Positions 1 to 64,000 of a DNA stretch of 64,000 bases are shown one piece after another. The translations under genes were made by a program, and so were the position numbers. This DNA comes from Candidatus Brocadiia bacterium (lineage in GTDB: Bacteria > Planctomycetota > Brocadiia > CAIUPP01), in assembly GCA_050015075.1 (NCBI GenBank), contig JBEKCB010000002.1, positions 1 through 64,000 of the forward strand, written 5' to 3'. Under the pieces are notes generated by a model. It had not been told where the DNA came from and did not search any database. It saw nothing but the letters and a program-made list of their open reading frames with translations. Within the stretch, counting starts at the first letter, position 1. Every line of letters starts with the position of its first letter.

Positions 1-1203
1 GACGCGTGGGCCGCGCCCTTTCAGCCGAAGGCGGTCACGCTGCGCTTCGCGCGGATGAACCGCGTCCTCGGCGCCGCCGTCGCGCCCGACATCGCGCGCG
101 CCATCCTCGAGCGCCTCGGCTTCGCGCCCCTGCCCGGAACGGACGCGGGCCGCGTCACCGTGCAGGTGCCCGCCTTCCGCGCCGTGGACGTGTACCGCGA
201 GATTGACCTGATCGAGGAAGTCATCCGCATCTACGGCTACGACAAGATCCCCGAGAGCGGAACGCTGCCGGTCATGGTCGGCCGCGTGAGCCGCGGCGAG
301 CGCCTCGCCGATCTCGCCCGGCGGATGCTGCCCGGCCAGGGATTCTTCGAGGCGATGACGAATTCCTTCTGCGACGAGGCGTCCGCGCGCCTCGTCTCGC
401 CCTGGACGACCGCCGACCCGCTGGCGGTTCAGAACACGATCCGGCGCGACGAGAACCGGCTGCGCGTATCGCTGTTGCCGGGCCTGCTGGCGGTCAAGCG
501 CACGAACCTCGCGCACGGCGTCGCGAAATCGCCGCTCTTCGAGATCAGCAAAACCTTCCTCCCGAAGCCGCCGCGCGCGTCCGGCCCGGCCGAGCCGGAC
601 GACGTGCTTCCCGAGGAGCGGACGGTGCTGGCGCTCCTCGCGGAAGACGGCCTCTCGCAACTGAAAGGCGTCATCGAGTCGTTCCTGGACGCCGCCGGCG
701 TATGCTCGAAGCTCTCCTTCGAGCCGGCGGCGGACCCCTTCTTCGCCGAAAAGCGCGCCGCGAAAGTCCTCCTCGATAACGCTCCGCTCGGGATCATGGG
801 CGAAGTCGCCCCCGCCGTCTGCGAGCGATACGGCGCCGCGCATCCGCCGTGTGCGGCGGAATTGGATTTCGACCTGCTCGTCCGCGCCGCCCGGCTCGAC
901 CGCGCCTATTCGAAACTCGCCGCGCATCCGGCCGCCGTCCGCGACCTGGCCGTCGTCGTGGACGAGGCGGTGCCCTGGGCGCGCATCGAGGGCGCCATCC
1001 GCGACCTGCGCATCCCCATCCTCGAAAGTATCGAGTTCTTCGACATCTTCCGCGGCAAGCAGGTCCCCGCCGGGAAGAAGAGCATGGCCTTCTCGCTGAC
1101 CTTCCGCGCCGCCGACCGCACGCTGACCAGCGACGAGGTCGAAGCCGCCCGCCAGTCCTGCATCCAGTCCCTCGCCGCCCTCGGCGCCACGCTGAGAGGC
1201 TGA
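1..1203 (+). CDS. pheT: Phenylalanyl-tRNA synthetase beta subunit, 5'-truncated by window edge
   Basis: Frame open from base 1; B5 motif VPAFRAVDVYREIDLIEEVIRIYGYDKIP; FDX-ACB C-terminus FDIFRGKQVPAGKKSMAFSLTFRAADRTLT. Confidence 0.97.
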   Translation, partial: DAWAAPFQPKAVTLRFARMNRVLGAAVAPDIARAILERLGFAPLPGTDAGRVTVQVPAFRAVDVYREIDLIEEVIRIYGYDKIPESGTLPVMVGRVSRGERLADLARRMLPGQGFFEAMTNSFCDEASARLVSPWTTADPLAVQNTIRRDENRLRVSLLPGLLAVKRTNLAHGVAKSPLFEISKTFLPKPPRASGPAEPDDVLPEERTVLALLAEDGLSQLKGVIESFLDAAGVCSKLSFEPAADPFFAEKRAAKVLLDNAPLGIMGEVAPAVCERYGAAHPPCAAELDFDLLVRAARLDRAYSKLAAHPAAVRDLAVVVDEAVPWARIEGAIRDLRIPILESIEFFDIFRGKQVPAGKKSMAFSLTFRAADRTLTSDEVEAARQSCIQSLAALGATLRG

Positions 1204-1239
1204 TCCAATGCCTGCGCGAAGCGCTCGACGTCTCCTTGT

Positions 1240-1274
1240 TTGCAATACACATTATGCCATGCTATCATGTGTAT
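1240..1274 (+). promoter_or_regulatory. sigma70-like promoter with overlapping inverted-repeat operator for vapBC
   Basis: TTGCAA(1240)-17bp-TATCAT(1263); ATACACAT(1245-1252)/ATGTGTAT(1267-1274) inverted repeat. Confidence 0.65.
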
Positions 1275-1302
1275 GGTTCCGCCGGAGTCCGGGAGGTGTG
1301 CG

Positions 1303-1515
1303 ATGAAGAGAACGAACATCGTCATTGACGAAAAGCTCATGAAAGCCGGCATGCGGGCCACGGGCCTCAGGACGCGCCGCGCGCTGGTGGACCACGCGCT
1401 CAGGGAACTGCTGCGCAGGGAAGCGTGCAAGAGAATCCTGGCGTTCGAGGGCAAGGTCCGTTGGGAAGGCCATCTTCCGGCGATGCGCCGGACGAGGACT
1501 TTCCGATGGTCGTAG
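1303..1515 (+). CDS. vapB: VapB-family antitoxin
   Basis: MKRTNIVIDEKLM...ALRELLRR ribbon-helix-helix pattern; GGAGG RBS; overlaps the PIN toxin gene. Confidence 0.88.
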   Translation: MKRTNIVIDEKLMKAGMRATGLRTRRALVDHALRELLRREACKRILAFEGKVRWEGHLPAMRRTRTFRWS

Positions 1516-1904
1516 TGGATACGACCGTCTGGGTTGACTTCTTCGCAGGGCGTCCGACGCCCCAGGTGCGCCGGCTGAAATCGCTGATCGAGGACGGCGA
1601 GGACGTCGCTCTTTGCGGAGTCATCCTCGCCGAGATCCTCCAGGGCATCAGAACTGACGCGGAGTGCGCGAGGCTCGAATCCGTCCTGCGGAACTTCCTG
1701 TTTCTCGAGATGTCGCGCGATACATTCCTTTCCGCCGCGCACATCTATCGGTCGCTGCGCGCCAGAGGCGTCACGATCCGGAACTCGGTGGACTGCATGA
1801 TCGCGGCCTGCTGCATCGAAAACGGCGCGCAGTTGCTGCATAATGACCGTGATTTTGACGCCATCGCTTCCCACGGCAAACTCGAATGCGTTGACATCAC
1901 ATGA
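1506..1904 (+). CDS. vapC: VapC PIN-domain toxin
   Basis: VVVDTTVWVDF...EILQG...DCMIAA...LLHNDRDF PIN acidic motifs. Confidence 0.93.
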   Translation: MVVVDTTVWVDFFAGRPTPQVRRLKSLIEDGEDVALCGVILAEILQGIRTDAECARLESVLRNFLFLEMSRDTFLSAAHIYRSLRARGVTIRNSVDCMIAACCIENGAQLLHNDRDFDAIASHGKLECVDIT

Positions 1905-1934
1905 GTGTTCACCAGCAGCCGCAGAGGACGTGAC

Positions 1935-2690
1935 GTGGAAATCATCGCTCATCGCGGCGCGTCGCGCTCCGCGCCGGAGAATACCCTGCCGGCCTTCCGC
2001 CTGGCCTGGGAGCAAGGCGCGGACGTCGCGGAACTGGACGTCCGTTTGTCGCGGGACGGCCGGGTCGTCGTCATCCACGACGCGACCGCGCGCCGGACTG
2101 GCGGGCTGAACCGCAAGGTCTGCGGCCTGACGCTGGCCGAACTGCGGGCGCTGGACTTCGGCCGATGGAAAGGCGCGAAATGGGCCGGCACGCGGATCCC
2201 GACGCTGGACGAAGTCGCGCAGACCGTCCCCGCCGGAAAGCGCCTGCTCATCGAGATCAAATGCGGTCCCGAGATTGTCCCCGCGCTGCGGAAAGTCCTC
2301 GACGACCCGAGCATGCGTCGCCGATTCATCCTCCAGAGTTTCTCTCTGCCGACCATGAAGGCCGTGAAGCGGAAATTTCCCGGCGTCGAAGCCGGCTGGC
2401 TCTGTGCCCTGAGACAGCCGGCCGCGCCGAAGGCCGCCGCGGAAGCCGACGCGCTGATCCGGCGGGCGGTCGAGGCCGGCATGAACGGACTCCATCTCCG
2501 CGGGTCGCCGTTCATTGACGCGCGCATGGTGAATCAAGTGAAGGTCGCGCACCTGAAATTCCGCGTTTGGACGGTGGATTCCGTGCCCGTCGCGCAGTGG
2601 CTGGCCGGGCTGGGAATTGACGGGATCATCACCAATCGCCCCGGCTGGCTGCGCGCGCGCCTCGACCTGCGCAGGCGCGGTCACTCATAA
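1935..2690 (+). CDS. Glycerophosphodiester phosphodiesterase
   Basis: IIAHRGAS..APENTL, ELDVRLSRDG, IHD, IEIK, VWTVD, DGIITNRP motifs; GTG start inferred. Confidence 0.93.
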   Translation: MEIIAHRGASRSAPENTLPAFRLAWEQGADVAELDVRLSRDGRVVVIHDATARRTGGLNRKVCGLTLAELRALDFGRWKGAKWAGTRIPTLDEVAQTVPAGKRLLIEIKCGPEIVPALRKVLDDPSMRRRFILQSFSLPTMKAVKRKFPGVEAGWLCALRQPAAPKAAAEADALIRRAVEAGMNGLHLRGSPFIDARMVNQVKVAHLKFRVWTVDSVPVAQWLAGLGIDGIITNRPGWLRARLDLRRRGHS

Positions 2691-2944
2691 TGCGTCCACA
2701 TGCGGATGACCTTGACCGTGCGGATTTCGGGGAGTACCTGGTAGACGAGGCGATGGTGAATGTTGATGCGCCTGGAATAGGCGCCGGCCAGGTCGCCGAC
2801 GAGCTTCTCGAATGAGGGCGGGTTCTGAAACGGGTCGCGGCGCAGCAGTTCGAGCAGCGGCTCGGCCTTGGGGCGAAGGCCGGACTTCGCGAGCTTGCGG
2901 GCGTCGCGACGGGCCTGGCTGGTGAACACCAGTTCCCAGCTCAC
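2681..2944 (-). CDS. yoeB: Txe/YoeB-family toxin
   Basis: EKLVGDLAGAYSRRINIHHRLVYQV...MWTHYE; GTG start overlaps the antitoxin stop. Confidence 0.93.
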   Translation of the reverse strand: MSWELVFTSQARRDARKLAKSGLRPKAEPLLELLRRDPFQNPPSFEKLVGDLAGAYSRRINIHHRLVYQVLPEIRTVKVIRMWTHYE

Positions 2945-3183
2945 CACTTCAGCCCCCGGCGGCACTTCGACACGGGCGTCTTGAGGCCGCGCCGGATGGA
3001 CTCGCGCATGCCCGGAATGGAGAGAAGGTAAAGCGTCTCCTGAATGGCGCTCCAGTCCTCCTCCGCCACGAGGACCGCGCTCGCCCGCTTCCCGGTGATT
3101 GCGATCGGCTGATGCGAAGCGGCCGTTTCCTCAAGCAGCCGGTACAACCGGGCACGGGCCTGGCTGGCTTTCAACGTTGTCAT
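2941..3183 (-). CDS. yefM: Phd/YefM-family antitoxin
   Basis: ASQARARLYRLL...PIAITGKR..AVLVAEEDWSAIQETLYLLSIPGMRESI. Confidence 0.93.
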   Translation of the reverse strand: MTTLKASQARARLYRLLEETAASHQPIAITGKRASAVLVAEEDWSAIQETLYLLSIPGMRESIRRGLKTPVSKCRRGLKW

Positions 3184-3204
3184 GGTTCGTCACCTCCGGC
3201 TCCG

Positions 3205-3233
3205 ATGGTACGTTATATCGTACGTCATGTCAA
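3205..3233 (-). promoter_or_regulatory. sigma70 promoter with GTACG-N6-CGTAC operator for yefM-yoeB
   Basis: Minus strand TTGACA-17bp-TACCAT; palindrome at 3208-3223 overlaps the spacer and -10. Confidence 0.75.
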
Positions 3234-3268
3234 GCGCGGATTTCTTCCCGTCAGCGCGGTTGAAAAGG

Positions 3269-4246
3269 CTACTGCCGATCGGTCCTGATAATCTGCATAA
3301 CCCGCCCGGCCAGTTCCCAAGTGCGTTCGTCCTGCATGAGCTTGCCTAAATCTCCGTCGTTCAGCGTCTCCTGAAACGCCTTGTCCCGCAGGAGGTCCTG
3401 GACTTCCGGGTCAGCGCCGATCTGAGTCATTTTTCGGCCGACGCGCGCGAGTTGGTCCGCCGCCTGCTCGCGGGTGGAGGCGGCGTCCGACTCCGCCGGG
3501 AGAAGCCCCAGGTCCCTGGCGCAGCGGAGGAACTCGGGATCTTCCATGAGCCGATTCCAGCGCGGGTTGCCCTTGATCGCCTCCGCGTCGCCCTTGAAAA
3601 CGGCGTCGGTAAATTGAGCGTCCCGGGCGAGCGCGGCAACTTCGGGATTCTGCTTGATGCGTTGGACGTCCTCGACGGCCATCTTCGGGTCGCTCACGGA
3701 CCGGGCGACGACCCGGGACAGAGCCGGGTCGTTCGTCGCGGCCCGCGCGAAAAGGTAGGCTTCGGACCCGATGATGAGGCTGGAGAGGCGGGAGGCAGCG
3801 GAGTCCCGCATATCGGGCCATGCCGTCGCTCCCGGCGTCAGGCCGGCCGCGTTATATATCCAGACCAGTGCGGCCGCCATGAGCATGCCGACGCACGCGC
3901 CGAGGGCTGCGCCCGACAGTTTATCCGCCCAGGGATATTTCGGTTTCGGGGCAGGCTGCGCCTTCCGGGATTTGTTCCGCCGGCGGATGAGATGCACGAG
4001 AAGGAAAAACATGACGTAGACGACGAGGAAGACAAACGTCGCGCCAAGCGCGCAGGCGAGGACCAGCGGTATGCCGAAGGACTCATTCAGCCGCCGCCCT
4101 GCCCAGCCCCAGAGCAGCCAGGCCGCGAAGAAGGCCCCGGCAAGACCGAGCAGCCCCAACAGGCTCGAGGTCAGACCACGCATGAAGCCCCGGACGGCGT
4201 AGACGGCGACCACTGCAAGCGTTACCACGTCTGCGAGCACGAGCAT
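3269..4246 (-). CDS. CvpA-family membrane protein with soluble C-terminal extension
   Basis: N-terminal helices with RGFMRGLTSSLLGL and DKLSGAALG CvpA-like motifs. Confidence 0.75.
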   Translation of the reverse strand: MLVLADVVTLAVVAVYAVRGFMRGLTSSLLGLLGLAGAFFAAWLLWGWAGRRLNESFGIPLVLACALGATFVFLVVYVMFFLLVHLIRRRNKSRKAQPAPKPKYPWADKLSGAALGACVGMLMAAALVWIYNAAGLTPGATAWPDMRDSAASRLSSLIIGSEAYLFARAATNDPALSRVVARSVSDPKMAVEDVQRIKQNPEVAALARDAQFTDAVFKGDAEAIKGNPRWNRLMEDPEFLRCARDLGLLPAESDAASTREQAADQLARVGRKMTQIGADPEVQDLLRDKAFQETLNDGDLGKLMQDERTWELAGRVMQIIRTDRQ

Positions 4247-4293
4247 GCCTCGTCTCCGTCGCCGCGGCGCCTTCTCTTCCGCGCTCCTTGAAG

Positions 4294-5601
4294 CTACAGC
4301 TCCGCCGCGGCGAGTGAGGCCAGCTCGCTGCGCTCGGAGCGCGTCAGCGTCACGTGGCCGAAGAGCGCCTTGCCTTTGAGCCGCTCGGCGGTGTACGTCA
4401 GCCCGTTGCTGCTCGCGTCGAGGTACGGGTTGTCAATCTGGTACGGGTCGCCGGTGAGCACCACCTTGGTATCCTCTCCGGCGCGGCTGATGATCGTCTT
4501 GACCTCGTGCGGGGTGAGGTTCTGCGCCTCGTCCACGATCATGAACTCGCGCGGGATGCTGCGGCCGCGGATGTACGTGAGCGCCTCGAGCTGGATGACG
4601 CCCGAGCGCAGGAAGTCCTCGACCTTCTTCCCGGGCTCGGCCTTCGCGCCCTTGAGCGTGAGGAGGTATTCGAGGTTGTCGTAGATCGGCAGCATCCAGT
4701 GGCCGAGCTTCTCCTCGACGGAGCCGGGCAGGTAGCCGATGTCCTTGCCGAGCGGCATGATCGGCCGCGAGACGAGCACCTTGTCGTAGCGGCGCTCGTG
4801 CATGACCTGCGCCAGCCCGCAGGCGAGCGCCAGGAGCGTCTTGCCCGTGCCGGCCTGGCCGACGAGGGTGACGAGCTGGATTTCCTCGCTGCAGAGCAGC
4901 TCGATCGCCATGCGCTGCTGCATGTTCCGCGCGGCGACGCCCATCGGTTTCATTTCGCCGTACCGGAGCAGGCCGACGGTCTTGCCGTCCGGCGCACAGC
5001 GCGCCAGCGAGGTGTGCTTCGGGTTCGCCGCGTCGCGGAAGACGCCGAACTCGTTCGGGATCAGGCCGAGACCGTCGTTCGGCAGGAACTTCCGCGCGTG
5101 GAGTTGGTCAATGGAGTCGCCCGGGATCGCCACCTCGCGCCAGCCGCAGTACAAGGCGTCGAAGTCCACCTTCTCCTTCTCGAAGTCCATCGTCTTGATC
5201 CCGAGCGCGTCGGCCTTGATGCGGGCGTTCACGTCCTTCGAGACGAAGATCACCGGCCGGCCCGAGTTCATGATCTCATTGGCGACGGCGACAATGCGGT
5301 TGTCCGGGAGGTTGAGCCGCAGGCCGGTGCCTTCGAGCGAGCCGGGCTCGAGCGCGACGCGGACCGTTCCGCCGGACTCTTTGAGCGTCACGCCTTCGCG
5401 CAGGCTGCCCTGGCCGCGGAGACGGTCGAGCGTGCGGACCACCTGCCGCGCGTTGCGCCCAAGCTCGTTGTTCTGTCCCTTGAACCGGTCCAGCTCCTCG
5501 ATCACGTCCATCGGGATCACCACCTCGTTGTCCGCGAACGACTCGATCGCGGCGGGGTTATGAAGCAGCACGTTCGTGTCCAGGACGAAGCTTTTCTTCA
5601 T
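4294..5601 (-). CDS. PIN-PhoH family ATPase (YlaK-like)
   Basis: FVLDTNVLLH PIN start; GQAGTGKT Walker A; YIRGRSI; DEAQNLT; GDPYQID; SERSELA. Confidence 0.95.
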   Translation of the reverse strand: MKKSFVLDTNVLLHNPAAIESFADNEVVIPMDVIEELDRFKGQNNELGRNARQVVRTLDRLRGQGSLREGVTLKESGGTVRVALEPGSLEGTGLRLNLPDNRIVAVANEIMNSGRPVIFVSKDVNARIKADALGIKTMDFEKEKVDFDALYCGWREVAIPGDSIDQLHARKFLPNDGLGLIPNEFGVFRDAANPKHTSLARCAPDGKTVGLLRYGEMKPMGVAARNMQQRMAIELLCSEEIQLVTLVGQAGTGKTLLALACGLAQVMHERRYDKVLVSRPIMPLGKDIGYLPGSVEEKLGHWMLPIYDNLEYLLTLKGAKAEPGKKVEDFLRSGVIQLEALTYIRGRSIPREFMIVDEAQNLTPHEVKTIISRAGEDTKVVLTGDPYQIDNPYLDASSNGLTYTAERLKGKALFGHVTLTRSERSELASLAAAEL

Positions 5602-5746
5602 CGTTCCAAGCGCCTCCTTTGATGGACGCGGAGAAGCCGGCCGGCCAGTGACAAGGGCATGAACCTCATGCCGCCGCACGGCTGGTCATGGTATGAGCAA
5701 CGGAATAGATATGTCAAGTTCGCTTTCGCCGGGCGGGGTGCTGTCC

Positions 5747-5849
5747 GTTCTTCGTAATCGTAATCCTAATCGTGCTCGTCCTCCGTTCCGCTGCAACGGT
5801 AAGCGGCGATTACGATTACGAGTAAGATTACGAGGTAATGAGTAAGAAC
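5747..5849. repeat. Inverted pair of 6-bp tandem arrays (CGTAAT-like / ATTACG-like)
   Basis: cgtaat cgtaat cctaat cgtgct cgtcct ... gattac gattac gagtaa gattac gag. Confidence 0.85.
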
Positions 5850-5873
5850 CGGCACATGCCGAACAGATGTGAT

Positions 5874-5902
5874 TTGACAGGACAATACATGTTACGTACA
5901 GT
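5874..5902 (+). promoter_or_regulatory. sigma70 promoter, probably giving a leaderless brnT mRNA
   Basis: TTGACA(5874)-17bp-TACAGT(5897); ATG at 5909; no Shine-Dalgarno. Confidence 0.65.
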
Positions 5903-5908
5903 TTACGT

Positions 5909-6199
5909 ATGAATGGGATTCGCTTCGAGTGGGACGAGAAGAAGAGCCGCGAAAATCGCCGGAAATATGGCGTGTCCTTCGACGAGGCGCAAACGGTCTT
6001 TCTCGACGACAATGCCATCCGGTTTTTTGACCCGGATCACTCAGCGGACGAGGATCGGTTTTTGATGCTCGGCATCAGCTTCCGTTTGCGAGTCCTTGTC
6101 GTCTGCCATTGCTATCGCGCCGGTGATGCGGTGGTCCGCATCATCTCCGCCCGAAAGGCGAATCGGAAGGAACAGCAAGTTTACTGGAGCCGGAAATAA
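5909..6199 (+). CDS. brnT: BrnT-family toxin
   Basis: FEWDEKKSRENRRKYGVSFDEAQTVF...EDRF...RIISARKA. Confidence 0.95.
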   Translation: MNGIRFEWDEKKSRENRRKYGVSFDEAQTVFLDDNAIRFFDPDHSADEDRFLMLGISFRLRVLVVCHCYRAGDAVVRIISARKANRKEQQVYWSRK

Positions 6200-6202
6200 G
6201 CC

Positions 6203-6421
6203 ATGAGAGCGCATTATGATTTTGCGAAAATGAAGGGCGAGCCGAACCCGTATACTAAACGCCTCAAGCAGCCGGTGACGATTCGCCTGGACAAAGCCAC
6301 CGTGGCCTATTTCAAATTGCTTGCGCGCCAGCTTGGAATCCCTTACCAGAGCCTGATCAACCTCTACTTGAGGGACTGCGTTCTGAACCACAAGCGGCTC
6401 GCTGTAAAGTGGGCATCGTGA
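6203..6421 (+). CDS. brnA: BrnA-family antitoxin
   Basis: YDFAKMKGEPNPY...VTIRLDKATVAYFK...IPYQSLINLYLR. Confidence 0.92.
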   Translation: MRAHYDFAKMKGEPNPYTKRLKQPVTIRLDKATVAYFKLLARQLGIPYQSLINLYLRDCVLNHKRLAVKWAS

Positions 6422-6482
6422 CGACGTTGGGCCGCACGTCCGGCGGCGCATCGGGTTGAGAGGTGTGGAGCGTCGGCGCCGT

Positions 6483-6932
6483 TCAGGATTCGTTTCGGCG
6501 GAGCCATTCGTCCAGGGCGGCGGCGAACCGGCGGCGGTCCGCAGCGGTCGGAGCGCGCGGGCCGCGCGTTCGGCCGCCGGCGCGGCGCGCCTTTCGCGAG
6601 CGATGGCGTTCCGCGAGCAGCAACGGGAGAACCTCGGGGCGGAAGAGGCGGCCGCGGCTTGAAATCGCGCGCGCCCCTTTGCCGGTGACCAGCGCCGCCA
6701 GGCCGATGTCGTCGGTCACCACGATGTCGCCCTGGCGGCATTGCGTCGCGATGGCGAAATCCGCCGCATCGGGGCGATCGTCCACGCGCACCGTTCGCGG
6801 GTCCAAGGACCCGGCCGCCTCCTGCGACGAATTCGCGAAGAAGAGGGCCTCGATTCCGTAACGCTCCGCCGCGCGCGCGATTTCGCGCCGAACGGGACAG
6901 GCGTCCGCATCCACCAGCACGCGCGCGTTCAT
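6483..6932 (-). CDS. YaiI/YqxD (DUF188) family protein
   Basis: VLVDADACPV, DAADFAI, GDIVVTDDIGLA, GGRTRGP motifs. Confidence 0.92.
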   Translation of the reverse strand: MNARVLVDADACPVRREIARAAERYGIEALFFANSSQEAAGSLDPRTVRVDDRPDAADFAIATQCRQGDIVVTDDIGLAALVTGKGARAISSRGRLFRPEVLPLLLAERHRSRKARRAGGRTRGPRAPTAADRRRFAAALDEWLRRNES

Positions 6933-6940
6933 GCGCCGGC

Positions 6941-7261
6941 TCAGAAAAGCACCACGTCGTCAATCTTCGAGACGCTGACCACCAGGCTTCGCCGGACGGT
7001 CACCTCGTTCCGGTTCTTCTGGACGCCGTTGCGCCGCGCTTCGAGGACGTACAGATCCTTGCCGCTGTGCCCTTCGGAGGTGTCGTGCACGTCCGCGTCG
7101 CTGAGCACCAGGTAATGCTCCTGCCATTCTTTGAGCCGGCCCAGGTAAACATACGGCGTGGACGTGTCGAGCACGACGATCGAGCCGACCAGCCGCGCCA
7201 TCGCGTCCGGTTCCGAGGTCGCCTTGGGCTTTCCGCCGGGATATTTCTTCTCCCGCTCCAT
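6941..7261 (-). CDS. Hypothetical protein, probable Sm/LSm-like fold
   Basis: LVGSIVVLD..YVYLGRL....YLVLSDADVHD...VTVRRSLVVSVS beta-strand pattern. Confidence 0.55.
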   Translation of the reverse strand: MEREKKYPGGKPKATSEPDAMARLVGSIVVLDTSTPYVYLGRLKEWQEHYLVLSDADVHDTSEGHSGKDLYVLEARRNGVQKNRNEVTVRRSLVVSVSKIDDVVLF

Positions 7262-7302
7262 GCCGACATGCTACATCCGCCCGGCGCAAAGGTCAATGTC
7301 GG

Positions 7303-7331
7303 TTGCCCGCGCGATACCTGAGCGATATAAT
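7303..7331 (+). promoter_or_regulatory. sigma70 promoter of nifU-nifS
   Basis: TTGCCC(7303)-17bp-TATAAT(7326). Confidence 0.65.
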
Positions 7332-7378
7332 AAACTAAGTGGATCGAGGGGCACCGGGCCAGAGAGGAGAAGGCGACC

Positions 7379-8224
7379 ATGTGGGACTATTCCGAGAAAC
7401 TCAAGGATCATTTCTTCCATCCGCGAAACGTCGGCGAGATCGAGACGCCCAGCGGCGTCGGCGAGGTCGGCTCGCTCGCGTGCGGCGACGCGCTCAAGCT
7501 CTTCCTGAAAGTGGACGACCGCACCGGCGTGATCGAGGAGGCGAAATTCAAGACCTTCGGCTGCGGAAGCGCCATCGCCTCCGCCTCGGCGCTCACCGAG
7601 ATGGTCAAGGGCAAGTCGGTCGAGGAGGCCTCGCGCATCACCAACCAGGACATCGCCGATTTCCTCGGCGGCATCCCGCCGGAGAAGATGCACTGCTCGG
7701 TGATGGGGCGAGAGGCGCTCGAGGCGGCCATCGCCAACTACCGCGGCCAGGGCGTCGCGAAGCACCAGCAGGGCAACATCATCTGCAAGTGCTTCGGCGT
7801 GACGGATGAGGAGATCAAGCGCGTCGTCCGCGAGAACCGGCTCAAGACGGTCGAGGACGTTACCCATTACACGAAAGCCGGCGGCGGCTGCGGCGGGTGC
7901 AAGCCGCTGATCGAGGAGCTGATCGCCGAAGTCGCGGCCGAAGCGCGCGCCGCGGGGTCGCAGGGCGCGCCGGGCCGGCGGCTGACGAACATCCAGAAGA
8001 TCAAGCTGATCCAGGAGACGCTCGAACGCGAGATCGGCCCCGCGCTTCGCACCGACGGCGGCGACATCGAGCTGGTGGACGTAGACGGCCATCGCGTCAC
8101 CGTGGCGCTGCGCGGCACGTGCGCCCATTGCATCGGCTCCGAGGCCACGCTCCGCGGCTATGTCGAAAAGAAACTGCGCGAGATCGTGGATCCAGAAATC
8201 GTCGTGGAGGAGGCGCCCAAATGA
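7379..8224 (+). CDS. nifU: Fe-S cluster assembly scaffold NifU (three-domain)
   Basis: ACGDAL, TFGCGSAIAS, KMHCS; central CKC...GGGCGGC; C-terminal DGGDIEL..GTCAHC. Confidence 0.96.
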   Translation: MWDYSEKLKDHFFHPRNVGEIETPSGVGEVGSLACGDALKLFLKVDDRTGVIEEAKFKTFGCGSAIASASALTEMVKGKSVEEASRITNQDIADFLGGIPPEKMHCSVMGREALEAAIANYRGQGVAKHQQGNIICKCFGVTDEEIKRVVRENRLKTVEDVTHYTKAGGGCGGCKPLIEELIAEVAAEARAAGSQGAPGRRLTNIQKIKLIQETLEREIGPALRTDGGDIELVDVDGHRVTVALRGTCAHCIGSEATLRGYVEKKLREIVDPEIVVEEAPK

Positions 8225-9396
8225 AGGTGGTCTATCTCGACAACAACGCGACGACCGCTGTGGCGCCCGAGGTGCTCGAGGTCATGCTGCCGTTCCTCCG
8301 CGACCGCTACGGCAACCCGTCCTCCATGCATACCTTCGGCGGCACCGTCGCCCATGACATCCGCAAGGCGCGCGAGCAGGTCGCCGCCCTCATCGGCGCC
8401 GAGCCGGACGAGATCATCTTCACCAGTTGCGGCACGGAGAGCGACGTGAGCGCGATCCGCAGCGGACTCGAGACCGATCCGGCCAAGCGCCACATCGTCA
8501 CCACGCGCGTCGAGCATCCCGCCGTGCACTCGTTCTGCCGGTGGCTGGCCGACCACGGCTATCGCGTCACCGAGATCTCCGTCAACCCCGAGGGTCTGCT
8601 CGACCTGGCCGAGGTCGAGGCCGCGCTGGCGCTCGACACGGCCATCGTTACGGTCATGCACGCGAACAACGAGACCGGCGTCCTCTTCCCGATCGAGCGC
8701 ATCGCCGAAATGTGCCGCGAGCGCGGCATCCTCTTCCACACCGACGCGGTCCAATCCGTCGGCAAGCTGCCGCTGGACCTGAAGCGCACCGCCGTGGACA
8801 TGCTCTCCCTCAGCGGCCACAAGCTGCACGCGCCGAAAGGCGTGGGCGTGCTGTACGTCCGCAAAGGCACGCGGTTTACGCCGTGCATGATCGGCGGCCA
8901 CCAGGAGCACGGGCGCCGTGCGGGGACGGAGAACGTCGCCTCCATCGTCGCCCTCGGCAAGGCGGCCGAGCTGGCGAAAAACGCCATGGCCGACGAGAAC
9001 ACGCGCGTCCCGGCGCTGCGCGACCGCCTCGAAAAAGAACTCCTCGCGCGCATCCCGGACTCGCGCCGCAACGGCAACGCCAGGGAGCGCCTGCCGAACA
9101 CCAGCAACATCTCCTACGAATTCGTCGAGGGCGAAGCGATCCTGCTGCTGCTCGACCAGGCCGGCATCTGCGCCTCGTCCGGCTCCGCGTGCACCTCAGG
9201 CTCGCTCGAACCGTCGCACGTCCTGCGCGCCATGGGCATCCCGTTCACCTTCGCCCACGGCTCCATCCGCATGAGCCTCAGCCGCTACAACACCGACGCG
9301 GACGTGGACGCGGTGATCGCCTCGCTCCCCGGCATCATCCAGCGCCTGCGCTCCATCAGCCCCTTCACCCGCGACAATCCGGCCACCGGCGGGTGA
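8221..9396 (+). CDS. nifS: Cysteine desulfurase NifS
   Basis: YLDNNATT, SGHKLHAPKGVG, SSGSACTSGSLEPSHVL; ATG overlaps the nifU stop. Confidence 0.96.
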   Translation: MKVVYLDNNATTAVAPEVLEVMLPFLRDRYGNPSSMHTFGGTVAHDIRKAREQVAALIGAEPDEIIFTSCGTESDVSAIRSGLETDPAKRHIVTTRVEHPAVHSFCRWLADHGYRVTEISVNPEGLLDLAEVEAALALDTAIVTVMHANNETGVLFPIERIAEMCRERGILFHTDAVQSVGKLPLDLKRTAVDMLSLSGHKLHAPKGVGVLYVRKGTRFTPCMIGGHQEHGRRAGTENVASIVALGKAAELAKNAMADENTRVPALRDRLEKELLARIPDSRRNGNARERLPNTSNISYEFVEGEAILLLLDQAGICASSGSACTSGSLEPSHVLRAMGIPFTFAHGSIRMSLSRYNTDADVDAVIASLPGIIQRLRSISPFTRDNPATGG

Positions 9397-9511
9397 GGTT
9401 CAGCGTGGCGCGATTGCCCCGCGACATTCCTGACGAACAGGATAGCGTGAGCCTCCCGATTTTCCCGCAGCGCCCCGGCATCCGCTCAAGAGCATAAGCG
9501 CTTTTCTGAAT

Positions 9512-9527
9512 TGTTTCACGTGGAACA
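9512..9527. promoter_or_regulatory. parS: parS chromosome-partitioning site
   Basis: TGTTTCACGTGGAACA fits the 16-bp parS consensus TGTTNCACGTGNAACA. Confidence 0.85.
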
Positions 9528-9883
9528 ATCAGACTTCTTCTTCATCATACCGCCGCCATGCCGCTTCCATGACGCTTCAATGAAGCCGAAGCCGGGCCGC
9601 AATGACGACGAATGGCCCGCTCCTTGTCCGCAGAGCGGGCCATACCAGCGCGGCCGTGAAACGGCGGCGGAAAGGACAATTCGCGCGGCAAGCTCATTTG
9701 AAAAAACGAACCCGGCAACTCGGGACACATCATAATTCCGGCGTGTCGAGCCCGGCCGGGCAAGAGCCATGCTCCCGGAAATGCCAACCGCACTTTACCC
9801 GTTGACAAGCGCACGCACTTTCCCGCGTCCGCTCCGCGCCGAAATCCCCCATTATACTACTTACGGCAACGAAGTAGGGTTCC

Positions 9884-9965
9884 AACCGCAGATGGACGCC
9901 GATGAACGCAGATAAACGCAATCAAGGGACTCCGTATCGGCGTTCATCTGCGTCCATCGGCGGTT
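9884..9965. repeat. Inverted pair of 9-bp tandem arrays (ACGCAGATG-like)
   Basis: aaccgcagatggacgccgatgaacgcagataa ... tatcggcgttcatctgcgtccatcggcggtt. Confidence 0.85.
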
Positions 9966-10071
9966 CCCAACGTTTTCGACGTTATGAAATAAGTTCTTTT
10001 CAGGCTGACGAGTGATGTTCCTTCCGTCTCTTGCGCCTCTTCGCGGCTGAAACGGTTGCGCCGTCGTCGGT

Positions 10072-11142
10072 TCAGGACGGCGTGGCGCGCAGGAGATGGC
10101 CGTGGACGGAGAATCCTGCGCCGAAGGCGAGCATCATGCACCAGTCGCCCGGTGCGATGCCCGCGTCCAGGATCTTCCGCAGCACGAACCAGACGGTCGG
10201 CGAGGAGATGTTGCCGTGCTCGGCGAGGACGGCGCGCGAGGGCGCAAGCTGCGCGTCGGTCAGGCCGAGCGCGTCCTGCAGCGACGCGATGACTTTCTCT
10301 CCGCCCGGATGCAGCGCCCAATGCCGCACGTCGCCGGCGCGCAGGTCATTCGCTGAAAGCAGCCGGCGCACCAGTTCGGCGGTCGGCTCGCGGACGATCC
10401 GCGGGAGCTGGATCGAAAGCTGGTTGTGCAGTTGGCCGTTCTTGTGGACGTAGCGGATGGCGTCGCGGTGCTCCGGCGCGAAGCGGCTGCCGCCGGCGAT
10501 CAGCTCCAGTCCGCCGGGCCGGTCCCACAGCACCGCCGCCGCCGCGCCGTCGGAGAACAGCGCGTTCGAGACGATCAGGCTGAGGTCGTCGCTCATCTGG
10601 AACGTGGCGCTGCAGATTTCCACCGCGACGCAGAGCGTCGCGCCGCCCGGCGCCGCCAGCTGGAGCGACTCCGCCATCTGAAGCCCGGCCACCGCGCCGC
10701 CGCAGCCGCTGCCGACGAGGTCGTGCGCGCGGATGTCGCGCCGCAAACCGAGCCGCTCGATCAGGTACGTTGCGATCCCGGGGCACAGGTATCCGGTGCA
10801 GGTATTGACCACGAGGCGCGAGACGTCCGCCGGCCCCAGGCCGGCCTGTTTGAGGGCTTCGCGCGCGGCCTTCTCCGAAAGGTCAACAGCCCAGCGTGTA
10901 TACCGGGCGACGCGCCGGTCCGGGTCTTCGTCCACGAGGCAAGCCGGATCTTCGAGCGCAAAATGCCGCGTCCGAACGCTCGGGTGGGCGAACACCTGCC
11001 GCAGGACCGTGCGGCTCCGCGGAGTCAGCCGCGCGCCGAAATGCTCTTCCAGGTACGCCCCGGCGTTCTGCTGCTCCATGGCGAACGGCGGCGTGGCCGT
11101 CGCGACCGAGGCGATCCGCACGGCAGGTTCTCTTGAAGGCAA
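10072..11142 (-). CDS. Type III polyketide synthase (chalcone-synthase-like)
   Basis: Catalytic triad GSGCGG (Cys), LHPGG (His), HGNISS (Asn); ALFSDGAAA; AFGAG. Confidence 0.93.
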   Translation of the reverse strand: MPSREPAVRIASVATATPPFAMEQQNAGAYLEEHFGARLTPRSRTVLRQVFAHPSVRTRHFALEDPACLVDEDPDRRVARYTRWAVDLSEKAAREALKQAGLGPADVSRLVVNTCTGYLCPGIATYLIERLGLRRDIRAHDLVGSGCGGAVAGLQMAESLQLAAPGGATLCVAVEICSATFQMSDDLSLIVSNALFSDGAAAAVLWDRPGGLELIAGGSRFAPEHRDAIRYVHKNGQLHNQLSIQLPRIVREPTAELVRRLLSANDLRAGDVRHWALHPGGEKVIASLQDALGLTDAQLAPSRAVLAEHGNISSPTVWFVLRKILDAGIAPGDWCMMLAFGAGFSVHGHLLRATPS

Positions 11143-11164
11143 CGCGCGCTCCTTAGGTCGTCTC

Positions 11165-12616
11165 TCACAAGCTCCGGTTGAAGAGCCTCAGCGTGCGGCG
11201 GAGCAGGCGCGTGTGCCGCCACATCGGCGGGCGGGCGCCGATCCGCGAGGCCGCGCGCTGGATCATCGGCAACAGCGGCAGGCCGACGGACTCCAGGCTG
11301 ACGCAGTTCAGGTGCGACGCCGCGAAGCGCCGCAGCGTTTCGTCCAGTCGCACCGAGTCCATGCCCGGCGAGAAGTAGAACGCCGGCTTGAGCAATCCGT
11401 CGCTGCCGGCTTCCAGCACGCCTTCGGCGCGGGCCATGCGCTCCAGCTCGGTGCCGGGATAGACGCGCAGCCGCCAATTATAGAAGACCACGTCCTGCGG
11501 GCGCACCGACCGATGGACGAAATCGAGCGTCTCGCGGACGGTCGCCTCCGTCTCGCCGGGCCCGCCGAAGAGCAGGATCCAGAGGCAGGGAATGCGATGC
11601 CGGCGGACGACCTCCGCCGCGCGCCGGACGTCCTCGGCGGTGAAGCCCTTGCGCATCCGGGCGAGGACGGCGTCCGCCGCGCTCTCGATCGTGATGCCCA
11701 TCGCGACGAATCCCGCCGCTTCCATGGCGCTCAGCAGTTCGTCGTCGAGGAAGCGCGGCGAGAGTTCGAGGCTCTGCAGGCGCGCGCCGTGGCGGTCCCG
11801 GGCCAGCGCTTCACAGACGGCCTGCCCGTGCTCGCGCGGCGCGTTGAAGACGTTGTCCACGAACTCGATGTCGCGAAGTCCTGCCGCCGTGAGCGACCGC
11901 ACCGCACGCGCGACGCTTTCCGGCTCGCAGAGGCGGTACGTCCGGCCCTCCAGCGCGGCGTAGGTGCAATAGACGCAGTCGAACGGGCAGCCGCGCTTGG
12001 TCTGCACGGCCGCGGCCGTCAGCAGCGACCGGTAGGAACTCATCCGCAGCCAGCGACGGTAATCAGGGACCGGGCAGCCGTCCTCACCGCCCGGCGCGGC
12101 GGAACCGAGCGGCCAATGCGGCGCGGCGCGGCTCCGCACCAGCGCGCCGTCCTCGAGCCACGCCAGGCCCGGCGTTTCGCGCGGCGGCCGGCCCGCGGCC
12201 AGCGCGTCGAGAAGCGCCGGAAAGACGGCCTCGCCGTCCCCGAGCGACGCCCAGGAAGCGCCCGTGTATCGCAGCAGCGCCTCGGGCATCACGCCGACCG
12301 CCGCGCCGCCGAGCACGACCGGCGCCGGCGTCTTTCGGCGGAGCGCGGCCATCAGCGGCGCGAGGTCCTCGTAGAGGTTGCGCGGGCGCTGCGCGTCGTT
12401 GTTGTCAATGTTGCGGACGGAAAGGCCGATCACCTCGGGCCGCTCGCGGTCGAGCGCGGACTCCAGCGCGCGGACCGGGTCGCGCTCGAACATCAGGTCG
12501 AGCAGCGCCGCGCGGTGGCCGGCGCGTTCGGCCGCCTCGGCCACCAGGCACGCGCCGACCGGCATCACCGGCGCCGGGTTCCGGTAGCGGTTGGTGGAAA
12601 CCACCAGAGCTTTCAT
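11165..12616 (-). CDS. B12-binding radical SAM protein
   Basis: N-terminal cobalamin domain (VIGLSVRNIDN, VVLGG); QTKRGCPFDCVYCTY CxxxCxxC; GGPGET. Confidence 0.92.
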   Translation of the reverse strand: MKALVVSTNRYRNPAPVMPVGACLVAEAAERAGHRAALLDLMFERDPVRALESALDRERPEVIGLSVRNIDNNDAQRPRNLYEDLAPLMAALRRKTPAPVVLGGAAVGVMPEALLRYTGASWASLGDGEAVFPALLDALAAGRPPRETPGLAWLEDGALVRSRAAPHWPLGSAAPGGEDGCPVPDYRRWLRMSSYRSLLTAAAVQTKRGCPFDCVYCTYAALEGRTYRLCEPESVARAVRSLTAAGLRDIEFVDNVFNAPREHGQAVCEALARDRHGARLQSLELSPRFLDDELLSAMEAAGFVAMGITIESAADAVLARMRKGFTAEDVRRAAEVVRRHRIPCLWILLFGGPGETEATVRETLDFVHRSVRPQDVVFYNWRLRVYPGTELERMARAEGVLEAGSDGLLKPAFYFSPGMDSVRLDETLRRFAASHLNCVSLESVGLPLLPMIQRAASRIGARPPMWRHTRLLRRTLRLFNRSL

Positions 12617-12679
12617 GCCCTGCTCTTTCACTCTGCCGGAACGCGGGTCCCGATTTTCCCGTTGCGCCCTTCGGCCGGT

Positions 12680-15600
12680 CTACTTGAAGAGGTTCCGCAC
12701 TCCCTGGTCGAGCAGATTGCCGCCCTGCTCCTTTGCCTTCTGCTCGAGCAGCTTCTTGGCGGCATCCTGAATGAGCTTCTGCAAGCCCTCTTTGACCGAG
12801 TATTGCGGATTGTCCGTCGTGCCCGTGATCGCGATGCGGAGCACTTCGCCCTTCAGCGCCTGGTAGTAGTCCGCGCGGCCGCCGACCATGGTCTGCGTGA
12901 TGGGAATCTCGACGGCCATGTCCAGCGTCTTGTCCGCGAGGCCGACCGAGCCGGAAATCTTGATGGTGCAGCCCATGAGCGTGATCAGCATGGGCCCCTG
13001 GTAGATGCGTCCGTTGCGCAACGACAGCGACACGCGCTGGTCCTCGATCCGGGCCAGGTCCGCGCCGCCGGCGCCGGCGAGGCCCACCGCGGACAGGATG
13101 GATTGCAGTTGCCCGGCGGAACTCATCCGGACGCCCTTGAAGCTCAGCCCGCCCTCGAACGCGGCCGTCTGGAGCGCGTCGGCGCCGAGCGAAATGTCCA
13201 GGCTCTGCGAGTCCAGGCTCACGCTGCCATTCGCGACGGTGCAGCCTTTGAAGATGGGCAGGGCCTTGGAGAGCGCCTCGTCGGCCATTGCGGGCGTGAT
13301 CTTCGCCTCCGTGAGGATCGCCGTATTCGGCGGCAGCGTGAATTCCGGCGTCGGCTTCGACGCGTCCACCTTCATGGGCAGCTTCAGCGCGCCGCCGTTG
13401 ACCGTCGCGGTGACGTTCACGTTAGCGACGCTGTCCTTGACCTGGGCGGGCACGTCGAGCGCGGCCGTCTCAAGGCCCATGTACTTGACCTGGTCAATGT
13501 GCACCGCCGCATCGGCGATGGCCGCGGCGAGCAGCGCGCTGGTGCCTTGCGCGCCCAGCGACAGGGCGACGTGCAAGGGAGTCTTGTCCTTGCCGGACAT
13601 CTCGACCGGCTTGCCGGAGAAGGCCACGACGAGCGGGCCGATCTTGTCCCAGTTGCACTCCTGCGTCCCGTCCAGCGTCAGGTTCCGCGCCTTGCCCCAA
13701 TCGGCCAGCGAGCCTTTGGCCTGCAGGCTGTAGAAGGACGATTGGATCGCGAGTGAGTTCAGCGTGAGCGTCTGGCTGGCCGGCGCGATGTCCGCCGCCG
13801 CCGTCAGCGTGAGGTTGGGCTCTTCGATCGCCGGCCCCGTCGCCGGCGTAATCTTGAGCGAGGTCACCGCGGCGTCCAGGTTCACCGACTGCTTGTCCGC
13901 GAGCATGGCATCCTTCAGAGTGAACGTCGCCTGCCCGGTAATGCTCATCCCCGGCGGCAGCGCGGCGAAATCCTTGAACGAGACGAGCGCGCGCTCGAGG
14001 TCCAGCGCGCCGGTGATCGTCGCGGTGAGTCCGGCGGGCGCCGCCGCCCAATCCGGGATGTCCAGCGACTCGACGGCGACCGAGCCGGCGGAAATGTCAC
14101 ACTTGAGGTCGCGGACTTTCGCGCTGCGGCCGGCCGGGCTGACCTCGACCGAGCCGCCGAGTGTGACCTTCGGCTCGCGGAAGTGTTTCTCGCCCTGGGC
14201 CGCGTCGAGGTCCGTCAGGGCGACGTTGATCGGCGCTATGCGCACGACGCCGCCGTCCACGGCCAGCCCGGTGTCGAAGTCCAGCTTGCCGGCGAGCCCG
14301 ATGCCGGCCGGCATGAGACCGGCCGCGTCCGCGAAACTCGCGATGCCGCCAAGGTCGGCGTCCGCGCTGATTTTCCCGTTCTGGAGCGTCGGCATCGGCT
14401 TCGTGAAAGCAATGCTCTCCGCCGAAATCGCGCCCGAGGCAAAGGGCGCGGTGAAGTCCACCCTCAGCCCGCTGATGCTCTGGAGGGCGTTCTTCTCGTC
14501 GAGGAGCGCCGTCGCGGCGAGCGTCATTTTCGCCTCCGGCAGGTTGACCGGACCGGGCGTGAAACCGGTCAGCGCGAGGCCGGTCAGCGTCGCCTCGCCG
14601 GAGATGTCTTTCCGGCGCTCCGTCCCGGCGACGTGCAGCGTCACGCTCGCCTGGCCCGCGCAACTTTTGCCGGAGAGGTCCACGAACTTCGCGGCTTCGC
14701 GCAGCGCCGCCTCCAGGTCGCTGGTAATGGTGAGGTCGAACTTCTCCATGGACCCCGCGCCGGTCACGCTGGCGAACGAGGAGGTCAGGTGGAGATCGTC
14801 GAGCTGCGGGCCCTTGTCCGTCGTCGAGGCCCTGAGGGCGAGCACGATCGGCGCTTCGAGGGCGATCCGTTGGCCCTCATTGGTCGCGGCCACGTCTTCA
14901 ATGCGCAGCGACGCGTCCACGCGCTGGCCTTTCTCGTCGGAATCGAGCTTCGCGTCCAGCTTCACCGAGCCGCTTTCGATCGTGAGGCCTTTCTGGAGCT
15001 TCAGCGTATCGGGCAGTTGCGCGGCGAGCGCCGCCAGGTTGACTTGCGCGTCCGCGGCGAGCCGGCCCTTCGGCGGCTTGCCCGCCGCCGCCATCTCCAC
15101 CGAACCGGAGGCGCCCGCGGCGGCCACCGGCGAGTTGAACTTGAATTGCTTGATCTCCAGCGTCTGGCCCGATTTCGAGACGTCGAAGACCAGCCCGACG
15201 TGGTCGAACTTCGGCCGGTCCTTTCCGAGCGGGCCGCCGGAGAGCGCGAGATGGTCCAGCGCAATGTCGCCGGCCGCCTTGACCGCGTCCGCGCCCTGGA
15301 CCTGCACGGTCAACTTTTGGACGGTAAGGACGCCGCTCGCCTGGACCGGCGACCCGTACTGTCGCGCGAGCGCCGCGATCGGGCCGATATCCAGCCCGGC
15401 GAGGGTGATGACGACGTCCGCCGCCGCGTTCGGGTCGGGCTTGCCCGCATGGAGCACGGTGGCCGAAGCATTCACCGCCAGGGCCGCGCGTTCCGCGCCG
15501 AGCGCGGCCTTTACGTCGAGATGGATCGGCTTCTCGAGAGACTCGATCTTGACGTTCACGTCCAGGTCGCGGACGAGGAACGGCTCGGCCGCGCCGACGG

Positions 15601-16138
15601 GTTGGACGCTGATCTGGCCGTTCGTGACGACGATATTGCCGGCCACGTCGAAGCCGAGCGGCTGCGGCGGCGCTGGAGCGGCCGCGGCGGGCGGTGTCGC
15701 CGGCTTGGTGAGCCGGGTGAGGCTGTTCGTGCCGTCGGCATAGAGGACGATGTCCGCCTTCGGCGACTCGATGGCGATCGTGCCGAGCTGCTTGTTCGAG
15801 CCGAGCAGCGCCGGCACGCTGGCTGGAAGCGTGACGGACTGGATTTCGACCACCGGCCGGCCCTGCGCGTCTGCGACGCGGATGCCGGACAACTTGAACC
15901 CCGAGAACCAGCCGAACGACCAGGAATCAATGCTGGCCTTCCCGTTGATCTGCTGGTTGACGCGCGCGAGCACCATGCCCTTCACCGGCCCGGTCGAGGC
16001 GATCGTGGGCAGCAGCGCGACGAAGAGCAGGATCAGGACGAAGACGCCCAGCAGGATCCACGGCCACCGCCGGCGCTTACGAACGGCCTTCGGCTGAGTC
16101 GGTTGCGCGGAGGGCGGAACGGCGGTTTGATCGGGCAT
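12680..16138 (-). CDS. Large AsmA-like envelope protein
   Basis: Single N-terminal TM after a basic patch (RKRRRWPWILLGV); long beta-rich body; C-terminal ITGTTDNPQ. Confidence 0.7.
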   Translation of the reverse strand: MPDQTAVPPSAQPTQPKAVRKRRRWPWILLGVFVLILLFVALLPTIASTGPVKGMVLARVNQQINGKASIDSWSFGWFSGFKLSGIRVADAQGRPVVEIQSVTLPASVPALLGSNKQLGTIAIESPKADIVLYADGTNSLTRLTKPATPPAAAAPAPPQPLGFDVAGNIVVTNGQISVQPVGAAEPFLVRDLDVNVKIESLEKPIHLDVKAALGAERAALAVNASATVLHAGKPDPNAAADVVITLAGLDIGPIAALARQYGSPVQASGVLTVQKLTVQVQGADAVKAAGDIALDHLALSGGPLGKDRPKFDHVGLVFDVSKSGQTLEIKQFKFNSPVAAAGASGSVEMAAAGKPPKGRLAADAQVNLAALAAQLPDTLKLQKGLTIESGSVKLDAKLDSDEKGQRVDASLRIEDVAATNEGQRIALEAPIVLALRASTTDKGPQLDDLHLTSSFASVTGAGSMEKFDLTITSDLEAALREAAKFVDLSGKSCAGQASVTLHVAGTERRKDISGEATLTGLALTGFTPGPVNLPEAKMTLAATALLDEKNALQSISGLRVDFTAPFASGAISAESIAFTKPMPTLQNGKISADADLGGIASFADAAGLMPAGIGLAGKLDFDTGLAVDGGVVRIAPINVALTDLDAAQGEKHFREPKVTLGGSVEVSPAGRSAKVRDLKCDISAGSVAVESLDIPDWAAAPAGLTATITGALDLERALVSFKDFAALPPGMSITGQATFTLKDAMLADKQSVNLDAAVTSLKITPATGPAIEEPNLTLTAAADIAPASQTLTLNSLAIQSSFYSLQAKGSLADWGKARNLTLDGTQECNWDKIGPLVVAFSGKPVEMSGKDKTPLHVALSLGAQGTSALLAAAIADAAVHIDQVKYMGLETAALDVPAQVKDSVANVNVTATVNGGALKLPMKVDASKPTPEFTLPPNTAILTEAKITPAMADEALSKALPIFKGCTVANGSVSLDSQSLDISLGADALQTAAFEGGLSFKGVRMSSAGQLQSILSAVGLAGAGGADLARIEDQRVSLSLRNGRIYQGPMLITLMGCTIKISGSVGLADKTLDMAVEIPITQTMVGGRADYYQALKGEVLRIAITGTTDNPQYSVKEGLQKLIQDAAKKLLEQKAKEQGGNLLDQGVRNLFK

Positions 16139-16240
16139 GGCTCTTCTCCCCTGGAAGAATAGAACGACGCTCCTGACAATTCTCACATTGTGGTGTCGGA
16201 CGCCTTCGCACTCTGCCAAATACTCAAGAGCCCCAACTCG

Positions 16241-16456
16241 CTAATCAGCGTCCAGCCCCAGTGATTCACGCACAATCCCGCGAAGCTTCCGAGCCTCGGC
16301 GAGTGCCTCTTTTGCCATCCGCTACTTTTCGACGCACTGCTGGGCGTGAAAGCATGCGGCATCGAAGTTCGGCGCCTTACGCGCATGGACCTCGCGAAGC
16401 AACGTGTTGAAATCCCCTTCGGCTTTTTTCACCCACTCACGCGTGAGGGTTTTCAT
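16241..16456 (-). pseudogene. HEPN-domain toxin pseudogene (internal deletion and stop)
   Basis: MKTLTREWVKKAEGD...ACFHAQQCVEK* followed in frame by C-terminal helix AKEALAEARKLRGIVRESLGL. Confidence 0.8.
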
Positions 16457-16757
16457 ACAGCACAACTCCCTCCTGCGCAATGCGTCGAAGGAAAAAGTCC
16501 CCTTGTCGAATACGTTGTTCGAATTGTTCGGGAGTGCGCAGCAGCAGGTCCAGCGCGAAAGCCGGCTTGACGCGTTCCAGAATCTCAACGGCCTTCCGGC
16601 ACCCTTTTCCGCGGAAAGACAGTAGGACCAGCAGGTCCACGTCCGATTCTCCGCCCGCCGCGCCTCGGGCGTGAGAGCCGAACAACACGATTCTCTCCGG
16701 CTTGAACTCGCGAGCAATCGTGTTGGCGAGTTCCCTAATCTCAGTAAGCTTGACCAT
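16437..16757 (-). CDS. Minimal nucleotidyltransferase (MNT) antitoxin
   Basis: PERIVLFGSHARGAAGGESDVDLLV GSx10DxD motif; upstream of the HEPN gene. Confidence 0.92.
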   Translation of the reverse strand: MVKLTEIRELANTIAREFKPERIVLFGSHARGAAGGESDVDLLVLLSFRGKGCRKAVEILERVKPAFALDLLLRTPEQFEQRIRQGDFFLRRIAQEGVVLYENPHA

Positions 16758-16803
16758 ACATCTCCATCCTTGGCCTGTCGTTCAAGGAGCGCCGCCGCTT
16801 TCG

Positions 16804-16832
16804 ATTATACGCATCTCCCGCGCATCGCTCAA
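16804..16832 (-). promoter_or_regulatory. sigma70 promoter of MNT-HEPN, overlapping a hairpin after argS
   Basis: Minus strand TTGAGC-17bp-TATAAT; hairpin ctcccgcgc/gcgcgggag at about 16815-16843. Confidence 0.6.
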
Positions 16833-16844
16833 GCGCGCGGGAGT

Positions 16845-18557
16845 CTACATCTCTTCCGGCGCCACGATGCCGAGCAGCTCGAGGCCGTTGGCGATGGTCT
16901 GGCGAATGCCGTCCACCAGCAGCACTCGCGCGGCGGTCAGGTCCGGGTCGTCGCCGACGACTTTATGCTTGTGATAGTAGCTGCTGAACCGGGTGCAGAG
17001 GTCGAGGAGATACTGGCTGACCATGGCCGGCTCGCACGCCTCGGCGGCGCGGCGGATGGTCGGCTCCAGACCGGCCATCGCCTTCGCGAGGGCGAATTCC
17101 TCCGGCTCGGCCAGGAGCGCGAAGTTGACCCGCTCCGCCGGCGGCTTGCCGTGCTTCCTCAGGATGCTGCACAGCCGCGCATGCGCGTACTGGACGTACG
17201 GGCCGGTCTCGCCCTCGAAGCTGAGGATCGCGTCCCAGTCGAAGTCCACGTCCTTGATCCGCTGGCGCTTGAGGTCGTTGAAGACCACCGCACCGATGCC
17301 GACGGCGGCGGCGATGCGCTCCTTGTCCGCCAGGTCCGGGTTCTTCGCCTCGATCGCCTGCCGCGCGCGCTCGATCGCCTCGCGCAGCACGTCCTTGAGC
17401 ATGATGACCTCGCCGCGGCGCGTGGACATCTTGCCGGCGCCCTCCGCGCCTTTCATCCGGACCATGCCGAAGTCCACGTGGACGCAGTCCTTCGCCCAGG
17501 GATAGCCCATCATCTCGAGCACTTTGAAAATCTGGCGGAAGTGCAATTTCTGGTCTCCGCCGACGACGTAGATCATCCGGGCGAAGTGGTAGCGGTTCCA
17601 ACGGTCCTCGGCGGCGGCGATGTCGCGCGTGTCGTAAAGCGTTGCGCCATCAGATTTTCGGAGCAGGACCGGCGGCATCTTGTCGGCGGAAAGGTCCACG
17701 ATGAGCGCGCCCTGGTCGAGCTTCGCCAGGCCGAGTTGCTCCAGCCGGCGGATGGCGCCGGGCATCAACTTGTCGTACTTCGACTCGCCGCTGATCTCGT
17801 CGAAGCGCACGCCGAGCACGCGATAGACTTCCTCGAACGCGGCGAGGCTGACCTGGCGGAACCGCTCCCAGAACGCGACTGCCTCCGGCTCGCCGTCCTC
17901 GAGCCGCTTGAACCACGCGCGGCCCTCGTCGCGGAGCGACGGGTCTTTCTTCGCCTCCTCGTTGAACCGCACGTAGAGCGCGTTGAGGTTCGCGACCGCG
18001 TCGCCCTGGAGCGTCTCCGGTCCGCCCCAGCGCTTGTACGCCGAGATCATCAGCCCGAACTGCGTGCCCCAGTCGCCGAGGAAGTTGATGCCGACGACGC
18101 GATAACCGAGCGCGCGATAGATCCGGTCGAGCGCGTTGCCGATCATCGTCGTGCGCACGTGATGGATGCCCAGGTGCTTGGCGATGTTCGGCGACGAGAA
18201 CTCGACGACGACGGTTTGACCTTTGCCCAGGTCGGAATGGCCGAACTCGCCTTTGCGCCGGTGCGCCTCCGTCAGGGCCCAGGCGATGAACGCCTCGCGG
18301 CGGACGGAGAGGTTGACGTACGGCCCATTCGCCGACGCGCCGGCGATCCACTCGCCCGGCTGGATCTTCGCCGCCAGTTCGCGCGCGGCCTCCGCCGGAT
18401 TTTTCTTATGCGCGCGGGCCAGGCCGAAGCACGGGAACGCGTAGTCGCCCATCGTCTCGTCCGGCGGCGTCGTCAGCAGCGACTCGACCGTCGCTTCATC
18501 CTGGGAGACGAGCGCGGCGAGTTCGCGCGCGATCGCGGTGATGAACGGGTTGTCCAT
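16845..18557 (-). CDS. argS: Arginyl-tRNA synthetase
   Basis: GDYAFPCF, EFSSPNIAK, GDWGTQFG, KSDGATLY, KMSTRRG, GETGPYVQYAHARLCSI, APEEM end. Confidence 0.97.
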   Translation of the reverse strand: MDNPFITAIARELAALVSQDEATVESLLTTPPDETMGDYAFPCFGLARAHKKNPAEAARELAAKIQPGEWIAGASANGPYVNLSVRREAFIAWALTEAHRRKGEFGHSDLGKGQTVVVEFSSPNIAKHLGIHHVRTTMIGNALDRIYRALGYRVVGINFLGDWGTQFGLMISAYKRWGGPETLQGDAVANLNALYVRFNEEAKKDPSLRDEGRAWFKRLEDGEPEAVAFWERFRQVSLAAFEEVYRVLGVRFDEISGESKYDKLMPGAIRRLEQLGLAKLDQGALIVDLSADKMPPVLLRKSDGATLYDTRDIAAAEDRWNRYHFARMIYVVGGDQKLHFRQIFKVLEMMGYPWAKDCVHVDFGMVRMKGAEGAGKMSTRRGEVIMLKDVLREAIERARQAIEAKNPDLADKERIAAAVGIGAVVFNDLKRQRIKDVDFDWDAILSFEGETGPYVQYAHARLCSILRKHGKPPAERVNFALLAEPEEFALAKAMAGLEPTIRRAAEACEPAMVSQYLLDLCTRFSSYYHKHKVVGDDPDLTAARVLLVDGIRQTIANGLELLGIVAPEEM

Positions 18558-18568
18558 TTCAACCTCTC

Positions 18569-18677
18569 GATTTGGAAATTGGGAGATTAGGAGATTGGGA
18601 GATTAAGCCCTGCTGTCTTTCCAGGGTTCAATCTTCCAATTACCCAATCTCCTAATCTCCCACTTTCCCAATGTCCC
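18569..18677. repeat. Inverted pair of 8-bp tandem arrays (GATTGGGA / AATCTCCC)
   Basis: gatttgga aattggga gattagga gattggga ... aatcttcc aattaccc aatctcct aatctccc actttccc. Confidence 0.85.
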
Positions 18678-19209
18678 AGTACGCGCGCAGGAAGTCAATG
18701 GCCGCCTTCGGCGTCGGCTCGATGCGGACGATGCCGCCGCGCGTGGGTTCGCTGCTGTTGGGCGCGCTGAGGACGGTCCGGTAGAGCGGCGCCCAGAAAT
18801 CGCCGATGAAGATCAGCGGTTTCGGCGGGATCAGCTTCTTTGCTGTAAACTCCCACGCCATGCCGATTTCCGCCAGCGTCCCGGTGGAGCCCTCGAGCGC
18901 GATGAACGCGTCGCTGCGGTCGAGCATCAGCCGAATGCGCTCCCAGAGATCCTGCGTCATCACCGATTCGCTGACGAACGGATTGACTTGTGAGGAGTAG
19001 ATCGCCACGGGGATGCCGAGAACGCGGCCCCCTCGTTCCCGCGCGCCGCGCGACGTCGCTTCCATCGTGCCGCCGTAGCCGCCGTTGAGCAGCGTCCAGC
19101 CGGCGCCGGCGATCTCGCGGCCGGTTTCCTCGGCGAGATCGTAAAGCCGCTCGCCGCGCGAGACGCGATTCGCGCCGAAAACAGCCACGACTTTTTTCGC
19201 TTTGGCCAT
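18652..19209 (-). CDS. LOG/lysine-decarboxylase-like family protein
   Basis: VAVFG, NGGYGGTMEA, SDAFIALEGSTGTLAEI (PGGxGTxxE-like). Confidence 0.88.
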   Translation of the reverse strand: MAKAKKVVAVFGANRVSRGERLYDLAEETGREIAGAGWTLLNGGYGGTMEATSRGARERGGRVLGIPVAIYSSQVNPFVSESVMTQDLWERIRLMLDRSDAFIALEGSTGTLAEIGMAWEFTAKKLIPPKPLIFIGDFWAPLYRTVLSAPNSSEPTRGGIVRIEPTPKAAIDFLRAYWDIGKVGD

Positions 19210-19210
19210 G

Positions 19211-20404
19211 TTATCCTTTCGCGCCCGACGTTTCGGATTCCGCCGGCGCGGATCGGACCATGAGCGTCGCCGCCACCGCCGGGATCAGGAAGCACGCCGA
19301 GAGCTGGAGCACGCGCTGCACGGAAAGCAGTTCATCGCCGGTGGCAGCTTTCCAGTAATCGCCGAGCCGGCCGAGCGGAAGCATCATCAGTCCGGCGTTG
19401 CCGTAGGCAAAACCCATCACGATCCCCGACGCGGCGCTATCGGCCTCCGGCGCGAGCCTCTGCGCGACGGCGATCTGGATCGGCGTCACCATGTAGAGCA
19501 GGAAGCTGCCGACCCCGAGCAGCGCGTAGAACAGCGCGCCGCCGGTCCGCGGCGCCAGGGCCAGCGCGCCCGCCGCGGCGACCTCGCTCAGCACCACGAC
19601 CCACCGCCCGGTCAGCCGCACGCCGATATAACCGCCGGCCAGGACGCCGGCCGCGCCTACCAGCATCATGAAGGCCAGGCTCTGGCCCACCTCGGCCTTG
19701 CTCTGCCCGCGCAACGTGGCGAGGACCGGCAGCCAGAGGACATACGCCGTGAGCGGGATGAACCGCAGGACCACGTCGAGATGGATCGGCCAGAGCCTGC
19801 GGAAGACCTGTCCGATCTGGCCGGCGCGGGCCTTCACGCGCGGCGGTTCGCTCGCCGGCCGGAGCCGCAGGCACAGCACGCCCGCGAAGATCAGGCCGGG
19901 GACCGCGAGCGCGGCCACCCAGCGGATGTCCGCCGCGGCGGCGCGCGGGACGAGCAGCGGAGCGAGCATGACGCCGATGCTTCCGCCGAACATGTAGAAC
20001 CCGATCGCCGCCACGCGGCTCCTTGCGCCGCTGCGCCCGGAGAGCGCCGCGCCGATCGGGTGAAACAGCCCTACGCCCAGCCCGCAGAGCAGGAGCGCCG
20101 CCGCCAGCGAAGCGAGATTCCAGGCGAACGCGAGCAGCCCGGCGCCGATCACTGCGGCGCAGATGGCGGCGATCATCGCGCGGCGCGCGCCCAGGCGGTC
20201 TTCGACCATCCAGGCCACCGGCTGGAAGTAGCTGCCGCAGCTCGTCAGCACCGCCGCCAGCGCGCCGATGGCGGTCAGCGTCAGCCCGAAGTGCTCGCGG
20301 AAATACGGCACGAGAGGGTAATAAAACGCCCCGTAAAAGTCCCCGAAGAAATGGACCAGCATCAACAGGGTCGTCTCGGCGGCGAGGACACCGTAGAGGC
20401 TCAT
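19211..20404 (-). CDS. MFS transporter (Fsr-like)
   Basis: HFFGDFY, QPVAWMVEDRLG, LFHPIG motifs, many TM helices; ATG overlaps the upstream stop. Confidence 0.85.
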   Translation of the reverse strand: MSLYGVLAAETTLLMLVHFFGDFYGAFYYPLVPYFREHFGLTLTAIGALAAVLTSCGSYFQPVAWMVEDRLGARRAMIAAICAAVIGAGLLAFAWNLASLAAALLLCGLGVGLFHPIGAALSGRSGARSRVAAIGFYMFGGSIGVMLAPLLVPRAAAADIRWVAALAVPGLIFAGVLCLRLRPASEPPRVKARAGQIGQVFRRLWPIHLDVVLRFIPLTAYVLWLPVLATLRGQSKAEVGQSLAFMMLVGAAGVLAGGYIGVRLTGRWVVVLSEVAAAGALALAPRTGGALFYALLGVGSFLLYMVTPIQIAVAQRLAPEADSAASGIVMGFAYGNAGLMMLPLGRLGDYWKAATGDELLSVQRVLQLSACFLIPAVAATLMVRSAPAESETSGAKG

Positions 20405-21003
20405 ATTTCGATGACCTTTGTCCCGCAATGCCTGCAGAGTCCCTTGTCCGGCACTCCGGATAATCCCGCTATGGCGGTTATTTCCCTGCCGCAAGCCAGA
20501 CATTGCAGACCCAGCTTCCTGATGCGTCGCTTCCACGCCTGCCGGAGGAAGAAAAAATAGCCCGCGAAAAAGACGAGGATGCCGATAGCTGCCAAACCCT
20601 GAATCCAACTCTCCGGCTTTGCCCTGTCCAGGTAAAAAGCGAGGCGCGCGCAACCTAACGCCCCTCCGACTAAAAGGAGCGTCGAAACCCAAAATTGCCG
20701 CCGTCCTTCCCGTCTTAAAACCTCGCTCCTCGCAATGAACTCATCCCTCGTCATAACCGGCACACTCTGGGGATGCTCAGGCTGCAGAAACCAGCCCTTG
20801 CGCGCAAAGAGACGGAGCATATTCCAAAGCAACCTGGGAAGCGCCCAGGCTATGACGACTCCAACCGCAAGACTGATCGCGCATCCGATGATTATTTTCA
20901 GCGGGCTGCGCGCCTCCTTGCCCCAACCTATGCTGATTCCAAATCCCGCGCTGGGAATCATGACGTAAAGCAAGAGAAACAATGTGACTCGCTGACGGGT
21001 CAT
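20401..21003 (-). CDS. Hypothetical membrane protein with C-terminal Zn-ribbon
   Basis: About four hydrophobic segments; CLACG...CRHCG; more AT-rich than neighbours. Confidence 0.6.
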   Translation of the reverse strand: MTRQRVTLFLLLYVMIPSAGFGISIGWGKEARSPLKIIIGCAISLAVGVVIAWALPRLLWNMLRLFARKGWFLQPEHPQSVPVMTRDEFIARSEVLRREGRRQFWVSTLLLVGGALGCARLAFYLDRAKPESWIQGLAAIGILVFFAGYFFFLRQAWKRRIRKLGLQCLACGREITAIAGLSGVPDKGLCRHCGTKVIEI

Positions 21004-21087
21004 GGTGAGCCACAACTCGTCTCTCAACGTATTGAGAAAACTGTATTTGAAGTAGGTCGCGTGCGCGTCCACGCTGCCTGTCCCCAG

Positions 21088-21123
21088 AAAAAACACGCCC
21101 GGGAGAATCGCTTCTCCCGGGCG
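21088..21123 (-). terminator. Intrinsic terminator of ppdK
   Basis: 12-bp stem cgcccgggagaa/ttctcccgggcg followed by a T-run on the minus strand. Confidence 0.8.
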
Positions 21124-21148
21124 CACTCTGTTTTCGGCGGAGCCTGGC

Positions 21149-23884
21149 TTACTTCGACTTCTTCTCTTCGAGCGCGGCGTGCGCGGCCGCGAGGCGCGCG
21201 ATCGGCACGCGGAACGGCGAGCAACTGACGTAGTTCATGCCGACGCGATGGCAGAACTTGACCGATTCGTAATCGCCGCCGTGCTCGCCGCAGATGCCCA
21301 CCTTCAGCTTGGCCCGAGTGCTGCGGCCGCGGTCAATGCCCATCCGGATGAGCTGGCCGACGCCTTCCTGGTCGAGCGACTGGAACGGGTCTTCCGGCAG
21401 CAGTTTCTTCTTCAGGTACTCCGGGACGAACGAGCCGATGTCGTCGCGGCTGAAGCCGAACGTCATCTGCGTCAGGTCGTTCGTGCCGAAGCTGAAGAAC
21501 TCCGCCGTCTCGGCCATCTTGTCGGCCGTCAGCGCCGCGCGCGGCAGCTCGATCATCGTGCCGATCAGGTAGTCGAGCTTCTTGAGCTTGTACTTCGCCT
21601 TCACCTCGATGACGACCCGGTCAATGATCTTCTTCTGGTCGTCGAGTTCGGACTTCGCGCAGGTGACCGGGATCATGATCTCCGGCAGGACGTTCTTGAC
21701 CTTCTTGTCGAGCGCCACTTCGGCGGCCGCTTCGAGGATGGCGCGGACCTGGTACTCGGTGACTTCCGGATAGGTGACGCCGAGGCGGACGCCGCGGTGT
21801 CCCATCATCGGGTTGGTCTCGTGCAGGCCTTCGGCGCGCTTCTGGAGTTCCTCCATGGAGATGTTGAGCGCGCGGGCCAACTCCTCCAGGCGGGCGGTGT
21901 CCTTCGGGACGAATTCGTGAAGCGGCGGGTCGAGCGTGCGGATCGTCACCGGATGGCCCTGCATCGCCTCCATCGTGGCCTTCATGTCGGCCTTCATGAA
22001 CGGGTACAGCTCGTCGAGGGCCTTGCGGCGTTCTTCGAGCGTGCTGCTGGCGATCATCTTGCGCAGCAGGAAGAGCGGCCGGTCGGCGCCTTCGCCGTAG
22101 AACATGTGCTCGGTGCGGAACAGGCCGATGCCCTCGGCGCCGAACTCCAGCGCCTTCCGGGCGTCCTGCGGCGTGTCGGCGTTCGTGCGCACGCCGAGCT
22201 TGCGGAAGCTGTCCACCCATTTCATGAACTGGCGGAAGTCCTTGTTGTTCCGGAGGTCCGGGTCCACCAGCGGCAGCTTGCCTTCGTAAACCGTGCCGGA
22301 GGTGCCGTTGAGAGTGATCCACGCGCCTTCCGCGATCTCCTTGCCGCCCGCCTTGAGGACCTTGCGGTCCATGTCCACCGCGATGCCGGAGCAGCCGACG
22401 ATGCAGCATTTGCCCCAGCCGCGCGCGACCAGCGCGGCGTGGCTGGTCATGCCGCCCTTGGCGGTGAGGATCGCCTGCGCGGCGTGCATGCCGTGGACGT
22501 CCTCCGGGCTGGTCTCGGTGCGGACGAGGATGACCTTCTCATGGAGTTCCTTCCCGCGGCGGGCGGCCTCGTCGGCGGTGAAGACCACCATGCCGTGCGC
22601 GCCGCCGGGGCCGGCCGGCAGGCCCTTGGCCAGCGGCTTGCTCTCGCGTTCCGCCTTCGGGTCCACCATCGGCAGCAGGCACTGCACCAGCGCGTCGGCC
22701 TTGACGCGCAGCACCGCCTCTTCCGGCTTGATCAGCTTCTCGAGGCCCATGTCCACCGCGATCTTCACCGCGGCCACGCCGTTACGCTTTCCGACGCGGC
22801 ACTGGAGCATGAACAGGCGGCCTTCCTCGATGGTGAACTCGATGTCGAGCATATCGCGGTAGTGCTTCTCGAGCTTCTGCTGGATCGCGTTGAGCTGCTT
22901 GTAGGCCGCCGGCATCGCCTTCTCCAGGCTGGTCAGCCCCTTCGTGTGAGCGGTCTTACCCGCTTCGTTCACCGGCAGCGGCGTGCGGATGCCGGCCACG
23001 ACGTCTTCGCCCTGCGCGTTCGGGAGCCACTCGCCGTAGAAGATGTTCCGTCCCGTAGCGGGATCGCGCGTGAAGCCCACGCCCGTCGCGGAGGTCTCGC
23101 CGGTGTTGCCGAAGACCATCGTCTGGACGGTGACCGCCGTTCCCCATTCGTCCGGGATCCTCTCGATGCGGCGATACTCCACCGCGCGGCGGCCGTTCCA
23201 GCTCTGGAACACGGCGCTCACGCTGCCCCACAACTGGTCCATCGGCTCGTCCGGGAACGGCTTGCCCAGGACCTTGAGCACGCGCGCTTTGAACTGCGCG
23301 GCGAGTTCCTTCAGGTCGTCGGCGGTCAGCTCGGTATCGAGCTTCACGCCCTTCTTCTCCTTCATCTGGTGCATGATCGCTTCGAGCTGCTTGCGGATGC
23401 CCTGCTCGCCGGCGGGCTCGATGCCGGCGGCCTTCTCCATCACCACGTCGGAGTACATCATGATCAGGCGGCGATAGGCGTCGTAGACGAAGCGCGGGTT
23501 GTTGGTCTTGGCGATCAAGCCGGGGATCGTGCTCGGGGCGAGGCCGACGTTGAGGATCGTCTCCATCATCCCCGGCATCGAGGCGCGCGCGCCGGAGCGC
23601 ACGGAGACCAGCAGCGGGTCCTTCGGGTCGCCGAACTTCTTCTCCATGATCCGTTCGGTCTTCTTCAAGTTGTCCTCGACCTGCTTCTTCAGCTCGGCCG
23701 GGTACTTGCCCTTGTTGCGGTAATAGAGCGTGCAGACCTCGGTGGTGATCGTGAAGCCCGGCGGCACGGGCAGGCCGAGGTTCGCCATCTCGGCGAGGTT
23801 GGCGCCTTTGCCGCCGAGGAGATTCTTCATCTCCGACTTGCCTTCCGCCTTGCCGCCGCCGAAAAAGTAAACGTATTTGGCCAT
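21149..23884 (-). CDS. ppdK: Pyruvate, phosphate dikinase
   Basis: LLGGKGANLAEM, PLLVSVRSGA, GGMTSHAA, SFGTNDLTQ, GICGEHGG, YVSCSPFRVP. Confidence 0.98.
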   Translation of the reverse strand: MAKYVYFFGGGKAEGKSEMKNLLGGKGANLAEMANLGLPVPPGFTITTEVCTLYYRNKGKYPAELKKQVEDNLKKTERIMEKKFGDPKDPLLVSVRSGARASMPGMMETILNVGLAPSTIPGLIAKTNNPRFVYDAYRRLIMMYSDVVMEKAAGIEPAGEQGIRKQLEAIMHQMKEKKGVKLDTELTADDLKELAAQFKARVLKVLGKPFPDEPMDQLWGSVSAVFQSWNGRRAVEYRRIERIPDEWGTAVTVQTMVFGNTGETSATGVGFTRDPATGRNIFYGEWLPNAQGEDVVAGIRTPLPVNEAGKTAHTKGLTSLEKAMPAAYKQLNAIQQKLEKHYRDMLDIEFTIEEGRLFMLQCRVGKRNGVAAVKIAVDMGLEKLIKPEEAVLRVKADALVQCLLPMVDPKAERESKPLAKGLPAGPGGAHGMVVFTADEAARRGKELHEKVILVRTETSPEDVHGMHAAQAILTAKGGMTSHAALVARGWGKCCIVGCSGIAVDMDRKVLKAGGKEIAEGAWITLNGTSGTVYEGKLPLVDPDLRNNKDFRQFMKWVDSFRKLGVRTNADTPQDARKALEFGAEGIGLFRTEHMFYGEGADRPLFLLRKMIASSTLEERRKALDELYPFMKADMKATMEAMQGHPVTIRTLDPPLHEFVPKDTARLEELARALNISMEELQKRAEGLHETNPMMGHRGVRLGVTYPEVTEYQVRAILEAAAEVALDKKVKNVLPEIMIPVTCAKSELDDQKKIIDRVVIEVKAKYKLKKLDYLIGTMIELPRAALTADKMAETAEFFSFGTNDLTQMTFGFSRDDIGSFVPEYLKKKLLPEDPFQSLDQEGVGQLIRMGIDRGRSTRAKLKVGICGEHGGDYESVKFCHRVGMNYVSCSPFRVPIARLAAAHAALEEKKSK

Positions 23885-24140
23885 GGGTTTGTCCTCCGGC
23901 GAATGTTACCGTGCGCCGTACTCGGCGCACTGTTGGTGACCAGGGATTCACAACGAACGCGCAGGCCGGAATCCATCGAGCCTGAGAAAGCGGAAGGATA
24001 GCACATCAAGGCCGGTCATTGCAACCGCCCGGGTTGGATTGGCGGCGGCAGAGGAGAGAGGTACAATCTGCCGAAATTCGACAAAGACAACCGCCTCGAT
24101 GTGGGTCTTAACGGTGAAGGCCTTCATTCACTGGTGACAT

Positions 24141-25304
24141 ATGGAAGAACTGCGTGACTGGGTCCTCCAGGCCCGGCAGGGTGAACTGGAGAGCTACGGG
24201 AAGATCGTCCGGCGCTTTCAGGACATGGCTTACGGGTATGCGTACAGCCTCCTGAGCGACTTCCACCTAGCCGAGGACGCGGCGCAGGAGGCGTTCATCG
24301 AGGCGTTCCGCGACCTGGCCGACCTGCGGACGCCGGAAGCCTTTCCGGGCTGGTTCCGGAAGATCATTTTCAAGCAGTGCGACCGAATTATCCGCAGAAA
24401 ACGGCCGCAAGGTCTGTCTCCCGAGGTGGAAGGACGATTGCCGTCCCGGGAGCCGGAGCCGGGCGATATCGCGGCGAAGAAAGAAATGGCCGAATCAGTC
24501 CTGCGGGCCATTCGGACACTTCCCGAGCCCGAGCGCACCGTCACGACTCTCTTCTATATCAACGGTTACTCGCAAAACGACATCGCCGACTTCCTTGAAG
24601 TGCCGGCCACGACGGTCAACAACCGTCTGCACAGTTCAAGGACGCGGCTGAAGGAAAGGATGATGAACATGGTCACGCATGAACTTCGTAAGAATACCTT
24701 GCCGGAAGACTTCCGTCAAAGGGTACTCACACTGGCGCAAATTGCCGCTGCCGGACTGGGGCGCGTTTTCCTGATCCACTTCAGCAACGGGGTGCGTGTG
24801 CGCGCACGAGTGGACGAAGTGATCCAAGGAGATGTCACGGGGCGAACTCTGGCGTTGGTCTGCGGCCCTACCGATATTTCTCTGCCCAACGAGCCGCAAG
24901 GGCTGCGCCATCTGGAGTCCTACCTGCTGATTCCTGACTCCGTTGTCACCATCTGCGTCGCACCTGAGGCAGAAAAACCTGGCCTGTACGAGCGGATGGG
25001 GGCTTCCGCACAGGCGGGGCCGGAGCCTTCCTACGCGTCCGCCCCTGTATTCCGGGGGCCTCTGGAAGTTCTGCCGGAAGGATTTGGGTTCGTGCGGCTT
25101 GGCAAGCGCCGGCACCCCTACGAGTATCGTAACGAGAAAAGCGAGAAGCACGTCAACCGCGCAGCCCCGAAAGATGTCTTTGTTTCGGCAGATCTAATCC
25201 AGGACCATGGTCTCAAGACGGGCGACAAGGTCGAATGCACAGTTCGGTCTCCTATCGGGAGCGAGCGATTCCGCAGCGCAGCGACCCTCAAGCGGGCTTT
25301 ATAG
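24141..25304 (+). CDS. ECF sigma factor with C-terminal Rho-like RNA-binding (OB) domain
   Basis: Region 2 AEDAAQEAF/AFPGWFRKI; region 4 YSQNDIADFLEVPATTVNNRLH; C-terminal GPLEVLPEGFGFVR...DVFVS..I...GLKTGDKV...RSPIGSERF. Confidence 0.88.
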   Translation: MEELRDWVLQARQGELESYGKIVRRFQDMAYGYAYSLLSDFHLAEDAAQEAFIEAFRDLADLRTPEAFPGWFRKIIFKQCDRIIRRKRPQGLSPEVEGRLPSREPEPGDIAAKKEMAESVLRAIRTLPEPERTVTTLFYINGYSQNDIADFLEVPATTVNNRLHSSRTRLKERMMNMVTHELRKNTLPEDFRQRVLTLAQIAAAGLGRVFLIHFSNGVRVRARVDEVIQGDVTGRTLALVCGPTDISLPNEPQGLRHLESYLLIPDSVVTICVAPEAEKPGLYERMGASAQAGPEPSYASAPVFRGPLEVLPEGFGFVRLGKRRHPYEYRNEKSEKHVNRAAPKDVFVSADLIQDHGLKTGDKVECTVRSPIGSERFRSAATLKRAL

Positions 25305-25414
25305 CTGCGGTCTAACAACACGGCAAGCCCTGGCAGCCTCCGTACGTTCCGAAGTAAATCCGGCATGAGAACCAATCTGCCGTCTTGCGCGACATCGGCC
25401 AAGCCCCACCCGCA

Positions 25415-25524
25415 TCATTTGCCGTCTGGCGCCGAGCCGCCGAACTCGAAGGCGTAGAGCGTGCGGTATTCTCCGCCCTGCGCGATCAGCTCGGCGTGCG
25501 TGCCCTGGCCGACCATGCGGCCGT
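25415..25524 (-). repeat. Diverged direct copy of the last 110 bp of the ABC transporter gene (26327-26436)
   Basis: 11 mismatches in 110 nt by manual alignment; translates GRMVGQGTHAELIAQGGEYRTLYAFEFGGSAPDGK*. Confidence 0.95.
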
Positions 25525-25642
25525 TACTCCTGCAAGACTTCAAGCGCTCGCTTGCGTTGTTGCTCATTTAAGTCCATAAGTTCACTTCCCTCCAAAGTAG
25601 AGAAAGGCACCGAGTACCGGAGAGTTCCGGGAGAAAAACGGG

Positions 25643-25921
25643 TCAGGAGACTTTTTCGGACTTTCTCCGGTCTTCTTCTTTCTGGATATCTTCCCAGGGA
25701 ATGCCTTTCCCCGCGCGCAGGCCCGCCCGTGCTTGGGCGACTCTTTTCAGGAACCGCGGGTCGTGCAACAAGCGATACTCGAACCAATCGTCTTCCGTTT
25801 CAAAACCAATCAGCACCCCTGCAGGCTTCCCGTGTTTCGTGATCACAATGTCTTCGTGAGCCGCCTTGCGAAGGAAACCGGACAGTTGGTCTTTGACCTG
25901 GGCGAGTGATGCGGTCTTCAT
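25643..25921 (-). CDS. Phd/YefM-family antitoxin
   Basis: MKTASLAQVKDQLSGFL...EDIVITKHGKPAGVLI. Confidence 0.92.
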   Translation of the reverse strand: MKTASLAQVKDQLSGFLRKAAHEDIVITKHGKPAGVLIGFETEDDWFEYRLLHDPRFLKRVAQARAGLRAGKGIPWEDIQKEEDRRKSEKVS

Positions 25922-26211
25922 GACGGAACACCTTTCTGGCGAAGCCAATCGAAGGTCCATCTCTTTTCAACGATTCCGATTATCTTCACTTCGTCGGCAA
26001 CTACGTCGTAGAACACGCGAACCTCATCCACGCGGAGCCGGTATTGAGGGTGCTGAAGTTCACGCAGCCGCTTAATCCGGCTCTTGCTTGTTGCCGTCGG
26101 CTGATGTTGAAGGTGGCGGTTAATCGCATCGCGCACAGCCGCCCGAATGCCGGCAGGCAGCCCGTCGTAATCTTCCTTCGCTTCGGCCGAAAATGTTATT
26201 CGGTGCCTCAT
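25918..26211 (-). CDS. RelE/ParE-family toxin (toxin-first order)
   Basis: SKSRIKRLR...QYRLRVDEVRVFYDV; promoter TTGACC-17bp-TATATT at 26249-26221; palindrome TGGCTA/TAGCCA at 26214-26230. Confidence 0.9.
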   Translation of the reverse strand: MRHRITFSAEAKEDYDGLPAGIRAAVRDAINRHLQHQPTATSKSRIKRLRELQHPQYRLRVDEVRVFYDVVADEVKIIGIVEKRWTFDWLRQKGVPS

Positions 26212-26326
26212 TCTGGCTAGAATATAGCCATATTGTGACCGGAGGTCAATGGGCATCGTTCATAAAGCGCCAACGTCACTATCTCCCCCTGTCCGGCCTA
26301 CGGCGGAACTGCCAGGCCCGGCCGCA

Positions 26327-28132
<1,806 letters not shown>

Positions 28133-28215
28133 GCGCGAAAGCCTCCGACGGAAACACGCGAATCCGACTGAAAAACCGACGGCCGCACGTCATTTTCCAA
28201 TTCCACTGCGGAAAG

Positions 28216-29601
28216 TCAAGGCGCCGGGCTGTGCGGGCGCGCCTCGATGGCGCCGGCGATCTGGCGGCAGAGGTCCGTCAGCGTGTCGTCGCGCGCGCCC
28301 ATCACCAGGATGGTGTCGTCCGGGCGAGCCAGTTCGGCCAGCCGCGCGATCAGCGCCGGACGGTCCGCCGCTGCTTCGACCGGCGCTCCCAGGGCCGCGG
28401 CTTCCTCGGCGATCGCCGCTGCGCTGATGTCCATCGCCGCGGTCCCGCCGATGTAATAGATCGGCAGCAGGAACGCGCGGTCGGACTTCGTCAGCGTGCG
28501 CGCCAGCGCCTCGCACAGCTCGCGGTGCATGAAGCGCGCGGGCCCGAACCCGTGCAACTGGAAGACCGCGAACACGCGCTTCGTGCGGGCGCGGCGCACC
28601 GCCTCGACCGCCGCCTCGATCTTGTTCGGGTTGTGCGCGAAGTCGTCGAAAATCCGCACTCCGCGCACGCGGCCGATCAGCTCCATGTGCCGGGCGATCC
28701 CCTCGAACGAGCGCAGCCCCGCATCGAGCTGCCCGTCGCTCAGGCCCAGCTCGCGCAGGGCCGCGATCGAGGCGAGCGCGTTGAAGACGCTGTACGCGCC
28801 GATCTGCCGCAGGCGGAAGCGCGCGGTCCCGACCTGGAAGCTCACGTCGCGCGCGCCGAGGCGGATGTTCCGCGCGCGGATGTCGCCCTCGCGCAGCCCG
28901 AAGGTCACCCGCCGCGGCGCGGGCAGCCCGAACAGGCTCGCGGCCGCCTGCGCGCTCAGCACCAGCGCCTGCCGCGTGTTCCCCGCGAACGCCGAGTAGA
29001 GCTGGTGCAGCTCCGCCGCTTCCTTGTGGTCGCGCGCGAAACCGGTGATGACGCCGATGCTCGGCCGGTAATTCACGCACGTGCCGTCGCTCTCGTCCGC
29101 CTCGATGCAGGCCACCTCGCCGGCGCCGCACGCCGCGTTGCCGAGGTCGGTCTCGGTCTCGAAGTTCCGCATGATGCCGCCGTTGACCACCGTCGGGCGA
29201 TAGCCGGCCGACTGAAGCGTCCAGCCGATCATGCCGGTGATCGTCGTCTTGCCGAAACTCCCGGTGACGGCGATCCCGCGCGGGCACTCGTGGAAGAGTT
29301 CCGCGAGGAGCTGCGACCGGTGCAACGGCGCCAGGCCCAGCGCCTGCGCGCGTTCCAGGTCGCGGTTGTCCGTCTCGATCGCCGTCGAGACGACGAGCCG
29401 GTCCACTCCGGCATGGACGCCGGCGCCGTCCTGCGGAAAGATGCGGATGCCCTGCGCCTCGAGGCGGACCTGCCGGTCGCGCAGTTGTCCCAGGTCGAAG
29501 AACCGGTCCGATCCGCTGACGCTTTCGCCCTTCGCGCGGACCAACTGGGCCAGCGCGCTCATCCCGATCCCGGCGACCCCGACGAAATGATATTGTGACA
29601 C
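28216..29601 (-). CDS. UDP-N-acetylmuramate-alanine ligase-like (MurC/Mpl family)
   Basis: HFVGVAGIGMSALA, VSGSD, TGSFGKTT, EADESDGT, DDFAHNP. Confidence 0.85.
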   Translation of the reverse strand: MSQYHFVGVAGIGMSALAQLVRAKGESVSGSDRFFDLGQLRDRQVRLEAQGIRIFPQDGAGVHAGVDRLVVSTAIETDNRDLERAQALGLAPLHRSQLLAELFHECPRGIAVTGSFGKTTITGMIGWTLQSAGYRPTVVNGGIMRNFETETDLGNAACGAGEVACIEADESDGTCVNYRPSIGVITGFARDHKEAAELHQLYSAFAGNTRQALVLSAQAAASLFGLPAPRRVTFGLREGDIRARNIRLGARDVSFQVGTARFRLRQIGAYSVFNALASIAALRELGLSDGQLDAGLRSFEGIARHMELIGRVRGVRIFDDFAHNPNKIEAAVEAVRRARTKRVFAVFQLHGFGPARFMHRELCEALARTLTKSDRAFLLPIYYIGGTAAMDISAAAIAEEAAALGAPVEAAADRPALIARLAELARPDDTILVMGARDDTLTDLCRQIAGAIEARPHSPAP

Positions 29602-29649
29602 GGCAATCCGCGGTCAGCTTTCGGCGGTCGGCGCCTCAGCCGGCGGCCT

Positions 29650-30504
29650 TCAGGTTTTTTCAGTTCTCGTCGCTCGTACGGAACAACCCTTGTCCTTCAC
29701 GTATTCCTGGACGGAGACGCGCCCGCCGGTCTTGATCCGGGCGGTGCGGCCGAAATCCTCCATGCGCCGGAGCGCGGCCGAATTGAAGACCGGCCCGTCG
29801 CGGCAGACGAGCATCTCTCCGCAGGCGCATTGCCCGCAGAGGCCGAAGCCGCACTTCATGTAGCGTTCGAGGGCCGCCTGGCACTCGACGCCGCGCGCCT
29901 CGCACAGGTCGAAGACCGCGCGCATCATCACCTCCGGCCCGCAGGTGTAGACGACGCTGACGGCGCGGCGGTCGAGTTCGGCCTTGAGCAGTTCGGTCGG
30001 CAGGCCGTGCGTCCCGAGCGAGCCGTCGTCCGTGCAGATGCGCGCATCGGGAAATCGCTTTCGGTAGATAATCTCGTTCGCGCTCATCGCGCCGAAGATC
30101 AGCGGAGCGTCCGGCAGCTTATCCTTCAGCGGCGCCAGGAGCGCGATGCCGCAGCCGCCGGCCACGATCACGCCGCCGGTCTTCAGTTCGAAGCCGTGTC
30201 CGTAAGGCCCGCGCAGGCCGATCTGCTCGCCGGGTTTCATCGCGCTCAGGCGGGTGCTGAACGGCCCGCGCGCGCGGACCAGCATCGCGCTACGCCCCGG
30301 CGCGGTCTCGCTGATCGCGTACGGCTTCTCGTCGAGTTCCGGCACCCAGACCATGATGAACTGGCCCGGCAGAAACGGCATCACATGCTCGATCCACACC
30401 GAGCAGAGCCCGGTCGTCTCCGGCCGCACCTCGACGATGCGCGCCATTCGCGGCTGCTCCACCGCCCGAAGATTTACGTGTGCGTTCCCCACAATTGCTT
30501 TCAC
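29650..30504 (-). CDS. pyrK: Dihydroorotate dehydrogenase electron-transfer subunit
   Basis: PGQFIMV, RGPYGHGF, AGGCGIA, YTCGPE, MKCGFGLCGQCAC..VCRDGPVF. Confidence 0.93.
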   Translation of the reverse strand: MKAIVGNAHVNLRAVEQPRMARIVEVRPETTGLCSVWIEHVMPFLPGQFIMVWVPELDEKPYAISETAPGRSAMLVRARGPFSTRLSAMKPGEQIGLRGPYGHGFELKTGGVIVAGGCGIALLAPLKDKLPDAPLIFGAMSANEIIYRKRFPDARICTDDGSLGTHGLPTELLKAELDRRAVSVVYTCGPEVMMRAVFDLCEARGVECQAALERYMKCGFGLCGQCACGEMLVCRDGPVFNSAALRRMEDFGRTARIKTGGRVSVQEYVKDKGCSVRATRTEKT

Positions 30505-30516
30505 TTCTCCGTTATT

Positions 30517-30558
30517 AAATCAGCATTCGGCAATCCGCCTTCGCCAAGGCTGCGGCGG
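30517..30558. repeat. Short 7-bp array remnant plus REP-like hairpin
   Basis: aatcagc attcggc aatccgc followed by ccgccttcgccaaggctgcggcgg. Confidence 0.5.
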
Positions 30559-30572
30559 AAAAGTCGGCGATC

Positions 30573-31487
30573 TCAACGGTGCGCCGAGCCGATCAACTCC
30601 TTCACGTCGCGAATCCCATTCGCCGCCATCCACTCCTTCATCTCTCGCGCGATCCGGCCGAAGACTTCGATCTCGTGATCGTACACCGCGCTGCCGACGC
30701 CGACGGCGGTCGCGCCGGCCATCATCATCTCGATCGCGTCGCGCCCGGTCGCCACGCCGCCGGTGCCGATGATCGGGATTTTCACCGCCTGGTAGATATC
30801 GTACACGCACCGCACCGCGATCGGCCGCAGCGCCGGGCCGGTGACGCCGCCCATCTTGAATCCCAGCATCGGGCGGCGCGCCTCGATGTTGATGAGCATG
30901 CCCGGCCCCATCGAGTTGACCGCCGTGATCGCGTCCGCCCCGGCCTCCTCGGCGGCGCGCGCCACTTCGGCGATGGCCGGGACGTTCGGCGAGACCTTGA
31001 TGAAGAGCGGCTTCTTCGTGACCTTGCGCACCGCCGAGGTGATCTCGAACGTCGCCTCCGGCGTGCTCTGCCCGGCCAGCGTGCCGTAGCCGGGCGTGTG
31101 CGGGCAGCTCAGCGGCAGCTCGATCGCGGCGAACGGCAGCGCGGTCATGCGCCCGGCCACGCGGCAGAACTCCTCCGCGTTCGTCCCGATCACGCTCGCG
31201 ATCACCGGCGCGCCGACGTCGTCGAGTTCTGCGAACTCCTGCAGCGCCTCCTCGAGTCCCGCATTGCTGTACCCGACCGCGTTGATCAAGCCGGCCTCGA
31301 AGGTGAGGATCGTCGGGTTCGGGTGTCCGCCGCGCGGCAGCTCGCTGATGGACTTGATCGTCACCGCGCCGGCGCCCGCGCGCGCCACGCGGCGCAGAAT
31401 GCTCTTGCACGTCCCGAGCACGCCCGAGGCGAGCACGGTCGGGTTCTTCAGCGCGATGCCGCAGAGGCTCGTCGTCAAGTCGGGCAC
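30573..31487 (-). CDS. pyrD: Dihydroorotate dehydrogenase family 1B catalytic subunit
   Basis: KNPTVLASG, NAVGYSN, LSCPH, KVSPN, GGVTGPALRPIA, IIGTGGV. Confidence 0.95.
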   Translation of the reverse strand: MPDLTTSLCGIALKNPTVLASGVLGTCKSILRRVARAGAGAVTIKSISELPRGGHPNPTILTFEAGLINAVGYSNAGLEEALQEFAELDDVGAPVIASVIGTNAEEFCRVAGRMTALPFAAIELPLSCPHTPGYGTLAGQSTPEATFEITSAVRKVTKKPLFIKVSPNVPAIAEVARAAEEAGADAITAVNSMGPGMLINIEARRPMLGFKMGGVTGPALRPIAVRCVYDIYQAVKIPIIGTGGVATGRDAIEMMMAGATAVGVGSAVYDHEIEVFGRIAREMKEWMAANGIRDVKELIGSAHR

Positions 31488-31496
31488 GGCAATCCT

Positions 31497-31539
31497 CGAT
31501 GGACGATGGACGACAGACGATAGACCATGGACGATGGTC
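31497..31539. repeat. Single-arm 7-bp tandem array (GACGATG)
   Basis: cgatg gacgatg gacgaca gacgata gaccatg gacgatg. Confidence 0.8.
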
Positions 31540-31602
31540 AAGGACGCTTACGGGAGTTTATCAGCCGACGCGGTGGTCTTGCAAGTAATGGGTGCGAACC
31601 GC

Positions 31603-32010
31603 TTAGAAGTCCGTCAGTTTTGCCGCCAGGCGCTCGAAATGGGCGCGATTGAAGGAGGCGATTTCGTCCGCGCCGGTCGCCAGGGCGGCGGCGACGATGT
31701 AGGCATCGGCGAAGTGCACGCCGCTCCGCTTCGCCAGAGCGACGGCCTCCGCGGCGAGATTGGCATCCAGCAATCTTAGTCCCTGGAACGCACAAATAGC
31801 CGAGAGAATGTCCAGGATCTTTTCTCTGGGAAAATCATAGCTTGCCCGAAGCGTCCATGCGACCTCGAACAGGACTGGTGGACCGGTGACGAGCGCCACC
31901 TTGCCTTCAGCGGCGCGGCGGAACAAGGCGGCTGCCTTCTCGTGCTGGCGGGCGTCGTCGCTGGTGAATAGTCGCAGGAAGACGTTCGAGTCCACAAAAA
32001 CAGTTCTCAC
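31603..32010 (-). CDS. VapC PIN-domain toxin
   Basis: VFVDSNVFLR, EVAWTL, FADAYI, IASFN. Confidence 0.9.
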   Translation of the reverse strand: MRTVFVDSNVFLRLFTSDDARQHEKAAALFRRAAEGKVALVTGPPVLFEVAWTLRASYDFPREKILDILSAICAFQGLRLLDANLAAEAVALAKRSGVHFADAYIVAAALATGADEIASFNRAHFERLAAKLTDF

Positions 32011-32249
32011 CGCGCGATCCCTCTCACGTGCGCAGCGACTGCCTTGAGCATGCGCCTTTCTTCCTCCTCAGGCGGAAGCGCCTTTCCTGCAACGCCCGCG
32101 AATTCAAAAAGGTCCGGCGCGCGCTTGACGACAATCGCTTTGTCCTCGAGTTCGATCACGATCCGGTCATGCGGCTTGATGCCCAGCTTTCGCCTGAACG
32201 CAATCGGCAGGGTGATCTGCCCTTTGACGGAGATGGTGGAAACCGGCAT
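32007..32249 (-). CDS. AbrB/MazE-family antitoxin
   Basis: STISVKGQITLPIAFRRKLGIKPHD; promoter TTGACA(32311)-17bp-TATCAT(32283). Confidence 0.92.
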   Translation of the reverse strand: MPVSTISVKGQITLPIAFRRKLGIKPHDRIVIELEDKAIVVKRAPDLFEFAGVAGKALPPEEEERRMLKAVAAHVRGIAR

Positions 32250-32312
32250 GGCAGTCTTCCTTTCATGACATATTCTTTACTTATGATACATGGTAAAGCG
32301 AATTCTGTCAAG

Positions 32313-33410
32313 TTAAACGTCGGCCGGCGATGGCGCCGTCAACGGATCGCAGTGCACTTCGAGCACATCCAGTTCCCGGCAATCGCACGGCGCGCGCAGG
32401 ATGGCGCTGAGGGACGGATTCGTCCGGCCTTCGTCGCCCGAGATGAGTTCCTTGATGTACGTCCCGGACTGGACGCGCACGGTCAGCTCGAACCGGCGGA
32501 CCGTGGGGCCGGGTTCGGAGATTTGCACGGAGCAGGTCCGGACAGTCCGCCGGCGCACGAGGTTCGCCCGGCGGTGCAGCACGCGGCGCGGCGTTTCCTG
32601 GCGCAGGACCACGTCGCGCAGGGCGCCGAGCCGCTCCACCGCCGCGCGCGGGACCGGCACAAGGCATTCCACCGCCGCGCGGTACGACTTGTCCGGGCTC
32701 ATGCGGAGCATGCGGTCGAGCAGGCCGCGGTCGGCGAACCGGAGTTGCTCCACCTCGACCTCGCCGGTGAGCGTCCGGTTGAGCGCCTCCTGGATCGGCG
32801 CGAGGTCGAACGTCCGGACGCGCGGCATCTCCAATTCGAGCACGAAGGGCCGCCCGCGGCCGAGCATCCGCGCGTCCACGTCCTCGCGGCCGACCGAGTG
32901 CATCTTCGTCCCCGTGCCTCGGCCCTTCGACAACCGTTCAGGGCCGCCCTGAGTTGGGTCGAATGGGCGGCAGATCGGCAGGATCGGCGCTGCGACGAGT
33001 TCCTCCACGCTCCGCTGGTACCGCTTGCCCGTTCCGCCGCACACTTCGCAGCCCACGCCGTGGCAATGGCGGCAGGGCCACTTGCTCTGCGGGATCTCGC
33101 GCGAGAGTTTTCGATAGCGCCCATAGATGAGCAGCGGCTGCAGGCGCTGGACGCGCGCGCCGCCGGCCGGGTAGGCCAGCTCGATGCGGATCACCGCGCG
33201 CTCCAGCGACGCCACCAGGCCCGGCGCGGTCCGCTCAAGGCACTGGCCGACGCGCCGGTTGACCTCCGACTTGGTCGCCAGCGCCTCTTCCGCCGTCACC
33301 GGCCCGGCGACGCGCGTCCCGAGCCAGAACGTGTCGAACTCGTATTCGGAACGCAGCCGGAGCACCTCGCGCGCAAACGCCTGAATCATTTCATCCGATA
33401 TGGGATTCAT
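32313..33410 (-). CDS. pus10: Pus10-type tRNA pseudouridine synthase
   Basis: GRYRKLSREIPQSKW, HSVGREDVDARMLGRGRPFVLE, QETPRRVLHRR, GTYIKELISGDEGRTNPSL, LDVL. Confidence 0.92.
   Translation of the reverse strand: MNPISDEMIQAFAREVLRLRSEYEFDTFWLGTRVAGPVTAEEALATKSEVNRRVGQCLERTAPGLVASLERAVIRIELAYPAGGARVQRLQPLLIYGRYRKLSREIPQSKWPCRHCHGVGCEVCGGTGKRYQRSVEELVAAPILPICRPFDPTQGGPERLSKGRGTGTKMHSVGREDVDARMLGRGRPFVLELEMPRVRTFDLAPIQEALNRTLTGEVEVEQLRFADRGLLDRMLRMSPDKSYRAAVECLVPVPRAAVERLGALRDVVLRQETPRRVLHRRANLVRRRTVRTCSVQISEPGPTVRRFELTVRVQSGTYIKELISGDEGRTNPSLSAILRAPCDCRELDVLEVHCDPLTAPSPADV
32922..32968. repeat. REP-like inverted pair inserted in frame in pus10
   Basis: gcccttcgacaaccgttcagggc / gccctgagttgggtcgaatgggc. 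Confidence 0.75.
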
Positions 33411-33468
33411 CGCGCGTCCATTATACAGGGCGACGGCGAAGACGGCGACAAATGAAGACTAATTTTGG

Positions 33469-33574
33469 AACCACAGATGGACACAGATACGAATCGCTCT
33501 TGTTTTTTCTGCTTATCTGTGGTCATCTGTGGCGACAGGCAGCGCTCGGCCGCTCGCGCCGTCGCTCCGTGGTT
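33469..33574. repeat. Inverted 9-bp arrays (ACACAGATG-like), right arm interrupted
   Basis: aaccacagatggacacagata ... tatctgtggtcatctgtgg [GC-rich insert] tccgtggtt. Confidence 0.7.
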
Positions 33575-33661
33575 TCAATCCACGACAGGTTGGTTGCAAC
33601 GATGGTCAATGAACTTACAGCCGATTCGCCTCTGCCCCCGAGCCGCCCTGAGGAAACTCGA

Positions 33662-34753
33662 ATGGGCGGCAAGCGCGTCGTCGTCGGCATGTCCGGCGGA
33701 GTGGATTCCTCGACGGCGGCGGCGCTGCTCCAGCGGCAGGGATACGAAGTCATCGGCGTGGGCCTTCGCCTTCCGCTGCTCCAAGCCGGCCTGCCCGCCG
33801 CGGCGGGCTGCAATTCACCGCGCCGGTGCTGCGGACCGGCGGCGATGGAGGACGCGCGCGCCGTGGCGAACCAGCTCGGCATCCGCTTCGCCGCGCTCGA
33901 TTACCAGGAACTCTTCAGCCGGGAAATCATCGAACAGTTCTTCCGCGCTTACGCCGAAGGCCGGACGCCGAACCCGTGCGCCGAGTGCAACCGCCTCATC
34001 AAATTCGGCCGCCTCCTGGAATTCGCCAGGATCATCGGCGCGGACTTTCTCGCCACCGGCCATTACGCGCGCACCGCGCTCGATCCGCAGAGCGGGCGAC
34101 ACCTGCTGCTCAAGGGCGCGGACCGCGAGAAGGACCAGTCCTATTTCCTCTACGGGCTTTCGCAGGAGCAGCTCGCCGCCGCGCTCTTTCCGCTCGGCGC
34201 GATGACCAAGGAGGAAACGCGCCGCCTGGCGCGCTCCTTCGGCCTGCCCGTCTCCGAAAAGCCCGGCAGCCAGGACATCTGTTTCCTGGGCGAGGGCGAC
34301 TACCGTTCGCTGCTGGCCGAACGCCATCCGGAATCGCTGCAGCCCGGCCCGATCGTGGACCTGCGCGGCCGCGTGCTGGGGACTCACAAGGGCGTCGCCG
34401 GGTTCACCGTCGGCCAGCGGAAATCGCTGGGCATCGCGGCCGGCGCGCCGCTGTACGTCCTGGCCCTCCGCCCCGCCGCGCGCACCGTCGTCGTCGGGAC
34501 GAAGGAGGAATTGCAGCAGGAGAAGTTCACCGTCGCCGAAATCAACTGGATCGCGTTCGATCCACCGCCGGACAACCTTGAAGCGGAAGTCAAGGTCCGC
34601 TACCGCCAGCCCGAGCAACCGGCCGCGATTCGCATGCTCGCCCCGGGCCGAGCCGAAGTCCGCTGGCACAGCCCGCAGCCCGCAGCCGCGCCGGGCCAAT
34701 CCGCCGTCTTCTACAGAGGCGAGGGCGTCCTCGGCGGCGGGATTATAGAGTGA
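33662..34753 (+). CDS. mnmA: tRNA 2-thiouridylase MnmA
   Basis: MSGGVDSS, GRTPNPCAECN, ATGHYA, KDQSYFL, SQDICF, TVGQRK, APGQSAVFY. Confidence 0.97.
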   Translation: MGGKRVVVGMSGGVDSSTAAALLQRQGYEVIGVGLRLPLLQAGLPAAAGCNSPRRCCGPAAMEDARAVANQLGIRFAALDYQELFSREIIEQFFRAYAEGRTPNPCAECNRLIKFGRLLEFARIIGADFLATGHYARTALDPQSGRHLLLKGADREKDQSYFLYGLSQEQLAAALFPLGAMTKEETRRLARSFGLPVSEKPGSQDICFLGEGDYRSLLAERHPESLQPGPIVDLRGRVLGTHKGVAGFTVGQRKSLGIAAGAPLYVLALRPAARTVVVGTKEELQQEKFTVAEINWIAFDPPPDNLEAEVKVRYRQPEQPAAIRMLAPGRAEVRWHSPQPAAAPGQSAVFYRGEGVLGGGIIE

Positions 34754-34840
34754 CGCCGCCGCGCCGCGATCGTGCGAGGATTGACATGGTGATCCTGCGT
34801 CTGCACTTGTAATCGCACACAATAGCCTTAGCCAGAGGAG

Positions 34841-34869
34841 TTGACAATATATCCGTTCTGACATATAAC
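34841..34869 (+). promoter_or_regulatory. sigma70 promoter of the orphan HTH gene
   Basis: TTGACA(34841)-17bp-TATAAC(34864). Confidence 0.7.
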
Positions 34870-34914
34870 GGAGTGCGTGAATGTCCAGTAAGACGCTTAT
34901 GAAGAGGCGATGTC

Positions 34915-35202
34915 ATGAAGAAACTGAAAAATGGGTGGGTCGAGGGAACGGCTCAGGAGCTCCTGGACTTGTCGGATTCGGACATGGAGTACATTGAGAC
35001 GAAGCGCGCGTTGGCCGCATGTCTGCGCGACCTGCGAAAAGCCAAGCATTTGACGCAGGTGAAACTCGCAGCCCGCCTGCACACGAGTCAATCCCGCGTG
35101 GCCAAGATGGAGGCCGGCGATCCGACCGTTTCCATGGATCTGTTGTTTCGGTCGCTCTACCGGATCGGCGCTACTCGGCGCAAAGTGGCCTCGGCTCTCT
35201 GA
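34915..35202 (+). CDS. XRE-family HTH protein, HigA-like orphan antitoxin
   Basis: GWVEGTAQELLDLS...LTQVKLAARLHTSQSRVAKMEAGDPTVSMDLL. Confidence 0.85.
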   Translation: MKKLKNGWVEGTAQELLDLSDSDMEYIETKRALAACLRDLRKAKHLTQVKLAARLHTSQSRVAKMEAGDPTVSMDLLFRSLYRIGATRRKVASAL

Positions 35203-35245
35203 CAGGTTTCATGCGTCCATTTCCCGCCGCCCCGTTTCCCCTCCG

Positions 35246-36271
35246 TCACGTCTGTTTCGGCGCCGGGTAGTGGTACTCCGCCATCGCCGGCGCAAAGAAA
35301 TCAAAGTGGCTCGCACTCCTGTCCCGCTTCCACCGCCCGACCGAGTCAGGGCGCACAACGATCCTCGCCAGCTCCATGCCCAGGAATTCTCTCAGGCGGG
35401 CGAGGGTATTGTCCTGATCGAGAATGAAGTCCTCGAACCGCACCTCGATCCAATTCGCGGGCTTGGGGGTGGCCTTGACGATGTCGTACTGGTACTTCCA
35501 CGAGATCGCGCGCCGGAGCAGCAGGTCGTCCGTCTGCGGATACTGGATGCCGAAATCGGCGAGGTCGTCGGTCAGGTGGCTCCCCAGGATGCAATCGCGC
35601 GGGTCGCGGATCCAGAAGATGTACCGGGCCGCCGGGAACATCCGCACGATCCAGGGATAGGCCAGCGTCGTCTCCGGGAGCTTCCAGCCGCGCTCCCCGG
35701 ATTTGCTGCGGAGGACCGACACGAGGTACGCGTGGACCAGCGTCGTGAATTCCTCGGGGATGGGCATCGTCTGCAACCGGCTGAAATCCCACTCCAGCCC
35801 GCCTTTCCAAACCACCTGGCGGGCTAGGAGGCGGCACGCATCGTAGAGGTGCTGGGCCGGCAGCAGGTCGCCGGAGTCGTTGAGCATGTCGCCCATGAAA
35901 ACGCCGCTGGCCGAAAGCGTGTGAGACATCGCCCGGGTGCCCGAATGTCCCCGGCCGATGATCGTGATCAGCTTCAGCCGGCTGTCATCTTCACTTTCGA
36001 CCTGCCCGAAGTGCGCCGGTTCGGCAGGCGACAGATGCGCCTGTCCGTCAATCTCCAGCCGTCTCGAGAGCCGCCTCCGCGCATCGTGGACACGATTGAA
36101 ACACCATTCCTGCGAGCGTGAAGGCAAAAGCAGTATCAGCGGCCGGAGCAGCGTGTAATAGAAGGCCATGGCCCACGCGCGCACCGCCAGCTTCAGGTTG
36201 TGCGTCTGCGCTGAGATGCCGCGAATCGGGTGATTCTGTCGCGCGTCGGCGGAATCAGGAAGTTCTGTCAA
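35246..36271 (-). CDS. Sulfotransferase-family protein (start uncertain)
   Basis: 5'-PSB-like IIGRGHSGT; GWKLP; 3'-PB-like IRDPRDCILGS; VRFEDF; DSVGRWK. Confidence 0.82.
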   Translation of the reverse strand: MTELPDSADARQNHPIRGISAQTHNLKLAVRAWAMAFYYTLLRPLILLLPSRSQEWCFNRVHDARRRLSRRLEIDGQAHLSPAEPAHFGQVESEDDSRLKLITIIGRGHSGTRAMSHTLSASGVFMGDMLNDSGDLLPAQHLYDACRLLARQVVWKGGLEWDFSRLQTMPIPEEFTTLVHAYLVSVLRSKSGERGWKLPETTLAYPWIVRMFPAARYIFWIRDPRDCILGSHLTDDLADFGIQYPQTDDLLLRRAISWKYQYDIVKATPKPANWIEVRFEDFILDQDNTLARLREFLGMELARIVVRPDSVGRWKRDRSASHFDFFAPAMAEYHYPAPKQT

Positions 36272-36570
36272 ATCACGGCCTTCGAGGCGACTGTCAGACG
36301 CCCAACGTTAATTTCCGACGACCGAGGTTACGCCGGGTAAACCGGAATCTGCCAAAAGGCCGCCCGTCAGAAGGCGGCCGCTCATCAAGCGTGATATGCT
36401 AACGACCCAGGTCACCCGCGTCAAGGAACTCTTCGGCGGTCTGCCGGCCCTGAACGGTTTTCAAAGTGCTGACCCGGCCGAGCCCGCCCGCCGACAATTT
36501 ACCTGGCCGGCAGAATTCTAATGGTCGGAATGCGGCATTGGGCGGGATATCGTCCGGATTAATAAGGACA

Positions 36571-36700
36571 GGGAGCTATTGAAAAAGTCGTTCGCCTTGT
36601 CACTCTGAGCGCAGCGAAGAGTCTAAACCTCTGGCCTCGCCAGCGCCGGAGGTGTGAGACTCCTGGCTTCGTTCGAAATGACAGTTATTCAAACAGCCCC
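36571..36700. repeat. Nested REP/MITE-like element
   Basis: Inner TGTCACTCTGAGCGCAGCGAAGAGTCT...GAGACTC..CTTCG...AAATGACA; outer GGAGCTATTGAAAAA / TTATTCAAACAGCCCC imperfect inverted ends. Confidence 0.6.
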
Positions 36701-36736
36701 GCGGCCCTGATGAATCCCGTTTCGCAAGAGCCGGGG

Positions 36737-38233
36737 CTACAGATCCACCTGGAAACGGACGCCGAATATGTCCTCGTCGCCACCGTCTATACGCTTGCCC
36801 GGTGCGAGGTTATCGAACAGGTGCGAGCGAACGTAATTCAGCATCACGCGGACGTTCGGGTTGAGATACCAGTTCAGCCCGGCTGTCACATCGGCCATGC
36901 GTCCGCCCTGAATGTCCCCGTCGTTCAAGTCAATGTACGAGTACCGCGCCGCCAGCTCCCAGGCGCCCCAGCCGTACCGGCCGTCTTTGTTGCTCCCGAG
37001 GTTGTGCAGCGGATGAACCCAGTCGAAGCAGCCGTTGGTTTTGTTATAACCGCGATGCTCTCCGGTCAGGAAATAGCTGAGGAAGCCATAAGCGGCGCCG
37101 AACTGCACGTCTTTCTGCCCGGCCGTGCGCGTCACCTCGGCCTGCGCGCATTCTCCCTGGGCCGAGAACGGCCCGTACACGAAGGCGGCTTCCTGGTCGT
37201 AAAGCTGATACTCATGCACGCCGGCAATAGCGGCGGTGTTCACGAAGTACGAGGCCAAGTGCATTTCCGGCGCGCTGTAGAAATTGAGGGACGTGGCTTT
37301 CGTCGGATAGCGCATGCTGCCCGCAGCGCCGAGGTGCAGCAGCCCGAACGTCCCACCGTTCTTCTCGTCCTGGTACCAGGGCAAACCGGTGACGCGGGCG
37401 GTCGTGTCGTAGCCGCTGTCGGCCTGCGTGAAACCCTGGTTGGTCGAACTGCTGTTGCCGTTCCCGGTGCGGAACTCGCCGATCGCCCAGGTCGCCCGCT
37501 GGTCACAGACCGCGTTCGATAGCAGCATGCCCGTCTGGTATTGGGGCGTGAATGCGAACGTCGTACTGCGCTCCATGAACGTGTTGAAGTTGCTGTTCGT
37601 CACCGTTTCCAGATTGAACGGCTCCACGAGGTGACCGACCGTCACGGTCGCGAACGGCTGCAGCGCTGTCGTGCCGACGTAGGCGCGTGCGATCTGCACC
37701 GTGTCGCTCGTGACCGGGGTGGCCGTCGCGGCCTTGCCCGCGGCCACATTGCTCTGAACCGCGTTGATGCGTCCGGCAAAGTCCGCCTCCAACATGTAGA
37801 ACGTGTTGCCGTAGATCGTGCCGTTCGTCAGGAGCCGCATACGCCGGGCCTCGTCGCCGTCCGCCTGGTTCCCCAGCGCGCTGGTCATCGTCGGCGCCTT
37901 GTACTTCTGAATGCCGCTGCCGGTGTGGAACCACTCGAAATCGTACTGGAGCGTGGCCCCGACGTGAATCGAGAACGCCTTATCGTCCGTTTCGAACCAC
38001 AGGCCGTTGTTCCACTTGACGCCGAGACCCCCCGGCTCCGAGATGCGTTCGACCGCCTTGCGAAGCGAGTCATCCGGGTTGTTCGATTCGTTCGCCTTCT
38101 TCTCGAGTTCCGCCACCCGCTTCTTCAGCGCTTCCAGTTCCGCCTTCGTGTCGTCATCTTGCGCGCGGGCTGCAACGGGAAACAGGAGGCCCAGCATCAA
38201 TACTGTTACCCCGATGCCCACGCTGACTCGCAC
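36737..38233 (-). CDS. OprO/OprP-family phosphate-selective porin
   Basis: Signal peptide, coiled coil, RRMRL, FNTFMERS, YFLTGEHR, GAWELAARYS, GLNWYLNPNVRVMLNY, C-terminal RFQVDL; promoter TTGACA(38302)-17bp-TAAATT. Confidence 0.9.
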   Translation of the reverse strand: MRVSVGIGVTVLMLGLLFPVAARAQDDDTKAELEALKKRVAELEKKANESNNPDDSLRKAVERISEPGGLGVKWNNGLWFETDDKAFSIHVGATLQYDFEWFHTGSGIQKYKAPTMTSALGNQADGDEARRMRLLTNGTIYGNTFYMLEADFAGRINAVQSNVAAGKAATATPVTSDTVQIARAYVGTTALQPFATVTVGHLVEPFNLETVTNSNFNTFMERSTTFAFTPQYQTGMLLSNAVCDQRATWAIGEFRTGNGNSSSTNQGFTQADSGYDTTARVTGLPWYQDEKNGGTFGLLHLGAAGSMRYPTKATSLNFYSAPEMHLASYFVNTAAIAGVHEYQLYDQEAAFVYGPFSAQGECAQAEVTRTAGQKDVQFGAAYGFLSYFLTGEHRGYNKTNGCFDWVHPLHNLGSNKDGRYGWGAWELAARYSYIDLNDGDIQGGRMADVTAGLNWYLNPNVRVMLNYVRSHLFDNLAPGKRIDGGDEDIFGVRFQVDL

Positions 38234-38521
38234 GGCCTTCTCCTTGTTGGAATCCGGGACTTCAGAAGCAAGGAATTTATCGGCTATGAATGGCGTTGTC
38301 AAGGGAAAAGCGACATGGGATGGTCGGATTGTTGAAAGAATCAGGCTGCTCGCAGTGTGCCCGTCAGGGCAGACGAAACAGCGGCTGACGGCACCACTAC
38401 ACGCCGCGACTGCGTGATATCACACAGCCGATTGCGCGGTTTCACGCGCAAGCGGAGCTGCACGAAAGGCCTTTCGCCCGCAATTCAAGCCCTTTTCGCG
38501 TTTCTTCTTTTCCTTGGGTGA

Positions 38522-38537
38522 TGGCACGAAGTTTGCT
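38522..38537 (+). promoter_or_regulatory. sigma54 -24/-12 promoter of the cus operon
   Basis: TGGCACGAAGTTTGCT (GG-N10-GC); palindrome GTGATATCAC at 38414-38423 as candidate enhancer. Confidence 0.75.
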
Positions 38538-38601
38538 CCAGTTTTTTTGGACGAAATGTCATCATACTGAAGACGGCAACAAGATCGAAAGGATGCGGAA
38601 A

Positions 38602-39948
38602 ATGGCCGCGAAGGTTCTTTCCAGAATTCTGATCGTCGCGGCGGCCTTTGTGCTGATCGCCGCGGCGGCGGTGGCGCTGCACCTGCGCGGCGCGGCGTCG
38701 AATCATGAGGGCCGCGCTGCGCTCGCAGCGCCGGGCGAGCCGAAGGCGCCGACGAAGGTGATGTACCACTGCCCGATGCACCCGAATTACATTTCCGATC
38801 ATCCGGGCAAGTGCCCCATCTGCGGGATGGACCTGGTGCCGTTTACGCCCGGGGAGACGGAGCAGACGCCGCCTCAGCCGGGCCTCGAAACTCACGCGCC
38901 GCTCACGCTCAGCCCCGAGCGGCGGCAGTTGATCGGCCTGCAGCTCGGCACGGTGGAGAAGAGGCGCGTGACCCGCACGATCCGCGCGGCGGGCCGCGTG
39001 GAGTACAACGAAAAGACGCTGGCGACGGTCAGCCTGAAGTTCGGCGGCTGGGTCGAGGAGCTGATGGTGAAGTCGGTGGGCGAGACGGTGCGCAAGGGCT
39101 CGCCGCTGATGGCGATCTACAGCCCGGGTCTGCTCGAGGCGCAGCACAATTACCTCGTGGCGCGCGCGGCGCTGACGGCGCTGGGAAAGGACGCATCGGC
39201 GGACTCGCGCTCGCTCGCGGAGGAGATGCTCCGCAGCGCCCGGGAGCGCCTGCGGCTCTGGGATTTCACCGATGAGCAGTTGAAGGCGATCGAGTCGTCC
39301 GGGCAGGCCGAGCATGACGTGACAATCTTCTCGAAGGTGGATGGCGTGGTGACCGCGCGCAACGTGGCGCTCGGGAGCAATGTGGAGCCGGGCAGGGACC
39401 TCTTCCAGATCGCCGACTTGACGACGGTCTGGATGCTGGCGGATGTTTTCGAGTCCGAGGCGCCGCTGGTCAAAGTCGGGCAGCAGGCGAAGATCGAACT
39501 GATCGCCTTCCCCGGCGAGCCGCTGACCGGGACCGTGTCGTACATTTATCCCGCGCTCGACGAGTCCACGCGGACGCTGCGGGTTCGGCTGGAGTGCCCG
39601 AACCCGGACGGCCGGCTGAAGCCCGGGATGTTCTCGGCCGTCTCCATCGCCGTGGACCTGGGCGAGCAACTGGCGGTGGATGACGATGCCGTGCTGGACA
39701 CCGGCCTGCGCCAGATCGTCTTCGTGGATAAGGGCGAAGGCCGGCTGGAGCCGCGCGAGGTGGTGGTCGGCGACCGCGCCGACGGACTGGCGATCATCGC
39801 CAAGGGCCTCGACGCGGGCGAGCGAATCGTAACGAGCGGGAATTTCCTGGTGGACTCCGAGAGCCGGATGAAGGCTGCGCTCAGGCAGGTGAGCGGCAAG
39901 GCGGAGCCGGCAGCGAAATCGGGCATGGCGGATATGCCGGGAATGTAG
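38602..39948 (+). CDS. cusB: CusB-like heavy-metal efflux periplasmic adaptor
   Basis: YHCPMHP..PGKCPICGMDL metal-binding domain; IADLTTVW; LKPGMF; GNFLVDSES; Met-rich tail. Confidence 0.92.
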   Translation: MAAKVLSRILIVAAAFVLIAAAAVALHLRGAASNHEGRAALAAPGEPKAPTKVMYHCPMHPNYISDHPGKCPICGMDLVPFTPGETEQTPPQPGLETHAPLTLSPERRQLIGLQLGTVEKRRVTRTIRAAGRVEYNEKTLATVSLKFGGWVEELMVKSVGETVRKGSPLMAIYSPGLLEAQHNYLVARAALTALGKDASADSRSLAEEMLRSARERLRLWDFTDEQLKAIESSGQAEHDVTIFSKVDGVVTARNVALGSNVEPGRDLFQIADLTTVWMLADVFESEAPLVKVGQQAKIELIAFPGEPLTGTVSYIYPALDESTRTLRVRLECPNPDGRLKPGMFSAVSIAVDLGEQLAVDDDAVLDTGLRQIVFVDKGEGRLEPREVVVGDRADGLAIIAKGLDAGERIVTSGNFLVDSESRMKAALRQVSGKAEPAAKSGMADMPGM

Positions 39949-39980
39949 GCGAGGACGACGGGAAGGCGCATTGGCGCAGT

Positions 39981-40065
39981 TCGTCCTCGTCCTCGATCTC
40001 GTCCTCGTCCTCGGTCGTAATAAACGGCCGTTCGAGGACGAGGACGACGACGAGGACGAGGACGA
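39981..40065. repeat. Inverted 6-bp arrays (CGTCCT / AGGACG) between cusB and cusA
   Basis: tcgtcctcgtcctcgatctcgtcctcgtcctcg ... cgaggacgaggacgacgacgaggacgaggacga. Confidence 0.9.
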
Positions 40066-40089
40066 TAGAGGCAAAATGCGAGGCGCATC

Positions 40090-43000
40090 ATGGTTAGCCG
40101 CATCATAGATTTCTGCGCGCGGAACAGGTTCCTCGTCATCGTCCTGACGGCGGCGGCGGTGGCGCTCGGGGTTTACTGTCTGCTGCACATCCCGCTCGAT
40201 GCGGTGCCGGACCTCTCGGACACGCAGGTCATCATCTACTCGCGCTGGGACCGCAGCCCGGACGTGATCGAGGACCAGGTGACGTACCCGATCGTGTCGG
40301 CGATGCTCGGCACGCCGCGCGTCAAGGCGATCCGCGGATTCTCCGATTTCGGCTTCTCGTATGTCTATGTCATCTTCCAGGACGGGACGGACCTGTATTG
40401 GGCGCGCAGCCGGACGCTCGAATACCTAAGCAAAATCCAGCCGCGCCTGCCGGAGGGCGTGCGCACGGAACTCGGCCCGGACGCGACCGCCGTCGGCTGG
40501 GTTTACGAATACTCGGTCGTGGACCGGAGCGGCCAGAATAACCTGGCGCAGTTGCGCTCGTTCCAGGACTGGCGCCTGCGCTACTGGCTCCAGAGCGTGC
40601 CGGGCGTCGCCGAGGTCGCCTCGATCGGCGGATTCCAGAAGCAGTACCAGGTGAATCTCGATCCGGTCGCGCTCCAGGCGTACCATGTGCCGATTTCGAA
40701 AGTGGTGGATGCCCTCCGCGCGGGGAACAACGACGTGGGCGGACGGCTGGTGGAGATGTCCGGCGCGGAGTACATGGTGCGCGGACGCGGCTACGCCAAA
40801 TCGGTGAAAGACATCGAGGAGATCGCCGTCGGCGCGTCGCCGGAAGGCGTGCCGATCCTGGTGAAGAACCTCGGCCGCGTGGCGCTCGGGGCGGACATCC
40901 GCCGTGGCGTGGCCGACCTCGACGGCCAGGGCGACACGGTCGGCGGCATCGTGGTCATGCGCAGCGGCGAGAACGCCCTGTCCGTTATCCAGCGCGTGAA
41001 GGCCAAGTTCGAGGAGATCAAGCCCTCGCTGCCGCCGGGCGTCGAGATCGTGCCGACCTATGACCGCTCGCGGCTGATCCGCGAGTCCATCTCGACGCTG
41101 ACTGACGAACTGATCGCCGCGCTGATCATCGTCAGCATCGTCATCCTCATCTTCCTCTGGCACATCCCCTCGGCGATTGTGCCGATCATCACGATCCCCA
41201 TCGCGGCGTTGCTGGCGTTCATCCCGATGTACCTGCTCGGCGTGACCGCGAACATCATGTCGCTAGCCGGCATCGCCGTCTCGATCGGCGTCCTGGTGGA
41301 TGGAGCGATCGTCGAGGTCGAGAACGCGTACAAGAAACTGGAGCTATGGGTGGAAGGCGGGCGCGTCGGCGATTTTCACGAAGTGCGCCTCCGCGCGCTC
41401 AAGGAGGTCGGCCCGTCGGTCTTCTTCTCGCTGCTGGTGATCGCGGTGGCGTTCATCCCGATCTTCGCCCTCGAGGACCAGGAAGGCCGCCTCTTCAAGC
41501 CGCTGGCCTATACCAAGACCTTCACGATGGCCATCGCCGCGCTGCTGGCGGTCACGCTCGACCCGGCGGTGCGGATGCTCTTCGCGCGGATGGACTGGGT
41601 CCACTTCCGGCCGGGATGGATGTCGTGGATTTTCAACCAGGTCACCGTCGGGCGATACTACCGCGAGGAGAAGCACCCGGTCAGCCGCGTTCTCTTCCGC
41701 CTGTACGAAGGCCCCTGCCGCTTCGTCATCCGGCACCGCGTCGCGACCGTGATCGTGGCGGCCCTGCTCGTGCTGCTGACGATCCCGGTCTATCTCAGCC
41801 TCGGCAGCGAGTTCATGCCGCCGCTCTGGGAAGGCGACCTGCTCTACATGCCGACGACGCTGCCGGGCCTCTCGGTCACGGAGGCGCAGCGGCTGATGCA
41901 GCGGATGGACGAGGTGCTGATGACGGTCCCGGAAGTGGACCGCGTCTTCGGCAAGGCCGGCCGCGCCGAGACCTCGACCGACCCGGCGCCGTTCTCGATG
42001 ATGGAGACGACGATCCTGCTCAGGCCGCCGGCGCAGTGGCGGCCCAAGGAGCGCTGGTACTCGAACTGGCCGCGCTGGATGCAGGCGCCGTTCCGCCCGG
42101 TCTGGCCGGACCACATCAGCAAGGACGACCTGATCGCGGACATGAACGCGAAGATGCAGTTCGCGGGCGCGGCGAATGCCTGGACCATGCCGATCCAGAC
42201 GCGCATTGACATGCTCAGCACCGGCGTCCGCACGCCGATCGGGATCAAGGTTCTCGGCGGCGACCCGAAGCAGATCGAGGACATCGGCACACGGATCGAA
42301 TCGGTCCTCAAGAACCAGCCGGGTATCCGCAGCGTGTATGCCGAACGCGCGGCGAGCGGCTTCTTCCTGGATTTCGAGCTGCGGCGCGACCGCCTGGCGC
42401 GCTATGGGCTTTCCATCGGCGATGCGGAGATGGTGATCACCTCCGCCATCGGCGGCGAGACGGTGACGACCACCGTCGAGGGCCGCGAGCGCTACGGCGT
42501 GAACGTCCGCTACGCGCGCGAGCTGCGCGACGACCTGCCCGCGCTGCGCCGCGTCCTCGTCCCGACGCCCTCGGGCGCACAGGTCCCGCTCGAGGAACTG
42601 GCGGAGCTGCGGCTCGTCCAGGGGCCCGGAATGATCCGCGACGAGAACGGCATGCTCGCCGGCTACGTCTACGTGGACACCGCCGAGAGCGACATCGGCG
42701 GCTTCGTCGGCCGCATCAAGGCCGTCGTGGACCGCGAGATCCATCCGCCGGTGGGCTGCTCGCTCCAGTGGAGCGGCCAATATGAAAACATGCTCCGCGT
42801 CAAGCAGCGCATGCGGGTCGTCGTCCCGATCACGCTCTTCCTGATCTTCGTGCTGCTCTACATGAACACGAAGTCGCTTTTCAAGGCGCTGCTCGTCATG
42901 TTGGCCGTGCCGTTCTCGGCCATCGGCGCCATCGGGCTGCTCTACGTGCTGGGCTACAATATCTCGATCGCGGTCTGGGTCGGGCTGATCGCGCTGCTGG

Positions 43001-43380
43001 GGCTGGACGCGGAGACCGGCGTCTTTATGCTCCTCTTCCTGGACCTTTCCTACCACGAGCGCGTGCGCCAGGGAAAGATGAAGAGCTTCGAGGACCTGAC
43101 CGAGGCGGTCGTTTACGGAGCGGTGAAGCGCATCCGGCCCAAGATGATGACGGTCTGCGCCGCGATGGTCGGCCTGCTGCCGATCATGTGGTCGGCCGGC
43201 GCCGGCGCCGACATGATGAAGCGCGTCGCCGCGCCCCTCGTCGGCGGGCTGGCCACGAGCTTTATCCTGGAGCTGCTCGTCTATCCGGCGGCATACACGA
43301 TATGGAAGTGGCGGTTTGAGATGCGTCGCGGGAGCGCGCAATCGGCCTCGTCCGCGTCCTCGTCCTCGTCCTCGAATTGA
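40090..43380 (+). CDS. cusA: CusA heavy-metal efflux RND permease
   Basis: LDAVPDLSDTQVII, IEDQVTYP, LGPDATAVGWVYEY, GSEFMPPL.EGDLLYMP, DPAPFSMMET, KRIRPKMMT. Confidence 0.96.
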   Translation: MVSRIIDFCARNRFLVIVLTAAAVALGVYCLLHIPLDAVPDLSDTQVIIYSRWDRSPDVIEDQVTYPIVSAMLGTPRVKAIRGFSDFGFSYVYVIFQDGTDLYWARSRTLEYLSKIQPRLPEGVRTELGPDATAVGWVYEYSVVDRSGQNNLAQLRSFQDWRLRYWLQSVPGVAEVASIGGFQKQYQVNLDPVALQAYHVPISKVVDALRAGNNDVGGRLVEMSGAEYMVRGRGYAKSVKDIEEIAVGASPEGVPILVKNLGRVALGADIRRGVADLDGQGDTVGGIVVMRSGENALSVIQRVKAKFEEIKPSLPPGVEIVPTYDRSRLIRESISTLTDELIAALIIVSIVILIFLWHIPSAIVPIITIPIAALLAFIPMYLLGVTANIMSLAGIAVSIGVLVDGAIVEVENAYKKLELWVEGGRVGDFHEVRLRALKEVGPSVFFSLLVIAVAFIPIFALEDQEGRLFKPLAYTKTFTMAIAALLAVTLDPAVRMLFARMDWVHFRPGWMSWIFNQVTVGRYYREEKHPVSRVLFRLYEGPCRFVIRHRVATVIVAALLVLLTIPVYLSLGSEFMPPLWEGDLLYMPTTLPGLSVTEAQRLMQRMDEVLMTVPEVDRVFGKAGRAETSTDPAPFSMMETTILLRPPAQWRPKERWYSNWPRWMQAPFRPVWPDHISKDDLIADMNAKMQFAGAANAWTMPIQTRIDMLSTGVRTPIGIKVLGGDPKQIEDIGTRIESVLKNQPGIRSVYAERAASGFFLDFELRRDRLARYGLSIGDAEMVITSAIGGETVTTTVEGRERYGVNVRYARELRDDLPALRRVLVPTPSGAQVPLEELAELRLVQGPGMIRDENGMLAGYVYVDTAESDIGGFVGRIKAVVDREIHPPVGCSLQWSGQYENMLRVKQRMRVVVPITLFLIFVLLYMNTKSLFKALLVMLAVPFSAIGAIGLLYVLGYNISIAVWVGLIALLGLDAETGVFMLLFLDLSYHERVRQGKMKSFEDLTEAVVYGAVKRIRPKMMTVCAAMVGLLPIMWSAGAGADMMKRVAAPLVGGLATSFILELLVYPAAYTIWKWRFEMRRGSAQSASSASSSSSSN

Positions 43381-43428
43381 TGTTCCGAACGGCCGAGGAC
43401 GAGGACGACGACGAGGACGAGTACGATT
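43340..43428. repeat. Inverted 6-bp arrays (CGTCCT / AGGACG) overlapping the cusA 3' end
   Basis: cctcgtccgcgtcctcgtcctcgtcctcg ... gaggacgaggacgacgacgaggacgagtacgat; left arm encodes the CusA Ser-rich tail. Confidence 0.9.
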
Positions 43429-43490
43429 GGGGCAGCACTTTCCAGCCTTTCGCGGGTTATGATACACTCACTGTCTGAGGCCAAGAACCC

Positions 43491-44825
43491 ATGAACGCTT
43501 TCAAACGAGTTCTGTTTCCGCTCGCGCTGGTGGCGCTGGCCGGCTGCGCCCTGCGCCCCGCGGGCGAGGACGCCGAGCGGCAGCGCGCCGCCGAGGAGGG
43601 CCGGCCGTTCACCGATACGGTCGTTCTGCCGATTCTTCCGGAGAACCCGACGCCGGAGGAGTATCTGCATTTCGCCTTTCTCCGCAACGCCGACCTCCAC
43701 CGGCGCTATTGGGAATGGCGCGCCGCCATCGAGCGCATCCCGCAGGATTCCAGCTTCCCGAACGTCGCGCTCCCGTTCAGCGTCCTGTTCAGCGGCGGGA
43801 AGCAAAAGCTCTGGGACCGGACCACGCTGGGCATCAGCAACGATCCGATGAGCGACATTCCCTTCCCGACGAAGCTCTCGACCGCCGGACGGAAGGCGCT
43901 CCAGGAGGCGCGCGCGGCCGGCCTGCGCTTCGAGGCGGCCAAGTTCCTTCTCCAGTTGCGCGTACTATCCGCCTGCGACGACCTGGCGCTGCTCGCCGAG
44001 ACGATCCGCCTCCGGCAGGCCGACGCGGAACTCCTCCGCCTGATAGTTCGCCTGGCGGCGGTGCGCGCGCAGACCGGCGGCGGACAGCCGGATATCCTCC
44101 GGGCCCAGACATCGCTCGACATGACCGAGAACGACCTGGCTAATCTGCGGACGCAAGTCGCGGGAGTCGCCGCGAAGCTCAACGCGCTCCTCGGGCGTCC
44201 CGCGACCGATCCGGTGCCGCTCCCGACGAGCCTGCCGCCTCTGCGGCCGCTGCCGGTGGCCGACGCGGACCTGATCCGCCTCGCCTCGGAGCGCAGCCCC
44301 GCGCTGCAGGCGCTCGCTCGCGAAGTCGCCGGCAAAGAGGAGGCGCTCTCGCTGGCGAAGCAGGCCTATCTCCCGGACTTCGGCCTGTCGCTCAGCGTCA
44401 CCGGCAGCGTCGCGCAGACGCTCGGCGGCATGCTCGTGCTGCCCACGCGCCTGGAGGCGATCCGCGCCGGCATCGAGGAAGCGCGCGCCAACCTCCAGGC
44501 CGCCGCGGCCGCGCGCACGCAGTACGAGCGCGACCTCGCCGCCAGTTTCGTGCTCAACCTCTATGCCCTGCGCAACGACGACCGCCAGATCAAGCTGTTC
44601 GACGAGACCATCATCCCGCGCGCCCGGCAGATGATCGAGCTGGCTCAGAACTCCTATTCGACCGGTCAGCTCCCGTTTGCGGACCTCGTCGAAGCGGAAC
44701 GCGAACTGCTCAACGCGCGGCTGGTCACCGCTCAACTCGTCGTAGAGCGCGACAAGGCCCTCCTCGCCATCGAGTCCTGGTCCGCCGTGGACGCGGAAGC
44801 GATGAAGCCGAGAATAGCTGAGTAA
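43491..44825 (+). CDS. TolC-family outer-membrane efflux lipoprotein
   Basis: Lipobox LAGC; YLPDFGL; coiled repeats; downstream of cusA. Confidence 0.85.
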   Translation: MNAFKRVLFPLALVALAGCALRPAGEDAERQRAAEEGRPFTDTVVLPILPENPTPEEYLHFAFLRNADLHRRYWEWRAAIERIPQDSSFPNVALPFSVLFSGGKQKLWDRTTLGISNDPMSDIPFPTKLSTAGRKALQEARAAGLRFEAAKFLLQLRVLSACDDLALLAETIRLRQADAELLRLIVRLAAVRAQTGGGQPDILRAQTSLDMTENDLANLRTQVAGVAAKLNALLGRPATDPVPLPTSLPPLRPLPVADADLIRLASERSPALQALAREVAGKEEALSLAKQAYLPDFGLSLSVTGSVAQTLGGMLVLPTRLEAIRAGIEEARANLQAAAAARTQYERDLAASFVLNLYALRNDDRQIKLFDETIIPRARQMIELAQNSYSTGQLPFADLVEAERELLNARLVTAQLVVERDKALLAIESWSAVDAEAMKPRIAE

Positions 44826-44827
44826 GG

Positions 44828-44909
44828 AATATCCAATTTCCAAGTTCCAATTTCCAACTGCGCAGCATCCGGTACTAATTGGATATTGGAAATTGGGATT
44901 TGGAAATTG
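44828..44909. repeat. Inverted 7-bp arrays (AATTTCC / GGAAATT)
   Basis: aatatcc aatttcc aagttcc aatttcc ... aattgga tattgga aattggg atttgga aattg. Confidence 0.88.
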
Positions 44910-44947
44910 CTGAATGTCCTGGCGGCAGCGCAGGATTTCGGAGTCCG

Positions 44948-47299
44948 ATGACAACCCATTATTCTCTGCCGGTTCGGACGCCGCGGGGTCTCAGAATACG
45001 ACTCGTCGTTCTGCCGGCGCTCGTCGCGGTTCTTCTGGCGATGGCAGGCTGCGGCTTCTTCAGTCCGTTGCCGCAGAGGTGCACGGTAGCCGAGCGCGTG
45101 CAGGCCTTCCCGACCGGCCGCCTTCCCATCCGCGAGCCGGTCCGGCTCTACTGGGACTCGCACCTGATCCCGTTTATCGAGGCGCAGCGCGACGACGACC
45201 TGGCGTTCGTCCTCGGCATGGTGCATGCGCATCTGCGGCTGGGGCAGATGGAGATGATGCGCCACATCTCGCAGGGCCGTCTCGCGGAGATGCTCGGACC
45301 GTCCGCGGTCCCGATGGACTATTCGCTGCGCATCCTCAACGTCGGCCGCGCCTCCGCCGAAATCTACCGTGCGATGCCGCCGGAAACCCGCCTCTGGCTC
45401 GACGAGTTCGTCCGCGGCGTCAACTTCTACCAGGGCCGTCTGCGCGAACTGCCGCTCGAGTTCAAGGTGATGGGCCTCGGCCGCGAGCGCTGGACGCCGG
45501 AGGACATCATCACGATGGAGCGTTTCGCCGGCGTGGACGTCAACTGGATCACCGAGTTCCTGCTGCTGCCGATCCGCGGCAAGCCGTACTACCGCGAAGT
45601 CTTCGAGAAATTCCGCGCCGCCGGCGCCGCTTCACTGCCCTCGTTTGCCGGACCGGACGCGACGGTGTCGCTCGCCGGCGCGCTCGGCGGCCTGAGCCGG
45701 TCGGGCAGCAACGCCCTGGCCGTCTCCGGCGGACGCAGCGCCACCGGCGGCGCGATCCTCGCCAACGATCCGCACGTCGCGATCATGATCCCGAACAGTT
45801 GGATCATCGTCGGCTGCCGTTCGCCCTCGTATCACACCATCGGCATGATGTTCCCCGGCGTCCCGTTCGTCGCCATCGGCCGCAACGAGCACGTCGCGTG
45901 GGGCGGCACCAACATGCGCGCGGCTTCGAGCGACCTCTACGATCTCTCCGCCGAGCCTCCCGGAACGATCACGCCGCGGCAGGAGACGGTCCGCGTGCGG
46001 TGGTGGTTCAACCGCAGAGTCACCGTGCGCGAATCGCCCCTCGGGCCGGTCATCAGCGACTCGCCGACGCTGGCCGGCTACCGCGGCTCGCCGCTGGCGC
46101 TGCGCTGGGTCGGCTACGAGCCGACCGACGAGTTCACCGCGGTCCTCAAGGCCAACCGCGCGCGGAACTGGGACGAGTTCCGCGAGGCCTTCCGCGATTA
46201 CGGAATCCCCGGGATGAACGTCCTGTTCGCCGACGACCGCGGCGACATCGGGCAGATCATGGCTGTCCGCGCTCCGGTCCGGCCCGACGCGGCGCCGGAG
46301 GACGTGGTGCTGAACCCGGCCGATCCGGCCTGCCTGTGGCAGGGCTTCAAGGGGCCTTGCGATCTGCCGCAGGGATGGAATCCGCCGGCCGGCTTCCTGG
46401 CCTCGTGCAACAACCTGCCGGCGCGGTCGAATCCGGCGGTCGGCTGGCTCTTCTCGTCGAACGACCGCGTCGCGCGGACCGGCGCGCTGCTCGGCGCGAC
46501 GGGGAAAGTGTCGCTCGACCAGGTGAAGGCCGTTCAGGCCGACGTTTATTCCGCCAGCGACTTCACCCTGCGCGACCTCTTCCTGCGCCGCATCGCCGCC
46601 TGCGGCCTGCAGGAGGAACTCGACCGCCGCCACCCGCAATTCATGGCGGCCCTCGCCGGCTGGGACGGCTACTACGATGCGGACTCAGCCGGCGCGGTGG
46701 CGTTCCAGGCATTGCTCTATCACTTCGCCGACGCGTACTACTCGAAGCGCTACGACAAGCCCATGGCGCAGATGCTCCTGAAATCCGCCTTCGCGCGCGA
46801 GTTCCTCACGAGCGACCTGGCGGAGCCGCCTTCGCCGAACGCCTCGCCGGTGGACCAGCCCGCCGAGATGTGCGCCCTGCTCCGGGACGCGGTCGCCCGA
46901 GCGGCGGAATCCGCAAAGCCGTTCCGCAACTGGGGCGAGATGCACCGCCTTGAGATTGCGCACATCTTCAGCGCGGTCCCGTACATCGGCGGTAAATACC
47001 GCCTGGCGGACTATCCGGCGGCCGGCGCGAATGAAACGCTCTGGAAAACCGCCCACCCGCTGACCGCCTGGAAGAATTCCGCCACCTACGGCGCGGTCGC
47101 GCGCGCGATCATGGACCTCTCGGACGCGGAGGAAAACTACTTCGTTCTTCTCGGCGGCCAGGACGGCCGGCTCCGCAGCGACGCCACGCTCGACCAGGTC
47201 CCGCTCTGGCTCAGCCGGCAATACATCAAAGTGCCGCTGTCGGCGGAGTCCGTCCGGAAGAGCTTCGAGTTCAGCGTGGAGTTGACGCCCGACCGGTGA
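44948..47299 (+). CDS. Penicillin acylase-family Ntn-hydrolase, probable lipoprotein
   Basis: Cleavage site GS|SN-like SGSNALAVSG; ANDPH; IGRNEHVAWGGTN; lipobox-like AMAGC. Confidence 0.92.
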   Translation: MTTHYSLPVRTPRGLRIRLVVLPALVAVLLAMAGCGFFSPLPQRCTVAERVQAFPTGRLPIREPVRLYWDSHLIPFIEAQRDDDLAFVLGMVHAHLRLGQMEMMRHISQGRLAEMLGPSAVPMDYSLRILNVGRASAEIYRAMPPETRLWLDEFVRGVNFYQGRLRELPLEFKVMGLGRERWTPEDIITMERFAGVDVNWITEFLLLPIRGKPYYREVFEKFRAAGAASLPSFAGPDATVSLAGALGGLSRSGSNALAVSGGRSATGGAILANDPHVAIMIPNSWIIVGCRSPSYHTIGMMFPGVPFVAIGRNEHVAWGGTNMRAASSDLYDLSAEPPGTITPRQETVRVRWWFNRRVTVRESPLGPVISDSPTLAGYRGSPLALRWVGYEPTDEFTAVLKANRARNWDEFREAFRDYGIPGMNVLFADDRGDIGQIMAVRAPVRPDAAPEDVVLNPADPACLWQGFKGPCDLPQGWNPPAGFLASCNNLPARSNPAVGWLFSSNDRVARTGALLGATGKVSLDQVKAVQADVYSASDFTLRDLFLRRIAACGLQEELDRRHPQFMAALAGWDGYYDADSAGAVAFQALLYHFADAYYSKRYDKPMAQMLLKSAFAREFLTSDLAEPPSPNASPVDQPAEMCALLRDAVARAAESAKPFRNWGEMHRLEIAHIFSAVPYIGGKYRLADYPAAGANETLWKTAHPLTAWKNSATYGAVARAIMDLSDAEENYFVLLGGQDGRLRSDATLDQVPLWLSRQYIKVPLSAESVRKSFEFSVELTPDR

Positions 47300-47315
47300 G
47301 GAGGCGCCTTGCGAC

Positions 47316-47720
47316 TTACGCCTGTGCCAGCACCGCCTCGAACGGCCGGCTGCCCAGCAGGACGCCGTTGCAGTAGAAGTCGCAGGAATAGCGTCCCGGC
47401 GCGGGCAGCGGCAGGTTCTGGATGTTGAAGGCCAGCTCCACGACCGCCAGCGGGTTGGGGAACTCGATTGTGCCGGAGAGTTGCACCTGCGGCGGATCCT
47501 CGGCATCCGCCTCCTTGCGCACTATCTTCAACTGCCCCGACGCCTTGCCGTGGCCGTCCGTCAGCGAGATGAAGACCTGCAACTGCGGATGCGTGCAGGG
47601 GAAGCCCTTCGTCGAGATGCGGCTGAACAGCCCGATCAGGCTGTGCTTCCGCGTCGTCAGGTCCTGGATGACCTGGTCGCAGATGAGGAGCGCCAGCAAC
47701 GTCGGCGGCGGCTGATCCAA
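47316..47720 (-). CDS. Conserved hypothetical protein (DUF6941-like)
   Basis: LLICDQVIQDLTTRKHSLIGLF...LPAPGRY pattern; GGAGG RBS before the TTG. Confidence 0.65.
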   Translation of the reverse strand: MDQPPPTLLALLICDQVIQDLTTRKHSLIGLFSRISTKGFPCTHPQLQVFISLTDGHGKASGQLKIVRKEADAEDPPQVQLSGTIEFPNPLAVVELAFNIQNLPLPAPGRYSCDFYCNGVLLGSRPFEAVLAQA

Positions 47721-47788
47721 CGCGGGCCTCCCTTTCTGGGCATCCGCTTCTTCGCGCCACTCCTGCGCCGCGGAGATCCGGGCGAACT

Positions 47789-49042
47789 CTACGGATAGAT
47801 TCCGCGGATCCGCGTCGCCTCAGCCACGCGCGACACGGCCAGCGAGAGCGCGGCCTGGCGCAGCGAGCACTTCTCCTGGTCGGCGCGCTTCTGGACGTCG
47901 TGATAGGCGCGCTGCATCACGTCGCGCAGTTCGAGGTTGACCTCGCGCTCGCTCCAGAAATAGGACTGGAGGCTCTGCACCCACTCGAAGTAGCTGACGG
48001 TGACGCCGCCGGCGTTGGCCAGGATGTCGGGCAGGACGGCGATGCCGCGCGATTCGAGGATGGCGTCGGCGTCGGGAGTCGTCGGGCCGTTGGCGGCTTC
48101 GGCGACCACGCGCGCCTTGAGCTTCTTCGCGATGGGCGCGGTGATCTGGTTTTCGAGCGCCGCGGGGACGAGGACGTCGCACGAGGTCGTCAGCAGTTCC
48201 TCGGTGCTGATCTTCGCGCTGCCGGGGAATCCGACGACGCTGCCGGTCTTCTGCTTGTGCTTGAGGACGGCGACCGGGTCGAGCCCCTTGGGATTGATGA
48301 TGCCGCCGCGCGAGTCGTTGACGGCCAGGATCGTATAGCCGACTTCGTTGAGCAGCCGGGCGGCGATGGCGCCGGCGTTGCCGAAGCCCTGCACGACGGC
48401 GGTCGGATCGTTCAGCGGGATGCCGTATCGCTTCGAGGCGGCCTGGATGACGAACAGGCATCCGCGCGCGGTGGCCTCGTTGCGGCCGAGCGATCCGCCG
48501 ATCGAGAGCGGCTTGCCGGTGGTGACGCCCGGCACGCTGTAGCCCAGGTTCATGCTGTACGTGTCCATCAGCCACGCCATGGTCTGCGCGTTGGTGTTGA
48601 CGTCGGGCGCGGGGATGTCGCGCTCGGGGCCGATGATCGGCAGGATTTCGCTGGTGTAGCGGCGGGTCATGCGCTCGAGTTCGCCCAGGGACATCTTCTT
48701 CGGATCGCAGATCACGCCGCCCTTCGCTCCGCCGTACGGGATGCCGACGACGGCGCACTTCCACGTCATCCACATCGCCAGCGCCTTGACTTCGTCCAGG
48801 GTCACGCCCGGATGATAGCGGATGCCGCCCTTGCCGGGGCCGCGGGTGAGGTTGTGCTGCACGCGGAAGCCCTCGAAGACGCGCACGGAGCCGTCATCCA
48901 TCTTGGTCGGAATGGAGACGCAGAGGATGCGGCGCGGATGGGCCAGAACCGCATGGAGGTCGTCATCGAGGTGCGTGCGCTTGGCCACGTCGGCCAACTG
49001 CCTCAGCGCCATTTCCCAGGGATTCCAAGTCTTGGTGGGCAT
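47789..49042 (-). CDS. gdhA: Glutamate dehydrogenase (Glu/Leu/Phe/Val family)
   Basis: GPGKGGIRY, PYGGAKGG, DIPAPDV, GRNEATARG, QGFGNAG, EAANGP, NAGGVTVSYFEW. Confidence 0.95.
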   Translation of the reverse strand: MPTKTWNPWEMALRQLADVAKRTHLDDDLHAVLAHPRRILCVSIPTKMDDGSVRVFEGFRVQHNLTRGPGKGGIRYHPGVTLDEVKALAMWMTWKCAVVGIPYGGAKGGVICDPKKMSLGELERMTRRYTSEILPIIGPERDIPAPDVNTNAQTMAWLMDTYSMNLGYSVPGVTTGKPLSIGGSLGRNEATARGCLFVIQAASKRYGIPLNDPTAVVQGFGNAGAIAARLLNEVGYTILAVNDSRGGIINPKGLDPVAVLKHKQKTGSVVGFPGSAKISTEELLTTSCDVLVPAALENQITAPIAKKLKARVVAEAANGPTTPDADAILESRGIAVLPDILANAGGVTVSYFEWVQSLQSYFWSEREVNLELRDVMQRAYHDVQKRADQEKCSLRQAALSLAVSRVAEATRIRGIYP

Positions 49043-49070
49043 TTCAGGTCTCCTTGCCAGGTGTATGGAT

Positions 49071-49424
49071 TCAGGCGATCGCGGTGTGACCGGTCTCGCC
49101 GGTCCCGATGCGGATGGCATCCTCGACGGGGAGGATGAAGATTTTCCCGGCGCCGACCGTGCCGGTGCGGGCCAGTTTTGTGATCAGGACCACGGCGGCA
49201 TCCACCATGTCCTCCGGCACGATGATCTCGAGCTTCAACTTGGGCAGGAACTTGATCTCAGGCTTGGGCGCGGCTTGTCCGCGGTGCTTCACCACCTGTC
49301 CGCGCTGCCGGCCGAACCCGCGCACTTCGGTCACGCTCATCCCGTCCACGCCCAGTTCCACCAGCGCCTGCGTCAACGGCTCCAGCTTGAACGGCTGGAT
49401 GTAGCACTCGATCTTCCTGAGCAT
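49071..49424 (-). CDS. PII-family nitrogen regulatory protein with atypical T-loop
   Basis: KIECYIQPFKL, VRGFGRQRG, FLPKLKLEI, ARTGTVGAGKIFI, IRIGTGE. Confidence 0.92.
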   Translation of the reverse strand: MLRKIECYIQPFKLEPLTQALVELGVDGMSVTEVRGFGRQRGQVVKHRGQAAPKPEIKFLPKLKLEIIVPEDMVDAAVVLITKLARTGTVGAGKIFILPVEDAIRIGTGETGHTAIA

Positions 49425-49600
49425 CGCGCGATCCTTTCAAGAAGTCCGGTTTCCCCAATTGGGCGACATTACCTAGCGCACTTTATCACACAGCTTGGGG
49501 GAACTCAAGCTTCCGATTGCCCTTGCGACGGCGGAGGGAAAATGGTAGGCAAGACGTTGAAATAACCTTGCGAGGTCGCCTGTCAACGGAGGGCTGGGTC

Positions 49601-49903
49601 ATGGCGGAGTTCACTAACGTGCTGCTCGCGCGGACGATGATCGAGGCGCGGATTGCGGAGGCCGCGCTTCAGGATGCGGGGATCGCGTGCGTCGTCGAGA
49701 ACTTTACCTCCGGCCCGTACGACGGCCTGTGGGTCTTGCAGCGCGGCTACGGGCGGATCCTGGTGCAACCCGAGGACGCGGAACGCGCGCGCGGGATTAT
49801 CGCGGAAGCGCTGGCCGCCGCTCCATTGCCGGAAGACGGCGCGGCGCCGGCGGACGACGAGGCGCCTGACGAAACGGAAGAACCCGAGGAACCCCGACAG
49901 TAG
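49601..49903 (+). CDS. DUF2007-like putative signal-transducing protein
   Basis: EARIAEAALQDAGIACVV...ILVQPEDAERARGII. Confidence 0.75.
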   Translation: MAEFTNVLLARTMIEARIAEAALQDAGIACVVENFTSGPYDGLWVLQRGYGRILVQPEDAERARGIIAEALAAAPLPEDGAAPADDEAPDETEEPEEPRQ

Positions 49904-49915
49904 AAAGAGCCTTCC

Positions 49916-50731
49916 ATGCCGGTCATAGATTTCCACGCGCATGCCTTCCCGGACGCGCTCGCCGCGCGAGCGGTGCCGAAGCTCGAGGATGCCGCGGAGG
50001 TGAAGGCGAAGCTCGACGGCCGAATCTCCTCGCTCCTGAAGTCCATGGACGAAGCCGGCGTCGAGCGCTCCGTGATCTGCTCGATCGCGACCAAGCCGGA
50101 GCATTTCGGGCCGATCCTCAAGTGGTCGCTGGAGATCGCCTCGGAGCAGATCGTGCCGCTCGCGTCGGTCCACCCGGCCGACCCGCTCGCCGCGCAGCAG
50201 GTGCGCGCGGTGGCCCGCGCTGGGCTCCGCGGGATCAAGCTGCATCCGTATTACCAGGGCTTCGACCTGGACGAGGAGCGCGTCCTGCCGATCTACGCGG
50301 CGGCGCAGGAGTGCGGGCTGATCGTGCTCTGCCACACCGGCTTCGACATCGCGTACCCGCGGGACCGGAAATGCGACCCGGCGCGGATTGCGCGCGTGAT
50401 CGAGCTGTTCCCCAAGCTGGCGCTGGTGACGAGCCACCTCGGCGCGTGGGAAGACTGGGACGAGGTCCGGAAGCACCTCCTCGGCAAGCCGGTCTACATG
50501 GAGACCTCGTTCTCGATCCCGTACCTGGGCCGGCCGGCGGCGAAGGCGCTCATCGAGGCGCATCCGCCCGAGTACCTGCTCTTCGGCACGGATTCGCCCT
50601 GGGCGGACCAGAAGGCCGGGATCGCCGAGATCCGCGCGCTGCGGCTGCCGGCGGAGCTGGAGCGGCGGGTCCTCTACGAGAATGCGCGCCGGCTGCTGGA
50701 CTCGAAAGGAAGTCCGAGGCGCGAATCATGA
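49916..50731 (+). CDS. Amidohydrolase-family metallohydrolase
   Basis: IDFHAH, GIKLHP, HTG, SHLG, LFGTDSPW. Confidence 0.92.
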   Translation: MPVIDFHAHAFPDALAARAVPKLEDAAEVKAKLDGRISSLLKSMDEAGVERSVICSIATKPEHFGPILKWSLEIASEQIVPLASVHPADPLAAQQVRAVARAGLRGIKLHPYYQGFDLDEERVLPIYAAAQECGLIVLCHTGFDIAYPRDRKCDPARIARVIELFPKLALVTSHLGAWEDWDEVRKHLLGKPVYMETSFSIPYLGRPAAKALIEAHPPEYLLFGTDSPWADQKAGIAEIRALRLPAELERRVLYENARRLLDSKGSPRRES

Positions 50732-52620
50732 ACGATAAAACACTTCATCATTCATCAGTCTTACCTCTGACTTCTCTCCGCTGGGCCCTGCTCGGCCTGA
50801 TTCTGCTGTTCGTCGCGTGCGAAACGGTCGAGGTGCGGTTCGCGCGGACGCTCCGCGGGGACGAGACGCTCTACATCCAGGCGGCCTACACGATGATGGA
50901 AACCGGGGACTGGCTCACGCCCCGGTTCGAGACCGGCGAGTTGCGCTTCAACAAGCCGATTCTGCCTTATTGGGTCGTCGGGATTCCGCTGAGCCTCTTC
51001 GGCCTCAGCCTGTCCGCCGCGCGGCTGCCCTCGGTGGCGCTGGCGCTGGCGGCGCTGCCGTTCGTTTATGGACTCGCGCGGGTGCTCGTGCGCGACCGCG
51101 CCGCGGCGCTTTTCGCGGTGGCGGCGTACCTGACGACGGAAGCGGTCTACAGCAACGCGCACCAGGCGCGGACGGACAGCCTGCTGACGTTCTGCGTCGT
51201 CGGGGCGATGTACTTCTTCGCGCGGCTGATCTTCGAGCCGGCTTGCCCTGAGCGAAGTCGAAGGGGCCACGAACGACGCGATGCCTTGCTGGCCTACGGC
51301 CTGACCGCCTGCGCGCTGATCACCAAGGGCATGGTCGGCATCGTCCTCATCCTGCTGCCGGTGGCCGTGTTCCTGTTGATCTCGCGGAAAGCGCAGAGCG
51401 CCGCCCATTCGGCAGGCTCAGGGCGGGCCCATTCGGCGGACTCAGGGCAGGCCCGTTCGGCGGACTCAGGGCAAGCCCGTTCGGCAGGCTCAGGGCAGGC
51501 CCGTTCGGCGGGCTCAGGGCAGGCCCGCTGGCGCATTCTCGCCTCGCCGTGGGGCTGGGCGCTGCTGCTGCTCATCACGGTCCCGTGGTACGCCGTCACT
51601 TACTTCCGATACCGCGGCGTGTTCACGAATATGTTCTTCGAGGACCAGGTGACGGAGAACCTGCACGGCTCGAAATGGTACATCCTCGGGAACGTCTTCC
51701 AGTACCTGTGGCTTCTCCTGAAGGACTGCCTGCCGTGGAGCGCGCCGGCGGTGCTGGCGGTGATCGCGAACGACGGCGGCCTGCGGGCGACCTTCAAAGA
51801 GCGGCGCGCGCAGTGGCTGTTCCTGCTGAGCTGGCTCGGCGTCACGTACGCCATCGTTCTGTTCGGCAATGTCGTCCGAGACCGGTACCTGCTTCCGGCG
51901 CTGCCGGCGGTCGCGGTGCTCGCGGGGCTGGCGGCGGCGAAAGCCGGCGAGGCCGACGCGCGCCCTCGCGGATTCGGGTGGGGACTTCAGCTCGTGGCGC
52001 TGTGCGCGTTCCTGATGGGGCTCGCGTGCCTGAGGCACGTCGAGGTGGAGTATGAGCACCCCGATGTTTATGAGGTGATCGCGGGACTGCTGCTGATGGG
52101 CGGCGCGGCGGCGATATTCCGGCTGGCGCGCTCCGGCCGCATGCAGCAGGCTGCACTCTGCGGCGGCGCACTCATGATGATAGCGATGCTGTCCGTCAGC
52201 GCGTTCTTCATCGCGCCGGCGCCGATGGAGCCGGCTGCCGAACTCGCGCGCGAGAAACTCGCCGGGCTGCCGGCCGGCGCGCAGGTCGCCACGGTCGGTC
52301 TGTCGAAGCAGGTGCGCGCCGCGGTGCTGCTGAACTGCGGCCTGAAGCCCGCCACGCTGACCGAGTCGAAAAAGCCCGCGGAGCAGACGGAAGCTCTCCG
52401 CAAGTTCCTCCAGGTACCGGGGGAAAAATTTGTGCTCATGGATTCGCGCGACTATACGGCTCTTGCGGAAGATGTCCGCGATCAGTGCGTCGTCGCCGCC
52501 GAGAGATCGGCGACGGAGGAACGCGACCTCGATCAATGGCTTCACGAATCGCCCCGCTCGCTCGCAGCGCTGATCCGCGGCACGCAGCAGACGCTCTATC
52601 TCCTCCGCGCCGATCATTAG
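50728..52620 (+). CDS. ArnT/GT39-family glycosyltransferase (paralog 1)
   Basis: DETLY..AA..M..GDW..P...RFNKP; ARTD; TKG; PWY; RYLLPALP. Confidence 0.88.
   Translation: MNDKTLHHSSVLPLTSLRWALLGLILLFVACETVEVRFARTLRGDETLYIQAAYTMMETGDWLTPRFETGELRFNKPILPYWVVGIPLSLFGLSLSAARLPSVALALAALPFVYGLARVLVRDRAAALFAVAAYLTTEAVYSNAHQARTDSLLTFCVVGAMYFFARLIFEPACPERSRRGHERRDALLAYGLTACALITKGMVGIVLILLPVAVFLLISRKAQSAAHSAGSGRAHSADSGQARSADSGQARSAGSGQARSAGSGQARWRILASPWGWALLLLITVPWYAVTYFRYRGVFTNMFFEDQVTENLHGSKWYILGNVFQYLWLLLKDCLPWSAPAVLAVIANDGGLRATFKERRAQWLFLLSWLGVTYAIVLFGNVVRDRYLLPALPAVAVLAGLAAAKAGEADARPRGFGWGLQLVALCAFLMGLACLRHVEVEYEHPDVYEVIAGLLLMGGAAAIFRLARSGRMQQAALCGGALMMIAMLSVSAFFIAPAPMEPAAELAREKLAGLPAGAQVATVGLSKQVRAAVLLNCGLKPATLTESKKPAEQTEALRKFLQVPGEKFVLMDSRDYTALAEDVRDQCVVAAERSATEERDLDQWLHESPRSLAALIRGTQQTLYLLRADH
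51241..51265. repeat. REP-like unit in frame in ArnT paralog 1
   Basis: gcttgccctgagcgaagtcgaaggg, encoding ACPERSRRG. Confidence 0.7.
51403..51522 (+). repeat. Five tandem 24-bp REP-like units in frame in ArnT paralog 1
   Basis: gcccRttcggcRgRctcagggcRR x5, encoding AHSAGSGR AHSADSGQ ARSADSGQ ARSAGSGQ ARSAGSGQ. Confidence 0.95.
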
Positions 52621-52695
52621 CTCCACTAGTGCTTAGTTGCGTAAAGGGTATTGCGTCGCCCGGGGCAGACAGCAAATTTGTATTTCCCATCGCCG

Positions 52696-54384
52696 ATGAG
52701 CGATATCCGCGACAACATGACGCCGGCCGGCCAGGCGGCCGTTGAGCCCTGGCGCTGGGCGCAGCTGGCCGCGATGCTGATCGCGGCGTACTTCGCCGTC
52801 GGCGTGTTCGACCACGACATCTGGGCGCCGACGGAACCGGCGGTGGCCGGAGTCGTGTGGGAGATGTGCGCGCACGACGACCTGGCCGTCCCGCGCATCA
52901 ACGGCCTAACCTACCTGGAGAAGCCGCCGCTCTACTACTGGACGGCGTGGGCCTGCTGCAAGGCGGGCGGGCGGATCAGCCCGGGCCTGCTGCGGCTGCC
53001 GGCGGTGACGTTCGGAATCCTCTGTCTGCTCCTGGCATTTTGGGCGGCCCGCGCGCGCTACGGCGCCGCCGCGGCCTGGCTGGCGACGGTCCTCGCCGCG
53101 ACCACGCCGAGCTACTATATGCTCGCCCATCGCGCCACTACGGACATGGCCGCGGCGTTCTTCGCCTTCCTGTGCTTCGCGATTTTCGCCTCGACGCTCT
53201 CCGCATCGGAGGATACTCCGAAGCGGCACTCGCTCGACATCCTCTTCGCGCTCGCGCTGGCGCTCTCGTTCTACAGCAAGAACTTGTACACCTGGCTGAT
53301 CGTGCTGCCGCCGGTGCTGCTTTTCCTGGCGTACAAGCGGCTTTTCCGGCGAATCGGCGTCATCGTCGGTCTGCTGGCGGTGTTCTTCGTCCTGCTGGTG
53401 ACGCCCTGGTGCCTGGCCCTCTTTCGGCACGGCGGATGGGAATACCTGAGGATCGTCTTCGTGGACAACACGCTGGGCCGCTTCTTCAGCCTGGTTCCAC
53501 AGTGGCCTATGACCGAGCCGTTGAACGACGCCTACCGCGCGGAGAAGGACAAATCCAAACTGATCTATATCACGACGCTCTTCTTTTTCTCAACGCCCTG
53601 GGCGCTGGCATTTATCGCCTCCGTGGCGGCGTTTTTCCGGAAGCGCGGCGGCGACTTCCGCCTTTTCCTGAAGATTGCGTTCATTGCGATTCCCGTGGTA
53701 CTCACCCTTTCCTCCTCGAGGGCAGGCGAGTACGTAATACCGGTTTACTTCGCGGCCATCCTCATGGCGGCGGAGTTGCTGCGGGACCTCCTGCAGGAAA
53801 CGCCGCGTCCATGGCGGGACTGGAAGGGCATGCTCGTCGGCCTCAATATCGCGCTCGTCGTCGGACTGTGCCTGGCCATACCGGTGCTGGTCAGCGTAGC
53901 GCTCCGAAGCGGCGCGCCGCTCCTCGGCTTGATCCCCGCGCTGGCGGCGGCGGGCTGGCTGGCAGTGAACCGGCGCGAAAAGTGGCTCACGTTCCGCGTT
54001 CTCTCGACGGCGCTGGCGGTCGTCTGCGGCGCGTTCATCCTGGTGATGGGCTTCATCACGCCGCTGCTCGACCGGCAGAAATCGTTCGCCTATTTCTTCG
54101 ACGCCATCCGCCCCGCCGCCGCGCAACGCGCGCTGTATACGACGTTCTGCGACGATCGCCGATTGCCGTTGATCTCGTATTACCTCGGCCGCCGGGCCGA
54201 AATTGTGCATGACGAGCCGAGCGTCTACAAGCTGCTCCGGAGCGGGCAGCCGCTGGGGATCATCATCGCGTCGAAGTTCTACGAGAGCCGCCAAGCGCAA
54301 TTCGCCGCCATCCCTCACCGCGCCACCATTACCACGCGCGGCCAAGACGTGTTTACCCTGGTGACGCCGGACGAGACTCGATAG
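52696..54384 (+). CDS. ArnT/GT39-family glycosyltransferase (paralog 2)
   Basis: WAPTEP...VPRING..YLEKPPLYYW; RLPA; ATTDM; multi-TM. Confidence 0.85.
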   Translation: MSDIRDNMTPAGQAAVEPWRWAQLAAMLIAAYFAVGVFDHDIWAPTEPAVAGVVWEMCAHDDLAVPRINGLTYLEKPPLYYWTAWACCKAGGRISPGLLRLPAVTFGILCLLLAFWAARARYGAAAAWLATVLAATTPSYYMLAHRATTDMAAAFFAFLCFAIFASTLSASEDTPKRHSLDILFALALALSFYSKNLYTWLIVLPPVLLFLAYKRLFRRIGVIVGLLAVFFVLLVTPWCLALFRHGGWEYLRIVFVDNTLGRFFSLVPQWPMTEPLNDAYRAEKDKSKLIYITTLFFFSTPWALAFIASVAAFFRKRGGDFRLFLKIAFIAIPVVLTLSSSRAGEYVIPVYFAAILMAAELLRDLLQETPRPWRDWKGMLVGLNIALVVGLCLAIPVLVSVALRSGAPLLGLIPALAAAGWLAVNRREKWLTFRVLSTALAVVCGAFILVMGFITPLLDRQKSFAYFFDAIRPAAAQRALYTTFCDDRRLPLISYYLGRRAEIVHDEPSVYKLLRSGQPLGIIIASKFYESRQAQFAAIPHRATITTRGQDVFTLVTPDETR

Positions 54385-54508
54385 CAGCCGCCAACGGCGA
54401 GCAGGACGCCGCTTGTTGATTTCCGGGCGCCGGTTCTGGTAAAAGAGCCCCTGAATACAGGCCATCGTGAACCGTTTCCCGCTCACCTCGTCCGTAAGGC
54501 AAAACCCG

Positions 54509-55804
54509 ATGACCGAAGGCGCCGGAGCTGGAGGGCCTGCCCTGAGCCGCGCTGCCGGCGCGGCAACCGCTCCCGCGCGTCGCGCCGCACCCCTGCCGTT
54601 CTGCCGGCCGACCATCGAGGATGCGGAAATCGCCGAGGTTGTCGCGTCGCTGCGCTCCGGCTGGATCACCACCGGGCCGAAGGTGGCGAAGTTCGAGGCG
54701 CTGTTCCGCGAGCGGTTGCGCGCGCCCGAGGCCATCGCCGTCAATTCCGCCACCGGCGGACTGCACCTGTCCGTCGCGGTGCTGGACCTGAAACCCGGCG
54801 ATGAGGTGATCGTTCCCTCGCTGACCTGGACGGCGACGGCGAACGTGGTCGAACTCTCCGGCGCGCGGCCGGTGTTCGCCGACGTGGACGCCGACACGCT
54901 CTGCCTGGACCCGGAAGACGTGGCCCGCCGGATCACGCCGCGGACGCGCGCGATCATGCCGGTCCACTACGCCGGGCAGCCGGCGGACCTCGACGCGTTG
55001 CGGGCGCCGGCGCGGAAGCACGGCCTGGTCATCATCGAAGACGCCGCGCATGCCATCGGCGCGTTCTACAAAGGCGTCGAGATCGGCGCCTCGGGCGACC
55101 TGGTGGTCTTCAGCTTCCACGCCATCAAGAACGCGACGACCGGCGAGGGCGGGATGATCGTCTGTCCCGCCGACGGCGGACGCTGGGCCGACCGGCTGCG
55201 CCGGCTGAGGCTGCAGGGCGTCGTCAACGGCCCGGACCGCCGTCCCGGTCGCGGGCCGATGGAATATGACGTCCTCGAACCCGGCTGGAAGTACAACATG
55301 ATGGACCTCCAGGCGGCCATCGGCATCCACCAGATGGCGAAGGTGGACGGCTTCATCGCCCGGCGGCGCGCGCTGGCGGAGCGCTACGCAGAACTGCTGG
55401 CGGACGTGAGTGAACTCCGCCCGCTCGGCGCCGTGCGTTATCCGAGCGTCCACGCCTGGCACCTCTACGTCGTGCAACTCGACCTCGAGGCGCTGGACAT
55501 TTCGCGGGCGGAGTTCGGCGCGCGGATGATGAAGGAAGAGAACATCGGCGTCGGGCTGCATTTCATGCCGGTCCACACCTCGACCTACTACAGCGGCAAG
55601 TACGGGTGCAAGCGCGGCGACCTGCCGAACACCGATCGCGCCGGCGACCGGATCCTGTCGCTGCCGCTCTACCCGCTCTTGAAGGAAGAGGACCTGGAAG
55701 ATGTGGTCCGCGCGCTGAAGCGCATGATCGCAGGGCACTTGAAACCACCAAGGCACAAAGGAACAGCGGCTACCACCACGGAATACACGGAGCACACCGA
55801 ATGA
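54509..55804 (+). CDS. arnB: UDP-4-amino-4-deoxy-L-arabinose aminotransferase-like (DegT family)
   Basis: SGWITTGPK, SLTWTAT, PVHYAG, EDAAHA, SFHAIKNATTGEGG, PGWKYN; start uncertain (54467 or 54509). Confidence 0.88.
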   Translation: MTEGAGAGGPALSRAAGAATAPARRAAPLPFCRPTIEDAEIAEVVASLRSGWITTGPKVAKFEALFRERLRAPEAIAVNSATGGLHLSVAVLDLKPGDEVIVPSLTWTATANVVELSGARPVFADVDADTLCLDPEDVARRITPRTRAIMPVHYAGQPADLDALRAPARKHGLVIIEDAAHAIGAFYKGVEIGASGDLVVFSFHAIKNATTGEGGMIVCPADGGRWADRLRRLRLQGVVNGPDRRPGRGPMEYDVLEPGWKYNMMDLQAAIGIHQMAKVDGFIARRRALAERYAELLADVSELRPLGAVRYPSVHAWHLYVVQLDLEALDISRAEFGARMMKEENIGVGLHFMPVHTSTYYSGKYGCKRGDLPNTDRAGDRILSLPLYPLLKEEDLEDVVRALKRMIAGHLKPPRHKGTAATTTEYTEHTE

Positions 55805-55889
55805 CTTTCCTCAACAGCTTCAGTGTCTTCCGTGTGTTCCGTGGTTGCAGCATCAGTTGGCGTTCTTGGTGCCTTGGTGCCTTGGTGGT
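55744..55889. repeat. Two nested inverted 9-bp-unit elements at the arnB-arnC junction
   Basis: Outer accaccaaggcacaaagg / cttggtgccttggtgccttggtggt; inner accacggaatacacggagcacaccgaa / ttcagtgtcttccgtgtgttccgtggt. Confidence 0.88.
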
Positions 55890-55916
55890 GAGAGAAAGCG
55901 TTTGGAGCAAGCAATC

Positions 55917-56876
55917 GTGAAAAGCGGTGACCCGCGTTTGTCGGTCGTCGTCCCGATGCTCAACGAGGCGGCGAACATCGAGCCGCTCTTCGCGCGCCTG
56001 TTCCCCGTGCTCGACGGGACCGGCGAAGCGTATGAGGTCGTGGCGGTGGACGACGGCTCGACCGACCGGACGCTGGAACTGCTCCGCGAGCAGCGGAAAC
56101 TCCATCCGCAATTGCGCGTGCTGTCCTTCGCGCGGAACTTCGGCCAGCACGCCGCGGTCATGGCCGGCTTCGAGGCCTCGCGCGGAGACTGGATCGTCAC
56201 GCTCGACGCGGACCTGCAAAACCCGCCCGAGGAAATCCCGAAGATCGTCGCGGCGTTCCGCGAGGGATACGACCTGGTCAACACGTACCGCGAAGGCCGG
56301 CAGGACACCTCCTTCCGGCGCTGGGCCTCGCGGCTGACGAACGCCATGGTGCGGCGGTTCTCGGGCATCTCGCTCTCGGACTTCGGCTGCATGCTCCGCG
56401 GCTACCACCGCAGCGTCGTGGCGCCGATGGTCGAGCGGAAGGAATACCGCACGTTCATCCCCGCGCTGGCCATGCTCCATGCGCGGCGGCCGACCGAGGT
56501 GGCCGTGCAGCATTCCGCCCGCGAGCGCGGCGCGTCGAATTACTCGCTGCTGAAGCTCTTTTCGCTGCAACTGGACCTGGTGACCAGCTTTTCCATCGCG
56601 CCGCTGCGGATGCTCTTCATCCTGGGGTGGGTCATTGCGCTCCTGGGGATCGGGTTCGGCATCTTCCTGATGATCGGCCGGTTTATCGAAGGCCCGGACT
56701 GGACGGCGGGCGGCGTCTTCACGCTCTTCTCGATTCTGTTCTTCTTCGTCGGCGCGCAGTTCCTGGCATTCGGGCTGCTCGGCGAGTATATCGGCCGCAT
56801 CTACCAGGAAGTGCGCAACCGGCCGACCTACCTGCTGCGCAACGAAGAGCCCAGCGACCGCGCCGGCGAAAGGTGA
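55917..56876 (+). CDS. arnC: Undecaprenyl-phosphate Ara4FN transferase-like GT2
   Basis: SVVVPMLNE, DDGSTD, RNFGQHAA, DADLQNPPEEIP, DFGCMLR, TFIPALA, GEYIGRIY. Confidence 0.9.
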   Translation: MKSGDPRLSVVVPMLNEAANIEPLFARLFPVLDGTGEAYEVVAVDDGSTDRTLELLREQRKLHPQLRVLSFARNFGQHAAVMAGFEASRGDWIVTLDADLQNPPEEIPKIVAAFREGYDLVNTYREGRQDTSFRRWASRLTNAMVRRFSGISLSDFGCMLRGYHRSVVAPMVERKEYRTFIPALAMLHARRPTEVAVQHSARERGASNYSLLKLFSLQLDLVTSFSIAPLRMLFILGWVIALLGIGFGIFLMIGRFIEGPDWTAGGVFTLFSILFFFVGAQFLAFGLLGEYIGRIYQEVRNRPTYLLRNEEPSDRAGER

Positions 56877-56878
56877 CC

Positions 56879-58594
56879 ATGCAGAAGCGCGTCGCGGCTG
56901 CCCTGCTGGCGCTTTTCGCGGTCGTGTACCTCGCCCCGCTGGGAATCCGGCCGCTCTACGAGACCGACGAATTCCGCTACGCAGAAATCCCGCGCGAGAT
57001 GGTCGCCAGCGGCGACTGGGTCGTGCCGCGGCTCGACGGGATGCGCTATTTCGAGAAGCCGGCGCTCGGCTATTGGCTGACCGCTTCGTCCATGGTATTC
57101 TTCGGTCAGAACCCGTTCGGCGTCAGGCTGCCGGTGGCGCTCTCCGCCGGCGGCGCCGCGCTGGCGCTCTTTCTGCTGGTCCGGCGCTCCTCCTCCGCTG
57201 AAGCCGCAGAGAACAGGCCCGGCGGAGTGGGCGCGGCGGCGGCCGCGGCGGGCATTCTGCTGACAAGTTTCATGTTCTACACGCTCGGCTGCTACAGCAC
57301 GCTGGATATGCCGCTGACGATGTTCCTGACCGCGGCGGCGGTCCTTTTCTATTTCGCGTTCGAGACGGAGAATCCGCGGCGCAAGGTGCTGTGCCTGCTG
57401 TTTTTCGGCGTCGCCGTCGGCTGCGCGTTCCTGACGAAAGGATTCCTCGTCTTCGCTTTTCTGTGTGCGGCGGGCGTGCCGTTCATGCTCTGGGAGCGGC
57501 GCACCGGAAAACTCCTGCGGCTGGCCTGGCTGCCCCTGCTGACGATGGCGCTGGTCGCGCTGCCCTGGTGCCTGATGATCCATCGGCGCGAACCGGACTT
57601 CTGGTCGCAGTTCTTCTGGGAGCAGCACTGGCGGCGGTTCTGGAGCGGGCGCGCGCAGCATGCCCAGCCGGCCTGGTTCTTCATCCCGTGGATCGTCGCG
57701 GGCATCCTGCCGTGGACGGCGCTGGCGCCGGCGGCGATCATCGGCCTCGGAAAGGAAAAGCTCAAGGACCCGCTGATCCGTTTCGCGCTCTGCTGGCTCG
57801 TGTTCCCGTTCCTCTTCTTCTCCGTCTGCAGCGGCAAGCTGCCCACATACATCCTGCCCTGTTTTCCGCCGCTGGCGCTGCTGATCGGCGTGGGACTGCA
57901 CCGGTATTTTGACCAGGGGCGGGGCAAGGCGTTCGTCGCCGGCGCGTGGGCCGTCATTCTGCTGCTCGATGTGGCCATGGTGGCGATCGTAGCCGTCAGC
58001 GCGACCGGCGGAGAGATTCTGGCAGGGCCGCTCGCGGAGGCTCGGCAATTTTTTTACCGGCCGAACGAACAATGGAAATGGCTGCTCCTCATTTCGGCGC
58101 TGGTCGTCTGGGCCGCGTTATGGTTCTGGGGGAGCCGGCCGAGCGTTGCGGTGCACCGGCTGGCGCTGCTGTGCGCGGGGCCGTGCCTTTTCATGGTGGC
58201 CGAGAACTGCGTGATGCCGCAGGCCGCGCAGGACTTCTGCGCGCCGGAAGCGTTCCTCGCGCGCGATTCCGCACGCGTCGAAGCCGGCGCGCCGCTTCTG
58301 GCGCGCGCCGGTCTAACTCACGCCGTCGCATGGCATTACAAACGCACGGATGTCATACTGCTCGACTCCGAAGGCGAATTCGAGTACGGTCTGCTGCACT
58401 CGAATGACAAGAATCGCGAGGTTGAACTGGACGATTTCGCCTCGTTCGTGGCAAAATACCCGCCGACGAAGCTGATTACGGTCCTCGTGGAGAAGGAATA
58501 CTACCAGGACCACCAGGCGCGGTTGCCGAAGGCCGAGTACGTGGACATGAACGCCGCCTTTGTCTTCGCGCAGTATCGAGGAACGGCCAGATGA
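56879..58594 (+). CDS. arnT: ArnT-family L-Ara4N transferase (paralog 3, most canonical)
   Basis: TDEFRYAEIPREM..SGDWVVPRLDGMRYFEKP; TKGF; HAQPAWFF; GKLPTYILPCFPPLA; GEFEYG. Confidence 0.9.
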   Translation: MQKRVAAALLALFAVVYLAPLGIRPLYETDEFRYAEIPREMVASGDWVVPRLDGMRYFEKPALGYWLTASSMVFFGQNPFGVRLPVALSAGGAALALFLLVRRSSSAEAAENRPGGVGAAAAAAGILLTSFMFYTLGCYSTLDMPLTMFLTAAAVLFYFAFETENPRRKVLCLLFFGVAVGCAFLTKGFLVFAFLCAAGVPFMLWERRTGKLLRLAWLPLLTMALVALPWCLMIHRREPDFWSQFFWEQHWRRFWSGRAQHAQPAWFFIPWIVAGILPWTALAPAAIIGLGKEKLKDPLIRFALCWLVFPFLFFSVCSGKLPTYILPCFPPLALLIGVGLHRYFDQGRGKAFVAGAWAVILLLDVAMVAIVAVSATGGEILAGPLAEARQFFYRPNEQWKWLLLISALVVWAALWFWGSRPSVAVHRLALLCAGPCLFMVAENCVMPQAAQDFCAPEAFLARDSARVEAGAPLLARAGLTHAVAWHYKRTDVILLDSEGEFEYGLLHSNDKNREVELDDFASFVAKYPPTKLITVLVEKEYYQDHQARLPKAEYVDMNAAFVFAQYRGTAR

Positions 58595-59490
58595 GCGTCA
58601 TCGTCATGGCGTACCACGAGATGGGCTGCACCGGGCTGCGGCTGCTGCTTGATGCGGGAGTGGATGTCTCGGCCGTCTTCACCTACGAGGACGATCCGGC
58701 GGAGAACTGCTGGTTCGGATCGGTGTCGAAACTGGCGCGCTCCCGAGGCATCCCGGCCTTCACGCCGCAGAACGTCAATGAGCCGGAATGGGTCCAGAAA
58801 ATCGAGCGCCTGAAACCGGAAGTCCTCTTCAGCTTCTACTATCGCGACCTCATCCGGCGCCCGATCCGTGTGATCCCGGCGCACGGCTGCGTCAACATGC
58901 ACGGTTCGCTGCTGCCGAAGTACCGCGGCCGGTCGCCGGTGAACTGGCAGCTCGTCAACGGCGAGACGGAATCCGGCGTGACGCTGCACTACATCACCGG
59001 CCGCGCGGACGCCGGGGACATCATCGGCCAGGAACGCGTGGAAGTCGGGCCGGAGGACACCGCCATCGTCCTGTACCGCAAGCTCCTGGCGGCGGCGGAG
59101 CGGGTGCTGCGCCGTCATCTGCGCGGGGTCCTCGCCGGCGACGCGCAGCGAATCAAGCAGGATGAATCGCAGGCCACCGTTTTCGGCGGCCGCAAGCCGG
59201 AGGACGGGCGTCTCGATTGGCAGCGCCCGGCATGGGAATTGCACAACCTTGTCCGAGCCGTCGCGCCGCCCTGGCCGGGCGCGTACACCTTCGCCGAGGA
59301 CGGCAAGGTGATGATCCTGCGCACGCGACCGTGCGAAAAGGTCCGTCCCGGCCCCGCGCTGAAGCCCGGCGAGGTAAGAGCGGCCGAAGACGGGGTTTTC
59401 GTCGGCTCGGCCCGCGAGCAGCTTCAGATCATGGCGTATGTCGCCCCGGCCCAGCGCGCGCTGCGGTCGGGAGAAATGCTGGGCGGGTGA
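58591..59490 (+). CDS. Formyltransferase (stand-alone ArnA N-terminal domain)
   Basis: MAYHEMG, ENCWFGSV, FSFYYR, NMHGSLLPKYRGRSPVNW, ADAGDI, PWPGA. Confidence 0.9.
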   Translation: MSVIVMAYHEMGCTGLRLLLDAGVDVSAVFTYEDDPAENCWFGSVSKLARSRGIPAFTPQNVNEPEWVQKIERLKPEVLFSFYYRDLIRRPIRVIPAHGCVNMHGSLLPKYRGRSPVNWQLVNGETESGVTLHYITGRADAGDIIGQERVEVGPEDTAIVLYRKLLAAAERVLRRHLRGVLAGDAQRIKQDESQATVFGGRKPEDGRLDWQRPAWELHNLVRAVAPPWPGAYTFAEDGKVMILRTRPCEKVRPGPALKPGEVRAAEDGVFVGSAREQLQIMAYVAPAQRALRSGEMLGG

Positions 59491-59568
59491 CGAAGGACGA
59501 TAAACGATGGACGATAGACCATAGAGCATCGTCCATAGTCCATCGTCAATCGTCCATCGTCAATCGTC
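59489..59568. repeat. Inverted 7-bp arrays (GACGATR / CATCGTC) between the arnA halves
   Basis: gacgaag gacgata aacgatg gacgata gaccata / catcgtc catagtc catcgtc aatcgtc catcgtc aatcgtc. Confidence 0.9.
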
Positions 59569-59586
59569 TCTTGAACGGAGAAAGAC

Positions 59587-60627
59587 ATGAAAGTGCTGAT
59601 CCTGGGCGTCAACGGTTTCATCGGCCACTCGCTCACCGCGCGTATCCTGAAGGACACCGACTGGGAAGTGTACGGGATGGACCTCGGCTCGGACCGGATC
59701 AGCGACTACCTGGGCCACAAGCGCTTCCGGTTCCTCGAAGGCGATATCTCGATCAACCGCGAGTGGATCGAGTACCACATCAAGAAGTGCGATGCCGTCC
59801 TGCCGCTGGTCGCCATCGCCACGCCGAAAACCTACGTGGACGCCCCGCTGCGCGTGTTCGAGCTCGACTTCGAGGAGAACCTGCGCATCGTCCGCCAGAC
59901 CGTGAAATACAACCGCCGCATGATCTTCCCCTCGACCTCCGAGGTCTACGGCATGTCGCCGGACACGCCGTTCAATGAGGAGACCAGCAACCTGGTGCTC
60001 GGCCCGATCTGCAAACAGCGCTGGATTTACTCCTGCGCCAAGCAGTTGCTCGACCGCGTGATCTGGGCGTACGGGCGCCACGCCCATTTGCGCTTCACGC
60101 TCTTCCGGCCGTTCAACTGGATCGGCCCCAACCTCGACGACATTGACGCGCCGAAGGAAGGCAGCAGCCGCGTGGTGACGCAGTTCCTCGGCCACCTGCT
60201 GCGCAACGAGCCGATCCGCCTGGTGGACGGCGGCAGGCAGCGGCGCTCGTTCACGTACATCGAGGACGGCATCGAGGCGCTGATGCGCATCCTCGAGAAC
60301 AAGGACGGCTGCGCCGACGGCCAGATTTTCAACGTCGGCAACCCGAGGAACGACTGCTCGATGCGCGAGCTGGCCGAATTGATGATCAGCGTCATGGAGA
60401 CGTTCAAGGAGTTCAAGGGAATCCGGAAGCGCGCGGTGATGCAGGACGTGGCCGCCGTGGATTATTACGGCAAGGACTACCAGGACATCCAGACGCGCGT
60501 GCCGGACATCACTCAGGCGCGGACGAAGCTGGGCTGGGAACCGCGCGTGAACCTGCGCGATGCGCTGCGCCGCACCGTGGCGTACTACGTCGCCAAGAAA
60601 GTGAGAAGCAAGCATGGCGGGCGCTGA
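59587..60627 (+). CDS. arnA: UDP-glucuronate decarboxylase/oxidase (stand-alone ArnA C-terminal domain)
   Basis: [52 protein letters not shown]. Confidence 0.92.
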
Positions 60628-62422
60628 AGGAACTTCATCAGTCGTCGCTCCTCCTTCGCACTTGCAATCCGGCCGGCACGGCTGGAGCATGGCGCGCGCG
60701 TTCTGGGTTGCGGCCGTCGCCGGCGTGCTGATCTCCTTCGCCGGCGTTTTCGATCACGCCCTCTGGACGCCGGACGAGCCGCGCGACGCCGAAGTCGGGC
60801 GCGAGATGGCCGTCAGCGGCAACTATGTCGTCCCGACGCTGGCCGAGACGCCTTTCCTTGAAAAGCCGCCGCTGGCCTGGTGGGCCATGTCCGGCCTGTA
60901 CAAGCTGTTCGGCGTCTCCGACGGCGTGGCGCGGACGTCGAGCGCGCTGGCGGGCCTGCTGACGCTGCTGCTGGTCTTCGACCTGGTGCGCCGCATCGCC
61001 GACCCGTTCGCCGCGCTGATGGCGACCCTGGCCACCGGCTGCCTGAGCGGCTTCTACTACGAGTATCACCGCGTGATCGTGGATCCGTGGCTCTCCCTGT
61101 TCGTCATGCTCGGATACTGGGGTTACGTCCTGGCGATGCTCCCGCCGCGCGAGGATGATTCAATCCGCAATCCGCAATCTGCAATCCGCAATCCCTCGCC
61201 CTGTCCCTGGGCGATCCTCATCATTTATCTCGCCGGCGGCCTCTCGTTCCTGGCCAAAGGCCCGGTCGGCCCGGGGCTCATCGCCGGGCCGGTCATCGTC
61301 AGCATCCTCTGGAACAGGCAATGGAATTTCTTCAGGTCGTGGATGCACGTTCCCGCCGCGGTGATCTTCCTGGCGCTCTGCGCGCTGTGGCCGTGGCTGC
61401 TTTACCGGAGCGGCGGCAGCGGACTCCTGAACGGATTCCTCGTGGATAGTCTGTTCGCGCGCTTCTTCCCGCCCGCGACGGGCCACGCCAGGACCGGCCA
61501 CCAGGAGGCTTTCTGGTACTACTTCGCCAACTTCCCCGCCTCCATCCTGCCGTGGCTGCTCGCCGTTCCGGCGATCTGCCATTGGTTCTGGCGCAAGCGG
61601 CTGCCGCAGGCTTGGAACCGGACCGCGCTGGTCTTCCTGGCGTGGGTCTTCCCGATCGGGCTGCTCATGCTGAGCGCGGCCGGGACGAAGCGTGAACTTT
61701 ACCTGCTGCCGCTCGTCGCCCCGTTCGGGGCGATGGCGGGCGCGTGGTTCGCCTCGGTCGTCAAGGATGAGCAACCGCATGCGATTGACCGGGTGACGGT
61801 GAGCATCCTGCTCGTCCTCTGCGCACTGTTCGCCTTCCTGGCGCTGCTCGGAGCGATCGGGCTGGAGACGGTGCGGTTCTACCTGACGCCGGAAGGCGCG
61901 CAGATGGCGAACCGAATCCCGCGCGTGAATCTCATCCTGTGCTCGCTCATAGGCGCCTTCTTCCTCTGGCTCTCATTCTTCGGAAGCCGCCTGCTGCGGC
62001 GCGGCCGGGCGCGCGTGGCCGCACTGGTCGTCTGGATCGCCTTCGGCCTGACGCTGACAGTTTGGCCGCTGGTCTACCGCTCGCTGGACCCGTTCAAGAA
62101 CCTCCACCACTTCACCGCCGACCTCGTGAAAATGGACGCTTTTTCGCCGGACCTCATTACCTGGAAGCCGGACGAAGTGACGCGCGGCACCATACCTTAT
62201 GACACGGGCCGATACTTGAAAGGCTTCGACGACGAGGGCCAGCTCGAGCGTTACGTCCAGGCGCACCCGGAGAGCAAGCTGCTGATGCTCGAACGGGATG
62301 TGCCGTCGCTGCCGGACAGCGTGGGCGACCGGCTGCGCATGATCCGGCATTGGGTCTTCAGCACGCATCGCGTGTACGCCCTCTATGACTTCGGCGCGCA
62401 GAAAAGCGTTCACGCAGAATAG
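60614..62422 (+). CDS. ArnT/GT39-family glycosyltransferase (paralog 4)
   Basis: [41 protein letters not shown]. Confidence 0.88.
61161..61194 (+). repeat. 7-bp array (CAATCCG) translated within ArnT paralog 4
   Basis: caatccg caatccg caatctg caatccg caatcc, encoding [12 protein letters not shown]. Confidence 0.9.
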
Positions 62423-62441
62423 GAGATAGAAGCCAGGAGAT

Positions 62442-63542
62442 ATGAAACAGACTGCGAAGCTCCTTGGGGTTGTCGTCTTCTGCCTGGCGCTCGGCGCCGG
62501 GCTTGCGTACTGGAAGTTCGACTGGCGGGTCACGGGCTTTTTCCTCGCCACGAGAATTCCTTATAAAGCGGCATGGCTGCCGGCGATCGGCGAACTCGGA
62601 CGGCCGATGGCGCTGCTCTGGCTTCTGCTGCTCTGGGCCTGGGCCGCAAAGCGTCCGCGCGTGCTGCTGGCGGGGCTGCTGGCGATGCTGCTGACGATGT
62701 GCGCCGTCGTGCCGATCAAATCCGCCGTCGGGCGGGTTCGGCCCGACGAGGAACCTGCCGAAGTCATGAGCCAGCCCTTCTTCCACCGGAGCTATTCATT
62801 TCCCTCGGGTGACGCGACGCTCGCCTTCGCGGTTGCCACAGCGGCGGCCGGCTTCATCGTCGCCGCGAAGGTGCGATGGCTGCCGTTTCTCCTGGCGGCG
62901 ATGGCGGGCGTGACGCGCCTGATTCTGTTTCGGCACTTCGCCAGCGACGTGATCGCCGGCGCGGCGCTGGGAATCCTCTGCGGATACGCGGCGCTGAGAA
63001 TCAGCCGCAGCGCGTTCTTCCGAGGGGCGCTTTCCCGCGTGCCGCCGACGTGCTGGCGCCCCGCTTTCGGAGTCGCAGCGCTTCTGTATCTGGTCTTTGA
63101 CGCCGTCAAGGGCGGGCCGGTCACTAAGAACTTCCTGCCGCTATTCTGGCCGGTGGTCGCGTTCGTGCTGATCGCGGTGAAAGGGCCGGCGTGGCTCAAA
63201 CGGATCGGCTGGCCGTGGCCGCACTGGCAGAAGGACCGTCGCATGCGGATAGGCATAGTCATTTGGTATGTCATCGGACTGCTTTGGTGCGGGTTCTCCT
63301 TGTTTACGGCCGTAAGCTTCATGCGCGTCATGGCCGTAATCGAGAAACGGACTTGGTTACTGCCTGGAGCCGCAGCAGCGCTGATCGGCATTTGCTGGGC
63401 CGCGTCGGCCATATGGCGAGGGTCGCCGGGCCGCGCGCTAAGCCGCATGTTCGCCGCGTCGGTATTGAGCCTCGGGCTTACCTGGATAGCCCTTAGGGCG
63501 GCTATGCAGTTCGCCAACGGATTGCAGTCCCTCGGACGATGA
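62442..63542 (+). CDS. PAP2-family phosphatase with extra TM C-terminus
   Basis: KSAVGRVRP (C1), SFPSGD (C2, His replaced by Asp), TRLILFRHFASDVIAG (C3). Confidence 0.82.
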   Translation: MKQTAKLLGVVVFCLALGAGLAYWKFDWRVTGFFLATRIPYKAAWLPAIGELGRPMALLWLLLLWAWAAKRPRVLLAGLLAMLLTMCAVVPIKSAVGRVRPDEEPAEVMSQPFFHRSYSFPSGDATLAFAVATAAAGFIVAAKVRWLPFLLAAMAGVTRLILFRHFASDVIAGAALGILCGYAALRISRSAFFRGALSRVPPTCWRPAFGVAALLYLVFDAVKGGPVTKNFLPLFWPVVAFVLIAVKGPAWLKRIGWPWPHWQKDRRMRIGIVIWYVIGLLWCGFSLFTAVSFMRVMAVIEKRTWLLPGAAAALIGICWAASAIWRGSPGRALSRMFAASVLSLGLTWIALRAAMQFANGLQSLGR

Positions 63543-63545
63543 GAA

Positions 63546-64000
63546 ATGATTAACTACTCTCTCAAGGTGGACGTGGACACGCATGACGGGATGCGCGACG
63601 GCGTGCCGCGGCTGCTCCATACGTTCCGGCGATTCGGCGTCAAGGCCACCTTCTTTCTGGCGTTCGGACCGGACAACTCGGGCAAGGCGATCTGGAATCT
63701 CTTTCGCAGCAAGGGGTTCCTCAAGAAGATGCTGCGCACCGGCGCGCCGAAGTTGTACGGCTGGCGGACGGTGCTCTCGGGCACGCTGCTCCCCGCGCGG
63801 CTGATCGCGGCGAAATTTCCCGGCTTCGTCAAGCGCATCGCCGACGAGGGGCACGAGGTCGGCGTTCATGCGTGGGACCATCGCCTCTGGCAGGACCATC
63901 TCGACCGGCTGACGCGGGCGCAGATCGCGGAGCAGTTCGCGCGCTCCTTCGAGTGCTTCGAGAAGACCCTCGGCCGCCGGCCCCGCTCCGTCGCCGCGCC
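63546..64000 (+). CDS. arnD: ArnD-like deformylase/polysaccharide deacetylase, 3'-truncated by window edge
   Basis: Manual translation MINYSLKVDVDTHDGMRDGVPRLL..ATFFLAFGPDNSG...YGWRTVLSGT...GHEVGVHAWDH. Confidence 0.88.
   Translation, partial: MINYSLKVDVDTHDGMRDGVPRLLHTFRRFGVKATFFLAFGPDNSGKAIWNLFRSKGFLKKMLRTGAPKLYGWRTVLSGTLLPARLIAAKFPGFVKRIADEGHEVGVHAWDHRLWQDHLDRLTRAQIAEQFARSFECFEKTLGRRPRSVAA

Follow-up and report, generated by a model that had tools for sequence, protein, structure and literature searches.

Gene-less inverted word arrays at gene junctions of a Brocadiia bacterium and their probable link to four-helix-bundle and GxxExxY cargo genes

The genome of this Candidatus Brocadiia bacterium (the source genome, G000) contains about 300 hairpins whose two arms are inverted arrays of a short tandem word and most of which carry no gene; a genome-wide scan assigned 296 pairs to 22 word families. 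Here we describe the members that lie in one window, the whole 64,000-nucleotide stretch analysed, and compare them with those of related genomes, above all a congener (G001). The elements are likely mobile DNA of the MITE or REPIN kind, moved without a conventional transposase. We are confident that they are mobile and that they are linked to cassettes with a cargo gene between the same arms.

Architecture and placement of the elements

All twelve sites of the preliminary description (nine with two arms, three with one) are present where they had been placed. The nine two-armed sites have folding energies of -27 to -73 kcal/mol, with z-scores of -4.6 to -12.2 (100 shuffles each). A detector blind to word families found 213 sites in the 2,055 intergenic stretches of the source genome and 0, 0 and 0 in shuffles, so the elements are far more frequent than chance would make them. 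Within the window, the same detector returned eight sites, namely seven of the nine and another inside a gene at 46269, and did not recover 5747 and 33469; local shuffles of the window gave no site in 37 of 40 cases and one site in 3 of 40. Trained on the genome's own families, a detector recovered all nine. Counts of single arms are noisy at the genome-wide threshold (636 in the real sequence, 389 and 380 in shuffles). Rfam gave no matches within the window. Two corrections apply to the first list: an eroded tenth element at about 50705-50780 was absent from it, and the site at 55744, entered as a single element, is two elements, one nested in the other (Table 1).

The units had been given as 6, 7, 8 or 9 bp long, but the true range is 6 to 10, the element at 9884 having a period of 10. 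They had also been described as differing from site to site, with structure rather than sequence conserved. Instead, every unit belongs to a genome-wide word family, and word and polarity are kept within each family, 296 pairs having the family polarity and one being reversed. As in MITEs, the elements are short, have terminal inverted repeats and occur in many dispersed copies; as in REPINs, the inverted doublet is the unit and singlets are its decay products.

The description of the sites as junctions inside operons applies to six of the nine two-armed elements, which by our own gene calls lie between co-directional genes, whereas 5747 and 33469 are at divergent junctions, 9884 is at a convergent one and the array at 61161 is not at a junction but in frame inside a gene. 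In the source genome, 203 elements lie between co-directional genes, 47 between convergent and 24 between divergent ones, against 2921, 435 and 415 of all its junctions, and operon-internal placement is no genuine preference of theirs. The donation of stop codons was confirmed, with stops within the elements at 18569, 43340 and 55744 and one touching 59489. Genome-wide, a stop lies inside 31 of 194 co-directional elements, and the median distance from stop codon to element is 19.5 nt. The occupied junctions of the window fall into no evident functional class. An unrelated REP-like repeat occupies some of the same junctions; hot spots may therefore reflect tolerance rather than targeting.

Table 1. 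Elements of the window, with alleles at the matching positions of relatives (G001 to G003, L240, L241)
Element	Positions	Strand	Location	Gene ends, relatives and cargo with the same word
Gene-less, 6-bp family F10	5747..5836	.	Divergent junction after PhoH2-like gene	Surrounding stretch missing from G001
Gene-less, 10-bp family F8	9884..9965	.	Convergent junction	Different insert in G001; word also brackets a GxxExxY gene at G000 C3:121326
Gene-less, 8-bp family F1	18569..18680	.	Upstream of argS	Contains stop codon of gene 18652-19209; another, 7-bp family in G001
Partial right arm (7-bp family F13) and 27-bp mini-hairpin	30517..30572	.	Between pyrD and pyrK	G001 lacks 45 bp
Single left arm, 7-bp family F2	31497..31537	.	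Upstream of pyrD	One also in G001; none seen in G002 or G003
Gene-less, family F6	33467..33575	.	Divergent junction	Word also brackets GxxExxY genes L084 and L085; a mini-hairpin of about 30 bp breaks the right arm in G000, the left in G001
Gene-less, 6-bp family F0 (45 G000 pairs)	39981..40065	.	Between cusB and cusA homologues	Common to G000 and G001
Gene-less, family F0	43339..43429	.	Replaces 3' end of cusA homologue	Stop of cusA homologue at 43378-43380; in G001 with a different loop, not in G002
Gene-less, 7-bp family F22	44828..44909	.		Left arm alone left in G001
Eroded, 7-bp family F9	50705..50780	.		G001 copy complete
Nested: outer 8-bp F4 arms, inner 9-bp F3 hairpin at 55775-55845	55744..55889	.		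arnB stop at 55802-55804
Gene-less, 7-bp family F2	59488..59569	.	Between two arnA half-genes	Old in the clade (G001, L240, L241), with unit turnover and erosion among relatives; word also brackets four-helix-bundle gene L057
Single 7-bp array, read in frame	61161..61194	+	Inside ArnT-like gene 60689-62422	Repeat-like sequence in five relatives, kind varies

Turnover between relatives

The elements are not fixed and syntenic among relatives. In the comparison with the congener, 117 of 758 junctions are occupied; 48 of these are present in one genome and absent from the other, 11 are filled by different families in the two genomes (2.0 expected, p 7e-7), 30 are shared, and erosion to one arm was seen at 22. 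Filled, empty and absent alleles all occur at orthologous junctions, the loop has been exchanged at some with the outer arms kept, and unit number differs between orthologous copies. The nested element at 55744 is a gain specific to this lineage: it is absent from four relatives (G001, L238, L239 and L240), and it took the place of about 30 bp at a junction where arnB and arnC overlapped. Near-full copies of it, loop included, are found at 27 unrelated sites, the best seven non-self matches having 91-94% identity.

One family has spread since the split from the congener. The 38 copies of F3 have a nearest-copy identity of 0.97, where orthologous elements have 0.82 and plain intergenic DNA has 0.85, and F3 reaches a density of 8.2 per Mb in the source genome against 0.6 per Mb in the congener. 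For F10 the densities are 1.3 and 15.8 per Mb; those of the congener rest on 1.58 of its 4.5 Mb, and the two assemblies are 93.6% (G000) and 91% (G001) complete. Because arm remnants are still present at several source-genome sites scored as lacking F10, the F10 excess may reflect decay there rather than spread in the congener. Furthermore, 27 of the 38 F3 copies adjoin F4 arms on at least one side, 10 of them on both, so the recognised ends could be those of F4.

Target sites were compared at 41 present/absent junctions, of which 33 had unmatched bases, 6 had overlaps of 1-11 bp and 2 had overlaps of about 50 bp, a crude comparison given flanks that diverge by about 15%. A target duplication of constant length, as in MITEs, was not found among them. 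In the stretches of two further genomes (G002 and G003) that match the window at 13 loci, words trained on the source genome gave one pair, which cannot mean absence because this detector is biased to the source genome. Among the matches listed for four DNA sequencing runs, whose contigs break at the repeats, none clearly skips an element at the level of strains.

Cargo genes between the same arms

The preliminary description mentioned similar arrays around four-helix-bundle and GxxExxY genes in other genomes, and the connection is supported: arms bracket 40 of 56 and 34 of 49 of these genes, respectively, compared to 3 of 300 control genes. Some arm pairs therefore do enclose a cargo gene. 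A strict screen of the source genome for short genes enclosed left and right by arms of one family returned one four-helix-bundle gene, three GxxExxY genes and nothing else, and no recognised transposase gene was found between the same ends in this assembly (93.6% complete). Together with presence/absence at junctions and the shuffle tests, the bracketing supports the proposal that the window copies belong to a mobile system as empty, non-autonomous elements. Across the class, PF05635 occurs in 57 of 61 genomes and PF13366 in 49 of 61.

Of the 13 cargo loci in the congener, 9 have no cargo at the matching junction of the source genome (L094 in part, L099, L070 and L062 in part being scored on BLAST spans). 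The counterparts of L053 and L085 are absent, that of L057 is down to one hairpin, and that of L090 has outer arms identical in kind with a different hairpin inside. Passenger genes occur as well, for example a 2.4-kb ABC cassette between duplicated hairpins in L239. Long F0 pairs of 700-1,000 bp that appeared to be filled were rejected as cassettes; the genes at C9, C11, C18 and C40 lie between separate hairpins, and the fifth such pair is C1:246404.

The GxxExxY cargo passes the family cut-offs of PF13366 (PDDEXK_3) and TIGR04256, and residues D67, E77 and K79 are invariant in 42 sequences. Its structure model (pLDDT 96.9) is closest to the Cas4-type SSO0001 (Z 8.0, rmsd 3.0, 99 aligned), and a match to Hjc (Z 6.4, rmsd 3.4, 87 aligned) is level with many other nucleases; these fold matches are generic, none having a Foldseek E <= 0.001. 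A PDB sequence search with the GxxExxY alignment gave no matches. The model and the invariant residues predict a PD-(D/E)XK nuclease fold with catalytic D...E-x-K residues. The four-helix-bundle cargo matches PF05635 and PDB entries 2gsc/2rld. To our knowledge, no catalytic activity is known for this protein. That two unrelated cargo folds occur in the same architecture is not explained by a single chemistry driven by the cargo. Counts of synonymous and non-synonymous codons (23/11, 5/3 and 17/4) indicate that the cargo genes are under purifying selection.

In tree comparisons, which exclude rows of fewer than 85 residues and loci at contig edges, the arm word tracks the clade of the cargo even where the hosts belong to different families. 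An F16-type word accompanies one GxxExxY clade (100/99) in hosts of two families (f4 and f5), and two 6-bp word families pair with the sister proteins L072 and L073 (100/99). The GxxExxY gene with the F3 word (C41) was found in the source genome only, and the four-helix gene with the F10 word (L072) in the congener only. Thus, each of the two strongest family excesses matches a cargo gene unique to that genome, a correspondence of two families in two incomplete assemblies. For F1 (30 pairs), no cargo gene was found in either genome.

Possible routes of movement and related systems

We lean slightly towards movement at the DNA level with assistance from the cargo. The hairpins would be gene-less copies of forms in which the same arms enclose a four-helix-bundle or GxxExxY gene, and they would be copied to new gene junctions, likely as DNA and likely aided by the matching cargo protein. 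The arms would serve as element ends, inverted arrays of putative binding sites, and not as a selected RNA stem. The 125-residue PD-(D/E)XK protein may cut at or near the arms, and host repair would then paste a copy into the junction, where it would take the place of between a few and some tens of bases with no fixed target duplication. Recombination between arms of one family would gain, lose or swap the loop, be it a cargo gene, a second hairpin or passenger genes. Because the four-helix bundle has no known catalysis, we propose that it could serve as adaptor to an enzyme of the host or one acting in trans, which is the weakest step.

A route through RNA is unlikely. It would resemble that of intervening sequences, with a stem for RNase III, reverse-transcribed copy-back and an Avd-like four-helix bundle as RNA chaperone, and the Coxiella 23S intervening sequence, as described in PMC4990558, has the same design and is an in vitro substrate of RNase III. 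The stems here are long and stable, but no covariation between own arms was found across elements of the source genome, and pairing between the two arms of an element did not exceed that with arms exchanged inside the family (93 of 249). In all 19 scorable cases (one weakly scored) the cargo gene has the same orientation as the gene upstream, and elements lie near stop codons, whereas gene-less copies occur in both orientations relative to transcription (F3 12/17, F0 18/13). Ragged ends without a fixed duplication would fit, yet the sole reverse transcriptase found in the source genome has no arms nearby. Among arm mismatches, the arms of GxxExxY genes have a non-significant G-U excess (95 vs 75, p 0.14), and F3 (68/34) and F0 (23/10) have one when oriented by their own asymmetry, their copies not being independent; G-U is balanced on the transcribed, host sense strand (302 vs 307) and on the strand of the four-helix cargo (85/86). 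Recent copying from an asymmetric master also yields no RNA signature, so these results weaken an RNA role without excluding it.

Somewhat less probable still is that the cargo genes are passengers, the arm word being shared by descent and all families being moved by a separate enzyme, such as a RAYT, the transposase of an IS or cruciform repair of the RecA type. The source genome has two RAYT-like Y1 transposase genes, but they bear their own, different inverted repeats. Unrelated genes also lie between duplicated hairpins (the ABC cassette in L239); the cargo genes, however, are intact and evolve under purifying selection. Tree concordance cannot tell co-inheritance from recognition, and F1 is abundant with no cargo gene found, whereas the two strongest family excesses coincide with cargo presence. 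As candidate mobilisers, the RAYT-like genes and the single reverse transcriptase were rejected, neither being flanked by these arms.

We consider it improbable that the elements are host-selected signals, whether protein-binding arrays or sites of mRNA processing or stability, that gene conversion reshuffles and that are not selfish. Some copies do persist across lineages, such as 59489, but 30 of 117 occupied junctions are common with the congener, and shared copies diverge like plain intergenic DNA. The stop codons supplied by 31 of 194 elements would suit such a role, as would the conservation of 83% of Xanthomonas heptamer repeats between two species (PMC4692102), against which stands the lack of an evident functional junction class in the window. 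An independent origin of simple-sequence repeats by slippage, with pairing by chance or local inversion, is refuted by the fixed polarity, the dispersed 55744 copies with their loop and the shuffle null, the variable unit number fitting slippage after insertion, and we give it almost no credence.

Several known systems come close to these elements, but published accounts cover only pieces of the combined class (the Coxiella intervening sequence and the Xanthomonas heptamer pairs), which is barely described. The 23S rRNA intervening sequence of Coxiella burnetii has a 28-bp stem, heptamer repeats and an S23p gene (PMC4990558). Like filled elements here, it has an inverted-repeat stem around a PF05635 four-helix gene whose ORF is preceded by tandem heptamers (PMC4990558); filled relatives elsewhere enclose such a gene, whereas the window copies are gene-less. 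In contrast to it, our elements lie at protein-gene junctions, with none of the window copies in rRNA, and most are gene-less, forming about 300 pairs in many word families with GxxExxY as a second cargo. The GGGAATC heptamers of Xanthomonas, with similar repeats in Nostoc, are short tandem arrays in inverted pairs, 70 and 75 of them (Rehm et al., 2015, PMC4692102). They, too, are intergenic and close behind stops (28 nt there), and their convergent and divergent shares of 16% and 7-8% compare with 17% and 9% here. The sections of that paper on these repeats deal with a single family, described as G-quadruplex formers whose loci are stable, and mention neither cargo genes nor mobility, whereas here there are 22 families, mostly not rich in G-runs, with high turnover and matching cargo.

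REPINs are extragenic, hairpin-forming inverted doublets; a genome may have several families, every one of them associated with a repeat-flanked small gene of its own (Bertels and Rainey, 2011, PMC3116915). Our elements share the inverted doublets, extragenic position and family-specific flanked small gene, but their arms consist of a tandemly repeated 6-10-bp word rather than short palindromes, and the flanked gene is not a HUH/Y1 transposase. No RAYT gene (PF01797) with the same arms was found; the two PF01797 genes of the source genome have other repeats and no strong arms. Prokaryotic MITEs, as outlined in PMC10969869, resemble our elements in being shorter than 500 bp and intergenic, with terminal inverted repeats, lineage-specific copy number and mutual insertion; they differ in their constant target duplication and transposase, the parent here carrying a PF13366 or PF05635 gene. 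A diversity-generating retroelement layout was not found in the source genome, where none of the three four-helix genes lies on the contig of the only reverse transcriptase found (C17). PDDEXK_3/GxxExxY is listed as of unknown function with multiple horizontal transfers (PMC3424549), in an entry that mentions neither flanking repeats nor gene-less derivatives, and the GxxExxY passage in PMC8934634 is not about repeats. The relevant text of MacGregor (2015, PMC4679880) treats direct heptamer repeats with no mention of four-helix or intervening-sequence genes, and Tsurumaki et al. (10.1101/2024.02.27.582315) report IVP genes scattered in rRNA insertions. No description of the arm-plus-cargo class was found in the literature searched, subscription papers and supplements lying outside its scope.

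Tentatively, and with less than even confidence, we suggest a widespread transposase-free class in which a cargo protein of about 120 residues, a minimal PD-(D/E)XK nuclease or an Avd-like bundle, reads its own word, giving rise to bursts of gene-less copies across the genome and to junction landing pads that exchange loops, hairpins and passengers; rRNA intervening sequences and bacterial heptamer repeats would be members. The genome pair names the protein-word pairs (C41 GxxExxY with F3 in G000, L072 four-helix with F10 in G001), which makes the question testable. The elements rewrite gene ends, supplying stops for arnB and cusA homologues and setting apart genes that overlap in relatives. 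If true, this reading would give a role to two abundant protein families of unknown function, PF05635 and PF13366, and would account for how ORF-bearing rRNA intervening sequences and the inverted repeat arrays of 6-10 bp in bacteria arose.

Hairpin elements and their word families

The hairpins are real and, in kind, are non-autonomous palindromic mobile DNA. They lie in a 4.64-Mb assembly of 66 contigs (the window is C2:1-64000), and the sequencing runs that contain window DNA are peat metagenomes. All twelve sites of the preliminary description, nine two-armed and three single arms, were recovered in the window, and the two-armed sites fold far more stably than their shuffles. A family-blind detector called 8 sites in the window, where none of 40 shuffles gave more than one; across 2,055 intergenic stretches of the genome it called 213, and three shuffles gave 0.

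A de novo search of the genome yielded 223 paired arrays, 202 of them with a spacer below 200 nt. The units differ between sites, which had been taken to mean that structure rather than sequence is conserved; instead, the arms cluster into genome-wide word families. A family-trained detector built from these clusters reported 296 pairs in 22 families and a single pair of reversed polarity, against 0 and 1 in two shuffled genomes, though it was trained on this genome itself and the family-blind detector is the fair test of chance. The element at 55744 matches 39 loci, 27 of which cover at least 80% of its length, loop included, and that at 39981 matches 73. Pairs may also be nested, family F3 within F4 ten times and F6 within F7 seven times.

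By our own codon-model gene prediction, six of the nine two-armed sites lie at co-directional junctions. Two others are divergent and one is convergent; the array at 61161 is read in frame as part of an ArnT-like gene. Genome-wide, elements broadly follow the background of junction types, with convergent sites somewhat in excess, and begin a median of 19.5 nt after a stop codon. The suggestion that they sometimes donate the stop codon is borne out, since the stop falls within the element in 31 of 194 cases.

Other repeats and neighboring genes in the source genome (G000) and its relatives (G001, congener; G002, G003, further relatives; C, contig; L, locus)
Feature	Location	Observation	Basis
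arn-type operon	window 50728-62422	Four ArnT-like genes; arnA split into formyltransferase and dehydrogenase genes	
Archaeal-type tRNA pseudouridine synthase Pus10, bacterial gene	window 32313-33410 (-)	DNA matches in G001, G002, G003	NCBIfam, 311 bits vs cut-off 200
Type III polyketide-synthase-like gene adjoining B12-binding radical SAM gene	window 10072-12631 (-)		both under family cut-offs
ArnT-like protein loop	window 61161-61194	Intragenic hot spot; in-frame repeat-derived sequence differing in kind/length among five relatives	
Mini-hairpin (27-35 bp, in or beside arms)	window 30534-30560	8 loci in G000	
Mini-hairpin (27-35 bp, in or beside arms)	window 33528-33562	6 loci in G000; insert of the 33469 element lies in the opposite arm in G001	
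RAYT-like Y1 transposase gene	G000 C26:66999-67643	Own ~20-bp inverted repeat, unrelated to tandem arms	
RAYT-like Y1 transposase gene	G000 C44:9902-10519	Own ~20-bp inverted repeat, unrelated to tandem arms	
REP-like palindromic repeat	G000 C2:158470 region and 87 others	88 loci vs 3 in 1.58 Mb of G001	
ABC-transporter-like cassette, three genes, 2.4 kb	L239:8710-11190	Separates the arnA half-genes; eroded copy of the 59489 (F2) hairpin on each side	
Toxin-antitoxin-like gene pair, small	L033 (G001 C65, matching window 9396-10072)	Between duplicated upstream-gene 3' ends, about 125 bp	by eye
Toxin-antitoxin-like pair	L242 (arnA junction)	Between duplicated upstream-gene 3' ends, about 30 bp	by eye

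Gain, turnover and cargo genes

Most of the window has a syntenic counterpart in the congener G001. G001 shares the sites at 39981, 43340, 59489, 33469, 31497 and 61161, lacks those at 55744 and 30517, carries another family at the 18569 junction and has lost the right arm at 44828; the surroundings of 5747 and 9884 differ between the genomes. Over 1.58 Mb of G001, counterparts in the source genome could be assigned to 758 junctions. Neither genome has a pair at 641 of these, 30 hold the same family, and 48 have a pair in one genome with nothing detected in the other; at 22 one copy is eroded, and at 6 there is a single arm of another family. The remaining 11 are occupied by different families, against 2.0 expected, which identifies junction hot spots.

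Comparison of orthologous junctions for filled and empty alleles uncovered both: at 9 of 13 cargo loci in G001 the matching junction of the source genome lacks the cargo. At L090 the outer arms are common to both and enclose a GxxExxY gene in G001 but an F1 hairpin in the source genome, at L057 a gene flanked by two hairpins corresponds to one hairpin, and at further junctions the F4 arms are retained with the loop swapped.

Direction of change was read from additional lineages, represented by metagenome contigs. Since the arnB/arnC junction is short and overlapping in G001 and in contigs L238, L239 and L240, the 55744 element is a gain in the source lineage; it took the place of about 30 bp and provided arnB with a new stop. 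The 38 copies of its inner family, F3, have a nearest-copy identity of 0.97, compared with 0.82 for orthologous elements; the family therefore spread after the split from G001. The 59489 element is old, its own units turning over. The REP-like repeat, for which no matching transposase was found, sits at some junctions where G001 has tandem-arm elements, and is a second lineage-specific burst.

The source genome carries three four-helix-bundle (TIGR02436) and five GxxExxY (TIGR04256) genes, with inverted arrays at all eight by eye and at six above the later score threshold. Among loci from this class, and with 7 and 1 contig-edge loci set aside, arms bracket 40 of 56 four-helix-bundle and 34 of 49 GxxExxY matches but 3 of 300 ordinary genes, confirming an association that had been suggested for other genomes. 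Four-helix arms are chiefly 7-mers and GxxExxY arms 9-10-mers. Protein trees (47 and 48 proteins) show that the arm word tracks the protein clade, across host families too, such that arm and gene travel together; that the protein may read the word goes beyond what the trees establish. Cargo and upstream gene share a strand in all 19 scorable cases, and synonymous changes exceed non-synonymous ones in three orthologous cargo pairs. The GxxExxY protein is confidently assigned a PD-(D/E)XK fold in which acidic and lysine residues are invariant, and structure comparison singled out no one specific relative; the four-helix cargo has matches in PF05635 and in the solved structure of XCC0516.

F3 is 13-fold denser in the source genome, where a GxxExxY gene on C41 has F3-type arms, and F10 is 12-fold denser in G001, where the four-helix gene of L072 has F10 arms. 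The C41 protein has no match above 42% among the GxxExxY loci of G001, and the L072 gene has none in the source genome. Several points caution against over-reading: these are two families only, F10 remnants persist at some source-genome sites, F3 travels together with F4 arms, and for F1 neither assembly contains a cargo gene.

Mechanism and relation to known systems

The data establish copying, turnover and the cargo link, upholding the proposal that the hairpins are empty members of a mobile system. We infer word recognition, cutting and a role for the four-helix protein. The arms would be inverted protein-binding arrays acting on DNA, copying would be begun by a nuclease and finished by repair, and arm-to-arm recombination would swap loops.

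Four-helix-bundle proteins resemble the retroelement protein Avd. An RNA route is possible, since the Coxiella IVS shares this design and is a substrate of RNase III (PMC4990558). Arm mismatches show no G-U excess over A-C on the transcribed strand (302 vs 307) or the four-helix cargo strand (85 vs 86), and a weak, non-significant one in GxxExxY arms (95 vs 75). Pairing is no better between an element's own arms than between swapped ones (93/249), and empty copies occur in both orientations. Mismatch parity, arm interchangeability and orientation together favor DNA-acting binding arrays over RNA.

In behavior the elements resemble REPIN and MITE families, yet they depart from the definition of each: no RAYT gene in the source genome bears these tandem-arm ends, and there is neither a transposase parent nor a fixed target duplication at the ragged element ends. 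Gene-less inverted heptamer pairs in Xanthomonas have the same placement statistics (PMC4692102), and the Coxiella IVS is the published filled four-helix form (PMC4990558). Within the limits of the literature searched, no paper was found to join these two into one class. The mobilizing chemistry is possibly new. What is added here is a quantitative allele census, a polarized recent gain (55744), a dated burst (F3) and named protein-word pairs that can be tested.

Follow-up and report, generated by a model that had tools for sequence, protein, structure and literature searches.

Background

Known means of sigma factor control include anti-sigma proteins, proteolysis and phosphorylation, as well as metals and small fused sensor domains. 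The closest described systems to the protein reported here are ECF sigma factors with C-terminal extensions, which, in the portions of PMC7826278 (Casas-Pastor et al. 2021) and of the review PMC8999054 that were available, are a SnoaL-like domain in ECF41, a TPR domain in ECF42 and a Cys-rich region in ECF238. In these published groups one sigma clade carries one type of extension, as far as the available text of PMC7826278 goes. In the literature searched there was no description of a sigma factor fused to a Rho or Sm domain, or to RNA-binding domains. Neither the main text of PMC7826278 nor its one text-form supplement mentions a Rho-type domain, tRNA-synt_2d or Phycisphaerae, and the available text of PMC8999054 makes no mention of a Rho-type domain.

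Here we describe a gene on a stretch of DNA of 64,000 nucleotides, the whole of which is referred to as the window. Its product joins an ECF sigma module to a domain with a predicted Sm/LSm-like fold and to an OB domain of the Rho type (Table 1).

Table 1. Coordinates of the sigma-Sm-OB gene, its domains and its upstream element in the window
Feature	Position (residues)	Strand	Basis or remark
Promoter-like element	24079..24129	+	Layout recurs in 10 of 17 other upstream regions
-35-like CGACAAAG	24079-24086	+	Followed by a 16-nt spacer
-10-like GGGTC	24103-24107	+	Followed by the conserved block TTAACGGTGAAGGCCTTC
Whole gene, ECF sigma + Sm-like domain + Rho-type OB	24141..25304	+	387 aa
Sigma region 2	24204..24404 (aa 22-88)	+	Pfam PF04542, E 2.4e-10
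Sigma region 4	24492..24650 (aa 118-170)	+	Pfam PF08281 (E 1.7e-10) and PF04545
Linker after sigma-4, motif LPEDF	24663..24725 (aa 175-195)	+	Contains the module-exchange breakpoint at about aa 178
Sm/LSm-like domain	24726..24974 (aa 196-278)	+	Predicted model, one helix and five bent strands
Rho primary-binding-site type OB/cold-shock-like domain	25038..25301 (aa 300-387)	+	Pfam PF07497

Architecture of the gene product

An earlier note, made from the sequence alone, had described this reading frame as a sigma factor with complete regions 2 and 4, an unknown beta-rich middle domain and a C-terminal Rho RNA-binding OB domain, with neither a Rho ATPase nor an adjacent anti-sigma gene. The reading frame is intact, with an ATG start and no internal stop, and its translation is the peptide quoted in that note. 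Both sigma regions were recovered in full by the Pfam scan (Sigma70_r2, 40.5 bits against a cut-off of 24; Sigma70_r4_2, 40.8 bits against 25.7), and the NCBIfam model TIGR02937 (sigma70-ECF) scored 76.3 bits with a cut-off of 42.9. Sigma70_r1 and Sigma70_r3 gave no Pfam match at E<=10, in keeping with membership of the ECF (group 4) sigma-70 family. No equivalog model reached its cut-off (the best, SigW, scored 92.7 against 209), so we give the protein no specific sigma name. The reading of the C-terminus was also right: Rho_RNA_bind matched aa 305-380 with 46.9 bits against a cut-off of 27 (E 2.5e-12, model positions 2-61 of 73). As the note had said, the Rho ATPase is lacking, with no Pfam match to ATP-synt_ab at E<=10, and no anti-sigma gene lies next to the gene, whose neighbours are PPDK, a Phd/YefM antitoxin gene, a weak ParE-like ORF and an ABC exporter, all on the minus strand.

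The extension beyond sigma region 4 comprises about 210 aa. Up to ...RLKERMMNMV the sigma module is nearly identical to those of four relatives (P0004, P0005, P0008 and P0010), and beyond that point the proteins are unrelated. Matches to the sigma family stop at about aa 195-200.

The Sm-like middle domain

In its predicted model (m1f0dcb073b22; pLDDT 79.8, with 72-85 at aa 206-265 and 67 at aa 196-205) the middle domain has an Sm/LSm-like fold. Its best matches in the VIA fold search were 4c92_G (Z 9.8, 73 residues aligned of a 75-residue chain) and 1i8f_C (Z 9.7, rmsd 1.9, 68 of 68 residues), and a search independent of Foldseek returned 3swn_A (Z 9.5), 1n9r_A (8.9) and 1loj_A (8.7). Taken together the Sm matches cover nearly whole Sm chains, 65-76 residues, at Z 8-9.8, which is little above the background of 7-8 stated for the fold search. 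The LSM, Hfq and ROF families gave no Pfam match to the domain at E<=10. Of the earlier description, the word "unknown" falls in favour of a predicted Sm/LSm-like fold (Z 9-9.8). Matches to WYL domains were weaker than those to Sm proteins (PafBC 6sj9_B, Z 7.2; BrxR 7qfz_A, Z 7.1; 9fnd_X, Z 6.6), and no WYL domain was matched by Pfam in the protein.

The complex model also predicts that the Sm-like domain self-associates. When aa 196-290 were modelled in four copies the score was 0.78, compared with 0.00 for the best of three controls; the partner pLDDT was 76 and at least 90% of the contacts were shared between runs. In the calibration, which was made with two copies while the domain was modelled with four, 20 of 30 solved same-chain pairs attained the mark, as did 1 of 23 single chains. 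Canonical Sm proteins form a head-to-tail ring. The predicted contacts between the Sm-like domains include symmetric pairs (72 with 72, 68 with 69), which suggests a two-fold dimer rather than such a ring.

The Rho-type OB domain

The OB domain of Rho is its primary, pyrimidine-specific site for single-stranded RNA or DNA. In a phmmer search of solved structures aa 306-378 of the window's protein aligned to residues 53-111 of E. coli Rho (E 7e-5). The best VIA fold matches were likewise Rho structures, 1a8v_A (Z 12.2, rmsd 1.5, 66 residues) and 1pv4_E (Z 12.2, 73 residues), and the Foldseek-independent search gave 1a62_A at Z 12.1; identity to the Rho structures was 31-33% over 66-75 residues. 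Other cold-shock and OB domains scored lower (RNase R, Z 8.0; Unr CSD, 6.8). The structural alignments begin at Rho residue 43-49, and the Rho_N three-helix bundle (PF07498) had no Pfam match at E<=10. Relative to Rho, a beta-hairpin of about 14 residues is inserted within aa 320-343, and the protein ends 7 residues past the OB domain.

The equivalents of the residues lining the core RNA pocket of Rho were kept almost throughout 20 homologues: D78, R102 and E108 in all 20, F64 in 19, and F62, R66 and R109 in 18 each. The position of Y80 is always aromatic or His (Y in 16, F in two, H in two) and that of Y110 is F in 11 and Y in nine, the window's own copy having phenylalanine at both pocket tyrosine positions. 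F64 and Y80 of Rho touch RNA at the core site according to the part of PMC10491184 that was available. This pattern of conservation fits binding of RNA or ssDNA by the pocket. R87 and R88 of the extended site, on the other hand, are replaced by Q and D in the window's protein. Since the substitution R88E in Rho abolishes binding of rut RNA (PMC10491184, same part), a single OB domain of this kind may bind only weakly.

The host possesses a normal Rho at another locus (a 502-aa ORF, Rho_RNA_bind 115.5 bits). A recent copying of the OB domain from this Rho was considered and is ruled out by an identity of 35%.

Occurrence of the fusion

The full architecture was present in 18 of 120 database clusters among the matches listed, and three metagenome contigs carry the gene at 100% identity. 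A genome of the same genus (G001) has a deletion remnant of the gene at the same locus. These observations exclude the singleton or misassembly that the earlier note had allowed for. In G001 the gene is absent without replacement; it is dispensable in this sister species. Identity over the whole three-part protein was 42-68% across 19 homologues, and comparison of these sequences points to purifying conservation of all three parts together.

A copy of the module without sigma region 2 (L035) was found on a 110-kb record that is probably a phage, at a place where the GC content is host-like. This copy hints at a role in the conflict between phage and host. Further viral relatives were not detected: a scan of viral_contigs with an alignment of the C-terminal module gave 18 pattern matches and no relatives, and the BFVD fold search had no match at E<=0.001. 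In the ESM Atlas the search by features yielded no usable match and the search by structure only Rho_RNA_bind clusters. When aa 196-387 were used in a word-indexed search for Sm-OB modules that stand alone or are fused otherwise, none was found among 409 candidates of 105-336 aa, and the two hits among 2264 longer proteins were the window's own protein and P0002. Given the low sensitivity of the method, this absence is weak evidence. Two proteins matched slightly past aa 200 (P0149 and P0194) were considered as carriers of the Sm-like domain and rejected, as they had no similarity to aa 196-387.

A sigma family with exchanged C-terminal domains

Judged by its sequence relationships, the sigma module is part of a large family, with 920 representatives at E<=1e-30, whose members bear many exchanged C-terminal domains. 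In 43 of 84 family representatives a non-sigma Pfam domain was found, of about 18 kinds. They include the PheRS core, DnaB_C, Clp_N, FliG, PilM, T2SSE/F and a full-length citrate synthase, besides ankyrin, HEAT, TPR, BNR and methyltransferase domains. Single genomes hold paralogues with differing C-termini. One such domain is tRNA-synt_2d, which replaces Sm-OB in proteins whose sigma modules are 83-87% identical to that of the window. It is also carried by L019, a less closely related family member in the genome of a relative.

The sigma tree placed the window's module in a clade (SH-aLRT 100) together with modules bearing PheRS-like, DUF4037, DUF1080 and unassigned C-termini, and the hypothesis that the Rho-type members arose only once was rejected on it (p-AU 0.0008). 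One sigma module with many candidate input domains is what would be expected of a modular sensor-output design. The anatomy drawn in the earlier note stood, while the Sm-like domain, its predicted self-association and the family of interchangeable C-termini had been missed.

Upstream element, surroundings and expression

The upstream region of the gene contains a conserved element of the layout [xCAAAG / CGAAC / GGTATC]-N16-[GGGxC / GGCTC / CGAC] that begins 60-72 nt before the start codon and was present in the window as well as in 10 of 17 other upstream regions examined. It is independent of the type of C-terminal domain of the relative and almost intact in the deletion remnant of G001. From this conservation the element may be a promoter. 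In the window's own genome the strict motif had its sole site before the sigma-Sm-OB gene. A search of this genome for a regulon with four strict or relaxed patterns returned the gene's own site and chance-like sites, from which no regulon can be named. The remaining sites lay inside genes or far from them.

No gene neighbourhood was conserved among six loci, the window's own and those of five other organisms; the variable neighbours include fmt/rsmB, a ParA-like gene, dnaE and phage genes. Rfam had no match on positions 23800-25700 of the window at E<=0.1.

Two metatranscriptome contigs (240 nt and 165 nt, from two runs of two studies) were identical to the gene with no differences and give a weak hint of its expression. 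RNA libraries can hold DNA, so these contigs do not show transcription. RNA run X3 contained no more than a relative at 90-95% likeness, and this run is probably DNA.

A possible function and its alternatives

It may be asked why a sigma factor should carry a Rho-type pocket. The reading we prefer, to which we give an even chance, is that of a one-component ECF sigma factor in which the Sm-OB module acts as a sensor of single-stranded nucleic acid rich in pyrimidines. The N-terminal 178 residues are an ordinary sigma-2/sigma-4 module, which would be expected to bind core RNA polymerase and a promoter of the ECF type. A short linker ties it to Sm-OB, found only in this subfamily, which would be the input domain. 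Self-association of the Sm-like domain could gather several weak pyrimidine pockets and so provide avidity for unstructured C/U-rich single-stranded nucleic acid. Candidate ligands are naked, untranslated or foreign RNA, or ssDNA, and binding of the ligand might alter how available or how active the attached sigma factor is. An analogy could lie in the WYL domains of PafBC-type regulators, which have an Sm fold and link transcription to single-stranded nucleic acid. The analysis shows which domains the protein has, that its pocket and architecture are conserved and that no anti-sigma gene lies beside it, and models support the Sm fold and its self-association. Binding of RNA or ssDNA, a direction of control and a regulon are what we infer from these features. 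In favour of the reading are the domain and fold matches, the kept pocket residues, the predicted self-association, the lack of a neighbouring anti-sigma gene, the many candidate input domains on related sigma modules, the conservation of the whole protein and the weak hint of expression. Against it stand the replaced arginines of the extended site, phenylalanine at both pocket tyrosine positions of the window's copy, the lack of confident packing of the module on the sigma core, contacts that suggest a dimer and not a ring, the absence of a regulon from the motif search and the dispensability of the gene in the sister species.

Instead of an input, Sm-OB might be an output. It is unlikely, though by no means far-fetched, that the protein is a co-transcriptional effector in which the Rho-type pocket seizes the earliest C/U-rich segment of the emerging RNA; the consequence, to be judged just as unlikely, would be that sigma stays on the elongating polymerase, or that rut-like sites are masked from Rho, or both, resulting in sigma-coupled anti-termination. 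Conservation of the core pocket suits such a role, the normal Rho of the same genome makes a competitor for the same RNA signal conceivable, and the 35% identity between the two OB domains speaks for an old, separately maintained copy. However, relatives of the sigma module are fused to enzymes, repeats and ATPases that are unable to act on nascent RNA, which makes a common RNA-effector logic unlikely; the promoter-motif search of the own genome disclosed no target genes, and the extended RNA site required for tight rut binding is missing. The module might also do no more than lend structure, bring about dimerisation or plug the sigma factor by autoinhibition. It would then need no nucleic-acid ligand, its conserved aromatic and charged residues serving for packing. 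This we regard as improbable. Self-association is the only property of the module with computational support, the gene was lost without replacement in G001, and there seems to be hardly a C-terminal domain that the family does not tolerate, all of which would suit an appendage. Folding alone, however, hardly explains why pocket residues that are surface-exposed in Rho should be invariant or nearly so in 20 homologues. The full-length model (pTM 0.31; pLDDT 70-89 at aa 1-90 and 48-66 in sigma region 4) did not pack the C-terminal module on the sigma core with confidence and so lends no support to autoinhibition.

The OB domain might also have been kept for its likeness to Rho in the eyes of other proteins and not for RNA binding, which is very doubtful. 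Equally doubtful are the partners that could be proposed for such a mimic of the Rho N-terminal domain, namely Rof- or Hfq-type Sm proteins, YihE-like kinases or phage anti-Rho factors such as Psu, and so is an integrated decoy in which the Sm-like domain occupies or guards the OB domain in cis until a Rho-targeting partner frees or blocks sigma. The binding of Rof at the Rho N-terminal domains gives the pairing of an Sm fold with a Rho OB domain a precedent between separate proteins (PMC10491184, in the part available), many partner domains of the family copy parts of central cell machines, and the module copy of the probable phage lacks sigma region 2 and lies in a stretch of host-like GC content. 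Against this, the middle domain has no sequence similarity to Rof or Hfq (no Pfam match at E<=10), and Rof was absent among the fold matches listed, an absence that does not exclude it. The best conserved residues are those that contact RNA, whereas residues of the extended site, which in Rho also bind Rof (PMC10491184, same part), are not kept. Ankyrin, HEAT, TPR, BNR and methyltransferase partners do not fit a decoy either. At a stretch, the whole family could be a transcriptional guard or decoy system. Repeated exchange would have joined one nearly invariant sigma module to copies of parts of central machines, among them the Rho RNA-binding domain, and sigma would be released to switch on a response once a copy is engaged by a phage factor or by abnormal RNA. 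It is no less speculative that in the present protein the Sm-like domain would hold the Rho-like pocket as Rof holds Rho, or that the phage would use its copy without sigma region 2 to counter the system, by poisoning the oligomer or by soaking up the signal. In a milder version, with slender prospects too, the protein would be a competitor of Rho for rut-type RNA at those genes whose transcription it starts, again leading to sigma-coupled anti-termination.

If the module binds RNA, as the reading of Sm-OB as an input domain supposes, there would be a direct link between the signal read by Rho (naked, C-rich RNA) and transcription initiation. Sm-OB could then let single-stranded RNA steer gene switching, and the protein would be a natural compact RNA-responsive sigma factor for synthetic circuits. 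It would also provide an entry to a large unstudied sigma family of Phycisphaerae, Planctomycetota and other phyla that recombines one conserved output module with input domains numbering in the dozens, and so departs from the rule that the extension follows the clade.

Comparison with known systems

With the ECF41, ECF42 and ECF238 types, as described in the available portions of PMC7826278 and PMC8999054, the protein shares the sigma-2/sigma-4 core, an extension of more than 50 aa, the lack of a nearby anti-sigma gene and the logic of a sigma factor that carries its own control domain. Unlike theirs, its extension consists of two nucleic-acid-binding folds, which are not among the extension types named there, and one tight sigma clade bears many extension types instead of one. 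The sigma-PheS-like fusion belongs to the same sigma-module family but ends in a PheRS-core-like C-terminus in place of Sm and Rho OB domains.

Among RNA-binding proteins, Rho has in common with the window's protein the OB fold, a Pfam match above cut-off and the conserved core pocket. [quoted passage not shown] The middle domain resembles Sm/LSm/Hfq proteins, Rof and WYL domains in its helix and bent five-stranded barrel and in its self-association, both as predicted by models, whereas no match at the sequence level links it to LSM, Hfq or ROF and the predicted contacts look two-fold and not ring-like. While Rof meets the N-terminal domains of Rho as a separate protein, according to the available part of PMC10491184, here an Sm-like domain sits in one polypeptide with a sigma factor before it and an OB domain after it.

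Gene, domains and predicted fold

The earlier note had read an ECF sigma factor fused to a Rho-type RNA-binding domain, with no Rho ATPase and no adjacent anti-sigma gene. Both sigma regions and the C-terminal domain scored above chance in Pfam, and the 387-aa protein passed the general ECF model TIGR02937 of NCBIfam (76.3 bits, cut-off 42.9) while reaching the cut-off of none of the named-sigma models there. In a sequence search of solved structures, residues 306-378 aligned to E. coli Rho residues 53-111 (E 7e-5) with one 14-residue insertion. Pfam gave no Rho_N or ATPase match in the protein, and the neighbouring ORFs of the window included no anti-sigma gene. Because of these matches and the neighbour check, the fusion is real and well above chance. 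The locations of the features discussed are collected in the table.

Locations of the sigma-Sm-OB gene, its domains and related features
Feature	Location	Strand	Basis or remark
Sigma-Sm-OB gene	window 24141-25304	+	one uninterrupted frame, 387 codons, ATG start
Sigma70_r2	aa 22-88	+	Pfam, E 2.4e-10
Sigma70_r4_2	aa 118-170	+	Pfam, E 1.7e-10
Sm-like domain	aa 196-278	+	predicted fold
Rho_RNA_bind	aa 305-380	+	Pfam, E 2.5e-12, 46.9 bits, curated cut-off 27
Inserted beta-hairpin of the OB	aa 325-341	+	model
Leader block	window 24116-24140		also in L011, L013, L031
Metatranscriptome contigs	window 25077-25316; 24476-24640		0 differences
Upstream neighbour		opposite	pyruvate phosphate dikinase (PPDK)
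Downstream neighbours, in order		opposite	Phd/YefM antitoxin, weak ParE-like ORF, ABC exporter
Antitoxin and toxin ORFs, directly downstream	window 25643-26256	-	Phd/YefM 35.2 bits; ParE-like 22.8 bits, cut-off 23
Ordinary Rho of the window's genome	G000:C4:128201-128422 (L023 622-2130)	-	ORF up to 502 aa
Remnant locus of G001	L043 (G001:C65:28500-37500), between PPDK and ABC exporter		remnant ~2240-2395; ECF sigma and membrane-protein genes 2561-5436
Truncated copy	L035 6761-7798		345-aa ORF
tRNA-like element	L020 1998-2067	-	Rfam tRNA model, 53.2 bits, cut-off 29
tRNA-like element	L017 2129-2197	-	Rfam tRNA model, 36.2 bits, cut-off 29

The G+C content of window 24000-26500 (0.54-0.62) is below that of most flanks (0.62-0.73); an upstream bin, 20500-20999, has 0.56. 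The ordinary Rho of the same genome would, if its first ATG is used, carry a long N-terminal extension ahead of its Rho_N/OB part.

The full-length model had mediocre confidence (pLDDT 68, pTM 0.31). That of aa 196-387, with an alignment of 20 homologues as input, was better (pLDDT 79.8) and was divided into two domains by both structural searches. The modelled aa 300-387 superpose on the OB of Rho's N-terminal domain (1a8v_A at Z 12.2, with rmsd 1.5 Å for 66 residues; 1pv4_E at Z 12.2 for 73 residues; and, in a search independent of Foldseek, 1a62_A at Z 12.1), with scores clearly above those of other domains of cold-shock type, for instance RNase R (Z 8.0). The hairpin inserted in this OB may add surface. 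The modelled middle domain matches nearly whole chains of Sm/LSm proteins: 4c92_G (Z 9.8, 73 residues aligned of a 75-residue chain), the archaeal Sm protein 1i8f_C (Z 9.7, rmsd 1.9 Å, 68/68 residues) and 3swn_A (Z 9.5); the WYL domains of PafBC and BrxR, also of Sm fold, matched more weakly (Z 6.6-7.2). Since the Z values for Sm proteins are only moderately above the stated background of the structural tool, we call the domain Sm-like by predicted fold and assign it to no named Sm family; Pfam gave no sequence match to the Sm, Hfq or Rof families. The earlier note's description of this region as beta-rich stands, and its "unknown" gives way to a predicted Sm-like fold.

Three co-folding runs with four copies of aa 196-290 gave a score of 0.78, while the highest-scoring of three controls gave 0.00; partner pLDDT was 76, and at least 90% of contacts were shared between runs. 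The mark for self-association had been calibrated on two copies with the tool's own alignments; 20 of 30 proteins solved as one-chain pairs reached it, as did 1 of 23 solved as single chains. The predicted interface comprises the conserved strands aa 208-218 and 261-274, and the contacts include symmetric pairs (72 with 72). Self-association of the Sm-like domain is thus supported by modelling, but its predicted contacts look like those of a two-fold dimer, whereas canonical Sm proteins form a ring.

The RNA pocket compared with Rho

Pocket residues were numbered by alignment to E. coli Rho and their equivalents checked in 20 homologues. Those of D78, R102 and E108 are kept in all 20, that of F64 in 19 and those of F62, R66 and R109 in 18 each; the Y80 position holds Y in 16, F in two and H in two, and the Y110 position F in 11 and Y in nine. 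According to PMC10491184, F64 and Y80 contact the two nucleotides of the core primary site of Rho, while an extended site that includes R87 and R88 raises affinity, and R88E abolishes rut-RNA binding. In the alignment R87 and R88 correspond to Q and D in the window's protein. Because the pocket residues are conserved and these two arginines replaced, the alignment indicates that the core pyrimidine pocket of Rho is retained and its extended site lost. A single Rho-type OB would probably bind weakly. The protein shares with Rho the OB fold and the core pocket, and differs from it by the Q, the D and the 14-residue insertion.

Distribution, loss and a probable phage copy

Eighteen of the 120 best-listed proteins in a 90%-identity cluster database, the window's own included, combine Rho_RNA_bind with sigma domains over 94-100% of the query (43-100% identity); two are by name Phycisphaerae MAG proteins. 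A match reached into the Sm-OB part in 4 of the best 150 from a 50%-identity representative library. The contig-collection scan confirmed two loci from 113 pattern matches in species-representative genomes and 10 from 424 in metagenome contigs, one of the 10 being the same record as a genome locus; three of the 10, each on its own contig, match the window's gene at 100% identity.

In G001, a genome of the same genus, the flanks are 94-95% identical to the window. G001 retains only the promoter-like element and roughly the opening 66 nt of the gene (82% identity over window 24052-24204), and lacks both the remainder and the toxin-antitoxin pair. Between PPDK and the remnant lie genes for a conventional ECF sigma (252 aa) and, after it, a membrane protein of 705 aa with a weak LolA-like match. 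Because G001 keeps flanks and remnant, the comparison places the gene at this locus in the ancestor of the genus, with loss in the sister species. The fusion is therefore neither a singleton nor a misassembly, the pitfalls named in the earlier note, given the shared architecture, the three separate contigs and the remnant: the gene is genuine, accessory and patchily distributed. The sigma module occurred at E<=1e-30 in 8 of 41 genomes searched (the window's own included) and in none of three others of the same family. The window's genome has a single copy, the next ECF paralogue being 31-35% identical.

A truncated copy lies in L035, at 75745-90329 of a 110,486-bp metagenome contig. This contig is probably a large phage: it has about 30% G+C, co-directional genes, an NAPRTase and an intein-bearing RtcB, and three ORFs flanking the gene have PHROG matches (E 2e-31 to 7e-39). 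The ORF comprises Sigma70_r4_2, the Sm-like part and Rho_RNA_bind (E 3.4e-12); no sigma-2 was found in it. Its local G+C content (0.49-0.535) exceeds that of its surroundings (0.26-0.39), which suggests recent capture from a host. It ends in a low-GC, Cys-rich tail.

Upstream element and expression

The window and 10 of 17 other family upstream regions examined share, independently of C-terminal type, a conserved element that begins 60-72 nt ahead of the start codon; it is nearly intact in the G001 remnant. It comprises a -35-like xCAAAG, CGAAC or GGTATC, 16 nt, a -10-like GGGxC, GGCTC or CGAC, and then a TTA....TAGAAGGCC block. It looks like an ECF-type, possibly autoregulated promoter with a conserved leader; no second convincing promoter-like site was found in the window's genome. 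In the window and L011 the leader block (..GAAGGCCTTC..) forms a perfect 10-nt palindrome; some members have short upstream reading frames that overlap the block. One such frame in the window, GTG AAG GCC TTC ATT CAC TGG TGA, stops 4 nt short of the gene's ATG; the L031 protein itself starts at the block (MEG...).

One small contig identical to part of the gene came from each of two metatranscriptome runs, which belong to two studies. Because RNA libraries can hold DNA, and strand and ends cannot be read from the contigs, the hint of transcription is weak.

A sigma family with varied C-termini

Over its first 178-197 residues the window's protein shares 50-91% identity with a very large set of proteins (920 representatives at E<=1e-30), whose C-termini are mutually unrelated. 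A non-sigma Pfam domain (E<=1e-5) was present in 43 of 84 representatives scanned; by our count these were BFN nuclease and ankyrin (seven each), PheRS-core-like, T2SSF and FliG (five each), TPR only (two), and one each of APH, radical SAM, histidine kinase, ATP-synt_ab, PQQ propeller, PilM, NPCBM, full-length citrate synthase, DnaB_C, methyltransferase, GNAT and BNR. Individual members include P0164 (567 aa; full-length citrate synthase, E 1.7e-126), P0172 (841 aa; DnaB_C helicase domain), P0191 (685 aa; T2SSF plus a full T2SSE ATPase) and P0140 (480 aa; ATP-synt_ab-type ATPase domain). A PheRS-like domain is present in 47 of the 120 best-listed cluster proteins (our count). Several paralogues with different C-termini can share a genome (T2SSF-like, unassigned and HEAT in G033; HEAT and PheRS-like in G011). 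The genes of HEAT-repeat members (625-634 aa) are preceded, at a distance of about 30 nt and in the same orientation, by a tRNA-like element, and L021 has a similar upstream sequence; ARAGORN could assign these elements no anticodon and reports 'tRNA-???'.

Proteins with DUF4037, PheRS-like, DUF1080 or unassigned C-termini are near-identical to the window's up to ...RLKERMMNMV (aa 178) and then unrelated, whereas the Rho-type homologue P0002 diverges about evenly along its whole length. In a tree of 56 sigma modules cut to 200 residues (18 Rho-type and 38 others from the best 120 listed), the window's module is the sole Rho-type member of a clade of eight (SH-aLRT 100). The Rho label needs seven changes, at least three forced by well-supported branches, and monophyly of the Rho-type modules is rejected by an AU test (p 0.0008). 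Because of the tree, this test and the identity break at aa 178, we infer that sigma and C-terminal modules have recombined, or that sigma modules have been homogenised within lineages.

Possible function

We give roughly even credence to a one-component system in which the sigma module would be the output and the Sm-OB module (aa 196-387) a self-associating input that reads pyrimidine-rich single-stranded nucleic acid. The modularity of the family makes the C-terminal domains candidates for interchangeable inputs, the conserved Rho-type pocket points to a nucleic-acid ligand, and loss of the extended site together with predicted self-association would favour binding by avidity. The same pocket might instead belong to an effector gripping the nascent transcript, either to retain the sigma or to mask rut sites, which we hold to be rather unlikely. 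Still less probable is a purely structural or autoinhibitory appendage. We doubt most that the module mimics the Rho N-terminal domain and binds protein partners of Rho or phage anti-Rho factors; in that reading its Sm-like domain would take the role that the Sm-like Rof has on Rho (PMC10491184).

ECF sigma factors with fused C-terminal extensions are a known kind; the pair of Sm-like and Rho-type OB domains is without precedent in the literature searched. Neither there nor in the portions consulted of the ECF classification and review papers is any fusion of a sigma factor with a domain of Rho or Sm type described; further supplements may list some. According to PMC7826278, ECFs of the same extension type cluster together, whereas the clade of the window's protein mixes extension types, so that its sigma family breaks the pattern of one clade, one extension.
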